Below, piece by piece: positions 1-64,000 of a stretch of DNA of 64,000 nt; within the stretch, counting starts at the first letter, position 1, and each line of letters begins with the position of its first letter. Source of the stretch: an uncultured Actinomycetota bacterium (GTDB taxonomy: Bacteria; Actinomycetota; Acidimicrobiia; Acidimicrobiales; SZUA-35); contig CAVTAP010000017.1 of assembly GCA_963732695.1 (NCBI GenBank), forward strand, positions 387,460 through 451,459. The letters are read 5' to 3'. The position numbers and the translations under genes were made by a program. Below the pieces are notes generated by a model that was not told the origin of the DNA, made no database searches, and saw nothing but the letters and a program-made list of their open reading frames with translations.

Positions 1-179
1 TGGCGGTGAGCGGCCCGGGGGGCAAGGACTCGCAGACCAAGAACACCTGATCTGCCTGGGGCCGCTGAGCGCCTGCGATGTGACATCGGTTGCACGATTC
101 GCAGGGGCGGGCGGCGGGGGTCCCGCACTATGCTGAGCCGCAGGCGCCGGGCCGGGCGCTCAGGGCGCAGGAGAACGTC

Positions 180-1556
180 ATGGCGGATGGGGCGGACCGG
201 AAAGATGCGGACCTCGTCGTCGACGTCCGCGCTGGAAACGCGGAGAGCTTTGCGGCGCTGTACGACCGCTGGTTCAGTTCCGTGCTGGGAGCGGCACAGG
301 ACATCGTGGGGGAGCGGGCCGAGGCGGCCCGGGTGGCCACCGACACCTTCCAGTCGGTATGGCTGCATCTCGACGAGCTGGCCGATCCCAACGGGTTCGG
401 CGCCTGGGTGCTGCTGACCAGCCGCACGTTCGCCCGGCAGCGTCAGGCCGAGCGGGATCCGTCGGCCGTCGCCCCCTCAGGGCCGCTGTTCGACAACGAG
501 GACGAGCTGCGCCGGGCCGTGGCCAAGGTTCTGTGCCGCCGCCAGGTCCCGGCGCTCGGCGAGAAGGTCCAGGTCGGTGCGGCCGCAGGACCAGCCGATC
601 CGGAGCCGATGGCCGGGCCGGAAATCGATCCGATGGCCGAGGTGCCCGAGATGGCGTTCGACCGCCTCCACCGGTACCACTGGGCGGTCACCGATCCGGC
701 GCCCGGCGTGGCCGACCGCATCCGGACCTTCCGGCTCTCGCCCGGCACCGTCGTGGCCCTGGCCATCGTGCTGCTGGGCAGCGTCATCTGGCTCGTCAGC
801 CGGGACGACACCTCGGAGATCGACGGGGGCCGGCCGGCACCCCTGTTCTCCCCGGCCTCGCCCACCACGATCGACGGCGCCGCCGCCCGGGCCGGAAACG
901 GCGGCGCAGCCGCACCTGAGGCGACCCCGCCGGGAAGCGTGGCGCCCGATCCGGCCTCGCCGGCCCCCACCGACGCGGTGGCGCCGGCCGAAAGCAGGAA
1001 GGTGAAGGTCGCCACCGTTCTGCCCCGCGCCGTCGCCACCACGCCCAGCCGGCGCGGCACCACCGCGGTGCCGATCACCGCGGCCCCGATCACCACCGTG
1101 CCCGGCACGCCCCAGACCGATCGCCCGCCGTCGACCACCACCACGGTGGCGCCGTCGTCGTCGACCACCACCGCCAGCACGGCCCGCACCACCACCACGG
1201 CCGGGTCGACCAGCACATCGACGACCGCTCGTACCACCACCACGGCAAGGGGTGGCTCGACGTCCACCTCCGGGGCCACGACCACGACCGGCGGCGGCTC
1301 CACCACCACGACAGGTCGCGGCCCCACGACCACCTCCGGGGTCACCACCACAACCCGGGGCGGCTCGACGACCACGACCGCCAGCGTTACCACCACCCGG
1401 GCCACCACCACCCCCACCACCCGGGCCACGACAACCACGACCGACGCAGTCACCACCAGCCGCCCGGCCACGACGTCCGCCCTGGCCTCGGCCACCCGCG
1501 TCACCGCCAGCAGCACGACGCTCACCCCGGCCGTCAGCGTCGCGCTCGACGGCTGA
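180..1556 (+). CDS. Membrane protein with N-terminal ECF sigma-70 region-2-like domain, one TM helix and a Thr/Pro-rich low-complexity tail
   Basis: ORF 90..1556 with an internal ATG at 180 (MADGADRKD). FAALYDRWFSSVLGAA...TDTFQSVWLHLDEL...FGAWVLLTSRTFARQR resembles sigma-70 region 2. Hydrophobic segment VVALAIVLLGSVIWLV. The last ~200 aa are T/P/S/A/G-rich. No region-4 HTH recognised. Confidence 0.55.
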   Translation: MADGADRKDADLVVDVRAGNAESFAALYDRWFSSVLGAAQDIVGERAEAARVATDTFQSVWLHLDELADPNGFGAWVLLTSRTFARQRQAERDPSAVAPSGPLFDNEDELRRAVAKVLCRRQVPALGEKVQVGAAAGPADPEPMAGPEIDPMAEVPEMAFDRLHRYHWAVTDPAPGVADRIRTFRLSPGTVVALAIVLLGSVIWLVSRDDTSEIDGGRPAPLFSPASPTTIDGAAARAGNGGAAAPEATPPGSVAPDPASPAPTDAVAPAESRKVKVATVLPRAVATTPSRRGTTAVPITAAPITTVPGTPQTDRPPSTTTTVAPSSSTTTASTARTTTTAGSTSTSTTARTTTTARGGSTSTSGATTTTGGGSTTTTGRGPTTTSGVTTTTRGGSTTTTASVTTTRATTTPTTRATTTTTDAVTTSRPATTSALASATRVTASSTTLTPAVSVALDG

Positions 1557-1669
1557 GCAACCACCCTGGAGATGCTTGCCAAGCAGGGTGACGTCCGGCA
1601 ATGCTTGGCCTTCCGTGCGGCTCCAGCCGCCCAGGGAACACGTGCCCGACCCGCCCACGGAGGTATCCC

Positions 1670-3412
1670 GTGCTGCATCCCAAGCGACCCCGCCGTGCCC
1701 GGCTGGGTGCCGTCCTGCTGATCGGGGGGCTGGTCCTCAGCCTGCTCGGCCCGGGCCCGGCGGACGCCGACGACGGCAGTGGCCGCCGGCCCCGCACGGT
1801 CGACGTGCAGATCCTGTCGTTCAACGACTACCACGGCTGGCTCGAGACCCCCGGCGGCACCGACGCCACCCTCGGGCCGGCGCTCGATCCAGGCAACAAC
1901 GTGGTAGGCGGCGGCGCCTACCTGGCCACCACCCTGAACAACCTCCGGGCCGGCAAGCCCCACTCCCTCACCGTCACCGCCGGAGACCTCATCGGGGGCA
2001 CCCCGTTCGTGTCGGGCCTGTTCCACGACGAGCCGTCGGTCGAGTCGCTGGAGGCCATGCGCCTCGACGTGTCCAGCGTGGGCAACCACGAGTTCGACGA
2101 GGGCCTCACCGAGCTGTTGCGCATGCAGAAGGGCGGTTGCCACCCGGTGGACGGCTGCTACTTCCCCGACGCCCCCTACGACGGGGCCAAGTTCCCGTGG
2201 CTGGCCGCCAACGTGTTCTACGGCTCGTCGAAGCGCACCGTGCTGCCGCCCACCTGGGTCAAGAAGATCGACGGGGTGAAGGTCGGCTTCATCGGTATGA
2301 CGCTGGAGGACACCCCGGTGCTGGTGGCCCAGAAGGGGATCCAGGGCCTCGAGTTCCGTGACGAGGTGGCCAGTGCCAACCGGGCCGTCAAACGGCTGAA
2401 GGAAGAGGACGTGAAGACCGTGGTCGTGCTGCTGCACGAAGGCGGGCTCCAGACCGGCCCCTACGACCAGTGCAACGGCATCTCGGGCCCGATCGTCGAC
2501 ATCGCCAAGAACCTCGACCCCGAGATCGATCTGGTGGTGACCGGACACACCCACCAGCCCTACGTCTGCAACATCCCCGACCCCAAGGGCCGGGCCCGGT
2601 GGGTCACCTCGGCCTCGTCGTTCGGCCGGGCGGTGACCGAAACCAACCTGGTGGTCGACCGCCGCACCGGCGACGTGGTGCGTGACCGGGTCACCTCCAC
2701 CAACCATCTGGTGCTGCGCACAGTGGCTCCCGACCCCACCCAGCAGGCCATCCTGGCCAAGTGGCAGGCCCTTGCCGGTCCGAAGGGTGAGGTGGTGAAG
2801 GGGCAGGCCACGGCGGCCATCACCCGCTCGGCCAACCGCGACACGGAATCGTCGCTGGCCAACCTCATCGCCGACGCCCAACTGGCCGCCACCAGTGCGG
2901 CGGCCGACGGCGGGGCCCAGATCGCCCTCATGAACCCGGGCGGGGTGCGGGCCGACATCGTCGCCGGCCCCATCACCTTCCGGGAGCTGTTCAACGTCCA
3001 GCCCTTCGGCAACCTGCTCGTCACCATGGACCTGACCGGCCAGCAGCTCCACGACGTCCTGGAGCAGCAGGCCGTCTCGGGCCGGGCCGGCGGGCGTGAC
3101 ATCCTGATCCTGGGGATCTCGAACGGGCTGCAGTTCCAGTACCTTGCCGGCAACGCCTTCGGCGACCGAGTGCCGATCGAGACGATCACGCTGAACGGCA
3201 CGCCGATCAACCCCGCCGCCACCTACCGGGTCACGGTCAACAACTTCCTGGCCGACGGGGGTGACGCCTTCACCGTTCTCCGCCAGGGGACCAACCGCCT
3301 GGGCGGCGGCGACGATCTGGCCGCGTTCGTGAGCTACATCGAAGCCAACTCTCCGGTCTCGCCGCCGTCGACCGACCGGATCCTGGAGGCGGCGCCGCCT
3401 CCGCAGCCCTGA
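1670..3412 (+). CDS. Secreted bifunctional metallophosphatase / 5'-nucleotidase (UshA-like)
   Basis: ORF 1601..3412. GTG at 1670 lies 7 nt after GGAGG. Signal-like RRARLGAVLLIGGLVLSLLGPGPADA. Calcineurin-type motifs ILSFNDYHG and GNHEFD, plus a 5'-nucleotidase C-terminal domain pattern (NPGGVRADI, FNVQPFGN). Confidence 0.85.
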   Translation: MLHPKRPRRARLGAVLLIGGLVLSLLGPGPADADDGSGRRPRTVDVQILSFNDYHGWLETPGGTDATLGPALDPGNNVVGGGAYLATTLNNLRAGKPHSLTVTAGDLIGGTPFVSGLFHDEPSVESLEAMRLDVSSVGNHEFDEGLTELLRMQKGGCHPVDGCYFPDAPYDGAKFPWLAANVFYGSSKRTVLPPTWVKKIDGVKVGFIGMTLEDTPVLVAQKGIQGLEFRDEVASANRAVKRLKEEDVKTVVVLLHEGGLQTGPYDQCNGISGPIVDIAKNLDPEIDLVVTGHTHQPYVCNIPDPKGRARWVTSASSFGRAVTETNLVVDRRTGDVVRDRVTSTNHLVLRTVAPDPTQQAILAKWQALAGPKGEVVKGQATAAITRSANRDTESSLANLIADAQLAATSAAADGGAQIALMNPGGVRADIVAGPITFRELFNVQPFGNLLVTMDLTGQQLHDVLEQQAVSGRAGGRDILILGISNGLQFQYLAGNAFGDRVPIETITLNGTPINPAATYRVTVNNFLADGGDAFTVLRQGTNRLGGGDDLAAFVSYIEANSPVSPPSTDRILEAAPPPQP

Positions 3413-3430
3413 GCGTCGGGTGCCGGGCCG

Positions 3431-3820
3431 GTGGCGGTCGATCCGCCGCCGCCCGGCACCGGTAGCCTCGGATCGGTGCATCCGATCCCCGAGGCCGAGT
3501 TCGAGGCGCTGGTGGCCGATGCCATCGACGAGCTGCCGGACGAGATCCTGGCGCTGCTCGACAACGTGGTGATCCTGGTGGAGGACGCCCACCCCACCGA
3601 AGACCTGCTCGGCCTGTACGACGGCGTGCCCCACACCGAGCGCGACGACTACGGCGGGATGGTGCTGCCCGACCGGATCATCCTCTACCGGCTGGCGCTG
3701 TGCGCCGAAGCGGCGGACCTCGACGAGCTGGCCGACGAGGTGTTGGTCACCGTGGTGCACGAGGTGGCCCACCACTTCGGCATCGACGACGATCGCCTGG
3801 AGCAGCTGGGCTGGGGGTGA
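3431..3820 (+). CDS. Zincin-like metallopeptidase family protein (small HExxH protein)
   Basis: 129-aa ORF with HEVAHHFG zinc-binding motif near the C-terminus and an acidic N-terminal half, typical of the small actinobacterial zincin-like family. Confidence 0.7.
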   Translation: MAVDPPPPGTGSLGSVHPIPEAEFEALVADAIDELPDEILALLDNVVILVEDAHPTEDLLGLYDGVPHTERDDYGGMVLPDRIILYRLALCAEAADLDELADEVLVTVVHEVAHHFGIDDDRLEQLGWG

Positions 3821-3898
3821 CCGGCCGGCTCATCACCTCACGCCGGCTCATCACCGGGCCGGCCGTCGGGCTGGGCGGAGCCGGCTCGGCGTGCCAGG

Positions 3899-4459
3899 AT
3901 GAGCCCCATGCTGGAGCTCGTCGCACTGGGAACCGATACCGCCACCGCCACCGCCGTGGGGGCCCGTCTCGGCGGGACCGTGTATGTCAACCATCCCGCC
4001 GAGAGCGAGGCCCGGCCGTTTTCGGCCGTGGTGCGGGTGCCCACCGACGAGATCGAGGCCGTGGCCTCGGTGGCCGACGTTGGCCTCTACGTCGTCTACG
4101 CGAGGCCGGTGAAGGTCCTCGCCGGTCCGGCCCCGGCCGACCGGGTGATCGCCGCCTTCGGGATGGTCGGCCACCCCGACCTCACCCACCGGGAGTCAGA
4201 CGACCACTGGCGTGACGTGCACGGCCCGCTGGCTCTGCGCATGCACGCCGCCATGTGCGACTACACCCAGCTCTCGGTGGTGGCGGTGCTGTCGGGCCTG
4301 CCGCTCGACGGGATCGCCCTGTGCGCCTTCTCCTCCCGGGAAGACCTCAGCACGAAGTTCTTCAACGACGACGAGGCCAAGGCCGCCATCCAGGCCGACG
4401 TCGCCTCCTTCGCCGACCTCCGCCGCTCGATCCGCCGGGTGGTCGTCACCGAGGTCTGA
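3899..4459 (+). CDS. EthD-domain-like protein
   Basis: 186-aa ORF. The C-terminal half (HRESDDHWRDVHGPLALRM...FSSREDLSTKFFNDDEAKAAIQADVASF) resembles EthD / dimeric alpha-beta-barrel proteins. Family call is tentative. Confidence 0.45.
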   Translation: MSPMLELVALGTDTATATAVGARLGGTVYVNHPAESEARPFSAVVRVPTDEIEAVASVADVGLYVVYARPVKVLAGPAPADRVIAAFGMVGHPDLTHRESDDHWRDVHGPLALRMHAAMCDYTQLSVVAVLSGLPLDGIALCAFSSREDLSTKFFNDDEAKAAIQADVASFADLRRSIRRVVVTEV

Positions 4460-4487
4460 GCCCGGCCTTCCACGGGCCGTCCCCCCC

Positions 4488-5265
4488 TCAGCTGTCCTGC
4501 ACCAGGCGGCAGGCGGCGGCCAGCCAGCCGGCGCCGTCGTCGGCCCGCCCGTCGATCGGCGGGTACACCTGAGTGCCGGTGCCGTCGCTCAGCCGCGCAT
4601 CCTGCTCGGTCTCCAGCAGCGCGTCCTCCACCCGGATGGTGTGCGACCAGCCGGGAAAGGCCGCCGTCGCCGAAGTCGAACGTGGCGTCGATCTCGCCCC
4701 ACGGGAGCTCGTCGAGGTCGGGGCCCTGGCACGAGGTCGGGTCGAGCAAGAGGTACAGATCGACGGACCGCCCGGCCGGCACGGTGATCGGCAACGGCTG
4801 GACGTCGGACGGCCAGGGCCCGAACTCGTCCGGGGAGGCAGCGACGGCGGCGGCGGTACAGGTGGTCACCCCTCCGGTGGTGGTGCAGTTCTCCTCGCTC
4901 GGATCGGGCTGGTGTTGCAGCCGGGCGCCGACGTCCACCAACCGTGCGCCCCGAGCGTCGCGGAGAGCCAGCGCCGTCAGCCGTACGCTCCGATTCGAGT
5001 GGTTGGGCACGTAGACGCTGACGGCGATGGCGTTGCGATCGGCCACGTACGTCGGTTGGCGTCCGCCGCTGTAGCTGATGCCGCTGGTCGGGTTGGGGGT
5101 GATCAGGCCCTGTCGCCAGGAGAGACCTCCGGCCACGACCAGCGCGGTGAGGCAGAGACCGGCAGCGAAGCGGCGCCACGGGGGCCCGGGCCGGGGGACG
5201 AGCTGGTCGACCAACGCGTCGATCCGTTCGTTCGGATCACTGGGGGGAGAGATCGCGGTTGACAT
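4488..5265 (-). pseudogene. Membrane-anchored hypothetical protein with an apparent 1-nt frameshift near 4656-4662
   Basis: The frame of ORF 4261..5265 is protein-like up to ...DATFDFGDGG, then becomes Arg/Gly junk and overlaps the convergent EthD gene by ~200 nt. Skipping one base at ~4659 gives FPGWSHTIRVEDALLETEQDARLSDGTGTQVYPPIDGRADDGAGWLAAACRLVQDS and a stop at 4488-4490. Confidence 0.5.
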
Positions 5266-5269
5266 ATGC

Positions 5270-5291
5270 TTGTCACACTGTACTGTGACAA
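5270..5291. promoter_or_regulatory. Operator-like palindrome TTGTCACA-N6-TGTGACAA in a divergent promoter region
   Basis: Perfect 8-bp inverted arms read directly. The GT..AC core fits the general GntR-type operator pattern. A GntR regulator is encoded in the adjacent operon (6452..6835). Confidence 0.5.
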
Positions 5292-5292
5292 T

Positions 5293-5320
5293 GGGTCAAG
5301 TCAAGAGGGTCAAGTCAAGA
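5293..5320. repeat. Exact tandem duplication of 14 bp (GGGTCAAGTCAAGA x2)
   Basis: Read directly. Lies between the palindrome and the start of the 5376 membrane-protein gene. Each unit contains GTCAA GTCAA. Confidence 0.8.
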
Positions 5321-5375
5321 GGCTCCGGGTCGGAATGGTCCGGCTCGGAGCCTTCCGGTACGGAGGTGATCGGCG

Positions 5376-6455
5376 ATGGGTTGGGCGATCGGGGCGCTGA
5401 TGGCAGCGGCCGCAGGAGCGAGCCTGCTGGCTGGCGTGTGGTCGGCCGATCGCAGCGAGCGGGCCGGAGGCACCGGCCGCTGGGGGCGGCGGCTCGTGCT
5501 GCGGAGCTATCCGCTGGTGCTCGTCACCCTCGGACTCGGGGTGCTCTTCATCGTGCCTGCCTCCATGGTCGAGGCGGGAGACGAGTCGTCGGCCATGACC
5601 CCGACCGCGGTGGCGGTGGTCCTGGCCACCGCCGTGCTGGGCGGCTTCGCCCTGTTCGTCCTGGGGCGGAACCTGGCCGGTCACGATCCCGACGCCGGCC
5701 GCATCGCCGCCCGGTTGAGCGCCGACGAGCCCTCCCGGCTCCTGCTGACCCGCTGGCTCCAGCGGGTGCGGTGGCGGCGCTGGCTGGGCGGCTTCCTGGG
5801 CGTGCTGCTCGGCCTGCTGCTGTCGACCAATGGCGTTGGCCCCGATCTGCTGATCCTCGGCTTCGCCGGCATCATGGCCGGCTCGCTGTCGGCCGAGCTC
5901 CACCACTGGCGCCCGGCGGGCGGGGATGGCCCCCGGGCCGCCGAGTTGGGCCGGCGCCGCTTGGCCGACTACGCGGTGCGGCTCGAACAGCAGGCACTGG
6001 CTGCGGTGGCCGCGATGGCGGTGGCGGCACTGGTGGCCGATCTGACCGTCGGGCGTGTGGCCGGCGAGGGCGAGGGTGAGCCGGGCGGGGTCTGGCCCTG
6101 GTCGGCGGCGATCCTGGCGGTGCTGGCGGTGGTGGTGGCGATGCAGTGGCGGATCGTCACCCGGCGCCGCCCCGCCCTGCCGGCCGAGCTGCGCCGGGCT
6201 GACGACCTCGCCCGCCGCCTGGCCGTGTCCCGGGGGGTGACCCGGCCCGGCCTGGTGCTGGCTCTGGCATTGGTGGGCGAAGCCCTGAATCGGGTGGGCC
6301 TGGGTGGGTTCGGGGCCATCGCCTGGGTGGCCGCCGTCGGCCTGTGGCTGTTCAGTCGCCGACTCGGGCTCGACGGGCTGCTCGACGAGCCCCCGATCGC
6401 CGGTCCGGGCCCCTCCCCGACCACGGCTCCCACCGCCGAGCCGGCCCCCTCATGA
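5376..6455 (+). CDS. Polytopic membrane protein, function unknown
   Basis: 359-aa ORF with several long hydrophobic segments. Its stop overlaps the ATG of the downstream GntR gene (ATGA). Confidence 0.6.
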   Translation: MGWAIGALMAAAAGASLLAGVWSADRSERAGGTGRWGRRLVLRSYPLVLVTLGLGVLFIVPASMVEAGDESSAMTPTAVAVVLATAVLGGFALFVLGRNLAGHDPDAGRIAARLSADEPSRLLLTRWLQRVRWRRWLGGFLGVLLGLLLSTNGVGPDLLILGFAGIMAGSLSAELHHWRPAGGDGPRAAELGRRRLADYAVRLEQQALAAVAAMAVAALVADLTVGRVAGEGEGEPGGVWPWSAAILAVLAVVVAMQWRIVTRRRPALPAELRRADDLARRLAVSRGVTRPGLVLALALVGEALNRVGLGGFGAIAWVAAVGLWLFSRRLGLDGLLDEPPIAGPGPSPTTAPTAEPAPS

Positions 6456-6835
6456 TCCTGCGGGTCGATCCCAGCCAGGCGTTGCCCGTCTACGAGCAGA
6501 TCCGCCAGCAGGTGACCCGGATGGCCGTCACCGGCACCCTGGCTCCCGGCGCCCGGCTGCCCACGATCCGCCAGCTGGCGGCCGACCTGGGTCTGGCCAA
6601 AGGAACGGTGGCCAAGGCCTACGAGCTGCTGGAGCTGTCGGCCGTGGTGGAGTCGAAGGGGCACAAGGGCACGTTCGTGCGCGACATCGGCACCGGCGGC
6701 GCTGCCGCCGACGCCGGTCAGGCGGCCGACGGGTTGCGGGAGGCGGCCGAGGCCTTCGTGGTGGCCGCCCGCCAGCTCGGGGCCGACCTCGACACCGCCC
6801 ACGTCGCCCTCGACGACGCCTGGCGCCTCCTGTGA
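6452..6835 (+). CDS. GntR-family transcriptional regulator (short, HTH only)
   Basis: Internal ATG at 6452 (MILRVDPSQALPVYEQIRQQV...LPTIRQLAADLGLAKGTVAKAYELLE) is a classic GntR winged-HTH N-terminus. ATGA coupling to the upstream membrane gene. Confidence 0.85.
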   Translation: MILRVDPSQALPVYEQIRQQVTRMAVTGTLAPGARLPTIRQLAADLGLAKGTVAKAYELLELSAVVESKGHKGTFVRDIGTGGAAADAGQAADGLREAAEAFVVAARQLGADLDTAHVALDDAWRLL

Positions 6836-6842
6836 CGGCGCC

Positions 6843-8165
6843 TCAGCCGGCTTCGGAGTGGGTGACGGGCTGCTCGCCCATCCACTGGCGCAGCGTGTTC
6901 TTCAGCTTGGTCTGCTGGATGAACAGGTCGTGCTCGGACTCCAGCTCGGTGGCGGGCTGGGGGGCCTTGAAGTAGAAGCTCAGCCACTCCTGCACGTCGC
7001 TCTGGCCGGCCCGGGCCGCCAGGTCCATGAACAGGGCCAGGTCGAGCACGATGGGGGCGGCCAGGATCGAGTCGCGGCACAGGAAGTCGATCTTGATCTG
7101 CATCGGGTAGCCCAGCCAGCCGAAGATGTCGATGGCGTCCCAACCCTCCTTGTTGTCGCCCCGGGGCGGGTAGTAGTTGATCCGCACCACGTGGTCGATG
7201 TTGCCGTAGAGGTCGGGGTAGTCCTCGGGCTGGAGGATCGTGTCGAGCACACCGAGCTTCGACGACTCCTTGGTCTTGAAGTTCTCGGGGTCGTCGAGCA
7301 CCTCGCCGTCCCGGTTGCCCAGGATGTTGGTGGAGTACCAGCCCCGGAGCCCGAGCATGCGGGCCTTGAGCCCGGGGGCGATGAGGGTCTTCATCAGGGT
7401 CTGGCCGGTCTTGAAGTCCTTGCCGGCGATCGGCACGCCCCGCCGGCGCGACAGCTCCCGCATGCAGGGGATGTCGACGGCCAGGTTGGGGGCGCCGTTG
7501 GCGAAGGGCACGCCCGACTGGAGTGCGGCGTAGGCGTAGATCTGGCTGGGGGCGATGTTGGCGTCGCTGGCCTTCAGCCCGGCCTCGAACGCCTCCACCG
7601 ACTCGTGGACGGCGCTGGCCTCCTGGTAGGCCTCGGTGGATCCGCACCACACCATCACCAGCCGGTCACACTCGTTCTCGGTGCGGAACCGCTCGATGTC
7701 GTCGATCAGGGCCAGGGCCATGTCCCACTTGGAGGGCAGGTTCTTCACCCGGGTGCCCTCCAGCCGGCTGACCCAGCGCTGGTCGAACACGGCGTCCATG
7801 GCCACCACACCCTCCAGCTCGGCGGCGATCGACGACAGGTCGCCCTGCTCGAGCACGCCGGCCACCCGGGCCGCCTCCAGGGCGTTGGCCGAGATCGGAT
7901 CCCAGCCGCCGAACACGAGGTCGTCGAGCGAGGCCAGCGGCACGAACTCCCGGATCAGCGGATTGCGGCCCTCCTCGCGATGGCCGAGGCGGATGTGGGC
8001 CATCTGGGTGATCGAGCCGATGGGGGCGGCCTGGCCCGAGCGGGCGGCCAGCACGCCGGCGATGAAGGTGGAGGCCACGGCGCCGAGGCCCGGCGTCAGT
8101 ACCCCGAGGCGACCGGTGGCCGGGGCGATCGACTGGGGAATGGGGGCGGTGGAGGTCATCACCAC
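6843..8165 (-). CDS. ino1: Inositol-3-phosphate synthase (myo-inositol-1-phosphate synthase family)
   Basis: 440-aa ORF with the family-typical blocks GKDFKTGQTLMKT, YSTNILGNRDG, INYYPPRGDNKEGWD and FLCRDSILAAPIVLDL. Confidence 0.8.
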   Translation of the reverse strand: MVMTSTAPIPQSIAPATGRLGVLTPGLGAVASTFIAGVLAARSGQAAPIGSITQMAHIRLGHREEGRNPLIREFVPLASLDDLVFGGWDPISANALEAARVAGVLEQGDLSSIAAELEGVVAMDAVFDQRWVSRLEGTRVKNLPSKWDMALALIDDIERFRTENECDRLVMVWCGSTEAYQEASAVHESVEAFEAGLKASDANIAPSQIYAYAALQSGVPFANGAPNLAVDIPCMRELSRRRGVPIAGKDFKTGQTLMKTLIAPGLKARMLGLRGWYSTNILGNRDGEVLDDPENFKTKESSKLGVLDTILQPEDYPDLYGNIDHVVRINYYPPRGDNKEGWDAIDIFGWLGYPMQIKIDFLCRDSILAAPIVLDLALFMDLAARAGQSDVQEWLSFYFKAPQPATELESEHDLFIQQTKLKNTLRQWMGEQPVTHSEAG

Positions 8166-8198
8166 AAGATAAGCGCTGATGTAGAAGCGACGCTGACA

Positions 8199-8215
8199 GT
8201 TCAGATAAACTGAAC
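8199..8215. promoter_or_regulatory. LysR-type T-N11-A-like inverted repeat GTTCAG-ATAAA-CTGAAC
   Basis: Perfect 6-bp arms in the 53-bp divergent ino1/LysR intergenic region, immediately upstream of the LysR start. Confidence 0.4.
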
Positions 8216-8218
8216 AAT

Positions 8219-9130
8219 ATGGCTCCAGCGGCCCTCCACCTGAACACCCAGCAGCTCGAATACCTGGTGGCGGTGAGCGACGCCCCCACCTGGGCCGAGG
8301 CCGCCGCCTCGCTCGGCGTCACCCAATCGGCCCTCAGCCAGGGGCTGAGCCAGCTGGAGCGCCGGGTGGGGGTGCCGTTGTTCGACCGGACCGGGCGGCG
8401 CCGGGTACTGCACACGGGGGCCGGGCCGGTGCTCCGCTACGCCCGCCGGGTGCTGGGCGAGACCCAGGACCTGGCCCGCTGGGCCCGGGCGGTGGGGGCG
8501 GGGGAGGCGGGCCAGCTGCGGGTGGGCATGATCGACCTGGCCGCCGTGGGTCCCTTCGGCCCCACGGTGCAGCGCTTCCGCCGGGATCGCCCGGAGGTGG
8601 AGCTCCACCTGGCGGTCGCCCCCTCCGCCGTTCTGGGCGAGCAGCTGCTGGCCGGCGACCTGGCGCTGGCGGTGATGGTGGAGCCCAACCCCAACCGGGG
8701 CGACCTCGACCTGCTCCCGCTGTGGCGCGACGATCTCGGTCTCTACGCCCCCGAGGGCCAGCCGGCGGGGCCCCCGTCCACCTGGGGCCCGTGGGTCACG
8801 TTCCCGGCCACGTCCCACACCCGGCAGCTGATCGGTCGGCGCCTGGCCGAGGCCGGCGCCGACTTCGAGGTGGTGGCCGAGAGCCACCAGCCCGAGGTGC
8901 TGCGCTCGATGGTGGCGCTGGGCCTGGGGTGGACGGTGCTGCCGGTGGCCCAGGCCGAGGCCGCCCCCAACCCCCTGCGCCGGGCCCAGCCCGAGCCGCT
9001 GATGAGCCGCCAACTGGTGGTGGCCCGCCGGTTCGGGGCCGCCCCCGACCCGGCCGCCGACACCCTGGTGCGCCTCCTGGCCGAGCGGGCGACCGAGCTG
9101 CGGCCCGCCGCCGCCCCACCGGAACTCTGA
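8219..9130 (+). CDS. LysR-family transcriptional regulator
   Basis: N-terminal HTH LNTQQLEYLVAVSDAPTWAEAAASLGVTQSALSQGLSQLERRVGVPLFDRTGRR plus a LysR substrate-binding-domain-length C-terminus. Confidence 0.9.
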   Translation: MAPAALHLNTQQLEYLVAVSDAPTWAEAAASLGVTQSALSQGLSQLERRVGVPLFDRTGRRRVLHTGAGPVLRYARRVLGETQDLARWARAVGAGEAGQLRVGMIDLAAVGPFGPTVQRFRRDRPEVELHLAVAPSAVLGEQLLAGDLALAVMVEPNPNRGDLDLLPLWRDDLGLYAPEGQPAGPPSTWGPWVTFPATSHTRQLIGRRLAEAGADFEVVAESHQPEVLRSMVALGLGWTVLPVAQAEAAPNPLRRAQPEPLMSRQLVVARRFGAAPDPAADTLVRLLAERATELRPAAAPPEL

Positions 9131-9240
9131 CCGCAGGGCCCGCCATCGGCCACCCCACGTCAGAGTTCCCGGACCGGGTGGCGACCATCGGGGAATTCTG
9201 ACCCCCCGTGCCGTCCTGCGACACCCCACGTCAGAGTTCG
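9121..9240. repeat. Two tandem ~70-bp units, each an 11-bp-stem hairpin (GGAAcTCTGAC-N27-GTCAGAGTTCc)
   Basis: CACCCCACGTCAGAGTTC occurs at 9151-9168 and 9222-9239. Complementary arms are GGAACTCTGAC at 9121-9131 and GGAATTCTGAC at 9192-9202, with identical 30-nt offsets. Unit 1 overlaps the LysR stop codon. Confidence 0.7.
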
Positions 9241-9264
9241 GGTGTTGCCTAGAGTTGAGGCACC

Positions 9265-10218
9265 GTGGCCGACACCCGCAAACGCAACCGGTTCATCGAC
9301 CGTACGGCTGAGGCGTTGAACCTGGGCCGGGCCGACGTCGAGGCACTGTTCCAGGGGGCCCGGGCCACCACCGCCCGGGTCAACGCGCTCCACCCCTCCC
9401 GCCGCCCGGCCGAGATCGAGGCCGACCTGCGGGCCGTGGTCCCCTCGCTCCAACCGGTGCCCTGGTGCCCCTACACCTGGCGCACCGACGGGCCCGACGG
9501 CTTCTCGCCGGCGGCCCCCGCCCTCCTCGAGGACGGCCGGGTCTACCTCCAGAACGCGTCCAGCCTGCTACCGGTGGCCGCCCTCGACCCCCAGCCCGGC
9601 CACAGGGTGCTCGACGTGGCCGCCGCCCCCGGCGGCAAGGCCTTCCACATCGCCGCCCGGACCGGCAACGAGGGCGAGCTGTGGCTGAACGATGGCAACC
9701 CCCAGCGGGCGGCCCACCTCGGGGAGCTGGCCCAGGTCTACGGGGTCCGGGTCACCCGGTTGACCTCACATCCGGCCCAGTACCTCGACAAGTACCTGGG
9801 GGCCGGCGAGACCTTCGACCGGATCCTGCTCGACGTCCAGTGCTCGGGGGAGGGGCGGGTCGACCTGCGCCACGGCGACGCCCTCCGGTTCTGGAGCGAG
9901 GCCCGGATCGAGAAGTACAAGTTCCTCCAGACCAAGATGCTGGACACCGCCTACAAGCTGCTGCGCCCGGGCGGGGTGATGGTCTACTCCACCTGCACGG
10001 TGGCCCCCGAGGAGAACGAGTTCCCGGTGGACAAGGTGCTGTCACGCCACGCCGACCTCGACCTGGCGCCGATCGCCGTCAGCGAGCCGGCCATCGTGCC
10101 CGGGCGCACGACGTGGCGCGAGGTGCGCTTCGATCGGCGGCTCTCCCGGGCCGTCCGGGTGGTGCCCGATGGCACCTTCGAAGCCTTCTTTGCCGCTAAA
10201 TTAGTGCGATCTCCTTGA
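9265..10218 (+). CDS. RsmB/NOP2/Sun-family class I SAM-dependent RNA (cytosine-C5) methyltransferase
   Basis: Motifs VLDVAAAPGGK, DRILLDVQCSGEG and YSTCTVAPEENE (two catalytic Cys motifs). Confidence 0.85.
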   Translation: MADTRKRNRFIDRTAEALNLGRADVEALFQGARATTARVNALHPSRRPAEIEADLRAVVPSLQPVPWCPYTWRTDGPDGFSPAAPALLEDGRVYLQNASSLLPVAALDPQPGHRVLDVAAAPGGKAFHIAARTGNEGELWLNDGNPQRAAHLGELAQVYGVRVTRLTSHPAQYLDKYLGAGETFDRILLDVQCSGEGRVDLRHGDALRFWSEARIEKYKFLQTKMLDTAYKLLRPGGVMVYSTCTVAPEENEFPVDKVLSRHADLDLAPIAVSEPAIVPGRTTWREVRFDRRLSRAVRVVPDGTFEAFFAAKLVRSP

Positions 10219-10382
10219 TGTGATCCCTCAGATATATCTGAATAGAAATGAGACCATCAGTGGACATGCAGCAAATCTCTTGGCTGTAGAACCGCTCTGA
10301 GCTGCGAGAACGTCGCTCATTGAGCGGCCTGGTCGTTACATGATTAGACTCCAATTCTTCAAGAATCTGGGTTCTTTTCCCT

Positions 10383-10440
10383 AGGCACCTCGTATCATTT
10401 CGCCCAGCACTTCAGATCGACCCGCAGGGTCGAGGTGCCT
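10383..10440 (+). promoter_or_regulatory. 5'-leader hairpin directly upstream of the RBS of the IPT/TIG gene
   Basis: AGGCACCTCG (10383-10392) pairs perfectly with CGAGGTGCCT (10431-10440). An inner TCGACCC-GCA-GGGTCGA hairpin (10417-10433) competes for 3 nt. GGAGG and ATG follow at 10443-10460. Confidence 0.4.
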
Positions 10441-10457
10441 TGAGGAGGTAACGAACG

Positions 10458-11822
10458 ATGCCGAGTCGCAAGGAGGATGTGGCGCTCTCGGGCCGACGAG
10501 ACCGGACCCGGGTAGCAAGAGTGCTGGCAGGTTCCCTGTTGGCCTGCGGGCTCTTGCTGCTCGGTTCGACGTCGAGCGCGAGCGCCAGTACCGACGCGGG
10601 AGCCCCCATGTCGAAGACGTCCACGACGTCGAGCAAGGACAAGGACGCCCTCATCGCCCAGGCCCTGCAACAGGGTCTGATCACCGAGGCCGACCTGCAG
10701 CCCGACGCACCGGGCACGATCGTGGCCTTCGCCGTTCCCACCGTCACCGCGGTGGCCCCGGCCGGGGGTCCGCTGGAGGGCGGCCAGATCGTGGCCATCA
10801 CGGGAACCGGGTTCACCGGGGCCACCGCCGTGAAGTTCGACCTGGTCGACGCCACTGCCTACGCCATCGTGTCGGCCACCCGGATCGTGGCCCAGGTGCC
10901 CAACGCGGCAGCCGCCGCGGCCAAGGTCATCAAGGTGACCAACGCCGACGGCACGAACTCGACCGGCTCGGCCTACACCTATGGTGCCCCCACCGTCAGT
11001 AGCGTGTCGCCGGCCTACGCCGATCCGGCTACGGAGAAGGTCGTGACGATCACGGGTACGGGATTCCTCGGGCTCACCGACGAAGCCGACGTGGCCTTCG
11101 GAGCGGATGCCGCCACGGCGATCTTCGTGGTCTCCGACACCCAGATCGTGGCCACCACCCCCGACACCAACATCGACCCGGGTCTGGTGGAGGTGACGGT
11201 CACCCGCAACAGCGTGGCCAGCAGCACCGCCGGCACCGGATCCGACTTCCTGTTCAGCGACGCCATGCCCGAGATCACCTCGCTCGGTGCCACCACCGGG
11301 GCCGCCAACTCCACCAGCCTGGCCGATCTGGTGATCACCGGCACCGACATGTTCGGTGTGCGCAAGGTCAACTTCGGCGCCACCGCCGTGACCACGGGCA
11401 TCACGGTGAACGTCGGCGGCACCACGGTGACGGTGAAGCCCCCGAGCCGGGCCTCGGGCCCGGTGGACATCACGTTGGAGACGGCGATGGGCACCACCAC
11501 GGCCAACCTGAACACCAAGTTCAGCTACATCGCCACCGTGGCGCCCACCGTCAGCGCCATCACGCCGGCGGTGCTCGACACGGGAACCGGCGGCTCGTTC
11601 CTGGTGGTCGGCACCGGCTTCGGCGGCGTCGGAACCTCGAAGGTGACCGTCAAGTGCACGGCCGACATCGTGCCCGACTCGGTGGTGGTGGTCAGTGACA
11701 CCCAGATGATCGTGACCGCCGGAGCCGACGACGACGGCCCTGAAGACTGCGACCTCGAGGTTGTCAACCCGTCCGACAACACCAAGAAGGTCACGGTCAC
11801 GAACGGGATCCACTACCTGTAG
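10458..11822 (+). CDS. Secreted protein with about five tandem IPT/TIG (Ig-like) domains
   Basis: Signal-like N-terminus. Repeated units of the type VTAVAPAGGPLEGGQIVAITGTGFTGATAVKFD / VSSVSPAYADPATEKVVTITGTGFLG / ITSLGATTG...VITGTDMFGVRKVNFG. Confidence 0.8.
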   Translation: MPSRKEDVALSGRRDRTRVARVLAGSLLACGLLLLGSTSSASASTDAGAPMSKTSTTSSKDKDALIAQALQQGLITEADLQPDAPGTIVAFAVPTVTAVAPAGGPLEGGQIVAITGTGFTGATAVKFDLVDATAYAIVSATRIVAQVPNAAAAAAKVIKVTNADGTNSTGSAYTYGAPTVSSVSPAYADPATEKVVTITGTGFLGLTDEADVAFGADAATAIFVVSDTQIVATTPDTNIDPGLVEVTVTRNSVASSTAGTGSDFLFSDAMPEITSLGATTGAANSTSLADLVITGTDMFGVRKVNFGATAVTTGITVNVGGTTVTVKPPSRASGPVDITLETAMGTTTANLNTKFSYIATVAPTVSAITPAVLDTGTGGSFLVVGTGFGGVGTSKVTVKCTADIVPDSVVVVSDTQMIVTAGADDDGPEDCDLEVVNPSDNTKKVTVTNGIHYL

Positions 11823-11909
11823 GAGCGGCGACCCCGCTTCAACCAGCACGGAATCACAGTCAACAAGCCGATCCGGCCGTCGCTGCGACGGCTGCACTGC
11901 GAGGCTTCT

Positions 11910-11946
11910 GGCGGGGCCCCGGGGACACAGTCTCCGGGGCCCCGCC
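11910..11946 (+). terminator. GC-rich stem-loop downstream of the IPT/TIG gene
   Basis: GGCGGGGCCCCGGGGAC-ACA-GTCTCCGGGGCCCCGCC: 17-bp stem with one mismatch. No clear U-tract. Confidence 0.55.
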
Positions 11947-11992
11947 GCGTCTTGGGTCGCGGCCCCGATCCGGCCTATCGTCGTCACCCGAG

Positions 11993-13249
11993 GTGGCAAC
12001 GATGGACATCGCGTACTCAACCGAAGCCGAGCAGTACCGGGAGAAGATCCAGGCCTTCCTGGCCGAGCACCTGCCGGCCGGGTGGAGCGGGCTGAGCGGC
12101 CTGGCCGAGGACAAGCGGGCCGGGTTCGTGGCCGAGTGGCGCCATCTGCTGGCGGCCGAGGGGCTGGTGGCTCCGGCCTGGCCCACGGAGTACGGCGGCG
12201 GCGGGCTCACCCCGATCGAGCGGGTGGTGCTGCACGAGGAGTTCGCCCGGGCCGGGGTGCCCACCGGCGGGCCGAACGACGGCATGGGCATCTCCATGAT
12301 CGGGCCCACCCTGATGGTGCTGGGCACCGAGGCCCAGAAGAAGCACTTCCTGCCGAAGATCCTGTCGGGCGAGCACCGCTGGTGCCAGGGCTACTCCGAG
12401 CCCAACTCCGGCTCCGACCTGGCATCGCTCAGCACCAAGGCCGTGCTCGACGGCGACGAGTGGGTGATCAACGGCCAGAAGATCTGGACCTCCGAGGCCC
12501 ACACCGCCAACTGGATCTTCATCCTGTGCCGCACCGCCCCCGACCAGATCAAGCACAAGGGGATCACGTTCCTGCTGGCCCCCATGGACCAGCCAGGGAT
12601 CGACATCCGCCCCATCGTCAACATCGCCCGCACGCACGAGTTCAACGAGGTCTTCTTCACCGACGTGCGCACGGCGAAGGAGAACGTGGTGGGCGACGTG
12701 AACGAGGGATGGCGGGTGGCCAACCAGCTGCTGGCCTTCGAACGGGGCGACGACGCCACCGTGGTGTCGATGCGGATGCGGGGCATGGAGAACCGCCTGG
12801 TCGAGATCGCCCGGGCCCAGGGGCTGCTCGACGATCCGGTGGTGCGCCAGGAGCTGGCCTGGATCCACTCCAAGGTCGAGATCCTTCGCTTCCTCGGCTA
12901 TCGCACGCTCACCCAGCTGCTGGCCGGCCAGGTGCTGGGTTCGGAGAGCTCGATCAACAAGCTGCTGTGGACCGAGCTGTACCAGCGGGGCACCGAGCTG
13001 GGCGTCAACTGGTGGGGGGCCAACGCCATGGCCCCCAGTGGTGAGTCGCCCCTGTCGGCCGTGTTCTCCGAGGCCTCGGGCGACCCGTGGACGTCACAGG
13101 CCCTGGTCGAGCACTTCCTCGGCGCCCGACCGGCCTCGATCTACTCCGGCTCCAATGAGATCCAGCGCAACATCGTGGGGGAGCGGCTCCTCGGCCTGCC
13201 CAAGGAACCCCGCTCCGATGCCGGCCCCTGGAACGAGACGTTGCGGTAG
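11993..13249 (+). CDS. Acyl-CoA dehydrogenase family protein
   Basis: GYSEPNSGSDLASL motif, WTSEAH, and C-terminal IYSGSNEIQRNIVGE. The start could be GTG 11993 or ATG 12002. Confidence 0.9.
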   Translation: MATMDIAYSTEAEQYREKIQAFLAEHLPAGWSGLSGLAEDKRAGFVAEWRHLLAAEGLVAPAWPTEYGGGGLTPIERVVLHEEFARAGVPTGGPNDGMGISMIGPTLMVLGTEAQKKHFLPKILSGEHRWCQGYSEPNSGSDLASLSTKAVLDGDEWVINGQKIWTSEAHTANWIFILCRTAPDQIKHKGITFLLAPMDQPGIDIRPIVNIARTHEFNEVFFTDVRTAKENVVGDVNEGWRVANQLLAFERGDDATVVSMRMRGMENRLVEIARAQGLLDDPVVRQELAWIHSKVEILRFLGYRTLTQLLAGQVLGSESSINKLLWTELYQRGTELGVNWWGANAMAPSGESPLSAVFSEASGDPWTSQALVEHFLGARPASIYSGSNEIQRNIVGERLLGLPKEPRSDAGPWNETLR

Positions 13250-13278
13250 GGCCCTACCCGCCGGCCGCAACCGGTGGG

Positions 13279-13638
13279 TCAGCTGAAGCCGGGCCACCGG
13301 GAGAAGTCGGTGTAGGTGTCGTCCCGCACCACCTTGCCGTCGGCCACCGTCAGCACCACGCAGAACGGCAGCTTCCACTCGGCGCCCTGGTCGGGGTCAC
13401 TGAGCACGCCCTCCACCACGATCACGTCGTCGCCCGAGGGATGCGTCCGTAGCACCTCCATCCGCCGCTTCGGCGCTGCGGCCAGCACCCGCTGCTCCAG
13501 CCGCATCAGCTTCTCCGGGCCCAGCACGGCGCCCATGAGCTTGGCGTCGGAGGCGTACAGCGCCACCAGCGCCTCGATGTCGTCGTTGTAGGTGGCGGCC
13601 CAGCGCTCCACCAGCGACTGGTTCTCGGTAGCTCCCAT
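13279..13638 (-). CDS. SnoaL-like / NTF2-fold small protein
   Basis: Internal ATG at 13638 preceded by GGGGGAA. MGATENQSLVERWAATYNDDIEALVALYASDAKL... has a pattern typical of SnoaL-like domains. The upstream part of ORF 13279..14124 is Arg/Pro junk. Confidence 0.6.
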   Translation of the reverse strand: MGATENQSLVERWAATYNDDIEALVALYASDAKLMGAVLGPEKLMRLEQRVLAAAPKRRMEVLRTHPSGDDVIVVEGVLSDPDQGAEWKLPFCVVLTVADGKVVRDDTYTDFSRWPGFS

Positions 13639-13673
13639 GGCGGTTCCCCCTGTTGAGTGGTGACGAGCCGATC

Positions 13674-14291
13674 CTAGGAGACCCGGACGTCCACCGCAGT
13701 TTCCTGGGACAGAGAGAAGCCGTCGCCGAGAAGGATGCGGTCGCCACTCCAGAACCGGCCGGGGTCGTACCAGTTGGGAGGCTTGGTCTGATCGAGCAGG
13801 CCCATCCGCTGGTAGGTGGTGGCGATCAGCTCGGCGCAGAAGATCTCGTCGGGGAAGGCGGAGCGCCGCACCCGCCCGAGGAGCCACCGCTTGGCCAGGC
13901 CCTGGGCCGACGGGAAGCGCCGCCCGCTGTACTCGTTGATCACCCGTAGCAGCTCGTCTTCGGCGTCGGGGCCGACGGTGGGGGAGAGCTGGCGCACGTA
14001 GGGCTGCTGGTCCCACCGTTCGCTCCACACCCGGACCGACTCGTCGAGCCGCTGGAGCTGCACCCCGGCATGGCGGGTGCCGGTCCACACGTCGGTTGCC
14101 GACGGGCTCGACTCGGTGTGCCACAGCAGCGGTGGCAGATCGCCGATGGCCACCGCCATGGCCACGTGGTTGACCGGGCTGTTCGTGGTGACCTGGACCA
14201 TCCGGTCGTTGACCTTGCGCCCCCGGAACAGCCAGATGTCGCCGGTGGTGGCGGCGTCCATGGCGCTGGTGAGCGAGATGGTGTCGGCCAC
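13674..14291 (-). CDS. Permuted papain-like (YiiX/YaeF, C92-like) putative amidase
   Basis: DIWLFRG...VNHVAMAV...FCAELIATTYQRMGLL pattern. GTG at 14291 chosen because the longer ORF overlaps the divergent small gene and is junk-like. Family call is tentative. Confidence 0.45.
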   Translation of the reverse strand: MADTISLTSAMDAATTGDIWLFRGRKVNDRMVQVTTNSPVNHVAMAVAIGDLPPLLWHTESSPSATDVWTGTRHAGVQLQRLDESVRVWSERWDQQPYVRQLSPTVGPDAEDELLRVINEYSGRRFPSAQGLAKRWLLGRVRRSAFPDEIFCAELIATTYQRMGLLDQTKPPNWYDPGRFWSGDRILLGDGFSLSQETAVDVRVS

Positions 14292-14309
14292 GGGGGTAGT
14301 GTAAGGCCG

Positions 14310-14468
14310 ATGCGCCTGTGGAAGTGGTTGGGTCTGGCGGCGGCGGTGGGCATCGCGGCCACCGGCACGGCGCTGGTGGTGCGCAAGCGCCGCTGGCGGC
14401 ACTACGACGCCGACGAGCTCCGGTCCGAGCTGCACCGTCGCTACGGGGAGGCCACGCAGCGACGGTGA
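14310..14468 (+). CDS. Small (52 aa) single-TM protein
   Basis: ATG at 14310. MRLWKWLGLAAAVGIAATGTALVVRKRRWRHYDADELRSELHRRYGEATQRR: TM helix followed by a basic stop-transfer segment. No family recognised. Confidence 0.4.
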   Translation: MRLWKWLGLAAAVGIAATGTALVVRKRRWRHYDADELRSELHRRYGEATQRR

Positions 14469-14495
14469 GCCCGACGACGAGCCGACCGGTTCGCC

Positions 14496-17400
14496 TCAGG
14501 CCACGGTGAAGGTGGCGCTGTAGGTGATCGTCGTGCCGTCGGTTCGGGTGAGCACAGCCGAGATCGTGTGGCTACCCCGGCTGAGGGTGGCGATGTAGGG
14601 GTTGGCGGTGGCGACGGCACCGCCACCGAAGTCCCACGGGGCCAGGTTCTCGATCCGGAACGGGGTGCCGGTGGTCGGGGTATCGAGGAAGAAGCGCACG
14701 TTGACCCCCGGGGTGGTCACGTCGAGGAAGACGTACAACGGCTCGCCCACCGTCGAGACGTTCCCGGCCAGCGGTACCGCCGGCGATCGGGAGGCGGCCC
14801 GGGACACCTTGAGCGAGGTATCGACCGGCGGACCGACCGTGGTGGTGAAGGTGGTGGACGATACGGCACCCAGTGGGTTGCCGGCCGCGTCGCGCACCGC
14901 GGTCGACACGCTCACCCGGTAGGTGGCGGCGGCTCCCAACGCCTGGCTGGGCGTGAGGGTCACCGTGTTGCCCGAGGTGGCGACGGTGGCCGGTACGGTG
15001 GCGCCGCCGTCGAGGGCGAGGGTCACGCCGCCGTTGGGCAGCACGGGCTCGGAGAACGTGACGATCACCGTGGCGCCGGTGGACACACCGGTGGCACCGC
15101 CCAGCGGGTTCACCGACTGCACCGTCGGGGCCGTGGTGTCGGGCGGCGGAGGCGTGGTGCCCACGGTGAACGTGGCCGAGTAGGTGGCCGTCGTGCCGTT
15201 GGGCCGCGTCAACACGGCACTGATCGTGTGGCTGCCGTTGGGCAGGGTGTTGGTGTGGGGGAAGGCCGTGGCCACGGCGCCGCCGGCGAAGTCCCACGGT
15301 GCCGCCCCTTCGATCCGGACCGGCGAGCCGGTGACCGGGCCATCGAGGAAGAAGCGGACACCGATCGCCGGATCGGTCACGTCGAGGAAGACGTACACCT
15401 GCTCGCCGGGGGTCCACGTGTTACCGGAGAGAGGCGCCGCCGGGGCCCGGGACGGGGCCCTCGACACCTTGAGCTCGGTGCCTCCCGTTGGCGGGGGAGG
15501 GGTGGCGGCGGTGGCGAAGGTGGTGGACGAGGCGGCGCCCACGGGGTTGCCGGCCAGGTCCCGTACCGCAGTCGACACGCCCACCCGATAGGTGGTCCCA
15601 GTGGCCAGCGGGGCCGACGGCGTGAGGATCACGGTGTCGCCGGAGCCCGAGACCGTGGTGGCCACAGGGGCCCCGCCATCCACCGCCAGGGTCACCCCGC
15701 CGTTGGCGGCGACGGCTTCGGAGAACCGGACGGTGACGCTGGTACCGGTGGCCACGGCCGTGGCGTCCGGGGCCGGGGTCACCGACTGGACCGTGGGCGG
15801 TGTGGTGTCGGGCGGGGGTGGGGCGGCGGCCGTGGTGAACGTGGCGGACGAGGCGTCGGCCAGCGGGTTGCCGGCCAGGTCCTGTACCGCAGAGGACACG
15901 CTGACCCGGTAGGTGGTGCCGGTGGCCAGCGGGGCCGACGGTGTGAGGGTGACGGTGTTACCGCTGGCGGTGGCCGTGGCGGTCACAGCGGCGCCCCCGT
16001 CGACGGCGAGGGTGACCCCGTCGTTGGCGTTCACCGGCTCGGAGAAGGTGACGGCCGGGGTGGCCGTGGTGGCCACGCCCGTCGCGCCGTTGGCCGGGGC
16101 GACGCCGTTGACGAGGGGCGGTGTGGTGTCGGGCGGCGGGGGAGCGGTGCCCACCGTGAACGTGGCCGAGTAGATGTCGGTCCCGCCGTCGGTCCGGGTG
16201 AGGACGGCCGTGATCGTGTGGGAACCGTTGCTCAGCCCGTTGACGTAGGGGAAGGCCTCGATGGCCGAGCCGCCGTTGAAGTCCCAGGGTGAGAGGCTCT
16301 CGAGGTGGACCGGGGTGCCGGTGACCGGCGTGTCGAGATGGAAGCGGACTCCCACCGCCGGCGTGGCCACGTCGAGGAAGACGTAGACCTGTTCGCCCGG
16401 CGTCCAGGTGCTCCCGGCCAGAGGCTGGGCCGGGTTGCGGGTGGAGGCCCTCGACACCTCGAGCTCGGTGTTGGCGGGGGCGGCGCCGGTGATGAAGGTG
16501 GTGAACGAGCCGCTGGCCAGTGGGTTGCCGGCCAGGTCGCGCACGGCCGTGGTGACGCTGAGGCGGTAGGCCGTCCCGGCCCCGAGCGGGCCGGACGGGG
16601 TGAGGGTCACCGTGTTGCCGCTCACGGTGGCCGCGGTGGGGACGACCGCCCCACCGTCCACGGCCAGCGAGATGCCGCCGTTGGGTGCTACCGGTTCGGA
16701 GAACGTGACCGAGACGGTGGACGAGGTGGGCAGGCCCGATGCCCCGTTGGCCGGCAGCACCGAGGCCACGGTGGGAGCGGTGGTGTCGGTGGGGGGCGCA
16801 CTGGCGATGGTGAATGTGCTGGTGGTGGCGCTGGCCAGCGGGTTGGCGGCCAGGTCTCGCACGGCGGTGGACACGCTCACCCGGTAGGTGGTGCCGGGGC
16901 TCAGGGGCCCGGCAGGGGCGAGGGTGATGGTGCTGCCGCTGGTGGAGGTCGTGGTCGGGACGGCGGCACCGCCGACGACGGCCAGCGTCACCCCGCCGTT
17001 GGCGGTCACCGGCTCGGTGAAGTTGACGGTCACCGTGGCTCCGGTCGCCACGCCGCTGGCGCCGCCGGCCGGGGTCACCGAGACGACCGACGGGGGCGTG
17101 GTGTCGGCCTGCGGGGTGGACTGCCACACCCGGATGCCGCTGAAGTTGGAGGCGCCGCCGACGGCGCTCAGCTGGATCTGGTTGGCCGTCACCACCACCG
17201 GGACGGGGCCCACCTTCTGCCACGTTCCCGCCCCGCCGGAGACGATGGTGGGCTGGACGACACCGTTGATCGACGGGGTGAACGTCTCGGAGTCGTTGTC
17301 CTCCCAGACCCAGTACTCCACGGTGTAGCTGCCGTTGGGTACGTTGGTCATGGTGGTGACGGCGTTGCCGAAGCCGTAGGTGGAGCACCGGATCATCTCG

Positions 17401-19586
17401 GTCTCCGCCGCGCTGGGGGGCGGCACCAGCGGAACGGACTGATCGCAGAAGCCGGTGGGGCCGGAGCTGAAGTCGGGGGCGGTCAGGCCGTCCTCGAAGG
17501 CCACGCTGTCGATCACGAGGGCCGGGCCGTTGATGTTGACGGCCCGGTACAGCGTCGGCCCGCAGGTGCCGCCCGAGGTGTAGGTGGCGCTGAGCGCCGG
17601 GTGGTTCTCGACGGCGGTGAGGGTGTGGGTGCGGGGCGCCCCGCTGCTCCACCCGGCGAAGGTGCGCAGCACGCCGCCAACGCAGGCTTCGGCCGGCGCC
17701 GAGATCACGTGCTGGGCCCCGACGGCGGTGTCGAGCACCGACGGGACGGGCTCGGTGATGCCGTCGATGGTGATGTTCACCGGGGCGTCGGCGGTGATGT
17801 CCACGGCGGTCTTGACCGGGTCCAGGTCGAGCACCTCGGTGTCGGTGAGGCCGTCGGAGTCGGTGGCGGTCAGCGTGACCCGGTAGCCGGTGGCCCCCTC
17901 CCAGCTGTGACCGCTGGAGCTCGGAACCGGCAGGGTGATGGTCGATCCGGTGCCGGAGGACACGGGGTGGGTGTGCTCGTCGTGGCGGAACACGATGTTC
18001 CAGGCCAGCGCGCCGGCGGGTAGGGGACCGTCGTCGGGGTCGGTGGCCGACCCCTCGATCACGATCGTGTCGCCGGCGCGGAAGGTGGTGATCGTCGGGC
18101 CCGTGATGGCGGCCGCCGGCGGTTGGCCCACCTGGATGGAGATGGGGGCGCCGGTGGTGCTGTCGCCGTTCGCCGTGACCGTGAGCTGCGCGGTGTAGGC
18201 GCCGGCGTCGGCGTAGGTCTTCGTCGGGTTGGCGGTGGCGGCCGACGTGCCGTCGCCGAAGTCCCACCGGTAGGTGACGGCGTCGCCGTCGAGGTCGGTG
18301 GCCGAGGCGGCGAAGGCGACGCTCAGGGGCGCCGGGCCGGATGTGGGGGCGGCGGTGGCCTGGGTGATGGTGGGGGGGTGGGTGACGGTGCCGGTGTAGC
18401 GGAGGCGGCGGAGTTGGCCGCTCCCGAAGCCGTAGTGCATCCAGTAGATGGCCCCGTCGACCGGGCTCACCCCGATCCACACCGGTGTGCCGCCGGCCAG
18501 CGACGGCTGCATCAGCTCGCCCGATGAGGCGGTGTTGCCGTTGCGCTCCAGCCAGAAGAAGGTGCGGGTGGCGTAGTCGGCGTACACGTAGGTGCCCACG
18601 AACGACGTCGGGTAGGCCGACCCGCGGTAGATCTCGCCCCCCGTGATCGAGCGGTTCTGGCAGCAGCCGCCGCCGGCGTCGTGGCTGTAGCTGAAGAGCG
18701 GACCGGTGATCCCCGTCGGGCAGTTGGACCCGTTCTTGGGTGGCCCCAGCGGCCCTTCGCACACGGGCCACCCGTAGTTCGCCCCGGGCTGTATGAGGTC
18801 GACCTCCTCGTAGGCGGTGGGGGCGTTGTTACCGCCCACATCACCCATCCAGTAGTCGCCCGTGGCCCGGTCGAACGACGAGCGGAAACCGTTGCGGATT
18901 CCGATGGCGTAGATCTCGTCGATGTTGGGGCCCGACCCGTCGTAGAACGGGTTGTCGCTGGGGACCGAACCGTCGGGGGCGAAGCGGAGAACCTTGCCGA
19001 ACACCGTCGTGAGCAGCTGCGAATTCCCGCCCACCAGGTTGTCGCCGGTCGACAGGTAGAGCATGCCGTCGGGACCGAAATTCAGTGAGCCACCGATGTG
19101 GTAGTTGTCGACGCCCATCGACGGGCCGGGGTTGAGCCAGATCAGGGTGCGGCTGGCCAGGGTGGCGGTGCCGGTGGCGGCCAGGGTGAAGCGGTCGACC
19201 CGGAGCCGACGGGAGGAGAGCTCACTCGAGTAGGTGTAGAAGCGGCTGTTGGTGGCGAAGTCGGGGTCGACGGCTATGTCGAGGAGGCCCGATTCCCCGC
19301 TCGACAGCACGCCGGGCACGGTGAAGAGCTGGGTCGACGCGGAGGTTGCCGGGTTCACGAGGTAGACGTTGCCGGCGGTGGTGATGGTGAGCAGGCGCCC
19401 GTCGGGCAGGAAGTCGGCGCTCACCGAACCCGTCCAGTTCCCACCGGCCACGAACTCGTCGACGATGTCCGCCGGGTCGAGGGCCGGGGCCGCCGCCGTG
19501 GGGGCGGGATCGAGCAGCGTCGTGCCCACCAGCACGGATGCGCTGAGAACCGCCAAGGATGCGAGAAGAAATGCGAGCCGCCTCAT
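14496..19586 (-). CDS. Giant secreted multidomain protein: PQQ-dependent sugar dehydrogenase-like beta-propeller, PKD/Ig domains, carbohydrate-binding-like domain, then about 7 SbsA/Big_5-type Ig domains interleaved with three copies of an unassigned ~105-aa module
   Basis: ORF 14496..19655 with a likely start at ATG 19586 (MRRLAFLLASLAVLSASVLVG). SGESGLLDIAVDPDF and HIGGSLNFGPDGMLYLSTGD (soluble glucose/sorbosone dehydrogenase type). PKD-like YRWDFGDGTSA. Repeats of the type TTPPSVVSVTPAGGASGVATGATVTVNFTEPV...TTYRVSVSTAVRDLAGNPL. Confidence 0.85.
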   Translation of the reverse strand: MRRLAFLLASLAVLSASVLVGTTLLDPAPTAAAPALDPADIVDEFVAGGNWTGSVSADFLPDGRLLTITTAGNVYLVNPATSASTQLFTVPGVLSSGESGLLDIAVDPDFATNSRFYTYSSELSSRRLRVDRFTLAATGTATLASRTLIWLNPGPSMGVDNYHIGGSLNFGPDGMLYLSTGDNLVGGNSQLLTTVFGKVLRFAPDGSVPSDNPFYDGSGPNIDEIYAIGIRNGFRSSFDRATGDYWMGDVGGNNAPTAYEEVDLIQPGANYGWPVCEGPLGPPKNGSNCPTGITGPLFSYSHDAGGGCCQNRSITGGEIYRGSAYPTSFVGTYVYADYATRTFFWLERNGNTASSGELMQPSLAGGTPVWIGVSPVDGAIYWMHYGFGSGQLRRLRYTGTVTHPPTITQATAAPTSGPAPLSVAFAASATDLDGDAVTYRWDFGDGTSAATANPTKTYADAGAYTAQLTVTANGDSTTGAPISIQVGQPPAAAITGPTITTFRAGDTIVIEGSATDPDDGPLPAGALAWNIVFRHDEHTHPVSSGTGSTITLPVPSSSGHSWEGATGYRVTLTATDSDGLTDTEVLDLDPVKTAVDITADAPVNITIDGITEPVPSVLDTAVGAQHVISAPAEACVGGVLRTFAGWSSGAPRTHTLTAVENHPALSATYTSGGTCGPTLYRAVNINGPALVIDSVAFEDGLTAPDFSSGPTGFCDQSVPLVPPPSAAETEMIRCSTYGFGNAVTTMTNVPNGSYTVEYWVWEDNDSETFTPSINGVVQPTIVSGGAGTWQKVGPVPVVVTANQIQLSAVGGASNFSGIRVWQSTPQADTTPPSVVSVTPAGGASGVATGATVTVNFTEPVTANGGVTLAVVGGAAVPTTTSTSGSTITLAPAGPLSPGTTYRVSVSTAVRDLAANPLASATTSTFTIASAPPTDTTAPTVASVLPANGASGLPTSSTVSVTFSEPVAPNGGISLAVDGGAVVPTAATVSGNTVTLTPSGPLGAGTAYRLSVTTAVRDLAGNPLASGSFTTFITGAAPANTELEVSRASTRNPAQPLAGSTWTPGEQVYVFLDVATPAVGVRFHLDTPVTGTPVHLESLSPWDFNGGSAIEAFPYVNGLSNGSHTITAVLTRTDGGTDIYSATFTVGTAPPPPDTTPPLVNGVAPANGATGVATTATPAVTFSEPVNANDGVTLAVDGGAAVTATATASGNTVTLTPSAPLATGTTYRVSVSSAVQDLAGNPLADASSATFTTAAAPPPPDTTPPTVQSVTPAPDATAVATGTSVTVRFSEAVAANGGVTLAVDGGAPVATTVSGSGDTVILTPSAPLATGTTYRVGVSTAVRDLAGNPVGAASSTTFATAATPPPPTGGTELKVSRAPSRAPAAPLSGNTWTPGEQVYVFLDVTDPAIGVRFFLDGPVTGSPVRIEGAAPWDFAGGAVATAFPHTNTLPNGSHTISAVLTRPNGTTATYSATFTVGTTPPPPDTTAPTVQSVNPLGGATGVSTGATVIVTFSEPVLPNGGVTLALDGGATVPATVATSGNTVTLTPSQALGAAATYRVSVSTAVRDAAGNPLGAVSSTTFTTTVGPPVDTSLKVSRAASRSPAVPLAGNVSTVGEPLYVFLDVTTPGVNVRFFLDTPTTGTPFRIENLAPWDFGGGAVATANPYIATLSRGSHTISAVLTRTDGTTITYSATFTVA

Positions 19587-19668
19587 GGGACGCACACGGT
19601 ACGCTTCGTTCCGGCGGCTGGCATTGAGTCGATTGACCACATATGTATGTCGCACTTAAGACGCTACA

Positions 19669-19706
19669 AATGAAGGATCATCGGCAATGAAAGATCGGTA
19701 ATCGGC
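19669..19706. promoter_or_regulatory. Imperfect direct repeat AATGAAgGATC..TCGGC / AATGAAaGATC..TCGGC in an AT-rich divergent intergenic region
   Basis: Read directly between the giant gene (minus strand) and the lipoprotein gene (plus strand). No regulator assigned. Confidence 0.3.
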
Positions 19707-19764
19707 GCGTTTTCGCTGCTAGAGGGATCGCAATGTCGATCAGTCTGGGAGATATTCTTCAGAT

Positions 19765-20166
19765 ATGGGGGGCGATATGTCTCAATCAAAGATTATGGCC
19801 AAGCTGGCGGGTGGTTGTTTATCCAGTATGTTGGTGGCAGTAGCCTGTTCAAGTGGTGGTGGTGCGGCAGGCGACGGATCGGACGGGTCCCCGGTGTCGG
19901 CGCCGGCCGGTGGGGAGGAGGCCCCATCGGCGGCCGGTGGCGACACCGCGACGGTGCGCTCGCCGGCGGCCTTCGCCGAGTACTACCGCAAGCTCGGGGT
20001 GGCCGAGCCGGTGGTCACCTGTTACGTCGATGCGTTGGCGGAGCTCGGTGTGGTATCACTCGATCAGCTGGAGGCCGACCAGGAGCTGGGGGCCCGGGCC
20101 GCCGACCGGTTCGACCGGTGCGTGGCCGACGGCGGTGGGGATCCGGTGGCGACGCCGACCACGTGA
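19765..20166 (+). CDS. Putative lipoprotein
   Basis: Lipobox-like LVAVACSSG after a hydrophobic N-terminus. The start is ambiguous (ATG at 19765, 19777 or 19795). Confidence 0.55.
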   Translation: MGGDMSQSKIMAKLAGGCLSSMLVAVACSSGGGAAGDGSDGSPVSAPAGGEEAPSAAGGDTATVRSPAAFAEYYRKLGVAEPVVTCYVDALAELGVVSLDQLEADQELGARAADRFDRCVADGGGDPVATPTT

Positions 20167-20178
20167 CCGGTCGCCGGA

Positions 20179-20844
20179 TCAGGGCCTCCCGGCGTCGGCG
20201 TCACGGCCGGCATCGGGCGCGGGACCGAAGCGGACGCTGCTCTCGTGCTCCTGAGCCAGGCGCCGCAGGGCGCTGGCGATCACCTCGCCGGCCAGGGTGC
20301 CGATCACGATGTACTCGACCGCCTCGGAACGGGCGATGTCGGTGGGTACGGCCGCCAGGTCGGCCCGGGCCCGGGCCTGGGCCGCTTCGGCCACCGGGCG
20401 CAGGTCGTGGGCCGAGCGGGCGAGGTCGTTGCGCGACATCATGACCAGGGCGTCGGCCAGCATCTCGCGGGACTGGCTCTCGTCCCGCACCTGCCATCCC
20501 ACGGCGTCCATCAGGTCGTCGATCACCTCGTGGGCGGCGGCCCGCTCGTCGTCGTCGCCCAGCCCGTGGCGGGGGGTGATGGCGTCGTGGGCCACGCCGA
20601 AGGCGCCGTGCAGCGACAGGGACTCGTCGTCGACCGCCGTCACCACGGCATGGACGTCGGCGATGGCCAAACCGCCCACCTCGATCAGGGTCCGGACGAG
20701 CCGGAGGCGCCGTACGTGGTCGTCGCCGTAGTCGGCCTGGGTGCGGCCCCGGCTGGTGCCGGGCGGCAGGAGACCCTCGCGCAGGTAGTACTTGATCGTC
20801 GGCACCGGCACACCGGCCCGCTGGCTCAGCTCACTGATCCGCAT
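20179..20844 (-). CDS. MerR-family transcriptional regulator
   Basis: ATG at 20844. MRISELSQRAGVPVPTIKYYLREGLLPPG...DDHVRRLRLVRTLIEVGGLAIADV is a canonical MerR HTH plus coiled coil. Confidence 0.85.
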   Translation of the reverse strand: MRISELSQRAGVPVPTIKYYLREGLLPPGTSRGRTQADYGDDHVRRLRLVRTLIEVGGLAIADVHAVVTAVDDESLSLHGAFGVAHDAITPRHGLGDDDERAAAHEVIDDLMDAVGWQVRDESQSREMLADALVMMSRNDLARSAHDLRPVAEAAQARARADLAAVPTDIARSEAVEYIVIGTLAGEVIASALRRLAQEHESSVRFGPAPDAGRDADAGRP

Positions 20845-20865
20845 CGGTGATCCTTGACATCCCAG

Positions 20866-20907
20866 TTGGATAGTAGCACTATCCAAAATGGATAGTGAAG
20901 CTATCCA
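20866..20907. promoter_or_regulatory. Two tandem MerR-type operator palindromes next to a TTGACA -35 box
   Basis: TTGGATAGT-AGC-ACTATCCAA (20866-20886, perfect) and TGGATAGT-GAA-GCTATCCA (20889-20907, one mismatch). TTGACA at 20854-20859. Located between merR and the DUF4188 gene. Confidence 0.6.
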
Positions 20908-20933
20908 ACACGGCGGACCAGAGGAGTGCAGGT

Positions 20934-21449
20934 ATGGCGAGGAAACGGCGACCGGTGAGTCTCCCGGTGCAGGCGGGCCGTTACACGGCGGAGATCGACG
21001 GCGATTTCGTGGTTTTCACGATCGGGATGCGGATCAACCGGCCGTGGAAGGTCCACAAGTGGGTGCCGGTGTTCCGGGCCATGCGGCCGATGATGGTGAC
21101 GCTGTCGCAGAACCCGGCCAAGGGGCTCCTGGGGTCGAGGGCCACGTTGAGCGGGCGCACGGTGGCGATGGTGCAGTACTGGCGGAGCTTTCAGGATCTG
21201 GAGCGGTTCGCCCGTGATTCCGAAGACCCGCACCTCGAGGCCTGGAGACGGTTCAACCAGGCGGTCGGGTCGAGCGGCGACGTGGGCATCTTCCACGAGA
21301 CGTTCCAGGTGCAGGCCGGCGGCTACGAGTGCCTGTACGGCAACATGCCGCGCTACGGGCTGGCCGCCGCCGGCCGCAGCGTGAAGATCGGGGAGCGGAC
21401 CGACACCGCCCGCCAGCGGATGGGTTCAGCGTCGGTGCCGGCGAGCTGA
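20934..21449 (+). CDS. DUF4188-domain protein
   Basis: ATG at 20934 after GAGGAG. GDFVVFTIGMRINRPWKVHKWVPVFRAM...MVQYWRSFQDLERFA matches my recollection of DUF4188 proteins commonly paired with MerR/TetR regulators. Confidence 0.65.
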   Translation: MARKRRPVSLPVQAGRYTAEIDGDFVVFTIGMRINRPWKVHKWVPVFRAMRPMMVTLSQNPAKGLLGSRATLSGRTVAMVQYWRSFQDLERFARDSEDPHLEAWRRFNQAVGSSGDVGIFHETFQVQAGGYECLYGNMPRYGLAAAGRSVKIGERTDTARQRMGSASVPAS

Positions 21450-21551
21450 ACGACGGTCCCGGGCTCATCCCGCGGCCGGTAGGGGGCGTCCAGTGGCAAG
21501 ACCCAAGTGCTGCATAATGTCGGTTATGTCTGAAACCGGGGATTGATCCGA

Positions 21552-22520
21552 TCAGGGGGCCCAGACGTCGTTGGACAGGCCGACGACCTTCCAGCCGTCG
21601 GGTTCACGGTCCAGGTAGACGTACCAGGCCGACCAGTCGAGCCCGTCGGCCGCCGGATCGTCGCCCGGGTCGAACACGGTCACATGGTGGAATCCGGCCA
21701 GCTCGGGCCGGATGACCGACCCCGGTATCCGACTGCTGGGCCCGCTGGCCAGATCGTCGACGGTCACCACAGCGTCGGTGTCGTCGTGGGTGCCTACGAA
21801 CGGCTCGGCCACCTGGTCGGCGAAGGTGGCCGAGACGCACGGATCGCCGCACGCCGGGCCGGTCCACGAACGAACTGTTGTATCGGTCAGGATCCCGGCC
21901 AGGTCGTCGGCCGTGAACCGCAGCATCCGGGGCCGGTCGTCGTAGTACAGGCCGTGGGCCGAGACCAGCGGCCGTAGATCCCCTCGCGCCGCCAGGACCC
22001 GGGACAGATCGGCCACCACCTGCTCCGGCGCGGGGTCGGCGGCGAACTCGGCCGCCGTCATCTGCGGCGTCAGGTAGGCGGCGTTGACCCAGCCGGCGGT
22101 GTTCCCCTTCCTGACCTCGTACCACGGCTGGCCGTCGTGGCTGGCGGCCCCGCCGGTGGTCGTCACGCCGGTGGCGTTCCAGGCCAGGTCGCCGATCTTC
22201 GATGCCGCCGGGTCGGCCTGCTGGCGCACGGCCAGGGTGTCGTTGTCGGCCACCAGCACCACGTTCCACTGCGCGTTCGCCAGCGCCGGCCGGCCCGAGG
22301 GGGTCGGGCCGGTGGAGCCGGTGTCGGCGCCGCCGCTGGTCGGGCTCCCCCCGGTGTCACCGGTCCCGGGAGACGTGACCTCGGTGCCCGGCGACGAGGT
22401 GACGCTGACGGCCGAACCGTCGGCCGTCCCCTCCTCGTTGTCGCTGCAGGCGGAGGTGGCGGCCAACAGGAGCCCGATGGCCAGAACGGACGGACGGGGG
22501 CGGCGGCGTCGTTGCCTCAT
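21552..22520 (-). CDS. Lipoprotein with SH3b-like segment
   Basis: RRRRPRPSVLAIGLLLAATSACS lipobox and a low-complexity linker. LAVRQQADPAASKIGDLAWN...PWYEVRKGNTAGWVNAAYLT is SH3b-like. Confidence 0.55.
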   Translation of the reverse strand: MRQRRRRPRPSVLAIGLLLAATSACSDNEEGTADGSAVSVTSSPGTEVTSPGTGDTGGSPTSGGADTGSTGPTPSGRPALANAQWNVVLVADNDTLAVRQQADPAASKIGDLAWNATGVTTTGGAASHDGQPWYEVRKGNTAGWVNAAYLTPQMTAAEFAADPAPEQVVADLSRVLAARGDLRPLVSAHGLYYDDRPRMLRFTADDLAGILTDTTVRSWTGPACGDPCVSATFADQVAEPFVGTHDDTDAVVTVDDLASGPSSRIPGSVIRPELAGFHHVTVFDPGDDPAADGLDWSAWYVYLDREPDGWKVVGLSNDVWAP

Positions 22521-22638
22521 ACGTCACTCCTACTCCGGAACCGGTGGCGTGACCAGGGGCGAACGCCACCACTCCCCCGCCGCTCTCCCCGCGTCGAGTC
22601 GGAGCCGGAGCCGGGCCCAGCGACGGGGCCAGCAGGCG

Positions 22639-25653
<3,015 letters not shown>

Positions 25654-25679
25654 GGGGGGCAATGCTACCGGCGCCCGGC

Positions 25680-27359
25680 TCACCCGAGCCGGAGCACGGT
25701 GTCGGCCCGGGCCAGGGCGACCGGCCGGTTCGACGCCGCCAGCACGGTGAAGCCGGCGGCGGCCAGCCTGTCCCACAGGGCCTGCTCGGTCTCGGCGTCG
25801 AGGGCCGACGTCAGGTCGTCGAGCACGAGCAGCTCGGGCCGCTGGGCCAGCGCCCGGGCCGCCGCCGCCCGCTGGGCCTGGCCTCCCGACAGGCGAACCC
25901 CCCGGGCCCCGATGCGGGTGCCGAGCCTCTCGGGGAACCCGGCAACGTCGTCGTCGAAGGCGGCCAGGGCGATGGCGTCGGCCAGCTCGTCGTCGCCGAT
26001 CGGGTGCCCCAGGCGCAGGTTGTCGGCCAGGCTCTCGGCGAACAGGCGGGGCACCTGGGCCACGAAGGCGCACTGGGGCGGCACGAAGAAGGCGGCCCGG
26101 TCGGCGATCGGCCGGCCGTTCCACCGCACCTCGCCCCGCTCGAGGGGCAGGAGGCCCACCACCGCCCGCAGCAGGGACGTCTTGCCCGCCCCCACCGGGC
26201 CGGCCATCACCACCAGCTGGCCCCGCTCGATCGTCAGGTCAACGCCCTCCACGCCCCGGCCCGCCACGGTGAGGTCGCGCAGCTCGAGGCGCTCCAGGGG
26301 GATCCGGCCGGGGCGGACGGGGCCGGCCGCCGGCCCTCCGCCCAGGATCGGAAGCTGGCGGTGCACGATCATGGGGTCGGGCCGGCCGGCGTCGGCCTCG
26401 GGTAGCAGCACGTCCATGCGGTCGGCCGACACCTGGTAGCGCCGTCGGCCCACCACCAGCGCGCTGATCCGCATCGGGACCCACACCATGCCGGTGAGCA
26501 GTGTGGCGAACAGGGCGATCTGGCCGGTGTCGAGGCCGCGGCGGGCCGCTACCACCAGGGCCAGGCCCACGAACAGGTCGGCCATGGCGGTGTTGGCCGA
26601 CCACAGCATCTCGTTCCAGGTCTGGTCGAGCACGGCGGTGCCGGCCCGGCGGTCGTTGAGCGTGTCGAGCCGGCGGAGCACGTCGCGCTGGGCCCCGGCC
26701 ACCTTCACCGTGAGCGAAGCGGTGATGGCGGCGGTGAGGAAGTCGCTCACGGCGCTGGCCGACTCCCGGGCCCGGGCCCGGTACCGGCGGGCCAGGGAGC
26801 CCACGAACCGGTTGGCCACGCCCACCACCACCATGGGCCCGACGCCGGCCAGGGTGGCCCACGGGTCGATGCGGCACAGGACGGCCACCGTGCCCGCCGA
26901 GTAGAACAGCAGCCCGATGAGGTCGATCCAGTTGTCGAGGAGGAACACCATGTCGAACGGGTCGTCCCGCAGGCGGACCAGGATGTCGCCCACCGGCACC
27001 GACCGGGGTCCGGCCTCCGCTCCCCCACTGGCCAGCTGGGCGTTCAGGGTGTTCACCCGCATGAGGCCCTTGGCCGACTCCACCCCCTGCATGTAGGTCA
27101 CATGGGCGATGCGGATGAGCATCGCCGTGGCGATGTAGGCGGCCAGCAGGCAGCCGAGCAGGAACCAGAATCGGCCGCCGGTCCCGGAGGACTGGAGGCG
27201 TCCGAACACCCGGCCCACCAGCCAGCCGGTGGCCAGGGGCGTGACGAACCACACCGTCCAGCCGGCCGAGCCCAGCCAGTACCAGCGACCCCGGTAGCCC
27301 ACCAGGTGGATCATCCGGCGCTCGCCGTGGAACATGCGGGACCGCGGGGTGGCGTTCAT
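25680..27359 (-). CDS. ABC transporter permease/ATP-binding protein (exporter half-transporter)
   Basis: ATG at 27359 (MNATPRS), ATGA-coupled to the upstream partner. Six-TM-type N-terminus. Walker A GPVGAGKTS, signature LSGGQAQR, Walker B LLVLDD. Confidence 0.9.
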   Translation of the reverse strand: MNATPRSRMFHGERRMIHLVGYRGRWYWLGSAGWTVWFVTPLATGWLVGRVFGRLQSSGTGGRFWFLLGCLLAAYIATAMLIRIAHVTYMQGVESAKGLMRVNTLNAQLASGGAEAGPRSVPVGDILVRLRDDPFDMVFLLDNWIDLIGLLFYSAGTVAVLCRIDPWATLAGVGPMVVVGVANRFVGSLARRYRARARESASAVSDFLTAAITASLTVKVAGAQRDVLRRLDTLNDRRAGTAVLDQTWNEMLWSANTAMADLFVGLALVVAARRGLDTGQIALFATLLTGMVWVPMRISALVVGRRRYQVSADRMDVLLPEADAGRPDPMIVHRQLPILGGGPAAGPVRPGRIPLERLELRDLTVAGRGVEGVDLTIERGQLVVMAGPVGAGKTSLLRAVVGLLPLERGEVRWNGRPIADRAAFFVPPQCAFVAQVPRLFAESLADNLRLGHPIGDDELADAIALAAFDDDVAGFPERLGTRIGARGVRLSGGQAQRAAAARALAQRPELLVLDDLTSALDAETEQALWDRLAAAGFTVLAASNRPVALARADTVLRLG

Positions 27360-29146
27360 GCCAGCAACCCGCTCTCCTCGGCCGTCCGCCCGGCGGCGCC
27401 CTCCCCCATCGCCCGCAGCCGCCGGTAGCGGCTGGCGGGGTCGGCGGCCAGGACCGAGCGGGGCCCCTGTTCGACGATGCGACCGTCGGCCAGCACCACG
27501 ATGTCGTCGCAGGCGTCGAGGGTGGCCAGGCGGTGGGCGATGACGATGGCGGTGCGCCCCGCCACCAGCCGGCCCACGGCGGCGCCGATGGCGGCCTGGG
27601 TGGCGGGATCGATCCGGGACGTGGCCTCGTCGAGCACCACCACATCGGGTTGGCGCAGCAGGGCCCGGGCCAGGGCCAGGAGCTGGGCCTGGCCGGCCGA
27701 CAGGCCCACCCGGGCCCCGTCGTCGTCCCGGTCGTCGGCGGCCAGGCGGGTGTCGAGCCCGTCGGGGAGGCCCTGGAGCCAGGGCCCCAGGCCCACATCG
27801 TCGAGGGCGGCCATCAGCTCGTCGTCGCTGGCCGGGCGGAACAGCGAGACGTTGTCCCGCACCGTGCCCGGGAACAGCTGGACGTCCTGGGGTACGGCGG
27901 TGATCCGGCGGCGCAGGTCGTCGTCGCTCACCCCGGCCAGATCCACCCCACCCACCAACACCCGGCCGCCGGTGGGGCTCACCAGCCGCAGAAGGAGGCG
28001 GGCCAGCGAGGTCTTGCCCGACCCGGTGCGGCCGATCACACCGACCAGCCGGCCCGGCTCCAGCGTGAGATCGAGCGGGTGGAGGGCGGCGTTGTTGCCC
28101 TCGTCGTCGTCGTAGACGAGGCCCACGCCGTCGAAGCGGACGGCGAGCGGGCCCGGGGGCAGGGTGCCGGTGCCGGAGGTGACCTGGCGCTGCTCCCCCA
28201 CCAGCTCGGCCACCCGTTGGGCCGCCCCCGACGCCCCCTGGACCTCGGTGAGCCGCCAGCTCAGGTGGTCGATCTTGTCGGCCACCAGCTGCACCAGGCG
28301 AAACCCGAACAGCACGGCGGCCACGTCGACCCAGCCTCGGGTGAAGGCGAAAGCCCCGTAGGCCACCACCCCCACCAGCGCCCCGGCCACGGCGATGCGG
28401 ATGTCGCCCTGCATCCGCATCTGGGCCCGGGTCCGCTCCCGGGTGGCGATCACCATGTCGGCCACCCGGTCGGCCATCCGGGCCGATCCGAACGCCCCCG
28501 CTCCCAGCGTGGCCACGTCGTCGGCCCCGGCCAGGTACTGCTCGGCCTCGCTCATGGCGGCGGCCTCGGCCGCCCGCTCGATCACGGTCTCGGTCACCGA
28601 CACGTTGCGTACCAGCCAGGTGACCGTGCCCAGCAGCGCGATCCCGGCCGCCACCCCCGGCAGCAGTGCCGGCTCGGCCACACCGGCCACCACCACCGTG
28701 CCGGCGGCCAGCACGACGATGGCCAGCACCTGGGCCACCACGGTGGCCAGGAACTGGGTCATGAGGTTGATGTCGCCGTCCACCCGGGTCACGAGCTCGC
28801 CCGGGGTGCGGTCGCGGTGGAAGGCCAGGTCGGCCCGCAGCACGTAGTCGGCCAGGTCGTGGCGCAGGCCGTTGGTGATCTGCCACGCCAGCACCGTGCC
28901 CCGCCAGGTGACGAGCACCATGGTGGCTGTCGACCCCAACCCGGTGAGGGCGAAGGCGGCACCGGTGACGGCCAGGGGCCCCAGCGTCGACCCCTCGGCC
29001 GCCAACCGGGCGAACCGGGCCAGCAGCACCGCCCCGGCCAGGGGCAGCGCCGTGGCGACGGCCAGCGCTCCGGCGTAGGCCGCGACCGATCGGCGGTGCG
29101 GCCGCAGCAGGGACGCCAGAAGCCGGTTCGGGGACGACGGGGTCAC
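27356..29146 (-). CDS. ABC transporter permease/ATP-binding protein (exporter half-transporter)
   Basis: 596-aa ORF. Walker A GRTGSGKTS, signature LSAGQAQ, Walker B VVVLDEATS. Confidence 0.9.
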   Translation of the reverse strand: MTPSSPNRLLASLLRPHRRSVAAYAGALAVATALPLAGAVLLARFARLAAEGSTLGPLAVTGAAFALTGLGSTATMVLVTWRGTVLAWQITNGLRHDLADYVLRADLAFHRDRTPGELVTRVDGDINLMTQFLATVVAQVLAIVVLAAGTVVVAGVAEPALLPGVAAGIALLGTVTWLVRNVSVTETVIERAAEAAAMSEAEQYLAGADDVATLGAGAFGSARMADRVADMVIATRERTRAQMRMQGDIRIAVAGALVGVVAYGAFAFTRGWVDVAAVLFGFRLVQLVADKIDHLSWRLTEVQGASGAAQRVAELVGEQRQVTSGTGTLPPGPLAVRFDGVGLVYDDDEGNNAALHPLDLTLEPGRLVGVIGRTGSGKTSLARLLLRLVSPTGGRVLVGGVDLAGVSDDDLRRRITAVPQDVQLFPGTVRDNVSLFRPASDDELMAALDDVGLGPWLQGLPDGLDTRLAADDRDDDGARVGLSAGQAQLLALARALLRQPDVVVLDEATSRIDPATQAAIGAAVGRLVAGRTAIVIAHRLATLDACDDIVVLADGRIVEQGPRSVLAADPASRYRRLRAMGEGAAGRTAEESGLLA

Positions 29147-29190
29147 CGTCCGACGCTAGCGGGAACCCTTCGGGCTGTCGGCCGTATTCC

Positions 29191-29222
29191 CGCGGGGCCG
29201 GTTCCCCCGAACCGGCCCCGCG
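29191..29222 (-). terminator. Perfect 14-bp GC-rich hairpin just downstream of the esterase gene
   Basis: CGCGGGGCCGGTTC-CCCC-GAACCGGCCCCGCG, 6 nt after the esterase stop (29228) and upstream of the ABC operon start. Confidence 0.6.
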
Positions 29223-29227
29223 GACAG

Positions 29228-30130
29228 TCAGGCCATGCGGGCCCGGGCCCAGGCACCGAGCTTGGCCACGGCGTCGTCGGCCTCGGGGGCCCGCCCGGCC
29301 AGGAACTGGAAGACGTGCTGCATCTCGGGATACACCTCCACGCTCACCTCCACCCCGGCCTCGGTGGCCCGGGCGGCGAAGCGGTGGGAGTCGTCGAGCA
29401 ACGCCTCGTCCCCTCCCACCTGGATGAGCACGGGCGGCAGGCCGGCCAGATCGGCGTAGAGGGGGTTGGCCAGGGGGTCGGCCGGCGACGCCTCACCCAG
29501 GAAGGCGGTGGCCATCCCCATCAGGATCTCCCGCTGCACCAGTACGTCGACCGACGCGTTGCCGTCGATGGAGTCGCCCTTGCCCTCCATGTCGTACCAC
29601 GGGGACAGCGGCATGATGCCGGCCGGCACCGGCAGGTCCTCGTCGCGGGCCTGGAGCACCATGGAGGTGCACATGCCGCCGCCGGCCGAGTCGCCGCAGG
29701 TGACCACGTGGCCGGCCTCGATTCCCTGGTCGAGCAGCCATCGGTAGGCCCGAACGGCGTCCTCCACCGGTTGGGGGTGGGGGTGCTCGGGGGCCCGCCG
29801 GTAGTCGATCACCAGGGCCCGGCAGCCGGCCGCTTTGGCCAGGTGGCCCCCGAGCTTGCGGTGGGTGTGCATCGAGCCGACCACGTAGCCGCCGCCGTGG
29901 GTGTAGAAGATGACCCGGCTCTCGTCGCAGCCCACCGGGGTGCACCAGATGGCCGGCACGCCGCCGGCGTCGACCTCGGCGTAGGTCACGCCCTCGGGCT
30001 CGGCCGTGGGCAGGTGCCACTCTTCGAACAGGTCCCGCATCTCGTCGAGGCCCATCTCCGGGTCGGCCGCCATGCGCGCCACCCAACTCTTGTACAGGTC
30101 TTTCAACATCTCGGCCTGTGCACTTGCCAT
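29228..30130 (-). CDS. Alpha/beta hydrolase, hormone-sensitive-lipase-type esterase
   Basis: ATG at 30130 after GAGGAGGA. HGGG oxyanion motif (YTHGGGYVVGS) and nucleophile elbow GDSAGGG. Confidence 0.85.
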   Translation of the reverse strand: MASAQAEMLKDLYKSWVARMAADPEMGLDEMRDLFEEWHLPTAEPEGVTYAEVDAGGVPAIWCTPVGCDESRVIFYTHGGGYVVGSMHTHRKLGGHLAKAAGCRALVIDYRRAPEHPHPQPVEDAVRAYRWLLDQGIEAGHVVTCGDSAGGGMCTSMVLQARDEDLPVPAGIMPLSPWYDMEGKGDSIDGNASVDVLVQREILMGMATAFLGEASPADPLANPLYADLAGLPPVLIQVGGDEALLDDSHRFAARATEAGVEVSVEVYPEMQHVFQFLAGRAPEADDAVAKLGAWARARMA

Positions 30131-30174
30131 CGTCGTCCTCCTCTTGTCGTTTGGTGGGTGTGTGGGGTGGTCCC

Positions 30175-31566
30175 TCAGTCCGTGGAAGCGGTCAGCTGGC
30201 GGACCTCGGGATCGAGATCGACGGTGCTCTCCGGATGCTCGGGGCCGCCGCCGCACTCCCGGCGCAGCACCGGCATGATCTCCTCGGCGAAGCACATCAT
30301 CTGCTCCTCGATCTCGGTTGTGCTGAAACCACCCATTTCGAACCAGGCATTGAACATGAAGTCGTCGTACCCGGCGATCTCCCTGATCTTCAGGATCTCT
30401 TCGGTCACATAGTCCACCGAGCCGTGGATGGCCACCTTCCGGTCACGAAGCTCCTGGAAGGAGACCTTCCGGCCCATGTCGACATCCTCGCCCGGATCGG
30501 CCAGCACTCCAGCGAATCCGAACGGTCCGTAGTAGTCCCATTGCACCTCGAGACCGCGGGCCGCCCGGTCCATGTCGCCGATGCCCTTGTCGGCGATGTG
30601 GAGGTAGCGGCCGGTGATGATGCCCCGGCGCTTGGTGGCGTCCCAGCCGTATTTGAACTCGCCCCGGTTCAACCGGTCGGGCCAGCCCGCCTTCTCGGCG
30701 GCGTCGTAGTACATGCGGATGTTGTCCCGCAGGCGCAGGTTGGGCTCGACGATGAAGTAGGCGTTGACCCCGTTCTTGGCGGCGAACTCCACCGAGCGGG
30801 GGCTGGTGACCGGCTCCCACATCTGGGGGTAGGGCTTCTGCACCGGCTGGGGGTACACCTGCAGCTCCCGCAGCTTGGTCGTGGTGGCCAGCACCGGCGA
30901 GCCCATCGAGTACATGTCGGGCGCCCCGAGCTTGATGACGTCTTCCAGGGACCGTCCGACGTCGGGCTCGGAGAAGTAGGCGATCGTCTGCTGGTGGTTC
31001 CACCGGGTGTACGACGGCGGGATGGTGAAGAACTCGCCGTGGTGGCTGAACGAGTCCTGCGTCCAGCACTTGAGGATGATCTCGTAGGCCTCCTCGAAGT
31101 AGGCCCGGTTCCGCTCCTGGTCCTGGATGGTGGCGCCCATCTGGCCGCCCAGCACCTCGGTCTCCCGGGGCTGATAGCCCCGGCCCATACCGAAGTCGAG
31201 CCGGCCGCCCGAGATCACGTCGAGCATGGCCGCCTGCTCGGCGATGCGCACGGGGTGGTGCCAGGTGAGGATGTTGGCCGCCTGCCCCAGGCGGATGCGC
31301 TTGGTGAGGGCGGCGATCGCCATCTCGGTCATCAGCGGGTTGGGGCTGTACTCGGCCCCCTCGGGCTGGAAGTGGTGCTCGGTCATGAAGAAGGCGTCGA
31401 ACCCGAGCTTCTCGGCCAGCACACCCTGTCTGACCTGGCCGATCTGCACCCGGGCGGCCGACTCCTGGGTGGCCCGGAGATTGCCCTTATTGATCGCTAT
31501 GCCGTCCTTGGTGACCATCGTGGGAAGGTCGGACGCACCGTTGTGAAACACACCGATTTCGATCAT
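30175..31566 (-). CDS. LLM-class (luciferase-like) flavin-dependent oxidoreductase
   Basis: 463-aa ORF. Luciferase-like TIM-barrel signature regions (FDAFFMTEHHF, RLDFGMGRGY). Confidence 0.8.
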   Translation of the reverse strand: MIEIGVFHNGASDLPTMVTKDGIAINKGNLRATQESAARVQIGQVRQGVLAEKLGFDAFFMTEHHFQPEGAEYSPNPLMTEMAIAALTKRIRLGQAANILTWHHPVRIAEQAAMLDVISGGRLDFGMGRGYQPRETEVLGGQMGATIQDQERNRAYFEEAYEIILKCWTQDSFSHHGEFFTIPPSYTRWNHQQTIAYFSEPDVGRSLEDVIKLGAPDMYSMGSPVLATTTKLRELQVYPQPVQKPYPQMWEPVTSPRSVEFAAKNGVNAYFIVEPNLRLRDNIRMYYDAAEKAGWPDRLNRGEFKYGWDATKRRGIITGRYLHIADKGIGDMDRAARGLEVQWDYYGPFGFAGVLADPGEDVDMGRKVSFQELRDRKVAIHGSVDYVTEEILKIREIAGYDDFMFNAWFEMGGFSTTEIEEQMMCFAEEIMPVLRRECGGGPEHPESTVDLDPEVRQLTASTD

Positions 31567-31735
31567 GAGATCCTCCTCGGGGATGGGATGTATTCAGTTG
31601 TCTGTCCCCCACCGACAACCCTAGACGTGGAACTTTGCCCAGTGCCATCGCCTGGCCGCGAATATCCGCGGGAAATTCTTAGCCAATAGTTTAATTGGCG
31701 CGCGCAAAATTCTGTTGAATGAACAAATGTCGAGG

Positions 31736-34249
31736 TCAGGCGAGGGGTCGGGCGAACAGCACGAGGCTGGCGTAGGGCGCCAACTCCACCTGCTGGCCGG
31801 CCCGGTAGGCGGTGCCGGCGGCGTCGATCCCGTCGCCGGCCAGGGTCACCGTCCGGGAGGCGGCCGACGGGTTGGCCTCCACCGTCACGGCGTCGGCCAG
31901 GGTCAGGGGCGAACCGTCCACCGGTACCACCGAGACGTCGTCGAGCCAGGCCACGGTCCCGGGTGCCGTCAGCTCGAAGATCAGAAGGCTCGATCCGTCG
32001 CCGTCGTCGACGGTGTAGAACAGCTCGTGGCCCGCCGCCTCGGGTGCCAGCAGCACCCGCCTCGCCGGGGCCAACTCGGTGTAGGGCTCGACGGCCTGGC
32101 GGAGGAAGACCCGTATCGATCCCCCGGTCTCACCCCGGGCCGAGAACCGGACCCGGTAGGTGTCCCCGGCCGCCACCGGGCCGATGCCGGTGTCGACGTG
32201 CACCATGGGGCCACCACCCACGCTGTGGGCCACCCGGAGCCCGGGCGATCCCCCGGCGCCGCCGCCCTGATCCCATGACGCCTGCAGCTCGCCGTCGGGC
32301 CAGCCGAACCAGCCGTCGATGCCGCTGTCGAGCCGGCCGTTGCCCACCCGGTCGGGCCCGGCCTCACCGGTCACCGTGAACGGCGCCCGGGCCGACACGG
32401 CGCACCCCGATCCTGCGTCGTGGCCCGAGAGGCGCTGCCAGTCGCCCAGCAACCCGACGGCGTCGGTACCGGGTTGGCGGATCCCGAACTGGGGCTCGGC
32501 CAGCACCCCGCAGTAGCGGTTCCTGTCGATCGTGCCCAGCCCGGCCAGGAACGCCGGGTTGGGCGGGTTGGCGGTGGTGGTGGCGGAGAGGGCCATGGCC
32601 CGGCGGCCGTCCACCACCACCGTGTTGTCCTGTACGTCCAGACCCGACACCACCACGTCGCCCAGGTCGTCGTCGCCCAGCAGGATCCCCTCTTCCTCCG
32701 CTCCCACGACGGTGTTGCCGGTGACGGTCACGTCGGCCGCGTTGTGGAGGTAGATGCCCGACGAGCCCACGTTCAGCACCGTGTTGCCCGTGATCACCAC
32801 CCGCTGCGACTGATCGTCGATGTAGATGCCATGGGTGCCGGGGGTACGCAGCGGCGTGCCGGCGGCGGTGCCGGGGGCGTCGGCCACCAGGTTGTCGGCG
32901 ATCACCACGTCGCTGGCCTGGAAGGCGTAGATGCCGCCGCCGTCCGACTTGACCTGGTTGAACCGCCGGATGGTGTTGCCCCGCACCGTGGCCCGGTCGC
33001 GGATATCGATCCCCAGGTAGCCGACGTCGGCGATCGTGTTGCCCTCGAACACGAGGTCGGCGCCGCCGATCCGGGCCCCCAGGTAGTGTCCGTCGCCCCC
33101 ACCGCCCAGCCCGGGTAGGAGGGCGACGGCGGTGATCGACGACCCGGTGATGGAGCAGTCGACGCACGGATGGGCGTCGATCCCGATGTCGGCCACCGCG
33201 TGGACCGACACGGCCGTGACCGTGGCCTCCACGCAGCCGGCCAGATCCAGCCCGGTGGCGGCGTCGGCCACCGTCAGGTCGTGGACCGACACCGAGGTGC
33301 AGGCCGGGGCGGCCAGCGCCGTCCGGCCTCCCCGCAGGGCCAGATCGGCCACCTCCAGCCGGTGACCGCCGGTCAGGTCGAGCACAGCCGGGGAGGCCAC
33401 CGCCTCCACTGAGCCGGGAGCGGGTGCGTTCCCGGCCTGGACGGTGACCGAGCGGCTGGTGGCGTCCCACACCCATTCCTCCGGCCGGTCCAGGGCGGCC
33501 GGGTGGTTTTGGAAGAAGTAGCCGAAGCCGACGTAGAGCGGGTACGACGCCGGCTGGGCCAGCGTGAGCCGGTTGCCTTCCTGGGTCGCCACCGGGAGCC
33601 GGTCGAGCACCCAGGGCACGGAGCGGATCACGAGCTCGGCCCCCACCCAACTCGGCGTGGGCGATGCCGCCGCCAGCCCGTCGTCGATCACCACCCCCTG
33701 GCCCTGCTGGCCGGTGAAGTAGCGGTAGCCGTCGCCCTCGTCGGCGTTGGGCCACCGGGCCAGAGGGGCCAGCCGACCCTCCATCAGGACCAGTGGCTGT
33801 ACCTCGTCGCAGGTGGTGCACCGGGCCGTCCACCGGTTGGGCCCGGTGGGCTGCCACCCGGTGAGATCTTCCGCGCCGTCGAGCACGGGGGCCGGGCCGT
33901 CGCCGTAGGCGGCCAGGCTCAGCGTCCCGCTCTCGGGATCGCCGGCCCCGTCGAGGGCCCGGGTGTCGACGCGGAGGGTGCCGCCGAACACGTCGCCCCG
34001 GCGGAACAGAATGCGGCCGCCCGGAGGCACCTGGCCGTCGTCCACGGCCTGTTGGAGGCGGGCCAGCGTTTCCCACGCCTGGCCCTCGCTGTGGCCGTCG
34101 GCCCGGTCCGAGCCGTCGGCCGCCAGGTAGATGGTCGCCCCGTCATCGCCCAGGTAGCGGTGGAACAGCGATCGGGCCGCCACCAGCCCGCCGGCCACCA
34201 GCGCCAGGGCGGCGCCGATGGCCAGAGCAACCCTCGCCCTGCCCACCAT
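31736..34249 (-). CDS. Membrane-anchored/secreted right-handed parallel beta-helix repeat protein with C-terminal carbohydrate-binding-like domain
   Basis: Repeated NTI/GNT...GIYI motifs (GNTIADVGYLGIDI, GGIYAF, HGIYIDDQSQRVVITGNTVLNVGSSGIYLHNA). N-terminal hydrophobic anchor. C-terminal beta-sandwich-like ~180 aa. Confidence 0.7.
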   Translation of the reverse strand: MVGRARVALAIGAALALVAGGLVAARSLFHRYLGDDGATIYLAADGSDRADGHSEGQAWETLARLQQAVDDGQVPPGGRILFRRGDVFGGTLRVDTRALDGAGDPESGTLSLAAYGDGPAPVLDGAEDLTGWQPTGPNRWTARCTTCDEVQPLVLMEGRLAPLARWPNADEGDGYRYFTGQQGQGVVIDDGLAAASPTPSWVGAELVIRSVPWVLDRLPVATQEGNRLTLAQPASYPLYVGFGYFFQNHPAALDRPEEWVWDATSRSVTVQAGNAPAPGSVEAVASPAVLDLTGGHRLEVADLALRGGRTALAAPACTSVSVHDLTVADAATGLDLAGCVEATVTAVSVHAVADIGIDAHPCVDCSITGSSITAVALLPGLGGGGDGHYLGARIGGADLVFEGNTIADVGYLGIDIRDRATVRGNTIRRFNQVKSDGGGIYAFQASDVVIADNLVADAPGTAAGTPLRTPGTHGIYIDDQSQRVVITGNTVLNVGSSGIYLHNAADVTVTGNTVVGAEEEGILLGDDDLGDVVVSGLDVQDNTVVVDGRRAMALSATTTANPPNPAFLAGLGTIDRNRYCGVLAEPQFGIRQPGTDAVGLLGDWQRLSGHDAGSGCAVSARAPFTVTGEAGPDRVGNGRLDSGIDGWFGWPDGELQASWDQGGGAGGSPGLRVAHSVGGGPMVHVDTGIGPVAAGDTYRVRFSARGETGGSIRVFLRQAVEPYTELAPARRVLLAPEAAGHELFYTVDDGDGSSLLIFELTAPGTVAWLDDVSVVPVDGSPLTLADAVTVEANPSAASRTVTLAGDGIDAAGTAYRAGQQVELAPYASLVLFARPLA

Positions 34250-34287
34250 GGGCCCGCATCGTAACGCCGGCCGCTCGGCCCGGTGGA

Positions 34288-35886
34288 TCAGGGATCGATC
34301 AACACGCCGGCGTTGAGAATGCCCTTGGGATCGAGCGTGCGCTTGACCGCCCGGAGCGACTCGGCGAACAGCTCCGGCCGCTGCAGGTCATAGGCGCCGG
34401 GGCGGTGCATGCGGCCCACCGCGTGGTGGTGGGTGACGGTGCCGCCGGCCTTCACCACCACCTCGTTGGCCGCGCTCTTCACCTCCTGCCACATGGCGAT
34501 CTCCGAACCCTGGCGGCCCATACCGGACCACGTGTAGTACGGCGCCGGCCCATCGGGGTAGACGTGGGTGAAGCGGCAGCTCAGCTCGCCCTGCTGGCAC
34601 ACCTCGCCCAGCACCTTGCCCATCTCGGCCCGCACGGTGGCGTCGAACTCGGGCCAGCGGTCCCAGGTGATGGCGGTCTCGAAGGTGTCGGCCAGGAGGC
34701 CCAGGCTGGTGGCGGTGCCGGGATCGACCCCGATGAAGTTCCGCCGCCACTCCCCCACCGGGCCCTCATGGCCGGTGGGCGCTCCGCTGCCGTTGTCGAC
34801 CACCACGTTCTCGTCGGGGATGTGGCCGCCGCAGTCTCGGGCCAGGCCCACGGCGGCCCAGATGTTGGCGTCCTGGGGCAGCTCGGCCGACTCGAAGGCG
34901 ATGATCACCAGGGCCTGGTCCCCGTCGAGCCCGGCGGCCCGCTTGGCCTCGGACGGATCGAGGATCCGCAGGTTGGCCGGCCACAGCTTGGCCTGGGCGA
35001 TGTGGCGCACGGCTTCGGTGCCGGCAGCCCAGGAGTCGAACACCACGCCGGCGGTGGCCCGGAAGGTGGGGCGGGCCTGGATCCGCATCCAGGCCTCGGT
35101 GATGATGCCGAAGATCCCCTCGCTGCCGATGACCATCCGGTCGGGGCTGGGGCCGGCCCCGCTGCCCGGCAGCCGGCGCGACTCCCACCACCCCTGGGGG
35201 GTGAGCATCCGCACCGACTCCACGAAGTCGTCGATGTGGGTGTGGTTGGTGGCGTAGTGGCCGCCCGAGCGGGTGGCGATCCAGCCACCCAGGGTGGAGA
35301 ACCGGAACGACTGGGGGAAGTGGCGCAGTGTGTGACCCGACGCCTTGAGCTGGCTCTCCAGCGCCGGTCCGAACACCCCGGCCTGGATCCGGGCCGCCCG
35401 GGACGTGGCGTCGACCTCCAGCACCTCGTCGAGGCGGTCGAGGGCGATGGTGACGCAGGCGTCGACCCCCTCGGGCGGGTCGACCCCCCACACCACCGAT
35501 GAGCCGCCGCCGTAGGGCACCACGGCGTGGCCCTCCTCGTGGCACCAGCCGAGCACGGCCTCCAACTCGGCCTCGGTGCGGGGGTGGGCCACCAGATCGG
35601 GTGGGTTGGGGAAGTCGAGGTTGAAGGCCCGGGTGCGGTCGGTGAAGTGGGCCCCGTAGGCGTGCCGGGCCCGCTCGTAGATGTCGTCGAAGCAGAAGCC
35701 GGCCAGGGCGTCGGGGGCCGAGATCCGGGGGGCCCGCATCTCGGCGTCGGCCAGGTTCGGCACCGGCCGGGCCGTGACCTCCGTGCCGTAGCGCCCGCTC
35801 AGGTCTCGGGCCAGGGCCTGGCGGGCGGAGTCGGTCGGTTCCTCCGACTCGAGGCCCCAGGCCCAGAAGCTCATCCGGTCTGCCAT
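34288..35886 (-). CDS. FAD-binding (FAD-linked) oxidase, alkylglycerone-phosphate-synthase-like
   Basis: 532-aa ORF. VVPYGGGSSVVWG FAD-binding PCMH-type motif and a C-terminal FAD-oxidase domain (HHHAVGR). Confidence 0.8.
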   Translation of the reverse strand: MADRMSFWAWGLESEEPTDSARQALARDLSGRYGTEVTARPVPNLADAEMRAPRISAPDALAGFCFDDIYERARHAYGAHFTDRTRAFNLDFPNPPDLVAHPRTEAELEAVLGWCHEEGHAVVPYGGGSSVVWGVDPPEGVDACVTIALDRLDEVLEVDATSRAARIQAGVFGPALESQLKASGHTLRHFPQSFRFSTLGGWIATRSGGHYATNHTHIDDFVESVRMLTPQGWWESRRLPGSGAGPSPDRMVIGSEGIFGIITEAWMRIQARPTFRATAGVVFDSWAAGTEAVRHIAQAKLWPANLRILDPSEAKRAAGLDGDQALVIIAFESAELPQDANIWAAVGLARDCGGHIPDENVVVDNGSGAPTGHEGPVGEWRRNFIGVDPGTATSLGLLADTFETAITWDRWPEFDATVRAEMGKVLGEVCQQGELSCRFTHVYPDGPAPYYTWSGMGRQGSEIAMWQEVKSAANEVVVKAGGTVTHHHAVGRMHRPGAYDLQRPELFAESLRAVKRTLDPKGILNAGVLIDP

Positions 35887-35938
35887 GCTCGATCCTTCCT
35901 CGGTGGTCGGTCCGGCGCGAACCCTACACCGGCCTCTG

Positions 35939-37075
35939 TCAGCAGGCGGTCTTGCCGCCGTAGCTCCAGATCTTCACGTAGTCGAGCTGCATCCACACCG
36001 CCGAGGGCACCGAGCCCTTCCAGGCGTCGAGCTGGACGGCCAGGAAGTGGGGGTTGTCGGGGATCAGATCGGCATTGGTCTCGTTGATCGTCTTCACCGC
36101 CACCCCGTCTCGGTACAGCACCAGCTTGTCCGGGGCCCACTCCATCACCATCGTGTGCCACTGGGAGGCGTCGGCGGCGTGCACCGTGTAGTCCTGGTCG
36201 TGGACGGTGCCGAAGGGCTTGTGGATGAACGAGTAGAACTCGTGGCGGTCGCCCGGGGTCGACAGCGTCTCGTAGATGTTGTTCTCGCCGTCCCGGGGGT
36301 GGACGCCGGAGGTGGGCCACGTGAGCACGACGCCGCTGGTGCCCAGCGACAGGTCCTTGTCGGTGCGGACCCGGAACTCGTAGCGGCCGTACTTCTGGCT
36401 CAGCTTGTGCGACAGGCCACCGCTGACGATCGTGCCACCCTCCATCGAGGCCCGGATGTTGAGGGTGCCGCCCCACAGCGACAGGGCGCTGGGGCGGCGG
36501 AGCCCGTTGCCGGCGTTGCCGGTGGAGTTGTAGGCGCTCCACGAGGAGCCGAGGGCGGCGCCGTCGCCGGTGAACTGGTCGTCGAAGGCCAGGTTCCAGA
36601 TGGGCTGCCCCGAGGTGCAGGCGGGCGGCGGAGCGGGAGCCGGGCCGGGTGCCGGCGCCGGGGAGCCCCCGGTGCTGTTGAGCCGGGGGCTGATCCAGTC
36701 GGGGGCGGCACCGGCGGTGAGGCACATCGAGCGCTGGTACCAGGGCGTGCCGGTGGCGGTGAAGGTGACGCCCGACGGCGCCACCACGGTGACGACATAG
36801 CAGCCGTCGCCCGGGCGGAACTGGTAGTTGCCGGCGGCGTCGGTTCGGATCTCACCCAGGAAGGCCCCCCGTGATCCGTCGGCGTTGGCCCGGAACAGAT
36901 CCACCTGCACCCCGCTCACACCGGCGCCGCTGGCGTTGGTGACCGTCCCCTGGATCCCGACGATGGCGGCGCCGGCCGGGCTCGCCGACACCCCCGTGAG
37001 GGCCGACAGCAGCAGCGTGATGGCCAGGGCCGCGGCTGATCGACAGCCGAGCCGCTTCGTGTTCCGCACCGACAT
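35939..37075 (-). CDS. Secreted glycoside hydrolase family 16-like protein with N-terminal carboxypeptidase-regulatory/SdrD-B-like domain (copy 1)
   Basis: ATG at 37075 after GGAGGA. Signal peptide. GTVTNASGAGVSGVQVDLF...DAAGNYQF. GH16-like core with GRYEFRVRT and the catalytic-region string DGENNIYE. Confidence 0.75.
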   Translation of the reverse strand: MSVRNTKRLGCRSAAALAITLLLSALTGVSASPAGAAIVGIQGTVTNASGAGVSGVQVDLFRANADGSRGAFLGEIRTDAAGNYQFRPGDGCYVVTVVAPSGVTFTATGTPWYQRSMCLTAGAAPDWISPRLNSTGGSPAPAPGPAPAPPPACTSGQPIWNLAFDDQFTGDGAALGSSWSAYNSTGNAGNGLRRPSALSLWGGTLNIRASMEGGTIVSGGLSHKLSQKYGRYEFRVRTDKDLSLGTSGVVLTWPTSGVHPRDGENNIYETLSTPGDRHEFYSFIHKPFGTVHDQDYTVHAADASQWHTMVMEWAPDKLVLYRDGVAVKTINETNADLIPDNPHFLAVQLDAWKGSVPSAVWMQLDYVKIWSYGGKTAC

Positions 37076-37253
37076 GACCGTTCCTCCAGAGAGGTGCTCG
37101 GCTGCCCCGACTGGGTACTCTAGCCCATCGTTGGCCAAATATGACGAATGGGTGACGTGATCAAGCTTGAAGCGACCGTCAGCCGCCGATTTCCCGCTAG
37201 GGAAGCGCATCCGCCCTGGCCAACGGCCCGAAACGCCGACTAGCCTGTGGCCC

Positions 37254-38021
37254 GTGGTTAGCGTGAACAGGGCCGACAAGGCCGCCTGGCGGGATCTGTT
37301 CGTCGTGCTCCTGCTGGAGGCGGCGTTGGTGGCCGCGCTCCACTGGGTGGGCTCCGACCTCTACGACGTACCCGTGCGGGCGCTCGGGCCCTGGTTCCAG
37401 ACAACCGAGCCGACCGTCGCCCTGGTGGCGCTGGCCCGCCTGGTCGGTCTGGCCATCGGCTACTGGCTGCTCACCACCACCGTGCTGTACGCCCTGTCGT
37501 ACCATCTCGGGCTCGATGCGCTCACCCGGCTCCTGCACTGGGTGACCCTGCCGGTGGTCCGTCATGTGGTGCAGGGCGTGACGGCCCTGTCGCTGACCGG
37601 AGCCACCATCCTCGGCCCATCGGCCATCTCGGCCCTGCCGGCCATGGCCCAGCACATGGCGGTGACCCAGGGCGACACCACCTCCACCACCACGGTCGGG
37701 AGCGACGGCACGTTCACCCCGGGGGCGGCCGGTTGGCCGTCGAGCGGGGAGGACGGGAGCTTCTGGCTGCCCAACGCCGGCCTCACCCCGGCGGCAGTGG
37801 GGGCCCAGGCCGGAGCCGAACGCTACATCGTGGTCAAAGGCGACAACTTCTGGACGATCGCCGAGAGCCGGATCCGGTCGGTGAAAGGTGGCGGTGTCAC
37901 CGAGCGCCAGGTGGCCCAGTACTGGGTCGAGGTGGTCGACGCCAACCGCTCGTCGATCCGCTCCGGCGACCCCGACCTGATCTTCCCCGGCGAGCAGGTC
38001 ACCCTCCCCGCCGTCGAGTAG
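37254..38021 (+). CDS. Polytopic membrane protein with C-terminal LysM peptidoglycan-binding domain
   Basis: ORF 37167..38021 with an uncertain start (GTG 37254 chosen). Three to four hydrophobic helices. C-terminus YIVVKGDNFWTIAE...IRSGDPDLIFPGEQVTLP is LysM. Confidence 0.65.
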   Translation: MVSVNRADKAAWRDLFVVLLLEAALVAALHWVGSDLYDVPVRALGPWFQTTEPTVALVALARLVGLAIGYWLLTTTVLYALSYHLGLDALTRLLHWVTLPVVRHVVQGVTALSLTGATILGPSAISALPAMAQHMAVTQGDTTSTTTVGSDGTFTPGAAGWPSSGEDGSFWLPNAGLTPAAVGAQAGAERYIVVKGDNFWTIAESRIRSVKGGGVTERQVAQYWVEVVDANRSSIRSGDPDLIFPGEQVTLPAVE

Positions 38022-38087
38022 ACCCCGAATCTCCTCATGGAGCGTGCCACCGGTGAGACCCTCCATGAGGAGATTCCGGTTCGGGGT
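38022..38087. terminator. Long bidirectional hairpin between the convergent LysM and coupling-protein genes
   Basis: ACCCCGAA-TCTCCTCATGGAG ... CTCCATGAGGAGA-TTCCGG-TTCGGGGT: 13-bp plus 8-bp stems with a 6-nt bulge. Confidence 0.6.
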
Positions 38088-40234
38088 CAGTTGGCGCGTC
38101 CCCAGGTGTCGTCGCGGGGCTTGGAGCGATCGTCGGGCAGCGCCCCGCCCCGTTCGACGGCCTCCCAGTAGCGGGCCGACTCCCGGTCGTTGGCCTCGGA
38201 GTTGAGCGGGTCGGGGGTGCCCGGGGGCAGCAACGGGTCGTCGGCGTCGACCTGCTGGGGTCGCCGAGCGGACCGCTCCCACGGCCGCGGGCCCCGCCAC
38301 CGTCGCCGGCCCGGATCGGTGGCCGGGCCACCGCCTCCTCCCCCACCTCCGGCCTGGACCCGGCGCCGCAGGGTCTCGTCGCTCTGCCACGGCCGCAGGG
38401 TGAGGCTGAGCGGGGGCAACTCGCCGTGGAGCAGCACCGCCTCCCCACCCTGCAGGGCCGGGATCCACGAGCCGCCGTCCCGGCTGATCGAGCTGAGGTA
38501 GCTGAGCGTGGGGGTGTCGTCGAGCGAGGGCAGGGCCAGCCGGGCCCGATGGTTGTCGGCCGTGCGCAACGCCTGCTCCCGGCCGAACGCCCGCTCCAGC
38601 TGCATCAGCCCGGTGAACAGGCTCAACACCTGGATACCGGCGCCCGACGAGCCGGCGTTGGCCAGCTGGTCGAGCACGGTGGGCGGCGTGCAGTGGACGG
38701 TGCCGTCTATGACCACCAGCAGGGGCGGGCTGAGCGTGCCGCCGCCCGACGAGGCGGCCCGGGCCAGGGCGGCGTCGGCCGCCTGCGACAGCAGGGTGGC
38801 CAGCAGGGGCTGGAACCGCTCCCCCTGGTCGGGGGCGGCATAGAGGTAGAGCGTGTTGGGGCGCCCGTCGAGCAGGTGCCGCACGTTGATCTGGGCCTGG
38901 TCGTCCCGGGGCAGGCCGGCCAGGCCGGGGTCGAGATAGGGGGCCATGGTGAGGGCCAGCACCTGGGAGGCGGCGGCCGCGGTGGACGGGTCGAACGAGC
39001 GACCGTTCTCCCAGGCGGCGACGGCGTCGGCCACCCCCACCCGCTGGAGGGCGGCGGTGACGGCCCGCTCGTCGCGCCGGTCGAGCCAGTCGGCCACCTG
39101 GCCCATCGGTTGCTCGGTGGCCACCGCCGCCAGGAGCATCGGGGCCAGCAGCTGGGCCGCCGCCCGGGCCCCCGACTCGTTCACTCCGGCCGAGCCGTTC
39201 GCCTGGCCGCTGGCCTGCACCATCATGTCGGCGGTGCGCCGGGCCAGGGCCCACTGACGGGTGCGCCAGGACAGGTCGAGCTCGCCCCCCTCACGGGGCA
39301 GAGCGGTGAGTGCCTGGAGGGGAGACCAACCGTAGCGGCGCATCGGATGGCGGCTGCCGGGCCCGGAGCCGGGCCGTTTCATCGTGGCCGACGGGTCGAA
39401 CAGCCAGGTCTGACCGCCCCGGTCGCACCGGCCGTCCCAGCTCAGATGCACCAGGTCGGGCTTGGACGTGCACACCAGGGCCGGCCCGTCCCACTCGAGG
39501 AGGGCGGGTACGCCCAGCGACGCCGTCTTGCCCGACCCGGTGGGCCCGAAGGCGATGACGGCCTGGCCCTGGTCGGCCGCCACGAGATAGCTGCCCACCC
39601 GGCCCAGCACCAGCTGGCGGCCGGGCGGCGTGTCGACCATGAGCCGAGAGGCGGCCGGGGCCACCGGCAGGATCGGGGCGCCAGCAGGCGAGGGGCCGCC
39701 GCCGCCCCCGGGGGGCGTCGGGGGCCGCTCGTCCTCCGGGGGGTTCTGCCGGAGCACCCGCTGGTTGTGGCGGTACTCCCGCCGGGACCGGGTGCGCACC
39801 GTGCGGGGGTTGTTCTGGGGTGTGGGGTAGACGGCCACCGGCATGGGCTCGGGCGGGCGGGGGCCGATGATGCGCCACGCCGGCCAGAACAGGAGGCTGA
39901 ACACCGCCGCTTCGGCGATGAAGGCGCCCCAGAACCAGCGGGGGCCCGCCAGGGCCTCCCTGGTCTCGGGGGCCCAGGCCCGGTCCCAGTTGAACTTGTA
40001 GGCGCCGAGGCGGGCCATGGCGATGGCCGCCTCACCCATCCCCACGTGGGCCCGGGCGCCGTTGCCGAGCCACGACGACAGCTCGGCCGCCCCCCACACC
40101 ATCACCAGCAGGCCCAGCACGATCAACATCAGCGTCCAGATCGCCACCTCGGTGTGGACCCCGGGCAACCCGTCGAGGTAGACGACGGGCCGGGCCCGTC
40201 CCCCCTCCTGCACCCAGCCTTCGCGCTGCCTCAC
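38087..40234 (-). CDS. Type IV coupling protein (VirD4/TraG-like, TraM-recognition-domain type)
   Basis: Two N-terminal TM helices. Walker A GPTGSGKTAS. Downstream region LLVVIDGTVHC...IQVLSLFTGLMQLERAFG aligns by eye with the T4CP Walker B/Q region. Gly/Pro/Arg-rich C-terminal tail. Confidence 0.75.
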   Translation of the reverse strand: MRQREGWVQEGGRARPVVYLDGLPGVHTEVAIWTLMLIVLGLLVMVWGAAELSSWLGNGARAHVGMGEAAIAMARLGAYKFNWDRAWAPETREALAGPRWFWGAFIAEAAVFSLLFWPAWRIIGPRPPEPMPVAVYPTPQNNPRTVRTRSRREYRHNQRVLRQNPPEDERPPTPPGGGGGPSPAGAPILPVAPAASRLMVDTPPGRQLVLGRVGSYLVAADQGQAVIAFGPTGSGKTASLGVPALLEWDGPALVCTSKPDLVHLSWDGRCDRGGQTWLFDPSATMKRPGSGPGSRHPMRRYGWSPLQALTALPREGGELDLSWRTRQWALARRTADMMVQASGQANGSAGVNESGARAAAQLLAPMLLAAVATEQPMGQVADWLDRRDERAVTAALQRVGVADAVAAWENGRSFDPSTAAAASQVLALTMAPYLDPGLAGLPRDDQAQINVRHLLDGRPNTLYLYAAPDQGERFQPLLATLLSQAADAALARAASSGGGTLSPPLLVVIDGTVHCTPPTVLDQLANAGSSGAGIQVLSLFTGLMQLERAFGREQALRTADNHRARLALPSLDDTPTLSYLSSISRDGGSWIPALQGGEAVLLHGELPPLSLTLRPWQSDETLRRRVQAGGGGGGGGPATDPGRRRWRGPRPWERSARRPQQVDADDPLLPPGTPDPLNSEANDRESARYWEAVERGGALPDDRSKPRDDTWGRAN

Positions 40235-40272
40235 GGTGCCTTCCTCACTGTGCCGTCCTCACGGTGCCGGCC

Positions 40273-41667
40273 TCATGTCCTGGCCCGTTCCGGCGGGGCG
40301 TGCACGGTGGTCACCGGCGCCCGGACCAGGTGGTCGAGGTTGGCCCGCATCGAGTGGTCGGTGTCGATGATCTCCCACTCCCGGTCGCCCACCCGGTGGT
40401 CGACGATGAACGTCTGCTGGCGCACCTTCCACAGGGCCACGCCCCGGCCCAGCCGGGGCAGCACGTCGGCCTCGGCGCTGGTGAGGCCGAGCAGCCGCTT
40501 GGTGTCGGCCACCTCACCCTCGGCCTGGGCGTACACCACCCGGGTCTCGGTGTCGGACAGCAGGCCCTGGGCGATCCGGGTGGCTTCCGACCCCTCACCC
40601 CCGGCCGCCTCCAGGTCCGACATGCGGTGGACCACGATGATGTTGGACAGGCCGTACTGCCGGGACATCTTGAACATCGAGCGCAGCCAGCGGGCCAGGG
40701 CCACGTTCGACAGCAGATACCACGCCTCGTCGAGCAGCAGGATGCGCTGCACCCCGTCGCTGCGGGCGATGGCGTTGTGGAGCCAGGCCATGGTGCAGGC
40801 CATCACCAGGCCGAGGGCGTCGCCCGTGCTGCCCAGGGCCGACAGGTCGAGTACCACGATCGGGCCGTCCCAGTCGATGTCGACCGTCGTCCGTCCGTCG
40901 AACATGCCCTTGAGGTCGCCCTCGCACAGGCGGCGCAGCTCCAGGGCGGCGTCGCGCGACCGCTCGGCCAGCCGTTCCGCCGTGGTGTTGACCACCGACG
41001 CCACCTTCTGCGGGGGATCGAGCAGCACGTCGACCACGTCGATGATCGTGGGGTCGCCGTGGCGGCGTACCGCCTCCTCCCGGGCCAGGCTGATGGCCGT
41101 CCGCTCCTCGGGCAGCAGGTCGCGCCGCAGGGCCGACTCGGCCAGCGACATCAGGATCTGGTCCTGGCGGCGGTCGACCTCGTCGGCGCTGGCCGCCCCG
41201 GCCGTCACCAGGCCCCGGTCGAGCGGGTTGAGCCGCACGTCGGTGCCGGGGTCGAGCCGAATGACCGTGCCCCCCATCTGCTCGGCCAGGGGTCGGAATT
41301 CGCCCTTGGGGTCGATCACCACGGCCCGCCGACCGAACGCCGACTGGCGCCAGATGTACGTCTTGACCAGGGACGACTTTCCCCGCCCGATCTGGCCGGC
41401 CACCACCATGTTGGGGTTGGTGACCTTGTGGAGCCGGTACAGCTCCCACGGGTCGAAGCAGAACGAGCCGCCCAGTACCTCCTGGCCGATGTAGACGCCC
41501 CGCCCGCCGAGCCCGGTTGGCGACTGGAACGGGTAGATGGCCTGGAGATGGGCGGTGGTGGAATGGTGGGGCGGGGTGGCGGGCGACTTCGACAGCAGCC
41601 CGACCAGCAGGATCACCGCGCCGTAGAGCAGCAGCGCCACTCCCAGGACCACCAGCGCCGGGATCAA
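40273..41667 (-). CDS. VirB4-like conjugation/secretion ATPase, C-terminal ATPase part
   Basis: Proposed TTG start at 41667 overlapping the upstream stop (TTGA). N-terminal TM helix. Walker A GQIGRGKSS and Walker B ILLLDEAW. Typical of the ATP-binding proteins in actinobacterial T4SS-like loci. Confidence 0.7.
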   Translation of the reverse strand: MIPALVVLGVALLLYGAVILLVGLLSKSPATPPHHSTTAHLQAIYPFQSPTGLGGRGVYIGQEVLGGSFCFDPWELYRLHKVTNPNMVVAGQIGRGKSSLVKTYIWRQSAFGRRAVVIDPKGEFRPLAEQMGGTVIRLDPGTDVRLNPLDRGLVTAGAASADEVDRRQDQILMSLAESALRRDLLPEERTAISLAREEAVRRHGDPTIIDVVDVLLDPPQKVASVVNTTAERLAERSRDAALELRRLCEGDLKGMFDGRTTVDIDWDGPIVVLDLSALGSTGDALGLVMACTMAWLHNAIARSDGVQRILLLDEAWYLLSNVALARWLRSMFKMSRQYGLSNIIVVHRMSDLEAAGGEGSEATRIAQGLLSDTETRVVYAQAEGEVADTKRLLGLTSAEADVLPRLGRGVALWKVRQQTFIVDHRVGDREWEIIDTDHSMRANLDHLVRAPVTTVHAPPERART

Positions 41668-43376
41668 TGCAGTCCCTTGGCCAGCGGCATCGTGCAGTAG
41701 AAGGCGCTGTCCTGCTCCCCCCACAGGCGGCGCAGCTCCACCGGGCACTGGTAGGCCATCTGCTCGATCTGGGCCGCCGCCTGCTCCACCTCCTCCAGGT
41801 TCGATCCTGACACGGTCACGTAGCCCGAGTAGCGGGCCTCGGCGTGGCCGTCGGCCAGCTCGTTCTCCCGCCGGTCGAGGGCCTCGCCCTCCCGGCGGCG
41901 GCGGGCCCCGAGCCGGTAGCCGGCCCGGCTGCGCAGCTCGTCGTCGGACAGGCGGGCCGTCTGGGCGTGCTCCACCTGGCGCACCGCCCGCGACGTGGGG
42001 ATCGGCTCCGACACCACCGACACGGTGCGGGTGGCCCCGCTGTTCATGAGCAGCAGAGGGGCGAGGAAGCTGGGCCGCACCCCGAGCTTGGGCCACTCGG
42101 CGATCCAGTAGGTGACGTGGAACATCTTGTCGGTCCGGTAGTGGCCCCACGATGCCTCGGTGGCCATGGGCCAGGCGCTGCGGGCCGAGATCAGGGGTTC
42201 GGACCCCCGGGTCCGCCGGGTGGCCAGGGCCAGGGCGTCCTCCGGGTCGAACTGGGTGCGCAGCAGCAGAGCCAGCTCGTCGCCCGACAGGAACCCGCTC
42301 ACGTTGAGGTCGGACTCCCGGAGCTGGCGCTGGAGGTGATCGAGCTCGCGGTAGAGGACTGCCACCGCCCCCTTGTCGCCCCCGCCGGCCTGGCGGATGG
42401 CCCGCCCCGCTTTGGACTGCGAGATCTGCAGCACGAGGTAGGTCTCGTGCTGCTGGGTGACGGGCTGGGCCGACTGCAGCAACTCGGTGTAGGAGCCGTG
42501 GGCCGGCGTGCCCTCGGTGGTGCGGGCCCGTTCGGCGAAGAACGCCCGCATCTCGTCGCCCACCTCGGTGAGCGTGCGCTCCAGCCACTGCAGGCGGGAG
42601 ATCGGGCTGCCCTGGCGGGCCATCGAGGCCTGCACCGTGGCCCACGACGACAGCCGCCGCACCTGCTCGCCCTCGTCGAGCAGCATGAACGACTGGCCCT
42701 GGACGCCGATCACGGCCACCCAGCTCTTGTGCTTGCGGTCGCGGAGCACGCCCATGGGCTGGCCCGAGACCGAGGTGTAGATCAGCTGCCAGTCCGCCAC
42801 CGGCGGCGGGGGCGACGGCTTACCGGCCCGGCGGACGGACCGCCCCCCTTCCCCGCCCACCGGGGCGGTGCCGTTGGTCGACGGGGTGCCCTCGGCGGGC
42901 GGTGCCTTCCGGGGGGCCAGGATGGTGCGGGAGGTCTCCGGGGCGATGCCGTCGGGCCACGGCGGGATGTCGCTGTCTTCGGGCAGCAGGGCTGAGCCGT
43001 CGGGCATCGGCGGCTGGCCCGGCCGCGGTGAGGGGGCGGTGGCCACGGGGGGCACCGGGGCCCGCTCTCCTTGGCCGGGGGCGGGCGAGAACCAGCGGCG
43101 CCGGCCTCTCATCACGAGCAGAGCGTAGTGGGAGAACGCCGGGAGCCAGTCATCGAATGGTCGCCCCTCGATCGTGCCGAAGGCGGCGGCCACCCCGGCC
43201 ATGGCCAACATGATGGCCACGCCCACTCCGATCTGACCCGGCACGTACCGCAGAAAGGCCACACCGGTGCCCATGGCGGTGACCAGGAACCCCACCTGGG
43301 CGTGGCGCAGCCCGCCGAGGAAGACGGCCCTGACCGGGGGGCCGAACTGGAACCTGACGTCGGTGCCGTCGTTCAT
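41664..43376 (-). CDS. VirB3-like TM hairpin fused to a VirB4 N-terminal-domain-like region (resembles the family PGAP names SCO6880)
   Basis: 570 aa. N-terminal FLGGLRHAQVGFLVTAMGTGVAFL...IGVGVAIMLAMAGVAAAF (2 TM). Pro-rich linker, then a ~380-aa soluble domain. Position is immediately upstream of the ATPase ORF. Assignment is by context and recollection, not by alignment. Confidence 0.5.
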   Translation of the reverse strand: MNDGTDVRFQFGPPVRAVFLGGLRHAQVGFLVTAMGTGVAFLRYVPGQIGVGVAIMLAMAGVAAAFGTIEGRPFDDWLPAFSHYALLVMRGRRRWFSPAPGQGERAPVPPVATAPSPRPGQPPMPDGSALLPEDSDIPPWPDGIAPETSRTILAPRKAPPAEGTPSTNGTAPVGGEGGRSVRRAGKPSPPPPVADWQLIYTSVSGQPMGVLRDRKHKSWVAVIGVQGQSFMLLDEGEQVRRLSSWATVQASMARQGSPISRLQWLERTLTEVGDEMRAFFAERARTTEGTPAHGSYTELLQSAQPVTQQHETYLVLQISQSKAGRAIRQAGGGDKGAVAVLYRELDHLQRQLRESDLNVSGFLSGDELALLLRTQFDPEDALALATRRTRGSEPLISARSAWPMATEASWGHYRTDKMFHVTYWIAEWPKLGVRPSFLAPLLLMNSGATRTVSVVSEPIPTSRAVRQVEHAQTARLSDDELRSRAGYRLGARRRREGEALDRRENELADGHAEARYSGYVTVSGSNLEEVEQAAAQIEQMAYQCPVELRRLWGEQDSAFYCTMPLAKGLH

Positions 43377-44884
43377 CAGCCCGCCTCGCCGGCCGTGGGC
43401 GGGCTGGCTGCGCCGGAGGCCAGCTCACCGCCCGAGGATGATCCCCCGGGGAAGTCGGCCGCCGGGGCGGCTCCGCCGCCGTTGCCGCGAGGTTGGGCGG
43501 GGATGGTGCTGGGTGGCGGCCCGTCGTAGCCGCCGCCCCACGGCTCGTCGGGGCCGGCCGGGCCCGACGGGTTGGCACCGCCCATGTCCGACCCCGCGGC
43601 CGACTCACCTCCGCCGCCGTAGGCGTCGGTGCTGGCGCTGAAGGGCACCACGCTGCCGCTGCCGCCACCGGTCGAGGGGGGCGACTGCTGGGAGCCGGCC
43701 AGGAACGTGCCCAGCCGTTGGGCGGCGAACAGCCCACTGGCGGTGGCCACCACCCGACCGTGGGGTCGCCGGGCCTGGGCCTCCATGGCGGTGAGGGCCT
43801 CGTTGTGCACGAACGGCAGCAGCTTCATGAGGGCGAACGGGGAGAACGCGGCCATGAAGAACAGGGCCGTGGCCTGCATCATCGAGACCAGCGCGTTGTT
43901 GTCGTCGTTGAGGGTGGCCGCCCCCAGCGAGAGGAAGGCCAGGATCACCGGCTTGGACAGGATGAACGACAGCTGCACCTCGAACAGGCGCCGGATCCAG
44001 GAGCGGGTGGCGGGGAAGATGAGGGCGGCGAAGGCCAGCGGCATGAAGGCGTAGGTGACGAGGATGGCGGCCGCCCGCACCAGCATCACGAACCACAGCA
44101 GCAGCGATCCGGCCATCAGGATGAACGAGAAGATCACGAGGAGGATGGGGGCCGTCACCCCGATGCCGCCGGCGATGTTCCCACCCAGCTGGTCGAGCCA
44201 GGTGGCCAGCCCGTTCTGGCCGTCGTTGATGTAGGCCGCTCCGAGCTCGTCGGTGGCGGCCAGCAGCGCCGTGATGATGTAGCCGGCCAACACCATGCCG
44301 ATCACGGAGCCCGGTAAGTAGAACAGGGCCGATTTCACCACGATTTCGGCGTCGCGTTTTATCAGCGAGTACAGGCCGGCCAGGATCAGCAACGGCAACG
44401 CCAGCGCCTTGGCCGCCTGCATCGACGTCTGGAACACGGCGGACGACGAGTTCACGTCGGGTGTGGTGGTGCCGTTGATCCCCACCCACACGAGGTCCGT
44501 GGCGCCGATGGCTCCCACCGCCACCCATCGGGCGAAGTAGTCGAAGGCGCCGGCCACCACGTTCTCGGTGACGTCGGCGGTGCAGTCGCCCACGCCGTTG
44601 ACGCCGCAGTTGATGGCCCAGGCCGCCCCGTCGAGCAGCTGGTTGCAGGCCTCGGAGATGACCGGCAGGTTGCCGCAGCCGGGGTTGGTCGACGCCTGCT
44701 CCTGTTGCTGGGGCACCGTGGGCGCGGTCTGGGCCGACGCCCCGGGCACCGGTTGGGAGACGGCGTAGACGAGGAAGCCGACGATCAACGCCCGGATGAC
44801 GACGCGCGCCGCCCACCGGCGGCGGGTGGCCCGGGCCCGGCCGGCCCGGGGCTGGTCGGCTCGCGGCTGCTCAGCGTGTGACAT
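43376..44884 (-). CDS. Polytopic membrane protein, VirB6/TrbL-like candidate with Gly/Pro-rich C-terminal tail
   Basis: 502 aa. Signal-like N-terminus, a Cys-containing periplasm-side segment, about 6 TM helices, and a G/P/S-rich tail. 1-nt overlap (TGATG) with the downstream gene. Confidence 0.45.
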   Translation of the reverse strand: MSHAEQPRADQPRAGRARATRRRWAARVVIRALIVGFLVYAVSQPVPGASAQTAPTVPQQQEQASTNPGCGNLPVISEACNQLLDGAAWAINCGVNGVGDCTADVTENVVAGAFDYFARWVAVGAIGATDLVWVGINGTTTPDVNSSSAVFQTSMQAAKALALPLLILAGLYSLIKRDAEIVVKSALFYLPGSVIGMVLAGYIITALLAATDELGAAYINDGQNGLATWLDQLGGNIAGGIGVTAPILLVIFSFILMAGSLLLWFVMLVRAAAILVTYAFMPLAFAALIFPATRSWIRRLFEVQLSFILSKPVILAFLSLGAATLNDDNNALVSMMQATALFFMAAFSPFALMKLLPFVHNEALTAMEAQARRPHGRVVATASGLFAAQRLGTFLAGSQQSPPSTGGGSGSVVPFSASTDAYGGGGESAAGSDMGGANPSGPAGPDEPWGGGYDGPPPSTIPAQPRGNGGGAAPAADFPGGSSSGGELASGAASPPTAGEAG

Positions 44885-45584
44885 AGCGGTACCCCTCGAG
44901 CTTGTCGACTGCGGTGAGGAAGGCGTCGGTGGCCGTTGGCGGGGCCTGGGACCACGCCGGGCTGGGGCCCGGCGTGGAGTCGGCCGACCACACCTTCCAA
45001 TCGTCGTTCTGCCACACCACCTCGATGCTGGCCGTCTCCCAGCTGGCCAGCGGTTGGGTCATGCCGGCCGCCGCCACCAGGGTGAGCGTCCACACCTCGA
45101 CCGTGGCCCGCTCGTCGCCGTAGCGGATCACCTCGTGACCCACCGGGATCGTGCGCAGGAACAGCGCGCTGGCGTTGGGTCCGTTGGCCGTGATGCCCTG
45201 GTGCAGGGCGTCCCAGCTGGCCCCCATCTCGTCGGCCAGCGACTGCTTCGACTCCTCGGCGCTCAGCACCTGGTAATTGCGCACGGCGCTGGCCCGGTCG
45301 GTGTTGCCGGCCTGCTCCAGGGTGAGCACCAGGTTGGTGGCCGCCGCCACCGCGCCCTCCTGGTCGTGGGCGAAGCCGACACCCACGCCGTCCAGGGTGG
45401 CCGTGGGGCCGGCCGAGCTGGCCCCCACCCGGATCTCGCCCACGTCGGGGCCGACGGCGTCGGCCGCCGTGCTGTCACCCGATCGGTTGAACCCGCCCGA
45501 CAGGAACGCGCCGATCAACATCCCCAGAGCGAGCGCAATGACGGTGAAGCCGATGCGCCAGAGGCGAGCGGTCTGGTCAGCCAC
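44871..45584 (-). CDS. N-terminally TM-anchored extracytoplasmic protein, unknown (possible VirB8/TcpC-like NTF2-fold)
   Basis: 237 aa. TM helix IGFTVIALALGMLIGAFL. The C-terminal pattern ...ATVEVWTLTLVAAAG...IEVVWQNDDWKVW is reminiscent of NTF2-like folds. Overlaps neighbours on both sides. Confidence 0.4.
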   Translation of the reverse strand: MADQTARLWRIGFTVIALALGMLIGAFLSGGFNRSGDSTAADAVGPDVGEIRVGASSAGPTATLDGVGVGFAHDQEGAVAAATNLVLTLEQAGNTDRASAVRNYQVLSAEESKQSLADEMGASWDALHQGITANGPNASALFLRTIPVGHEVIRYGDERATVEVWTLTLVAAAGMTQPLASWETASIEVVWQNDDWKVWSADSTPGPSPAWSQAPPTATDAFLTAVDKLEGYRYVTR

Positions 45585-45852
45585 CGGCCTGGACGCGGTT
45601 ACCGAAGGCGAAGGCCCAGTTCACCAGGGTGGGTCCGGCACCGATGAACGCCACGGCGACCAGCGAGTACATCACACCTCGCTTGCCCCGGGTGGCCTGG
45701 CCGGCGTTGTCGGTTCCGACGCCGAGGGCCCAGAGCAGTCCGGACAGCACGAGCGAGATCGTCCCGACAACGATCGCCCAACCCTGCAGGCCGGTGGCCA
45801 GCTCCTGGAGAAGGTTCGTTCCCGGAAGCGATTGTGCGATGACTCCGTACAC
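45577..45852 (-). CDS. Small two-TM protein, positional analogue of a VirB2/TrbC-type subunit
   Basis: ORF 45577..45900. GTG at 45852 is preceded by GGGAGG at good spacing. Two hydrophobic helices (WAIVVGTISLVLSGLLWALG and VMYSLVAVAFIGAGPTLV) separated by a short polar loop. Confidence 0.4.
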   Translation of the reverse strand: MYGVIAQSLPGTNLLQELATGLQGWAIVVGTISLVLSGLLWALGVGTDNAGQATRGKRGVMYSLVAVAFIGAGPTLVNWAFAFGNRVQAGG

Positions 45853-45971
45853 GCTGCCTCCCAACGGCTGATGTTCGCACCAGGACATTAGCCACTCCAA
45901 CTAGTGAGAGACAATGAGATGACGTCTAATCATTGCTAACCAGCTCTAATGGTGGTCTAGGCTGTCGAGCG

Positions 45972-46709
45972 ATGAGCCGACGGGCCCCAGACCACGGTTC
46001 AGCGCCCGTCCCCCGGGCGCTGCCGGCCGCCCTCGCTGGCGCGTGCCTCGCCACCGCCGTGTCGGCCGGCGCCCTCTCCGCCTGCGCGCCGAGCGGCACC
46101 GTATCGGCTCCGTCGTCATCTGCCTCGCCATCGACCCAGGTCGTTGGCCGGGTGCCGGGAGTGTCCACCGGGCCGGCGTCCACCCTGCTGCCCGGCGGCA
46201 ACGGCAACGGGGCCGCCACGCAGGGCACCGTCGTCGGCTCGCCCTCCACGCTGGGCACCGGGCCGGTCAGCTCGGTGGCCGCCGCCGACGGCGTGGGGGC
46301 CCGCATCGTGGGCACCGACTCCGACGTCACGTCGGCCCCTGCCGCCCCGGCCGACGCCGGGCTGGAAGATTCGCTGCGGGAGTTCGGCCGTCTCTACCTC
46401 GGGTACGACTACCGCTCCGACGCCGCGGCCCGGGCCGATGCGCTCCGGCCCTACGTCACCCCCGAGCTGTTCACCCAGCTCTCGTCGCCCATGCCAGCCG
46501 CCCTGGTGGCCTCGCTGGAGGCCGAGCAGCGGGTGACCGAGGCCGCCTTCGTGGACATCGCCGCCCTCGACGCCGGCGTGTACCGGCTCCGCTACGACGT
46601 CCACACCACGGTGGCCTCCGGTGGGCGCACCGTCGACGCCGGCCCGAACCAGACCCGCACCCTGACGGTGACGGTCGACGCCGCCCATCTGGTGAGCGAT
46701 GTCCGATGA
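45972..46709 (+). CDS. Putative lipoprotein, unknown (NTF2-like C-terminal pattern)
   Basis: ATG at 45972. LATAVSAGALSACA lipobox, Ser/Gly/Pro linker, and C-terminus EFGRLYLGYDYRSDAAARADALRPYVTPELF...YRLRYDVHTTV. Confidence 0.5.
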   Translation: MSRRAPDHGSAPVPRALPAALAGACLATAVSAGALSACAPSGTVSAPSSSASPSTQVVGRVPGVSTGPASTLLPGGNGNGAATQGTVVGSPSTLGTGPVSSVAAADGVGARIVGTDSDVTSAPAAPADAGLEDSLREFGRLYLGYDYRSDAAARADALRPYVTPELFTQLSSPMPAALVASLEAEQRVTEAAFVDIAALDAGVYRLRYDVHTTVASGGRTVDAGPNQTRTLTVTVDAAHLVSDVR

Positions 46710-46718
46710 GGGGGCCCG

Positions 46719-47822
46719 ATGATCGGTCGGCTGATGGCGGCCTTCACCGCGGTGGTGGTGGGCGGGCCGATGCTGGCGCTCGGGTTGGTCATGCTCTCGC
46801 TGGGCGGGATCGTGCAGGCCGTGTCGAACCCGCTCAACCCGGAGCCCTCCGAGTTCGCCAAGGAGGACATCCCGCCCCTCCTGCTCGACCACTACCGGCG
46901 GGCCGGCCTCAGCTGTCCCGGGCTGCCCTGGACGGTGCTGGCCGGCATCGGCAAGGTCGAGTCGGACCACGGCCGTTTCGGCGGAGCGACGATGGCCGCC
47001 AACGGCGATATCACGCCCCCCATCCTGGGGCCTGTGCTCGACGGCTCGCTGGCCGGCACCGTAGCCATCCCGTTGCCCGGCGGTTCGCCCTGGCACGCCA
47101 ACCCCAGCTACGACCGGGCGCTGGGGCCCATGCAGTTCCTCACCGACACGTTCCGGGCCTACGGGGTGGATGGCAACGGCGACGGCATCACCTCGCCCCA
47201 CAACGCCATCGACGCCATCTACACCGCGGCGGCCTACCTGTGCGGGGGGGAGGGTGAGGTGACGAGCATCCGCGACGCCATCTACCGCTACAACCGGTCC
47301 GACGTGTACGTGAACCAGGTGCTCGACTACGCCTCCCGTTACGGCGTGGCCCCGATCTACGCCGGGGCCGACCCCCAGGCCCTGCTCGACAACCCCAACG
47401 TGTCGATGGGGCCGGCCCAGCGCACCGACCTGGAAAGCGGCCAGATCGACCCCCAGGTGGTGGCGATCCTGCTGTCGCTGGCCCAGGAGCACCAGATCTA
47501 CATCTCGTCGTTCATCACCGGGCACTCGATCTGCATCCACAACACCGGCACCTATCCCAACTGCCGGATCTCCCGCCACACGTCGGGCCGGGCGGCCGAC
47601 ATCGCCCTGTTCGACGGCCAGGCCGTGAGCGACTCCAACCGGGCGGCCCGGGCCCAGGTGGAGCGGTGGCTGCTGATGAACCGGGAGACCGACTTCCTCC
47701 GGCCCTGGTCTCTCGGCCATCCCTTTGGGGATTTGGCCGGAGCGGCGCCGGGAAGCTTCAACGACGGCGACCACGAGGATCACCTCCACATCGAAGTGAC
47801 CGGCACCGTGGCCGGCGCCTGA
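46719..47822 (+). CDS. Bifunctional cell-wall hydrolase: lytic transglycosylase (SLT-like) N-domain plus M15/VanY-like metallopeptidase C-domain
   Basis: N-terminal TM helix. LAGIGKVESDHGRF...GPMQFLTDTFRAYGVDGNGDG...AIYTAAAYLC (transglycosylase). C-terminal SRHTSGRAADIALFDG...GDHEDHLHIEV (H..D..H zinc-peptidase pattern). Confidence 0.7.
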   Translation: MIGRLMAAFTAVVVGGPMLALGLVMLSLGGIVQAVSNPLNPEPSEFAKEDIPPLLLDHYRRAGLSCPGLPWTVLAGIGKVESDHGRFGGATMAANGDITPPILGPVLDGSLAGTVAIPLPGGSPWHANPSYDRALGPMQFLTDTFRAYGVDGNGDGITSPHNAIDAIYTAAAYLCGGEGEVTSIRDAIYRYNRSDVYVNQVLDYASRYGVAPIYAGADPQALLDNPNVSMGPAQRTDLESGQIDPQVVAILLSLAQEHQIYISSFITGHSICIHNTGTYPNCRISRHTSGRAADIALFDGQAVSDSNRAARAQVERWLLMNRETDFLRPWSLGHPFGDLAGAAPGSFNDGDHEDHLHIEVTGTVAGA

Positions 47823-47901
47823 GAGATCGTCCACCCCAGCCAAAGGTGGGCCGGGGGTGGGTCTCCAGCAGGAGATCCACCCCCGACTCTGTTCTCCCTG
47901 C

Positions 47902-47948
47902 GAACTGTGGCGCGTGGTGCTGCATTTCGCGCGCTGGCGCCACAGTTC
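47902..47948 (+). promoter_or_regulatory. Perfect 12-bp inverted repeat with 23-nt loop between the hydrolase and prepilin peptidase genes
   Basis: GAACTGTGGCGC (47902-47913) and GCGCCACAGTTC (47937-47948). A second imperfect hairpin GTGGGTCTCC-AGCA-GGAGATCCAC lies just upstream (~47858-47881). Confidence 0.45.
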
Positions 47949-47974
47949 CCCGGGTTGAGGATCTGCCTAGCCTT

Positions 47975-48448
47975 ATGGGGGTGGCGGACTGGGCCGGGGC
48001 GGCGATCGGGGTGGCGACGGCGGCCGGGCTGATCGTGCTGGCGGTCCGGGATGCGCGGTCGGGCCGGGTGCCGGTGCGGTGGAGCCAGGGGGTGACGGCG
48101 GTGGCCGTCGGCGGGCTGGCCGTGGTCGGTGTGGCCGGACGGGACTGGGGGGCGCTGGCCGGTGCCCTGGCGGGCGCGGCGTTGGTGACGGGCATCCAGC
48201 TCGTGCCCTACGGGCTCCAGGCCCGGACGGGGCGGGCCGCCATCGGGCGGGCCGACGTCCGCCTCGGCGTGCCGTTCGGAGCATCGCTCGGCTGGTTCGG
48301 GGTGGGTTTCACCGTGATCGGCTTCGCCCTCGCCCTGGTGGGCGGCCTGGCGGCGTCGACCGCCCTGCGTCGCCGCCGGTTGCCGTTCGTGCCCTTCCTC
48401 GCCGGAGGGCACGTGGTGGCCCTGGTGTGGGCCCTGTTCCGGCTGTAG
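47975..48448 (+). CDS. A24-family prepilin peptidase, short TadV/CpaA type
   Basis: ATG at 47975. 157 aa, polytopic. The two Asp motifs are VRDARSGRVP and IGRADVRLGVPFG. No N-methyltransferase domain. Confidence 0.7.
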   Translation: MGVADWAGAAIGVATAAGLIVLAVRDARSGRVPVRWSQGVTAVAVGGLAVVGVAGRDWGALAGALAGAALVTGIQLVPYGLQARTGRAAIGRADVRLGVPFGASLGWFGVGFTVIGFALALVGGLAASTALRRRRLPFVPFLAGGHVVALVWALFRL

Positions 48449-48461
48449 GCCGGAACGGTGA

Positions 48462-48758
48462 TCAGGCCGTGGCCTGGAGCCCGGGGGGCTCGTCGGTGCC
48501 GTGGGGCCGGTCCTCCACCAGGTGGGCCAGGTCGCCCGGCTGGAGGGCGGCGCTGTCGAGGAACGCCTGGAGGTCCGTCCGCATGATCCGGTAGACCCGT
48601 CCGATGCGGTAGGCGGCGAGCTTGCCGTCGTTGATGAAGCGGTAGATCGTCCGCGTCGTCACCTCGAGCTCGGATGCCGCCGCCTGCACCGACAGCCACC
48701 GTCCGGCAGGTGCCCCGGTGCCATCGCCGTCGTTACTGTGCCCGTTCTCGAGGGTCAC
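48462..48758 (-). CDS. Excisionase/MerR-superfamily helix-turn-helix DNA-binding protein
   Basis: GTG at 48758 overlapping the upstream stop (GTGA). WLSVQAAASELEVTTRTIYRFINDGKLAAYRIGRVYRIMRTDLQAFL is the Xis-type HTH_17 pattern. Confidence 0.7.
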   Translation of the reverse strand: MTLENGHSNDGDGTGAPAGRWLSVQAAASELEVTTRTIYRFINDGKLAAYRIGRVYRIMRTDLQAFLDSAALQPGDLAHLVEDRPHGTDEPPGLQATA

Positions 48759-49804
48759 GAGTTGCCTCCGTTGCTCGTTTCCAGTGCTCCGACGAGGTCG
48801 AACATCCATCCTTCGGCGGTGGCCCGGAAGGGCACGATGGCTGTCGGCTTGCCGTCCACGATGAGCGACGCCACCACCCGGTCGGCGTCGACCTGCGTCC
48901 ATGACGCGAGCTGCCCCGTCACCAGCGCCCGGCGCTGGTCGGCGTTCAGGAGAGCCAGCAGCGCGTTGTCGGGCGAGGCGGCGTCGGCCGCCTTGACCCG
49001 GGCCACGAGCTGGTCGAACAGGGCGGGGTCGGTGACCGGCCCGTCGGCCGGCATACCGCCGCCGGTTCGGGCGGCCGAGGTGACCTGGTCGACCAGCACC
49101 CGGGTCGGCTCGCTCACCACCGCCGAAGCACCCTTGGCGTCGCCGATGGCCAGGGCCGAGGTGAACCGGCCCCAGTTCTGGGCGGCGGAGTCGATCACGG
49201 CCTGGGGCGGGGGCAGCGCCACCGCGCCCGGCGCCCGGCGGTCCACCACCGTCCACACCTTCAGGCTCTCCCCCCGGTAGACGAGGTCGTAGGGGTAGAC
49301 GTCCTGCCCCTGGGGTCCGGTCACCACCAGCTCCATCGACACCGTGGTGAGGCCGTCGGCCTTGGTCTCCACCGGGTTGCGGGCCTCGAACGTCACGGCC
49401 TCGGAGCCGGCCGGCGCCCCGGCCGCCGCCGACTGGGAGAACAGGGCGAACTGGGGGCCGGCATCGTCGAACCAGGGGCGGACCGCCTCGACGTCGGCCG
49501 AACGGGTGAATCCCTCCCAGGCCGACACCGCCGCCAGCGAGGCGTCGATGGTGGGGCTGGAGGCGGCCGACCCGATCGTGGTCGACACCGACGGCTCGGA
49601 GGAGGCCCCCTCGTCGCCGTTGCCGGCCGCCCGGGACCGCCCCAGCAGGTAGGCGCCGAGCATCAGCGTGGCCAGGGTGCCCACGAGGATCACCAGGACC
49701 GCCTTGAACCAAGGTGGTAGCCAGTTGTTCCCGCCCAGTACCCGGACGGGCGAGTTCAGACCGTCGTCGTCTGGGACGTCGATCTGAATATCCAGATCTG
49801 TCAT
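48755..49804 (-). CDS. N-terminally TM-anchored extracytoplasmic protein, unknown
   Basis: ATG at 49804 (MTDLDIQIDVPDD). TM helix FKAVLVILVGTLATLMLGAYLL followed by ~290 extracytoplasmic aa. No family recognised. Confidence 0.5.
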   Translation of the reverse strand: MTDLDIQIDVPDDDGLNSPVRVLGGNNWLPPWFKAVLVILVGTLATLMLGAYLLGRSRAAGNGDEGASSEPSVSTTIGSAASSPTIDASLAAVSAWEGFTRSADVEAVRPWFDDAGPQFALFSQSAAAGAPAGSEAVTFEARNPVETKADGLTTVSMELVVTGPQGQDVYPYDLVYRGESLKVWTVVDRRAPGAVALPPPQAVIDSAAQNWGRFTSALAIGDAKGASAVVSEPTRVLVDQVTSAARTGGGMPADGPVTDPALFDQLVARVKAADAASPDNALLALLNADQRRALVTGQLASWTQVDADRVVASLIVDGKPTAIVPFRATAEGWMFDLVGALETSNGGNS

Positions 49805-49940
49805 GGGTGCACTGCCTCTCGAAGAGTCGCCGTCGACGCTCGCCCGAACCCCAGCCAAAAGTTCCAGGTCGAGTGCCAGCTGGTGATCAGCCGACAGTCT
49901 GCCCGCATGCTCGATTTGTCTCGCTACCTGCTCAACTCAG

Positions 49941-50897
49941 CTATCCGTTCGCGCTCCCTACGCTGTCATCGCCACGGACGAGTGGTGTACGTACTTCTAT
50001 CACGTCGTAGTCCCGGGCAGTAGCTAGCACGGCCTGTCCGAGGTCCACGGCGATCCCGCCGGCCGGGAGCCCGGGGCCGGTGAGCACGGAGGTACCGGTC
50101 CAGGTGATCTCGTGGGTGATCACCACCGGGCCCGGCAGGGCGTAGGTGTGGGTGGCCGCCGGATCCTCGGGCGACCCGGCCCGCCCCGTTCGGTGGACCC
50201 GCTCCCCCGTCCGGGTGTCGCTGCCCATGTCCCAGCTGAACTCCACGGCCTGGATGCTGGCCGTGACCCCGTACCCGTTGAGGGTGATCGTGACCGTGTC
50301 GGCGGTGGGGCCCTCGTACCACATGTAGGTCTCGAGCCCGGTCAGCCCCCGGACGTAGGGATCGAGGTTGACCTGGGGGGTGAAGGTGAGGGCGGCGCCC
50401 CAGATCTGGTCGGCGTTGGGCAGCGGCGGGGGCAGCGGAGGGCGGGGCTGGCCGGCCCCCACGCACGAGATGTAGCCGCTGTTGGTGCCACCGGTGGCCG
50501 GGTCCACCAGCTCGCCCACCCACAGCACGCCCGGCTCGCCCGGAGCGGGGCCGCCGGCCAGGAACGACAGGTCGAGGATGGCGGCCGACAGGTCGGTCAT
50601 GGGCGTCCAGCCGCCGTTGCCGCCGGCGTCGCAGGTCAGGAGGAGGTTGAGCCACACGAACTTGGGCCCGGGCGGGGCCGAGCTGCGGACCACCACGTTG
50701 CCCGGGTTCGGCTTGGGTGGGTCGAGCTGGTCGGACAGATTGCAGGTGGTGCCGTTGCGGTCGAGGGCCGAGCAGTCCTGGGCCGCCGCCGGAGCCGCGG
50801 GGCCGACTCCGGCCAGGGCGATGGCGGTCGACAGCACGAACGCAGCCAGGGCGGCCTGGATCGGCCGGGATCGGGAAGGGATGCGGCGGCTGCTCAT
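49941..50897 (-). CDS. Secreted protein, unknown (last gene of the Tad operon)
   Basis: ATG at 50897 (ATGA overlap). Signal peptide ...AALAAFVLSTAIALAGVGPAAPAAAQ. Pro-rich segment QPRPPLPPPLP. Beta-rich C-terminus. Confidence 0.5.
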   Translation of the reverse strand: MSSRRIPSRSRPIQAALAAFVLSTAIALAGVGPAAPAAAQDCSALDRNGTTCNLSDQLDPPKPNPGNVVVRSSAPPGPKFVWLNLLLTCDAGGNGGWTPMTDLSAAILDLSFLAGGPAPGEPGVLWVGELVDPATGGTNSGYISCVGAGQPRPPLPPPLPNADQIWGAALTFTPQVNLDPYVRGLTGLETYMWYEGPTADTVTITLNGYGVTASIQAVEFSWDMGSDTRTGERVHRTGRAGSPEDPAATHTYALPGPVVITHEITWTGTSVLTGPGLPAGGIAVDLGQAVLATARDYDVIEVRTPLVRGDDSVGSANG

Positions 50898-51562
50898 TGC
50901 GGCTCCTGACCCGTGGTGCGGCTGCCCACGAGAAGCTCCGTGACCGAGTGTATGCGCCAGCCGCCGTCGGGGCCGTCCCGGCCGAGCGTGAACAGGCCCC
51001 GGTGGGTGCCGCCGGAGAGCACGCCCCGGGGCAGGTCGTCGTCGTCTCCCCGCACCGTCGCCGGGCCGGCGTCGAGCACGACCTCCACCTCCACCAGCTC
51101 GCCCAGGTCCCGCGTCCTCGTCACCGACACCAGCTGGGGCAGGGGCTCGTCGAGGTAGACGCCCAGCGACAGGTTCTGCTCCTCGTTGGCCCGGGCCACC
51201 TCGGCGGCGTCGTCGCCGTAGATCTCGTCGAGGTCGTAGCGCCCGGGATAGCGGGTGGCCAGCCAGCTTCGGGCCCGCAGCTCGCTGAACACCTCCACCC
51301 AATCCTGGTCGCCGGTGGCCGTGGCGGCCAGGGTGGCGGCCAGCTGGTCCACGTCGGTGATGTCGCCGTCGCGGAGCGAGGCCGGCGCGGCGGGGGCCGC
51401 CCCGTCGCCGGCTCCCCCGGGGGCACGGTGGGTGCGGCTGGCGGCGGGCTCAGCCACTTCCGTCCCGCCGGCGGTGGCGGGGCCGGAGCAGGCGACCAGC
51501 GCCACCATCGCCACCAGGGCCAGGGTGGCGGTCGGGGCGTGGGCGCGCCGGCCGGCCGTCAC
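50894..51562 (-). CDS. Putative lipoprotein, unknown (Tad operon)
   Basis: GTG at 51562 (GTGA overlap). LALVAMVALVACSG lipobox. The C-terminus ...LVSVTRTRDLGELVEVEVVLD...GGWRIHSVTEL is NTF2/SnoaL-like by pattern only. Confidence 0.5.
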   Translation of the reverse strand: MTAGRRAHAPTATLALVAMVALVACSGPATAGGTEVAEPAASRTHRAPGGAGDGAAPAAPASLRDGDITDVDQLAATLAATATGDQDWVEVFSELRARSWLATRYPGRYDLDEIYGDDAAEVARANEEQNLSLGVYLDEPLPQLVSVTRTRDLGELVEVEVVLDAGPATVRGDDDDLPRGVLSGGTHRGLFTLGRDGPDGGWRIHSVTELLVGSRTTGQEPQ

Positions 51563-52071
51563 GGTCCACCCTCCCCGATGCGGGGGGCGGCCCGGGCCGT
51601 CACGCCGACCTGCAGGGGCGCCTCGCCGCTCAGGAACACCTTCACCAGGGTGAAGTCCACCGCGGCCTCCAGCGTGACCGTCACCTCCTGGGTGCCCGGG
51701 TCCACCGTGATCTGGGCGCGGTCCACCAGGTCGGCGTCGCCCTGGGCCCGCAGGTTGGCCCGGGCCATCTCGTCGGCCAGGCCGGGATCGATCACCACCT
51801 CTCCGGTGCGTCGGAACGTCTCGACGTCCACCGCGTTGGCCCCGGCCGACGCCGCCGCCTCGGCCTGCTCCACGAGGCTGCGCCGCACCGACACCCCCCG
51901 CCACAGGTCGAGCCCGAAGCCGGAGATGAACAACACCGACAGCGACCAGTACAACACCCACAGGGTCACCGACCCCCGCTGACCGTCATCGCCGATCTGA
52001 TGCGCCGGCCTGTCGCCGGTGACGGCCGGGGACTCCGGATCCGGCTGGTTCGCCGACTGTCGCCTGATCAT
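51559..52071 (-). CDS. TadG-like (TadE/G N-terminal motif) pseudopilin
   Basis: ATG at 52071 (ATGA overlap). QRGSVTLWVLYWSLSVLFISGFGLD matches the Tad_N / TadG-type hydrophobic N-terminus. Confidence 0.6.
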   Translation of the reverse strand: MIRRQSANQPDPESPAVTGDRPAHQIGDDGQRGSVTLWVLYWSLSVLFISGFGLDLWRGVSVRRSLVEQAEAAASAGANAVDVETFRRTGEVVIDPGLADEMARANLRAQGDADLVDRAQITVDPGTQEVTVTLEAAVDFTLVKVFLSGEAPLQVGVTARAAPRIGEGGP

Positions 52072-52538
52072 TCCAGGCCCCGGTAGTCCTCGATGTGCTG
52101 GGTGGCCGACGCCGACCAGCTGGTGACGCTCCAGGAGCCGACACCGGGCACGTCGATCGACGGCATGTCCATGGTCACCGTCACCGTCACGTCCTGGCCC
52201 CGGTCCCACGACGGGGCCGACACCTGGACCTGGTACTCCCCGCCCGGCACCCCGTAGTTCGCCGCCACCTCGTCGGCCACGGCCTGGGCGTGGGCCAGGG
52301 CCTCGGCCTCGGTGCCCGAGAGGACGGCGGCCCGGGCCGCCTCGGCCGCCGCCGCCCGCGCCACCTCCTGGCGCTCGGGCCAGCGGGAGACCCCGGCCCC
52401 GATCAGCACCACGGGCAGCAGCAGGAACACCATGGCCGCCACCCACTCCACGGCCACGAAGCCGGCCTCGTAGGCGCCGGGCGGCCGGGGGGACGGGCGG
52501 TGTGACCGTACGGAGAGGCGGAGGCGATCAGGGCGCAA
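52068..52538 (-). CDS. TadE-like pseudopilin
   Basis: EAG/FVAVEWVAAMVFLLLPVVLI fits the G/xxxxE(Y/W) class-III prepilin site. TTG start at 52538 is uncertain. Confidence 0.6.
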   Translation of the reverse strand: MRPDRLRLSVRSHRPSPRPPGAYEAGFVAVEWVAAMVFLLLPVVLIGAGVSRWPERQEVARAAAAEAARAAVLSGTEAEALAHAQAVADEVAANYGVPGGEYQVQVSAPSWDRGQDVTVTVTMDMPSIDVPGVGSWSVTSWSASATQHIEDYRGLE

Positions 52539-52950
52539 CGAGACCGTCCTCGTCGAGCTCGCGGGCCACCACCGAGGTGGTGTCGAACTGGGCGTCGGGC
52601 AGGGGCGGCAACGACCGCAGGGTGGCGTTCGCCGTGACCTGCACGGTGGTCCCGTTGGCGCTGCAGCTGAAGGTGATACCGCTGGCCATGGGCCCGCCCA
52701 GCAGGTCGTCGACCGCGTCGTTGGCCGCCGCCAGGCAGTCGTCGACCGTGCCCCCCTGCACGGCCCAGGCCCGGGCGCCCTCGTCGGTGGCCTGGCGGAT
52801 CACGGCCTGGGCGTAGCGCTGCACGAACAGGTCGGCGAAGCCCGTCACCAGCACCAGGGTGACAGCCATGACCCACATGGCCGAGGCGATCGTGAAACCC
52901 TGCTCGGTCTCACCACCCGCCGCCTCGGTTGTCTCCGGCCCGCCTGACAT
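52528..52950 (-). CDS. TadE-like pseudopilin (divergent processing site)
   Basis: ATG at 52950. EQG/FTIASAMWVMAVTLVLVTGF has a hydrophobic N-terminus but no Glu at +5. Confidence 0.5.
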   Translation of the reverse strand: MSGGPETTEAAGGETEQGFTIASAMWVMAVTLVLVTGFADLFVQRYAQAVIRQATDEGARAWAVQGGTVDDCLAAANDAVDDLLGGPMASGITFSCSANGTTVQVTANATLRSLPPLPDAQFDTTSVVARELDEDGLVAP

Positions 52951-52985
52951 CGGATCCGCTCCCGAATGGATAGAGGGGGGCGGCC

Positions 52986-53207
52986 CTAGAGGCCGAGCTC
53001 GCTGCGGATGCGGTTGATGATGTCGACGCCGAGCGCCTGCAGGGCGGTGGCGAAGGCGGCCGCCACCACCAGGCCCAGCAGGGCGATGCCCATCGACTGG
53101 GCGATCTCGAAGCCGTCCTCCTCGGCCGGGCGGGCCCGGTTTGCCTCGAGGCTGCTGGACCAGACCAGGTAGGCGGCGGTGAGCTTGGCCATCGTTTCGG
53201 TGATCAC
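52986..53207 (-). CDS. Flp-type (class III) pilin candidate
   Basis: 73 aa. GTG at 53207 after AAGGAA. EEDG/FEIAQSMGIALLGLVVAAAFATALQALG is a hydrophobic helix after a Gly. Position between tadC and the tadE genes is as in actinobacterial Tad loci. Confidence 0.55.
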   Translation of the reverse strand: MITETMAKLTAAYLVWSSSLEANRARPAEEDGFEIAQSMGIALLGLVVAAAFATALQALGVDIINRIRSELGL

Positions 53208-53284
53208 GGGTGCGGGTTCCTTGCTGTGCGGGCGGACGGGACGGGCGAGGGGCGGTGCGGGGAACGACGGGGGCGGTCCTTTGG

Positions 53285-54235
53285 TCAGGAGCCGAAGATG
53301 AAGCGGGGAATGGGAGCGACCACGTAGAGGAACACCACAGGGGCCATGACGAGCAGGGTGGGGAGGATCATGGCGCCCTTGCGCCGGGTGCCGAGCCGTT
53401 CCAGCTCCTCCCGGCGTTCGGCCCGCAGGGTGTTGGCCACCGTCATCAGCGACTCGGCCACGTCGGACCCCTGCTGGGAGGCCTCACCCAGGATGCGGTA
53501 GATGCGGGCCGCCGCCGGCTCCACCGTCTCCTGCGACAGGCGCTCCATGGCCTGGGCCAGGGTGAGGCCACCGGCCACCCACGACTGGGCCTCCCGCAAC
53601 TCCTCCACCACCGGGCCCCGGCCCCGGGTGATCACCTGGCGGATGGCCATGGCCGGGGTGTGGTTGGCCTTGGCCAACATCGTGAGCAGGTGGGCCACGG
53701 TGTACAGCTCGAGGCGCATGGTCTGGGCCCGGGCCTCGATGGCGGCGTTGAGCTTGCCCCGGGCCGAGGTGAGGCCCCAGCCCACGCCGAGGGCGACGCC
53801 CACCACGGCCCAGAAGCTCTGGGCTCCGAACACCGCACCCACCCACAACCCCACCAGCACGCCGCCCACGACGCCCAGCAGGGCCCGCCCGGCCTGGGAG
53901 ATGCGGTACTCCCGGGGCGACACGTCGACCAGGCCGGCGTGGTGCAGGCGGCGGGTGATCTCGTCCTCGTCGCCCGAGTCGACCAGGCGGGACACGAAGC
54001 CGGCGAACCCGTCGATGATGGGGCCGAAGATCCGGCGGAACGGCCCGTAGGAGAGGTTGGCGTTGATGGCCAGGGCGGCGCTCACGTCGGCCCGTTGGCC
54101 GAGCCGGGTGCGGCGCAGCTGGACATAGGGCCGCAGGCGCGACTCGAGCGCCGGGCGGGGTCGGACCACCAGGCTGGTCAGGCTGGCCGCCAGGTAGGCG
54201 GCGAGCAGGGCGACGAGAATGGCTCGGGTGTCCAT
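53285..54235 (-). CDS. tadC: Type II secretion system F-family protein, TadC
   Basis: ATG at 54235. 316 aa. GspF-like domain with TM helices at the N-terminus, middle and C-terminus. 1-nt overlap with tadB. Confidence 0.8.
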   Translation of the reverse strand: MDTRAILVALLAAYLAASLTSLVVRPRPALESRLRPYVQLRRTRLGQRADVSAALAINANLSYGPFRRIFGPIIDGFAGFVSRLVDSGDEDEITRRLHHAGLVDVSPREYRISQAGRALLGVVGGVLVGLWVGAVFGAQSFWAVVGVALGVGWGLTSARGKLNAAIEARAQTMRLELYTVAHLLTMLAKANHTPAMAIRQVITRGRGPVVEELREAQSWVAGGLTLAQAMERLSQETVEPAAARIYRILGEASQQGSDVAESLMTVANTLRAERREELERLGTRRKGAMILPTLLVMAPVVFLYVVAPIPRFIFGS

Positions 54236-55134
54236 CAGCGGGTTCGCCCCACGTCGACGGCGAACACCCGGGGTTCCTCGGGGAGGCGACCCAGCCGGCG
54301 CACCAGGATCATGCCCATCACGCTCAGGCTGGTGCCGAGCATGATCACGGCCACCCCGCCCCGGGAGGCGTAGAACTCGCGGCCCGGCCCGGGGCGGAAG
54401 GTGAGCAGGATGAGGAACAGGAACGGCAGCACGAACACGGCCCGGGCGTTCAGCCGCTGCTCCAGCTGGGCCGTCTCCACCCGGTCGAGCACCTGCAGGT
54501 CCTCGATGGTGGAGCGGGCCAGCTCCGCCATGATCTCCACCACCACCGCCGGCCCCTGTTCCAGGGCCAGCAGCAGGTCCTCGATGATCCGGTCCGACAC
54601 CGGGTCGGCCAGCTCCTCCCGGATCACCTCCAGAGCGGTGGCCGAGTCGAGCGTGAAGCTGAGGCTGGAGTAGCGGACGAACACCGGGCGCAGCTCGTTG
54701 GGCCCTGAGGTGGCCAGCACCAGCAGGGCCTGGTGGAGCGACATCGACGACGACACCGAGGCCACGATCGACCGCAGGGCCTCGGGCCAGGCCTCCAGCC
54801 GGGCCCGGGCCAGCTTGCGCCGCTGCTGGGCGAACCACCACCGGGGGGTGAGGGCCACCGCCACCGCCGGGGGCAGGGCCACCATGGGGATCGAGGTGAT
54901 CACCCACACCAGGCCGAACGTGGCCGCGCCGGCCAGGATCGAGGAGCTCCAGAACTGGGTGGGGGTGACGGGCAGGCCGGCCTGGTTCAACCACTCCTGG
55001 CGCCGGGCCCGGCTGGGGCGGGCCGGCTGCTCGGCCAGCGGGGCGAACCGCAGCCGTTGGGGCATGTAGCCCACGGCCAGGCCCACGGCGAAATAGACGG
55101 CGATCCCGCAGAAGAGGCCGGCCAGAAGGGTCAT
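54235..55134 (-). CDS. tadB: Type II secretion system F-family protein, TadB
   Basis: ATG at 55134 (ATGA overlap with tadA). 299 aa with the same architecture as tadC. Confidence 0.8.
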   Translation of the reverse strand: MTLLAGLFCGIAVYFAVGLAVGYMPQRLRFAPLAEQPARPSRARRQEWLNQAGLPVTPTQFWSSSILAGAATFGLVWVITSIPMVALPPAVAVALTPRWWFAQQRRKLARARLEAWPEALRSIVASVSSSMSLHQALLVLATSGPNELRPVFVRYSSLSFTLDSATALEVIREELADPVSDRIIEDLLLALEQGPAVVVEIMAELARSTIEDLQVLDRVETAQLEQRLNARAVFVLPFLFLILLTFRPGPGREFYASRGGVAVIMLGTSLSVMGMILVRRLGRLPEEPRVFAVDVGRTR

Positions 55135-56609
55135 CGGCTGGAGGGCCCGGGCTCGGTGCTGAGGCTCACCGGCACCACCGGCGCCGGGTAGGGGTTGCGG
55201 CGGAACGCCCGACGGCCGGGCCGGGGGGAGAGGCCCGTCTCGGGCGGCATGTCGGCCAGGGCCACCACATTGGCCGGGTTGCCCCGGAGCAGGTCGGCGG
55301 TGCTCGACTCGTGCCGCTTGAGCGTGGCGTCGAGGCGGGCCATGGCGGCGTCCGACGGGTAGGCCTCGGACCACCGCAGCGGCTCGCCGATGCGGTCCCG
55401 CACGAACAGCGGTTGGAGCAGGAAGTCTTCGCCGGCGGCGTTGGGCATGAGCGCCGCAACCTCCATCACCTGGCGCCGGATGGGGGCGCCGCCCTGGTCG
55501 TCGAAGGCCAGCTCCTCCCGGTCGACGAAGACCACCAGATGGAACATGCGCTGGAAGGTGGACTGGACCTGGGCCGGGGCCACGTTCTCGCCGGCCATGA
55601 TGGCGGTGTCGCGCAGGGCCGACAGGGCGTCGTAGGGGTTGTTGGCGTGCACGGTGGCGATCACCCCGCACCCGGCGTTGCCCGCCCGCACCAGCTCGAA
55701 GGCCTCGGCCCCCCGCACCTCGCCCACCACCAGCAGGTCGGGCCGCATGCCGAGGCACGTCTTGACCAGATCCCGCAGGCTCACCTCGGCCGCCACGTCG
55801 CCGTCGGCCCCGGCGGGTCGGGTCTGGTAGTACGAGCCGGCCATCACCGGGGCCGACAGCTCGCGGATCTCCTCCACGCAGCGCACCACCATGGTGGGGG
55901 GCACCGCCCGCAGCAGGGCGTTGAGCATGGTCGTCTTGCCGGCGCCGGGGCGGCCGCACACGAGGATGCCGAGCCCGGAACGGACGGCCGCCCACAGCAG
56001 CTCGGCCACCCGCTGGTCCATCGAGTCCCGACCCACCAGCAGCGACAGCGTCTCGTTGCGCATCGTGTACTTACGGATGGTGACCGACAGCTTGTCGGCG
56101 ATCGGGGGGATCACGACGCCCATGCGCACCGTGCCCCCCAGCACCCGGGCCTGCACCATGGGCTCGCGCTCGGTGACCTCCCGGCCCGCATCCTGCAGCA
56201 GGCGGCGGACCACGGCCAGGTTCTCCTCGGCGGTGGTGACCTCGCTCACACCCCGCATGTAGCCGCCGCCGTCGATGAAGAAGATGTCGTCGCCCTCGAT
56301 GAAGATCTCCTCCACCCCGGGATCGTTCAGCGGGCTGGTGAGGGGGCCGTACTCGAGCACGTAGCGCAGGATGCGCTCGGCCATCTCGTCGGGCCGGGCC
56401 AGCAGCTCCTTGCCGTCGAGCCCCTGGCGGGCCACGGTCTGCCACGACTCGATGGCGCCCCGCACGAAGTGGTCGACACCCTCGGGGTCGACCTCGGGAT
56501 CGAGGCGGGCGGTCTTGATGCCGTCGGTGACCTCGTTGCGGAGGACCTCGTAGGGCGACAGGGGGCGGCTCGTCGTCCGGCGGCGGGCGGTGGCGGGCTC
56601 ACGGCTCAT
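55131..56609 (-). CDS. tadA: CpaF/TadA-family secretion ATPase
   Basis: ATG at 56609. Walker A GRPGAGKTT, Asp box/Walker B LLVVGEVRG, His box IATVHAN. Confidence 0.9.
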   Translation of the reverse strand: MSREPATARRRTTSRPLSPYEVLRNEVTDGIKTARLDPEVDPEGVDHFVRGAIESWQTVARQGLDGKELLARPDEMAERILRYVLEYGPLTSPLNDPGVEEIFIEGDDIFFIDGGGYMRGVSEVTTAEENLAVVRRLLQDAGREVTEREPMVQARVLGGTVRMGVVIPPIADKLSVTIRKYTMRNETLSLLVGRDSMDQRVAELLWAAVRSGLGILVCGRPGAGKTTMLNALLRAVPPTMVVRCVEEIRELSAPVMAGSYYQTRPAGADGDVAAEVSLRDLVKTCLGMRPDLLVVGEVRGAEAFELVRAGNAGCGVIATVHANNPYDALSALRDTAIMAGENVAPAQVQSTFQRMFHLVVFVDREELAFDDQGGAPIRRQVMEVAALMPNAAGEDFLLQPLFVRDRIGEPLRWSEAYPSDAAMARLDATLKRHESSTADLLRGNPANVVALADMPPETGLSPRPGRRAFRRNPYPAPVVPVSLSTEPGPSSR

Positions 56610-57907
56610 CAGACCGGTTGCTCCCGGCGTGCTCGTGCTCGTCGGCGCCGCCCGGGCGCCGGAGCGGGCAGCAGTTCGGCCGCCAGCTCCTTCATCGCTT
56701 TGGTGAACCGGCCCCGGGACGGCACCCGGGCCTCCCAACAGGCCCGTTCCACCTCGGGCCCGAGAGGGGCGAACATCACACCCGAGACCAGCTCGCTGCC
56801 GGCCTCCCGGGAGATCGTCTCCACCAGATCGGCCCGCTGGGTGGCGCTGCGGGGCCGGCCGGCGAACACGATCCACACCGGCGCGCCGTTGCGCAGCCGG
56901 CGGGCCTCGATCAGCCAGTCGAGCGCCAGCAGCACGCCGGTGGGCGTGGGGTCGCACACCCCGATCACCCGGTCGCCGATGGCCACCGCCCCCTGGGACG
57001 CCCCGTAGCGGTCGATGCCCTGGGGCATCGAGCCCAGCCGGGGACCCGACACGGCCACCACGTGGTTCCACTGCTCGGCCGCCCGGCGGATCAGGTCGGT
57101 GCAGCGGTCCCGCCCCAGGAGCGACCAGTCGTCGGGGTTGGCGATGCCGGCCATCACGTGCATCGGAGCGAAGCCGCTGGCCCCCTGGGCCGGTTCGGTG
57201 ATCGCCGCGCTCAGATCTCCGTCGCCGTAGTAGAGGCGCTCCATGGCGTCGAGCACGGTGGGCTCCAGCCGATAGCCCAGCCGGGCCGAGAGGATCGGCG
57301 TGGTCTCGTCGACGTCGATCAGCAGGGTGGTGCCCCGCTCGGTGGCCAGCTCGGCCGCCAGGCCCACCGCCACCTCCACCGCGCTGAGCGAGGCCGGGCC
57401 GCCCACGGTGATGATGGCCCCCCGCTCGGTGGGAATCTCGGCCCCGTTGACCCGGGCCATGGCCGACACCGCCGGCGACGGGGCCAGGGTGGCGGTCAGA
57501 TCGACCTCGACGTCCTCCTCGAGATCCTTGGTGACCTCCTGGATGAGCTGCACCAGCTGGCTGGCCATGAGCTCGGCCGAGGCCACGTCGGCGATGCCGA
57601 GGCGGTTCAGGTGGGCCTGGCCCTGCCCCTGATGCTCGCTCGGGTCGTAGATCCCGATGATCTGGACGCCGGCCTCCCGCAGCTGGCGGAGGCTCTCCCG
57701 GTTGAGGAAGGTGGAGGAGTCGTCGATGATCACCACGTCGATCGAGTCGTCGATGGCCCGGGGGTCGCGCAACACCCGCACCCGGAGCCCGGTGATGTGG
57801 TCCTGCACGTAGCGGGCGAACTCGGTGCGCCAGGCCCGGTGGCTGGCCACCAGCCCAACCGTGCGCACCTCGGACGAGGGCTGGTGGAGCTGGGTGGGAT
57901 CAACCAT
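56609..57907 (-). CDS. tadZ: TadZ/CpaE (Ssd-like) protein: receiver-like N-domain plus degenerate ParA/MinD-type ATPase domain
   Basis: ATG at 57907. N-terminal VVIIDDSS...QIIGIY is receiver-like. In place of the deviant Walker A KGGxGKT it has ITVGGPASLSAVEVAVGLA. Position between cpaB and tadA. Confidence 0.6.
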   Translation of the reverse strand: MVDPTQLHQPSSEVRTVGLVASHRAWRTEFARYVQDHITGLRVRVLRDPRAIDDSIDVVIIDDSSTFLNRESLRQLREAGVQIIGIYDPSEHQGQGQAHLNRLGIADVASAELMASQLVQLIQEVTKDLEEDVEVDLTATLAPSPAVSAMARVNGAEIPTERGAIITVGGPASLSAVEVAVGLAAELATERGTTLLIDVDETTPILSARLGYRLEPTVLDAMERLYYGDGDLSAAITEPAQGASGFAPMHVMAGIANPDDWSLLGRDRCTDLIRRAAEQWNHVVAVSGPRLGSMPQGIDRYGASQGAVAIGDRVIGVCDPTPTGVLLALDWLIEARRLRNGAPVWIVFAGRPRSATQRADLVETISREAGSELVSGVMFAPLGPEVERACWEARVPSRGRFTKAMKELAAELLPAPAPGRRRRARARREQPV

Positions 57908-58742
57908 TGCTCGACGGATCCGTACCTGGGGTCGTCGAACGGTCCGAAGAGGGCACCGAGGATGGGGTGGGGCCCGCATCGGCCGGCGAGGAGGTGGAAC
58001 CGCCCGTGGCGGCGGCCGGGCCGGGGGCCACCACCCGCTGGTCGAGCGGCACCGGCTCGGCGCCGGTGGAGCGGAGGATCGACACCTCGCCGGTCTGCTG
58101 GGCCAGGGCGATCGAGAGCGCCCTCTCGCCGTCCACCGCCACCGTGACGTAGTAGTCGGTGAGGGCCGACGATCCGAGAGCGCCCGTGCCCTGCTGGTTC
58201 TGGGTCTTCAGCACCTCGAGGTCGACCGCAACGTAGGTGGCGGACGACCCGGTGACCGAGATCACGTCGACCCGGTCTCCGGGGGCGAGCTCGCCGCCCA
58301 CGGCCCGCGCCCGCTCGATCGGGATGCTCATGGCCCGCAGGCCGTCGTTGTCGGTGCGGGGGGCGATGGCGGTGAGTGTGACCGGATCGCCGGCCTCGAT
58401 CCGCTGGCCGGCGATGGCTCCACCCCCGGCCAGGTCACCCAGGCCGGCCATGGCGGTGGCGAGGTCGCTGCCGGCCGGCATCGGCACCTGGCGCACCAGG
58501 TCGGGGGTGATGGCCGCCCCGGGCAGGATGTCGGTACGGGCCACCAGCACCTGGGTGGTCTTCGACCGGTCCTGGAGCACCGATACGACCAGGACGAACG
58601 CCAGCAGCGCAGCGGCGATCATGAAGAGGTGGCCGAGCGAGATCCGCTCCCGGGCCTTGCGGCGGCGGGGCGCCACCGGCCTCGGACGGGGCCGCGACGA
58701 ATCTGACGAGGTCTCCTGTTCGGCTGTCAGAGAACTCGTCAT
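57900..58742 (-). CDS. cpaB: CpaB/RcpC-family Flp pilus assembly protein (SAF domain)
   Basis: TM helix LFMIAAALLAFVLVVSVL, then VLVARTDILPGAAITPDLV (SAF-like). Ser/Thr/Pro-rich C-terminal tail. First gene of the operon. Confidence 0.7.
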   Translation of the reverse strand: MTSSLTAEQETSSDSSRPRPRPVAPRRRKARERISLGHLFMIAAALLAFVLVVSVLQDRSKTTQVLVARTDILPGAAITPDLVRQVPMPAGSDLATAMAGLGDLAGGGAIAGQRIEAGDPVTLTAIAPRTDNDGLRAMSIPIERARAVGGELAPGDRVDVISVTGSSATYVAVDLEVLKTQNQQGTGALGSSALTDYYVTVAVDGERALSIALAQQTGEVSILRSTGAEPVPLDQRVVAPGPAAATGGSTSSPADAGPTPSSVPSSDRSTTPGTDPSSNG

Positions 58743-58855
58743 AGGACGCCACCATTCTTCCCCATGGATAACCTCGCCTGCCCGCGCGCCACCAAGGAGA
58801 CCAGGAGCGAAAGATAACGAGTATTCACTCCAGTCGCAAGTACACCGCTAGTAAG

Positions 58856-58872
58856 AATGCCCACCGGGCATT
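58856..58872. promoter_or_regulatory. Palindrome AATGCCC-ACC-GGGCATT in the AT-richer cpaB / HTH divergent region
   Basis: Perfect 7-bp arms read directly. Lies between the Tad operon start (58742) and the HTH gene (58939). Confidence 0.4.
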
Positions 58873-58938
58873 ACTGGGCACAGTCCAGCTCTGGCGTAGT
58901 ATCGTCGGGCTTCAATCCGCCGGCGGCCGGGCACGTTC

Positions 58939-59220
58939 TTGGCCGTTTCATCATCCGTTTCGACGACCAGGATTGAACAGACCGTGACCTACACATCTGC
59001 GACCGGCGACCTTCCCGAGCTGATCACGGTGGCCGACGTGGCCAACTATCTCAACCTCACACCGCAGACCGTTATCTCGTTCATCAAGCGGGGTGAGCTG
59101 GTGGCCACCAAGCCCCCCGGCATGCGCGGCTACCGCATCCCCCGCCAGGCGTTCGAGGACTACCTGGCGGCCGGCTACCAGGCGGTCCAGCGTGAGGTGG
59201 CGACCTCGGTAGAGGTCTGA
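58939..59220 (+). CDS. Excisionase-family helix-turn-helix DNA-binding protein
   Basis: LITVADVANYLNLTPQTVISFIKRGELVATKPPGMRGYRIPRQAFEDYL is the Xis-type HTH_17 pattern. The start is uncertain (TTG 58939 or GTG ~58984). Confidence 0.7.
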   Translation: MAVSSSVSTTRIEQTVTYTSATGDLPELITVADVANYLNLTPQTVISFIKRGELVATKPPGMRGYRIPRQAFEDYLAAGYQAVQREVATSVEV

Positions 59221-59862
59221 TCAGCGGGGCCGCAGGCCCGGTTCGCCGCCCGGAGCCCGGCGGCGATGCTCAGCGGTGATCCGGGTGACGGTGCCGATGG
59301 CGTCGAGCGGCACCACCGAGGGCTGACCCGTGGTGTCGACCAGCACCAGGTGGTCCACGTTCACCGAATCGATCGTGCCCCGCAGGGCCCAGGTGCCGCG
59401 TTCCGAGGCCAGCTCAACCATCTCCACCTGCTCCAGGTCGAGCAGACGGGCCCGGAGGGTGGCGGGCCGTAACGTGGCCGGGGCCCGCCCGGTCCCCGGT
59501 TCCACCGCCACCACCCTGATCAGCTCCACCGCCCGGTGGGCGATGTCGTGACGGTTCCCGGCCCGGTCGGCCAGGGCGGTGAAGTCGAGCCCGACGTGCA
59601 CCACCTGGCCCTCCACCACCCGGGCGCCGGCCGACAGCTGCCACCGCTCGCCTTCCATCATGGCCCGGAGCGACCGGGCGGCCAGATCCTCGCGCTTCAG
59701 CTCGGCCCGCTCGGTCTCCCATTCGACCTCGGCCAGCTCCTCCTCGGCCGTCTGGCGCACCCGGCGGGCCATGGCCCAGAAGTCGGCGTCGGACCAGCCC
59801 GACACGTCGGGCGCCCAGTCGGGGTCGGGCTCCCGCCCGCGGCCGGGACGGGGCTCGGTCAT
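59221..59862 (-). CDS. Hypothetical protein
   Basis: ORF 59221..59892 with ATG at 59862 (MTEPRPG). Acidic coiled-coil-like N-terminal region, then a beta-rich C-terminus. No family recognised. Confidence 0.45.
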   Translation of the reverse strand: MTEPRPGRGREPDPDWAPDVSGWSDADFWAMARRVRQTAEEELAEVEWETERAELKREDLAARSLRAMMEGERWQLSAGARVVEGQVVHVGLDFTALADRAGNRHDIAHRAVELIRVVAVEPGTGRAPATLRPATLRARLLDLEQVEMVELASERGTWALRGTIDSVNVDHLVLVDTTGQPSVVPLDAIGTVTRITAEHRRRAPGGEPGLRPR

Positions 59863-59892
59863 GGCGCCAGGCCTGGGGTCATGGCACAACAC

Positions 59893-60690
59893 CTACCACA
59901 GCCCGGCCAGCCAGGGCCGGCCCGGCCCGCCCACGCCGGCCACCGCCACCAGCGCCGCCATCTCCGCCAGCTGTTCCACGGCCCCGGCGACGTCGCCGGT
60001 CAGGCCCCCGATCTTACGCCGGGCCAAGGCCACCATGGCCACTGTGGTGGCGGCCCCGGCCGCCAGGGCGGCCCCGACGGGGCCCGGGCCGGCCACCAGG
60101 AGGGCCACCGCAGCCCAGGCCGCCAGGGCCACGGCCAGGCCGGACCTCCGGCCCAGGGCCGCCGCCGTACGGCCGAGGCCGTCGCCCCGGGCCGGTGGGG
60201 TGGTGACGAGGGCGGCCACGGCCCACCCTCGGGCCAGGAGATGGACCGCGGGGGCGACGAGCACCACCGTCCAGGCCGTGGCCGGGTGTACCCGGTCCCC
60301 GGCCAGGTGGGCCAGGGCGGCGACCCGGACGGTCACGCTGGCCACGATGGCCAGGACCCCGAAGGTGCCCTGCCGAGGGTCGTCCATGATCACCAGCCGC
60401 TGCTCGGGCGACCAGCCACCCCCGAACCCGTCGGCCGTGTCGGCCAGCCCGTCCTCGTGGAGCCCGCCGGTGAGCAGGGCACCCACGGCCACGGCCACGG
60501 CGGCTCCGGTGAGCGGGTCGACGGCGGCGGCGCCGATGGCCGCCAGCGCCCCCACCACGGCGCCCACCAGCAGGCCGACGGCCGGGAACCAGGGCAGGGT
60601 GCTGGGCAGGGTCACCCCGTGGGCCCGCTCCCCCACCGGGAGCCGGGTGAGGAACCCGATCGCCCCGGCCAGGTGGCGCAGGCCGCTCAG
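59893..60690 (-). CDS. cobS: Adenosylcobinamide-GDP ribazoletransferase (cobalamin synthase)
   Basis: FLTRLPV, GGLHEDGLADTADG and GGLTGD motifs. No in-frame ATG/GTG/TTG lies near the conserved N-terminus. CTG at 60690 follows GGAGGAGGGG and overlaps the cobU stop (CTGA). The start is therefore uncertain. Confidence 0.75.
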   Translation of the reverse strand: MSGLRHLAGAIGFLTRLPVGERAHGVTLPSTLPWFPAVGLLVGAVVGALAAIGAAAVDPLTGAAVAVAVGALLTGGLHEDGLADTADGFGGGWSPEQRLVIMDDPRQGTFGVLAIVASVTVRVAALAHLAGDRVHPATAWTVVLVAPAVHLLARGWAVAALVTTPPARGDGLGRTAAALGRRSGLAVALAAWAAVALLVAGPGPVGAALAAGAATTVAMVALARRKIGGLTGDVAGAVEQLAEMAALVAVAGVGGPGRPWLAGLW

Positions 60691-61316
60691 CGCCGCCCCT
60701 CCTCCGGGCGGAGCAGGTCGGGGCTGAGCGAGGAGGACCCGAGCAGGTCGGGGCCGAGCAGGGCGGCCGGATCGGCCAGGGGCAGGGCCCGGCCCGCCAC
60801 CACCAGCAGGGCCCGGCCGGAGGCTGCCACCGCAACCTGGTTCACCCGACCCAGCAGATCCTGGTACCGGCGCCCCAGCTCGGTGGGCGGGTGGACGCCG
60901 AGGCCCACCTCGTTCGTGACCACCAGCGAGAAGCCCGGCCGTTCGGCCAGGGCGGCGGCCACGGCCCGGGCCGATGTCTCCACCTCGGCGTCGGTCCGGT
61001 CGGCGAACACCAGGTTGGCCACCCACAGGGTGAGGCAGTCGACGATCACCGTGTGGGACGGGTCGATCCCGGCCAGAGCGGGGGCCAGCTCGGTCGGGGC
61101 CTCCACCAGGCCCCACCCGGCCGGCCGGTCGGCCTGGTGGCGGGCGATCCGGGCCTCCATATCGGCGTCGCCGGCGGTGGCGGTGGCCACGAACGTCACG
61201 GCGGCCCTGGTGCGGCCGGCCACCTCGTCGGCCAGCCGTTGGGCCAGCGCGCTCTTGCCGCTGCGGGCCCCACCCACCAGCACCACCAGGCGGTTCGGGC
61301 TCCCGCCGCTCAACAC
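60687..61316 (-). CDS. cobU: Bifunctional adenosylcobinamide kinase / adenosylcobinamide-phosphate guanylyltransferase
   Basis: GTG at 61316. P-loop LVGGARSGKS, RIARHQADRP, VIVDCLTLW, VTNEVGLGV. Confidence 0.85.
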   Translation of the reverse strand: MLSGGSPNRLVVLVGGARSGKSALAQRLADEVAGRTRAAVTFVATATAGDADMEARIARHQADRPAGWGLVEAPTELAPALAGIDPSHTVIVDCLTLWVANLVFADRTDAEVETSARAVAAALAERPGFSLVVTNEVGLGVHPPTELGRRYQDLLGRVNQVAVAASGRALLVVAGRALPLADPAALLGPDLLGSSSLSPDLLRPEEGRR

Positions 61317-62275
61317 GGGGTGAGGGGGCGGGCCGGGGTGGTCCGGTAGGAGGTGAAGGTGGTGTCGACCACGGTCTTGCCCGACGGGTTCAGCACCGAC
61401 AGCAGGCCCCGCCGGGGGCCGAGCGCCGCCGTCACCGTGTAGGCGAAGCCGTTGTTGGATGCCCGGTAGACGTCGGAACCGGCGGCGCAGGCAACGATCG
61501 TGATGCCGTCGCCGCTCTCCCGGGAGGCGCCCTGGTACTCGACGGCACCGCTGGCGTCGGCGCAGATGGCCACGTCGAACTTGTCCACGCCATGGCCCCC
61601 CGCCAGCAGAGTGAACCCGGGGCTGCAGACGGCCCGTCCCACCCCGCCGGGGGCGCCGGTGTCGGAGGGAGCCACGATCACGAAGTCGGTCACCCCGCCG
61701 CCGGCCCAGTGGACCACCACGGTGGCCCGGAGGTGGCCCGCGCCGTCGAACACCTCGATGTCGCACACGGGGGCCGCCCCGTCGACTCCGTCGTCGCAGG
61801 CCGGCCCACCGGCGGCGCCGGGGTGGGCGGTGGTGGAGGCCCGCACGTCGGGCTTGCCCTCCTCCACCAGGCCCGACAGGTCGGCCAGGCGGGCGGTGAG
61901 GGCGGCCGGGGTGTACGGAGCGCCGAGGGTGGGGTCGTCAACCGGCGTCGAAGCCAGGTAGCCCGACGCGTCGTTGCCGGCGAGGGCGGTGGAGACGAAC
62001 TCGATCGAGGCCACCTCGGCGTTCGACGACGGGGCCGGGCCGGCCGTTCCGCCCGGGCCGGCGCCGTCGACGGTCAGGCCGCCGGTCGATCCCGATCCGC
62101 CGGCAACCGCCGAGGGTACGGGTCCGGATGGCGGGGGGGCCGAGGACGGAGGGGTGGTGGACGGGCTGGCGCCGCCCCCCGAAGCGCAGGCGCCCCCCGT
62201 TGCCGCCACCACCAGCACGAGGAGGAGGCGGACCGCGGCCCGGGGTCCGGGACGGGAGCGGAACGATGGCACCAT
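61310..62275 (-). CDS. Putative lipoprotein, unknown
   Basis: ATG at 62275. LLLVLVVAATGGACAS lipobox and a Ser/Pro/Gly linker. Overlaps the cobU start by 7 nt. Confidence 0.5.
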   Translation of the reverse strand: MVPSFRSRPGPRAAVRLLLVLVVAATGGACASGGGASPSTTPPSSAPPPSGPVPSAVAGGSGSTGGLTVDGAGPGGTAGPAPSSNAEVASIEFVSTALAGNDASGYLASTPVDDPTLGAPYTPAALTARLADLSGLVEEGKPDVRASTTAHPGAAGGPACDDGVDGAAPVCDIEVFDGAGHLRATVVVHWAGGGVTDFVIVAPSDTGAPGGVGRAVCSPGFTLLAGGHGVDKFDVAICADASGAVEYQGASRESGDGITIVACAAGSDVYRASNNGFAYTVTAALGPRRGLLSVLNPSGKTVVDTTFTSYRTTPARPLTPC

Positions 62276-62394
62276 GCGCCGGTCACGGTAGCCGGGGTGG
62301 GACCCGGGGCGGACCTCGGCCGCCGTGCCCCGCCCAACCAGTGGTCCCGACAGCACGGTGGGCCGACCGGCCCTCCGTCCCTACGCTGACCGAG

Positions 62395-63339
62395 GTGCTG
62401 TCCCGACGTGCTGCGGCCTGGTTGACTGGAGGGGTGGTGATGGCTGGGATCGTGGCTGCGGCGGCAGCGGGGGCGCTGAACGGAGGCGCCGACGATCCCA
62501 ACGGCCCTGTCCCCGGCGCCGGCCATCCCGATCTGCCGGCCGAGAGCCCGGCCGCCACGGCCGCGGCGTCGTCGGCGTCGGCGCCCGGAGGGACCGGCCG
62601 CCCGGCCGTCGGCTCGATTCCCCTGGGAGGGGCCCGGGCCACGAACCCGGGGTTCCTGCCCCGGGACTGCGTCGCCGGCGACGGCGGCGCCGTGTTCCGC
62701 CTGGTGTCGCTCGACGACTTCGACGGCGCAGCGGTCGACACCGACGCCTGGTACCTCTACGACAGCGAGGGCAACGCCGGCTACGGGCTGCGCCGGCCGG
62801 CGGCCATCACCACCGCCAACAGCTCGCTGGTGATAACGGCCCGGATGGAGGGCGACACGCTGGTCTCGGGGGGGATGGCCCACAACCTGGCCCAGACCTA
62901 CGGCCGCTGGGAGTTCCGGGTCCGCACCGACGCCGACCCCAGCGCCGCCACCAGCGGGGTGGTGCTCACGTGGCCGGCGTCGGGCAACTGGCCGATCGAC
63001 GGCGAGAACGACATCTACGAGACCGAGACGTCGCCCACCCGGTTCCCGTTCTCCACCTTCATCCACTTCGGGGCGGACAACGACCAGGAGCACCTGGCGC
63101 ACGCGGCCGACGCCACCCAGTGGCATGAGATGGCCATGGAGTGGACTCCCGACGCCATCGTCATCTTCCGCGACGGGCAGCGGGCGGGGCGGATCACCAA
63201 CCCCGACGCCATCCCCCACGTCCCCCACCACCTGACCGTCCAGCTCGACGCCTGGGCCGACCGCATGGGTGATCCCGTGTCCATGGAGGTCGACTGGGTG
63301 CGTGTCTACCGCTACGACGGCGGAGGTGGGGGCTGTTGA
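62395..63339 (+). CDS. Glycoside hydrolase family 16-like protein (copy 2)
   Basis: GTG at 62395 gives a Tat/Sec-like SRRAAAWLTGGVVMAGIVAAAAAGA (ATG 62440 is the alternative). GRWEFRVRT and the catalytic string DGENDIYE (ExDxxE). Confidence 0.75.
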   Translation: MLSRRAAAWLTGGVVMAGIVAAAAAGALNGGADDPNGPVPGAGHPDLPAESPAATAAASSASAPGGTGRPAVGSIPLGGARATNPGFLPRDCVAGDGGAVFRLVSLDDFDGAAVDTDAWYLYDSEGNAGYGLRRPAAITTANSSLVITARMEGDTLVSGGMAHNLAQTYGRWEFRVRTDADPSAATSGVVLTWPASGNWPIDGENDIYETETSPTRFPFSTFIHFGADNDQEHLAHAADATQWHEMAMEWTPDAIVIFRDGQRAGRITNPDAIPHVPHHLTVQLDAWADRMGDPVSMEVDWVRVYRYDGGGGGC

Positions 63340-64000
63340 GGACTCGGGGGCCGAACCCCACCCACTACGAGCTGTTCGGGGTGGAGCCGGGCTGCAGCCT
63401 GCACGAGCTCCGCTCCGCCTACCGCCGCCTCGCCCTCCGCTACCACCCCGACGTGGTGGCCCAGGGCGGTCTGGGGCCGGCCGAGCTGGCCATGGCCCAG
63501 GCCAGCATGGCCCGCATCAACGAGGCGTGGCGGGTGCTGTCGGACGCCGGGTTGCGGGCCACCTACGACGAGCAGGTGGTGGGTCCCGGCCCGTTGCACG
63601 TGGCCCGGGAGCCGGTGGTGACGCCCCAGCCCTCCCCCCAGACCCGCCTGTCCCGCCGGCGGGCGTGGGCCATCGGGGTGCAGGGCCAGATCGCCCGCAT
63701 CGCCCGCCTGGCCGGGCGCTCCGCCACCCAGGCCCTGTTGATCCGCCAGCCCCGGGGCTCCCGAGCCGACTACGAGGTGCTGGTGGAAGTGCTGGTGAAG
63801 GGCCTGATCGAGGACACCGAGAGCCGGGTGCGGGCGGCCCGGGCCGCCGGCGCCGCCCCCCTCGACCTGGGCGTGACCGCCACTCTCGTTGGCATCCGGA
63901 CCCTGGCCGATCGGCTGCGGCGGGAGGCGTCGCTGGGGGTGACGCTGGAAGCGGTGATGTCGGCCGAACTGCTCGACCGGATGTGGGACATTCTGGCCCA
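63336..64000 (+). CDS. J-domain (DnaJ-like) protein, 3'-truncated by the window end
   Basis: Not in the ORF track because no stop is reached. TTG at 63336 after GGAGGTGGGGG, overlapping the GH16 stop (TTGA). Translates to YELFGVEPGCSLHELRSAYRRLALRYHPDV...INEAWRVLSDAGLRATYDEQ with an HPD motif. The frame stays open to 64000. Confidence 0.75.
   Translation, partial: MRTRGPNPTHYELFGVEPGCSLHELRSAYRRLALRYHPDVVAQGGLGPAELAMAQASMARINEAWRVLSDAGLRATYDEQVVGPGPLHVAREPVVTPQPSPQTRLSRRRAWAIGVQGQIARIARLAGRSATQALLIRQPRGSRADYEVLVEVLVKGLIEDTESRVRAARAAGAAPLDLGVTATLVGIRTLADRLRREASLGVTLEAVMSAELLDRMWDILA

What the first reader, a model, noticed from the sequence alone, without database searches (positions are those of the whole stretch)
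37254..59220. Tad (type IVc) pilus operon physically joined to a minimal VirB4/VirD4 T4SS-like module, with no relaxase or integrase in view
About 22 kb holds two machineries that are usually described separately.
- (a) 49941-58742, minus strand: cpaB-tadZ-tadA-tadB-tadC-flp-tadE-tadE-tadG plus two unknown secreted proteins.
- (b) 38087-45852, minus strand: a small 2-TM protein, a TM-anchored protein, a VirB6-like protein, a VirB3/B4N protein, a VirB4 ATPase and a VirD4-like coupling protein.
- Between them, a plus-strand operon (45972-48448) carries a lipoprotein, the SLT+M15 wall hydrolase (a T4SS-type function) and the prepilin peptidase (a pilus function) in one transcription unit. This is the sequence-level argument that the two modules are co-regulated rather than merely adjacent.
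- No secretin or TadD is present, consistent with a monoderm host. No MOB relaxase, oriT-like nic site, integrase or tRNA is seen anywhere in the 64 kb.

Hypothesis: a Tad pilus serves as the surface filament for a VirB4/VirD4 translocon in a monoderm actinobacterium, for DNA or protein transfer or uptake. I do not know of this having been characterised.
Basis: partly seen in the sequence, partly recalled or inferred. Interest (0 to 1): 0.8.

Follow-up and report, generated by a model that had tools for sequence, protein, structure and literature searches.

The report
Tad pilus genes joined to T4SS
An uncultured Acidimicrobiales bacterium carries, in its chromosome, intact pilus genes (Tad) next to a complete Gram-positive-type DNA/protein translocation machine (T4SS) with no relaxase or integrase in the window. 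The same pairing recurs on conjugative plasmids of other actinobacteria, so the two probably work together, but nobody has tested this.

Summary
Window 37254-59892 holds a complete monoderm Tad (type IVc) pilus operon and a full SCO6880/cmd-type T4SS, not a minimal one. No relaxase, integrase, transposase, tRNA or att repeats were found in the 64 kb.

The locus is not an oddity of this genome:
- The same composite, in the same order, is kept in every viewable Acidimicrobiia relative down to 45% identity.
- It appears in a second metagenomic clade (VirB4 about 43% identical).
- It appears as colinear arrays on the conjugative MOBF plasmids pTC1 and pNOCA01, and in a Nocardiopsis element that has a Replic_Relax protein.
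- Tad-linked T4SSs are polyphyletic on a VirB4 tree. Tad modules have been swapped while linkage stayed (pTC1/pNOCA01: VirB4 95%, TadA 48%).

Two strong hairpins separate the hydrolase and peptidase genes, and the peptidase lies on the other strand in 45-80% relatives.

The window copy is chromosomal and under purifying selection (dN/dS 0.07-0.43). Its VirD4 has lost the Walker-B glutamate.

Best reading: a domesticated pilus-plus-T4SS contact and translocation apparatus, substrate unknown. Tad/T4SS adjacency was already noted, with the question left open, on Cutibacterium acnes plasmids. I rate it a new variant of a known kind.

The parts
37254..38021 (+). Membrane protein with a C-terminal LysM-like peptidoglycan-binding motif. 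It is a conserved neighbour on the VirD4 side.
   Evidence: Weak LysM hits (phrog endolysin). Homologues at 51-55% stay near VirD4 in L001 and L003, with a luciferase-like or LeuRS gene inserted between them.
38021..38082 (.). Near-perfect palindrome between two convergent genes, likely a bidirectional terminator.
   Evidence: repeat I12: 31-nt arms, 84% complementary, no spacer.
38087..40234 (-). VirD4-like type IV coupling protein. Walker A is intact (GPTGSGKT); Walker B is degenerate (VVIDG instead of hhhhDE).
   Evidence: PF02534 at 33.9 bits against a 20.1 cut-off; TraG/VirD4 NCBIfam hits; alignment A5.
40273..41667 (-). VirB4-family ATPase, C-terminal (motor) half only. Walker A and B are intact.
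   Evidence: Matches TraC-F-type positions 419-696 of 800, VirB4_CagE 432-727 of 792 and CD1110. P-loop_TraG and AAA_10. 80-82% identical in L001 and L003.
41664..43376 (-). SCO6880/'PrgI family' protein: a VirB3-like TM hairpin, a disordered linker, and a VirB4 N-terminal-half-like domain.
   Evidence: NF042935 at 280 bits. AlphaFold model pLDDT 75. Best Foldseek hits are R388 TrwK/VirB4, E 1e-11 over about 400 columns.
43376..44884 (-). VirB6/TrbL-like polytopic membrane protein (SCO6881-like).
   Evidence: Weak SCO6881_fam hit. The positional homologue carries TrbL_3 in L008 and is annotated 'type IV secretion system protein' on the Iamia plasmid.
44871..45584 (-). DUF8175 TM-anchored protein, a VirB8-position candidate.
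   Evidence: PF26526 is recorded on the positional homologues, which tblastn matches to this protein at 58-65% identity. No PDB sequence match.
45577..45852 (-). DUF6112 / TrbC-VirB2-like small membrane pilin.
   Evidence: PF19607 at 37.5 bits; PF04956 at 27.9 bits, equal to its cut-off. Relatives are 89-91 aa.
45972..46709 (+). Lipoprotein, transcribed divergently from the T4SS operon.
   Evidence: The lipobox can be read in the translation. Conserved at 38-81%.
46719..47822 (+). Cell-wall hydrolase: an SLT_2 lytic transglycosylase domain plus a C-terminal LAS/M15-type metallopeptidase motif (H-x6-D ... H-x-H). This is the VirB1 role.
   Evidence: PF13406. Invariant H287, D294, H355 and H357 in alignment A1. 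The Iamia plasmid homologue is annotated as D-Ala-D-Ala carboxypeptidase family.
47852..47885 (+). Terminator-like 15-bp GC-rich hairpin, followed by a second stem-loop, between the hydrolase and the peptidase.
   Evidence: In one search the spacer folds at -93.5 kcal/mol, z = -5.4.
47975..48448 (+). TadV-type prepilin peptidase (A24, no methylase domain). Its orientation is inverted relative to the 45-80% relatives.
   Evidence: PF01478 at 26.1 bits against a 26.5 cut-off, E 1.2e-5. Asp motifs RDARSG and IGRADVRL are conserved. Orientation data.
48462..48689 (-). HTH_17 excisionase-family DNA-binding protein.
   Evidence: PF12728; phrog excisionase families. Kept in all clade A relatives that could be viewed at this position.
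48755..49804 (-). Clade-specific membrane protein: an N-terminal TM helix plus two tandem NTF2-like domains (the architecture of TcpC/VirB8-like proteins). It sits at the 3' end of the Tad gene string.
   Evidence: 28 homologue clusters, all 45-97% identical. Model pLDDT 80.5. Foldseek hits are tandem-NTF2 Lsd19, generic NTF2 folds, and TcpC 3ub1 at E 1.3e-2 over 310 columns.
49941..50897 (-). Secreted protein of unknown function, with a signal peptide.
   Evidence: No family hit. Conserved at 56-89%. dN/dS 0.16.
50894..51562 (-). Lipoprotein of unknown function.
   Evidence: Lipobox LVAC in the translation. Conserved at 50-79%. dN/dS 0.43.
51559..52071 (-). TadG-like pseudopilin (G|SVTLWV).
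   Evidence: Weak PF13400 hit. Motif conserved in L090 and L136.
52068..52538 (-). TadE-like pseudopilin (G|FVAVEW).
   Evidence: Motif alignment.
52528..52950 (-). TadE-like pseudopilin (G|FTIASAMW).
   Evidence: Motif alignment. The 140-aa ORF matches the 142-aa protein of L090.
52986..53207 (-). Flp-type major prepilin with a long leader; cleavage is predicted after G (..EDG|FEIAQSMGIALLGL).
   Evidence: The mature part is nearly invariant in L090, L136 and L137.
53285..54235 (-). TadC (T2SSF platform protein).
   Evidence: PF00482, E 1.2e-13. dN/dS 0.065.
54235..55134 (-). TadB (T2SSF platform protein, divergent).
   Evidence: PF00482, weak at E 5.5e-3. 76-94% identical in relatives.
55131..56609 (-). 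TadA/CpaF secretion ATPase.
   Evidence: PF00437, E 1e-23. The best NCBIfam hit is TIGR03819 at 170 bits, below its 373 cut-off. dN/dS 0.065.
56609..57907 (-). TadZ-position protein. Identity is inferred from position only.
   Evidence: No Pfam hit. One weak P-loop-region hit. No PDB hit. Conserved at 94% in L093 and L095; a 430-aa gene sits in the same place in L136.
57900..58742 (-). CpaB/RcpC.
   Evidence: PF16976 and SAF.
58984..59220 (+). Second HTH_17 excisionase-family protein, divergent from cpaB. Likely a regulator or a relic of a mobile element.
   Evidence: PF12728. 91% identical and in the same position in L136.
59221..59892 (-). Conserved unknown protein at the Tad-side edge. Whether it belongs to the locus is uncertain.
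   Evidence: 51% identical and in the same position in L136. No family hits.

Best explanation
The locus is a chromosomally fixed copy, with no relaxase in view, of a composite "Tad pilus + monoderm T4SS" cell-contact and translocation apparatus. This composite recurs on actinobacterial conjugative elements.

**Shown**
- All parts of a monoderm Tad pilus are present and intact.
- All parts of an SCO6880/cmd-type T4SS are present and intact: VirB1-, B2-, B3/B4N-, B4C- and B6-like proteins, VirB8 candidates and VirD4.
- The two modules are inherited together.
- The pairing has arisen or been re-assorted several times.

**Inferred mechanism**
- The TadV peptidase processes Flp and three pseudopilins.
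- TadA, TadB, TadC, the TadZ-position protein and CpaB build a pilus through the wall.
- The pilus finds and draws in a partner cell, as the thin pilus does for IncI plasmids and PAPI-1.
- The lipoprotein/SLT-M15 hydrolase opens the peptidoglycan.
- The split VirB4, with VirB6 and the TM-anchored NTF2-like proteins, forms the membrane channel that moves the substrate.

In this lineage no relaxase or integrase accompanies the machine, the coupling protein's Walker B is degenerate, and the locus sits in conserved chromosomal context. It has therefore most likely been domesticated for a host function rather than for self-transfer. That function could be exchange or uptake of chromosomal DNA, or contact-dependent delivery of proteins. 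The substrate is not known.
For: **Gene content:**

**Co-conservation in clade A**
- Seen in L001/L002, L003/L090, L093-L095, L136 and L137, across U349 identities of 45-97%.
- dS is uniform across both modules (0.24-0.41) and dN/dS is 0.07-0.43 for 13 genes.

**Recurrence elsewhere**
- Same order and orientation in clade B: L009, L099, L101, L102, L104.
- Colinear Tad-LysM-T4SS arrays on the conjugative MOBF plasmids pTC1 and pNOCA01.
- Nocardiopsis L030 carries VirB6, VirB4, VirD4, Replic_Relax, a hydrolase and Tad.
- pAL1 carries Tad plus an MPF_FA-like T4SS.
- C. acnes plasmids (PMC5696575).

**Recurrent coupling**
- Tad-linked lineages are interspersed with Tad-less conjugative elements on the VirB4 tree.
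- Histories are incongruent. pTC1 vs pNOCA01: VirB4 95%, TadA 48%. Clade B's VirB4 is nearest to clade A's, but its TadA is nearest to the plasmid type.
- A TcpC-like TM + 2xNTF2 protein sits inside the Tad gene string.

**Domestication**
- No relaxase, integrase or att sites.
- The FAD-oxidase neighbour is kept in L001 at 82.5%.
- VirD4 Walker B reads DG here and DD in L001 and L003, against DE on plasmids and ICEs.
Against: - No experiment anywhere links a Tad pilus to T4SS function in a monoderm.
- The same T4SS module works on many plasmids and ICE-like elements without Tad, so Tad is not required by the machine as such.
- The modules are separate operons. Terminator-like hairpins lie between the hydrolase and peptidase genes.
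- The NTF2 fold of U349 is generic, and the TcpC match is weak (E 1.3e-2).
- Only 64 kb of a 460-kb contig was seen, so a relaxase could lie elsewhere in the genome.
- Clade B shows no VirD4 in view.
- The sample of contexts is small (about 25 loci) and was chosen by similarity, not at random.
Confidence: 0.55

Rival explanations
1. The two systems are functionally independent and travel together only because both are common cargo or machinery of actinobacterial mobile elements. On this view Tad is an adhesion or colonisation pilus, as in Bifidobacterium or as proposed for C. acnes. The T4SS is a conjugation channel or the relic of one, and there is no mechanical cooperation.
For: - T4SS modules of this family occur without Tad.
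- The two lie in separate operons with hairpins between them.
- Tad modules are exchanged independently of the T4SS.
- The literature treats plasmid Tad loci as adhesins and leaves the link open (PMC5696575).
Against: - Adjacency recurs in at least four VirB4 lineages and with two Tad types.
- Both modules were kept intact, with similar dS and strong purifying selection, in chromosomal copies that show no transfer or integration genes in view.
- Order and orientation are the same in clades A and B despite about 43% VirB4 identity.
- A TcpC-like protein sits inside the Tad gene string.
Confidence: 0.3
2. The locus is a DNA-uptake or DNA-exchange machine, with no export of a relaxase-DNA complex. 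A Tad pilus would capture DNA or bring cells together, and a VirB4/VirB6/VirB2-like channel would import DNA. This follows the pattern of Ups pili plus Ced in Sulfolobales, or ComB in Helicobacter.
For: - No relaxase in view, and a chromosomal location.
- A degenerate VirD4 Walker B, and no VirD4 in view in clade B.
- Tad pili are required for transformation in Micrococcus luteus (PMC4322843).
- T4P is needed for Ced-mediated import (as stated in PMC12102498).
Against: - The CedB model matches only at 17 bits against a cut-off of 700.
- A VirD4 gene is retained in all of clade A.
- No comEA, comEC or DNA-processing genes lie in the window.
- The nearest relatives of the T4SS are conjugative export systems with MobF relaxases.
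Confidence: 0.1
3. The locus is a decaying remnant of an integrated plasmid or ICE, with no present function.
For: - No relaxase or integrase in view.
- Two excisionase-family HTH_17 genes.
- A degenerate VirD4 Walker B.
Against: - All 25 or so genes are intact, with overlapping start and stop codons.
- dN/dS is 0.07-0.43.
- The architecture is kept across relatives down to 45% identity, in differing chromosomal surroundings.
Confidence: 0.05

Closest known systems
Cutibacterium acnes linear plasmids (p15.1.R1, pTZC1 family) and Arthrobacter pAL1: a tad locus next to T4SS-like conjugation genes
   Same: - An actinobacterial Tad (Flp) locus lies close to a VirB4-based transfer module on one replicon.
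- The authors ask whether the pili are linked to conjugation (PMC5696575).
- pAL1 shows the same pairing.
- pTZC1 transfers by mating (PMC10100872).
   Different: - Those T4SSs are of the FtsK-like/VirB4/TcpC (MPF_FA-like) type and sit on transmissible plasmids.
- The window has the SCO6880/cmd-type T4SS with VirD4 and a different Tad subtype (no ~1000-aa LysM protein; TadA 26-34% identical).
- The window locus is chromosomal, with no relaxase in view.
pTC1 (Paenarthrobacter aurescens TC1) and pNOCA01 (Nocardioides sp. JS614) Tad-LysM-SCO6880-type T4SS arrays
   Same: - They have the same T4SS family: a pilin-size gene, a DUF8175-size gene, VirB6-like, SCO6880 and VirB4.
- That T4SS is directly joined to a complete Tad operon.
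   Different: - Their arrays are colinear and sit on MOBF conjugative plasmids. They include a giant LysM protein and have no U349, U318 or U222.
- VirB4 is 31-32% and TadA 26-28% identical to the window.
- I found no description of them as a joint system in the genome paper (PMC1713258).
Streptomyces cmdABCDEF / SCO6871-6884 / SLP2.19-23 clusters
   Same: - Same protein families: a VirB4-like ATPase plus SCO6880- and SCO6881-like membrane proteins.
- A chromosomal copy (cmd) has been exapted for a host function (sporulation, chromosome segregation), while the plasmid copy (SLP2) is needed for conjugal transfer (PMC2782261).
   Different: - PMC2782261 mentions no Tad genes with those clusters.
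- The window's proteins are only distantly related to their Streptomyces counterparts (about 31-34% for SCO6880 against Streptomyces plasmids).
Hybrid type IV pilus + T4SS conjugation systems of diderms (IncI1 R64 thin pilus; PAPI-1)
   Same: A type IV filament machine, encoded beside a VirB4/VirD4 machine, helps or is required for mating (PMC12857230).
   Different: - Those use T4b pili in diderm Proteobacteria on self-transmissible elements.
- Here the pilus is type IVc (Tad), the host is a monoderm actinobacterium, no relaxase is in view, and function is untested.
Ups pili + Ced DNA import in Sulfolobales
   Same: - Chromosomal and relaxase-less.
- A type IV filament is paired with a VirB4/VirB6/VirB2-like channel for exchange of chromosomal DNA (PMC12102498 text; reference PMC9905601 cited there).
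   Different: - That system is archaeal, has no VirD4, and its two loci are not adjacent.
- The CedB model does not match here (17 bits against 700).

Membership tests
Tad (type IVc) pilus system, monoderm form | TadA/CpaF-type secretion ATPase | tested here: met
   PF00437, E 1e-23. TIGR03819 is the best NCBIfam hit at 170 bits, below its equivalog cut-off of 373. Walker A, Walker B and the His box can be read in the translation.
Tad (type IVc) pilus system, monoderm form | Two T2SSF platform proteins (TadB, TadC) | tested here: met
   TadC: PF00482, E 1.2e-13. TadB: only E 5.5e-3, below the cut-off, but of the same length, in the same position, and 76-94% conserved.
Tad (type IVc) pilus system, monoderm form | Flp prepilin and TadE/F/G pseudopilins with a shared G/XXXXE[YF]-type processing site | tested here: met
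   Four small proteins have G|F/S followed by a hydrophobic helix, conserved in L090 and L136. Only one (G|FVAVEW) has the canonical E+5; Flp has E+2. Pfam Tad/TadE hits are weak or absent.
Tad (type IVc) pilus system, monoderm form | TadV-type A24 prepilin peptidase without a methylase domain | tested here: met
   PF01478 at 26.1 bits against a 26.5 cut-off (E 1.2e-5). Both Asp motifs are conserved. 157 aa long.
Tad (type IVc) pilus system, monoderm form | CpaB/RcpC and TadZ/CpaE accessory proteins | tested here: inconclusive
   CpaB is met (PF16976 + SAF). The TadZ-position protein has no Pfam, NCBIfam or PDB support beyond one weak P-loop-region hit.
Type IV secretion system, monoderm SCO6880/cmd type | VirB4-family ATPase | tested here: met
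   It is split in two. The motor half is at 40273-41667 (TraC/VirB4/CD1110 hits, E 1e-21 to 1e-27). The N-terminal half lies in the SCO6880 protein (Foldseek to TrwK/VirB4, E 1e-11).
Type IV secretion system, monoderm SCO6880/cmd type | VirD4-type coupling protein with a functional NTPase site | tested here: inconclusive
   PF02534 scores above its cut-off and Walker A is intact. Walker B reads IDG, so the catalytic Glu is missing.
Type IV secretion system, monoderm SCO6880/cmd type | VirB6-like polytopic channel protein, VirB3-like protein and VirB8-like (NTF2) protein | tested here: inconclusive
   VirB6-like: weak SCO6881_fam hit, plus TrbL_3 on the L008 homologue. VirB3-like: the TM hairpin in the SCO6880 model. 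VirB8 candidates: DUF8175 (no structure obtained) and U349 (tandem NTF2; TcpC match at E 1.3e-2).
Type IV secretion system, monoderm SCO6880/cmd type | Dedicated cell-wall hydrolase (VirB1 role) and VirB2-like pilin | tested here: met
   SLT_2 plus the LAS/M15 motif. DUF6112 at 37.5 bits; TrbC at its cut-off.
Self-transmissible conjugative element (ICE or plasmid) | Relaxase (MOB) gene with the T4SS | tested here: not met
   No relaxase family in any called gene of the 64 kb. Relatives on plasmids and ICEs do carry TrwC/MobF or Replic_Relax. The rest of the 460-kb contig was not seen.
Self-transmissible conjugative element (ICE or plasmid) | Integrase and flanking att repeats, often at a tRNA | tested here: not met
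   No integrase, no tRNA, and no boundary repeats beyond chance-level matches. Only two excisionase-family HTH_17 genes are present.
Hybrid type IV filament + T4SS mating systems (R64 / PAPI-1 kind) | The pilus is required for, or enhances, T4SS-dependent transfer | not testable with these tools
   Needs genetics. Only co-localisation and co-conservation could be shown.
Ced-type DNA import system | CedB/CedA homologues | tested here: not met
   CedB model scores 17.3 bits against a cut-off of 700.

The most novel reading that the evidence does not exclude
Acidimicrobiia have domesticated a plasmid-type Tad+T4SS mating apparatus into a chromosomal, relaxase-independent system for cell-to-cell exchange. 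The cargo would be chromosomal DNA or effector proteins. This would be a bacterial monoderm counterpart of the archaeal Ups/Ced system, with the Tad pilus making contact and the split-VirB4 channel moving the cargo.
Probability: 0.2. Interest if true: 0.8.

Novelty: new variant of a known kind. Interest (0 to 1): 0.58.

Why it matters
How monoderm T4SSs find and hold a partner cell is poorly understood. They are usually said to rely on adhesins rather than pili. A Tad pilus operon that is recruited again and again beside actinobacterial T4SSs suggests that type IVc pili are the mating or contact filament for a whole class of Gram-positive transfer systems. This is seen on conjugative plasmids that carry catabolic or resistance genes, and here in a conserved chromosomal copy.

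The plasmid versions (pTC1, pNOCA01, pAL1, C. acnes pTZC1) sit in cultivable hosts, so the idea can be tested directly. The chromosomal copy, with no relaxase in view, adds a probable case of exaptation in the abundant but uncultured Acidimicrobiia.

Tried and rejected
- **Genome scan with the whole hydrolase alignment.** The patterns came from the generic SLT domain. Of 80 loci, 78 were unrelated lytic transglycosylases. Only L017 and L030 were useful.
- **TadA of the window against plasmids.** Only about 30% proteobacterial hits came back, which was not informative.
- **Look-ups of the window's end genes, to extend the contig.** No exact products are on record, so the search for a relaxase beyond the 64 kb could not be made.
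- **PDB sequence searches for DUF8175 and the TadZ-position protein.** Nothing was found.
- **Rfam on the window.** No matches.
- **Search for att-like direct repeats at the island edges.** Only chance-level matches inside coding sequence.
- **ICE that landed next to an unrelated Tad locus.** Considered and rejected: there is no integrase, relaxase or att site, and the composite is conserved as a unit.
- **A T7SS/ESX relation, suggested by the Pfam EccE hit.** Rejected: the fold match to VirB4 is far stronger (E 1e-11 against 3e-3).

Full report
**Source and gene calls**

The window is 72% G+C, so raw ORF lists are mostly noise. I called genes by codon-position G+C. Close homologues are named "Acidimicrobiales bacterium" MAG proteins, and the window's own contig is about 460 kb.

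Outside 37254-59892 the window encodes ordinary chromosomal functions:
- a fused GlyQS, ABC exporters and an FAD oxidase;
- GH16 proteins and CobS/CobU;
- inositol-phosphate synthase, an acyl-CoA dehydrogenase and a large Ig-domain surface protein.

No relaxase, integrase or transposase family is present. There is no tRNA and no Rfam match.

**Check of the observation**

The Tad operon is real and complete for a monoderm.
- It encodes CpaB (RcpC+SAF), a TadZ-position protein with no family support, TadA, TadB and TadC.
- It encodes a 73-aa Flp and three pseudopilins. All four pilin-like proteins share a G|F/S cleavage motif ahead of a hydrophobic helix, and the motif is conserved in relatives.
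- The peptidase has both A24 aspartate motifs, although its Pfam score (26.1) falls just under the cut-off (26.5).

- It has a VirD4-like coupling protein and a VirB4 motor half.
- It has an SCO6880-family protein. The AlphaFold model (pLDDT 75) has a VirB3-like TM hairpin, and its folded part matches R388 TrwK/VirB4 at E 1e-11 over about 400 columns.
- It has a VirB6-like polytopic protein, a DUF8175 TM-anchored protein and a DUF6112/TrbC-like pilin.
- It has a divergently transcribed lipoprotein plus an SLT_2/LAS-M15 hydrolase.

This is the protein set of the Streptomyces cmdABCDEF, SCO6871-6884 and SLP2.19-23 clusters. The plasmid copy of that set is needed for conjugal transfer, and a chromosomal copy affects sporulation (PMC2782261).

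**The "one operon" argument**

This does not hold.
- The 152-nt spacer carries a 15-bp GC-rich terminator-like hairpin and a second strong stem. It folds at z = -5.4 against shuffles.
- Relatives at 87-91% share the window's arrangement.
- In relatives at 45-80% (L001, L003/L090, L136, L137) the peptidase lies on the Tad strand, after the HTH_17 gene. It is often separated from the hydrolase by an AMP-binding gene.
- The shared strand in the window is therefore a recent local inversion.

**Co-conservation in the window's clade (clade A)**

The protein at 48755-49804 (U349) has 28 homologue clusters, all 45-97% identical.

Every context that could be viewed keeps the same string. Reading along the minus strand, from high to low window coordinates, it runs:
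- HTH_17, divergent from the Tad operon;
- CpaB, TadZ, TadA, TadB, TadC, Flp, three pseudopilins, two secreted proteins, U349 and HTH_17, with the peptidase;
- the hydrolase and lipoprotein, on the opposite strand;
- the pilin, DUF8175, VirB6-like, SCO6880, VirB4 and VirD4.

One exception is L137, where a kinase/nSTAND gene stands in place of CpaB and TadZ.

Other points on clade A:
- Surroundings differ in part: LeuRS or a luciferase-like gene is inserted next to VirD4. The FAD oxidase neighbour, however, is kept in L001 at 82.5%, which fits vertical chromosomal inheritance.
- Between the window and L095, dS is even across both modules (0.24-0.41). dN/dS is 0.07-0.43 for 13 genes. Both modules are therefore under purifying selection and have the same age.

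**The T4SS module is a conjugation machine by descent**

The same module, without Tad, accompanies relaxases and other plasmid or ICE genes:
- a TrwC relaxase, SSB and Prim-Pol in L008;
- SSB and ArdC in L006;
- MobF relaxases on a 34-kb plasmid of Iamia (Acidimicrobiales) and on a Streptomyces plasmid, and an Arthrobacter plasmid that PLSDB types MOBF.

**Recurrence of the Tad link**

- A second metagenomic clade (B: L009, L099, L101, L102, L104) has VirB4 about 43% identical to the window. It has the same order and orientation: T4SS, then a divergent hydrolase, then a convergent Tad operon. Its Tad is of another type, with a ~970-aa LysM protein.
- The conjugative MOBF plasmids pTC1 (Paenarthrobacter aurescens) and pNOCA01 (Nocardioides JS614) carry colinear Tad-LysM-pilin-VirB6-SCO6880-VirB4 arrays.
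- A Nocardiopsis locus has VirB6, VirB4, VirD4, a 289-aa Replic_Relax protein (126 bits), a hydrolase and a full Tad operon on one strand.
- pAL1 has Tad plus an MPF_FA-like T4SS, 14 kb apart.
- On a neighbour-joining VirB4 tree, Tad-linked lineages are interspersed with Tad-less ones.
- Module histories disagree. pTC1 and pNOCA01 share 95% VirB4 but only 48% TadA. Clade B's VirB4 is nearest clade A's (44%), while its TadA is nearest the plasmid type (40-41% against 30%).
- Linkage is thus kept or re-created while the modules are exchanged. That pattern is expected if having a Tad pilus beside the T4SS is selected for.

**A possible bridging part**

U349 is predicted with pLDDT 80.5 as a TM helix followed by two NTF2-like domains. 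This is the architecture of TcpC, the VirB8-like protein of pCW3. TcpC is among the Foldseek matches, but weakly (E 1.3e-2, 310 columns). Tandem-NTF2 enzymes score better. This is a lead, not a demonstration.

**What is special here**

- The locus is chromosomal, with no relaxase or integrase in view, and it has two conserved excisionase-family HTH_17 genes.
- Its VirD4 evolves fast: 40-46% identity between relatives whose VirB4 is 80-82% identical.
- That VirD4 has lost the Walker-B glutamate. It reads DG in the window and DD in L001 and L003, against DE on plasmids and ICEs.
- VirB4 and TadA keep their motifs.
- I read this as domestication of a mating apparatus, as with cmd in Streptomyces. 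The substrate is unknown.

**Comparison with what is known**

- Hybrid T4P+T4SS systems (R64, PAPI-1) and T4SS+T7SS systems (pRAW) are recognised. The 2025 review does not mention Tad (PMC12857230).
- A tad locus beside VirB4/TcpC/FtsK-like genes was described on C. acnes plasmids, with the remark that a functional link is unclear (PMC5696575). Those plasmids are transferable (PMC10100872).
- I found no paper in the library describing the SCO6880-type T4SS joined to Tad, or a chromosomal version with no relaxase.
- I therefore rate it a new variant of a known kind.

**Limits**

- Contexts were sampled by similarity and are few.
- Trees are neighbour-joining on tblastn segments.
- The contig beyond the window could not be read.
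- All functional statements about cooperation are inference.

Noticed in passing
window 38087-40234: The VirD4 Walker B reads VVIDG. It reads DD in L001 and L003, and the canonical DE in plasmid and ICE relatives. This protein is only 40-46% identical between relatives whose VirB4 is 80-82% identical.
   Followed up: partly
L141 (pTC1) and L142 (pNOCA01): The two plasmids share 95% identical VirB4 but only 48% identical TadA. The Tad module seems to have been replaced while its place next to the T4SS was kept.
   Followed up: partly
window 41664-43376: Pfam calls the SCO6880 protein EccE-like. Its model also matches ESX-3/ESX-5 EccE weakly (E 3e-3 to 1e-2), far below the VirB4 match. This hints at a distant fold relation between the VirB4 N-terminal domain and T7SS EccE.
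   Followed up: no
window 22639-25662: A single 1007-aa protein fuses the glycyl-tRNA synthetase alpha and beta subunits.
   Followed up: no
window 35939-37075 and 62692-63339: Two paralogous GH16-type glycoside hydrolase genes lie a short distance outside each end of the locus. No repeat at DNA level was reported between them.
   Followed up: no
window 14496-19556: A 1686-aa surface protein combines a glucose/sorbosone dehydrogenase domain with PKD, five Big_5 and CopC-like domains.
   Followed up: no
L001 3956-5605, L003 3803-5443, L137 11810-13426: An AMP-binding (acyl-CoA ligase-like) gene sits between the peptidase and the hydrolase in several relatives. It is absent from the window and from L136.
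   Followed up: partly
L003 15446-18286; L001 15001-15885: A leucyl-tRNA synthetase gene (L003) or a luciferase-like gene (L001) is inserted between VirD4 and the LysM-protein gene. An essential gene inside the locus argues against an excisable element.
   Followed up: no
L006 1-2107; L102 7759-9391: Defence or toxin genes lie right beside related T4SS modules: SMODS, S_4TM and HEPN_AbiU2 in L006, and an HTH + AbiEii pair between the hydrolase and Tad in L102.
   Followed up: no
L001 5728-6830 versus L002 5727-6830: The hydrolase gene is called as two pieces in the ENA assembly and as one 367-aa gene in the Logan assembly of what looks like the same locus. This is a frameshift or an assembly error.
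   Followed up: no
L009 1-4696, L017 3635-4684, L092 22711-23514: A Toprim-domain protein is the constant neighbour of VirB4 in clade B and its Tad-less relatives, where clade A has VirD4.
   Followed up: no
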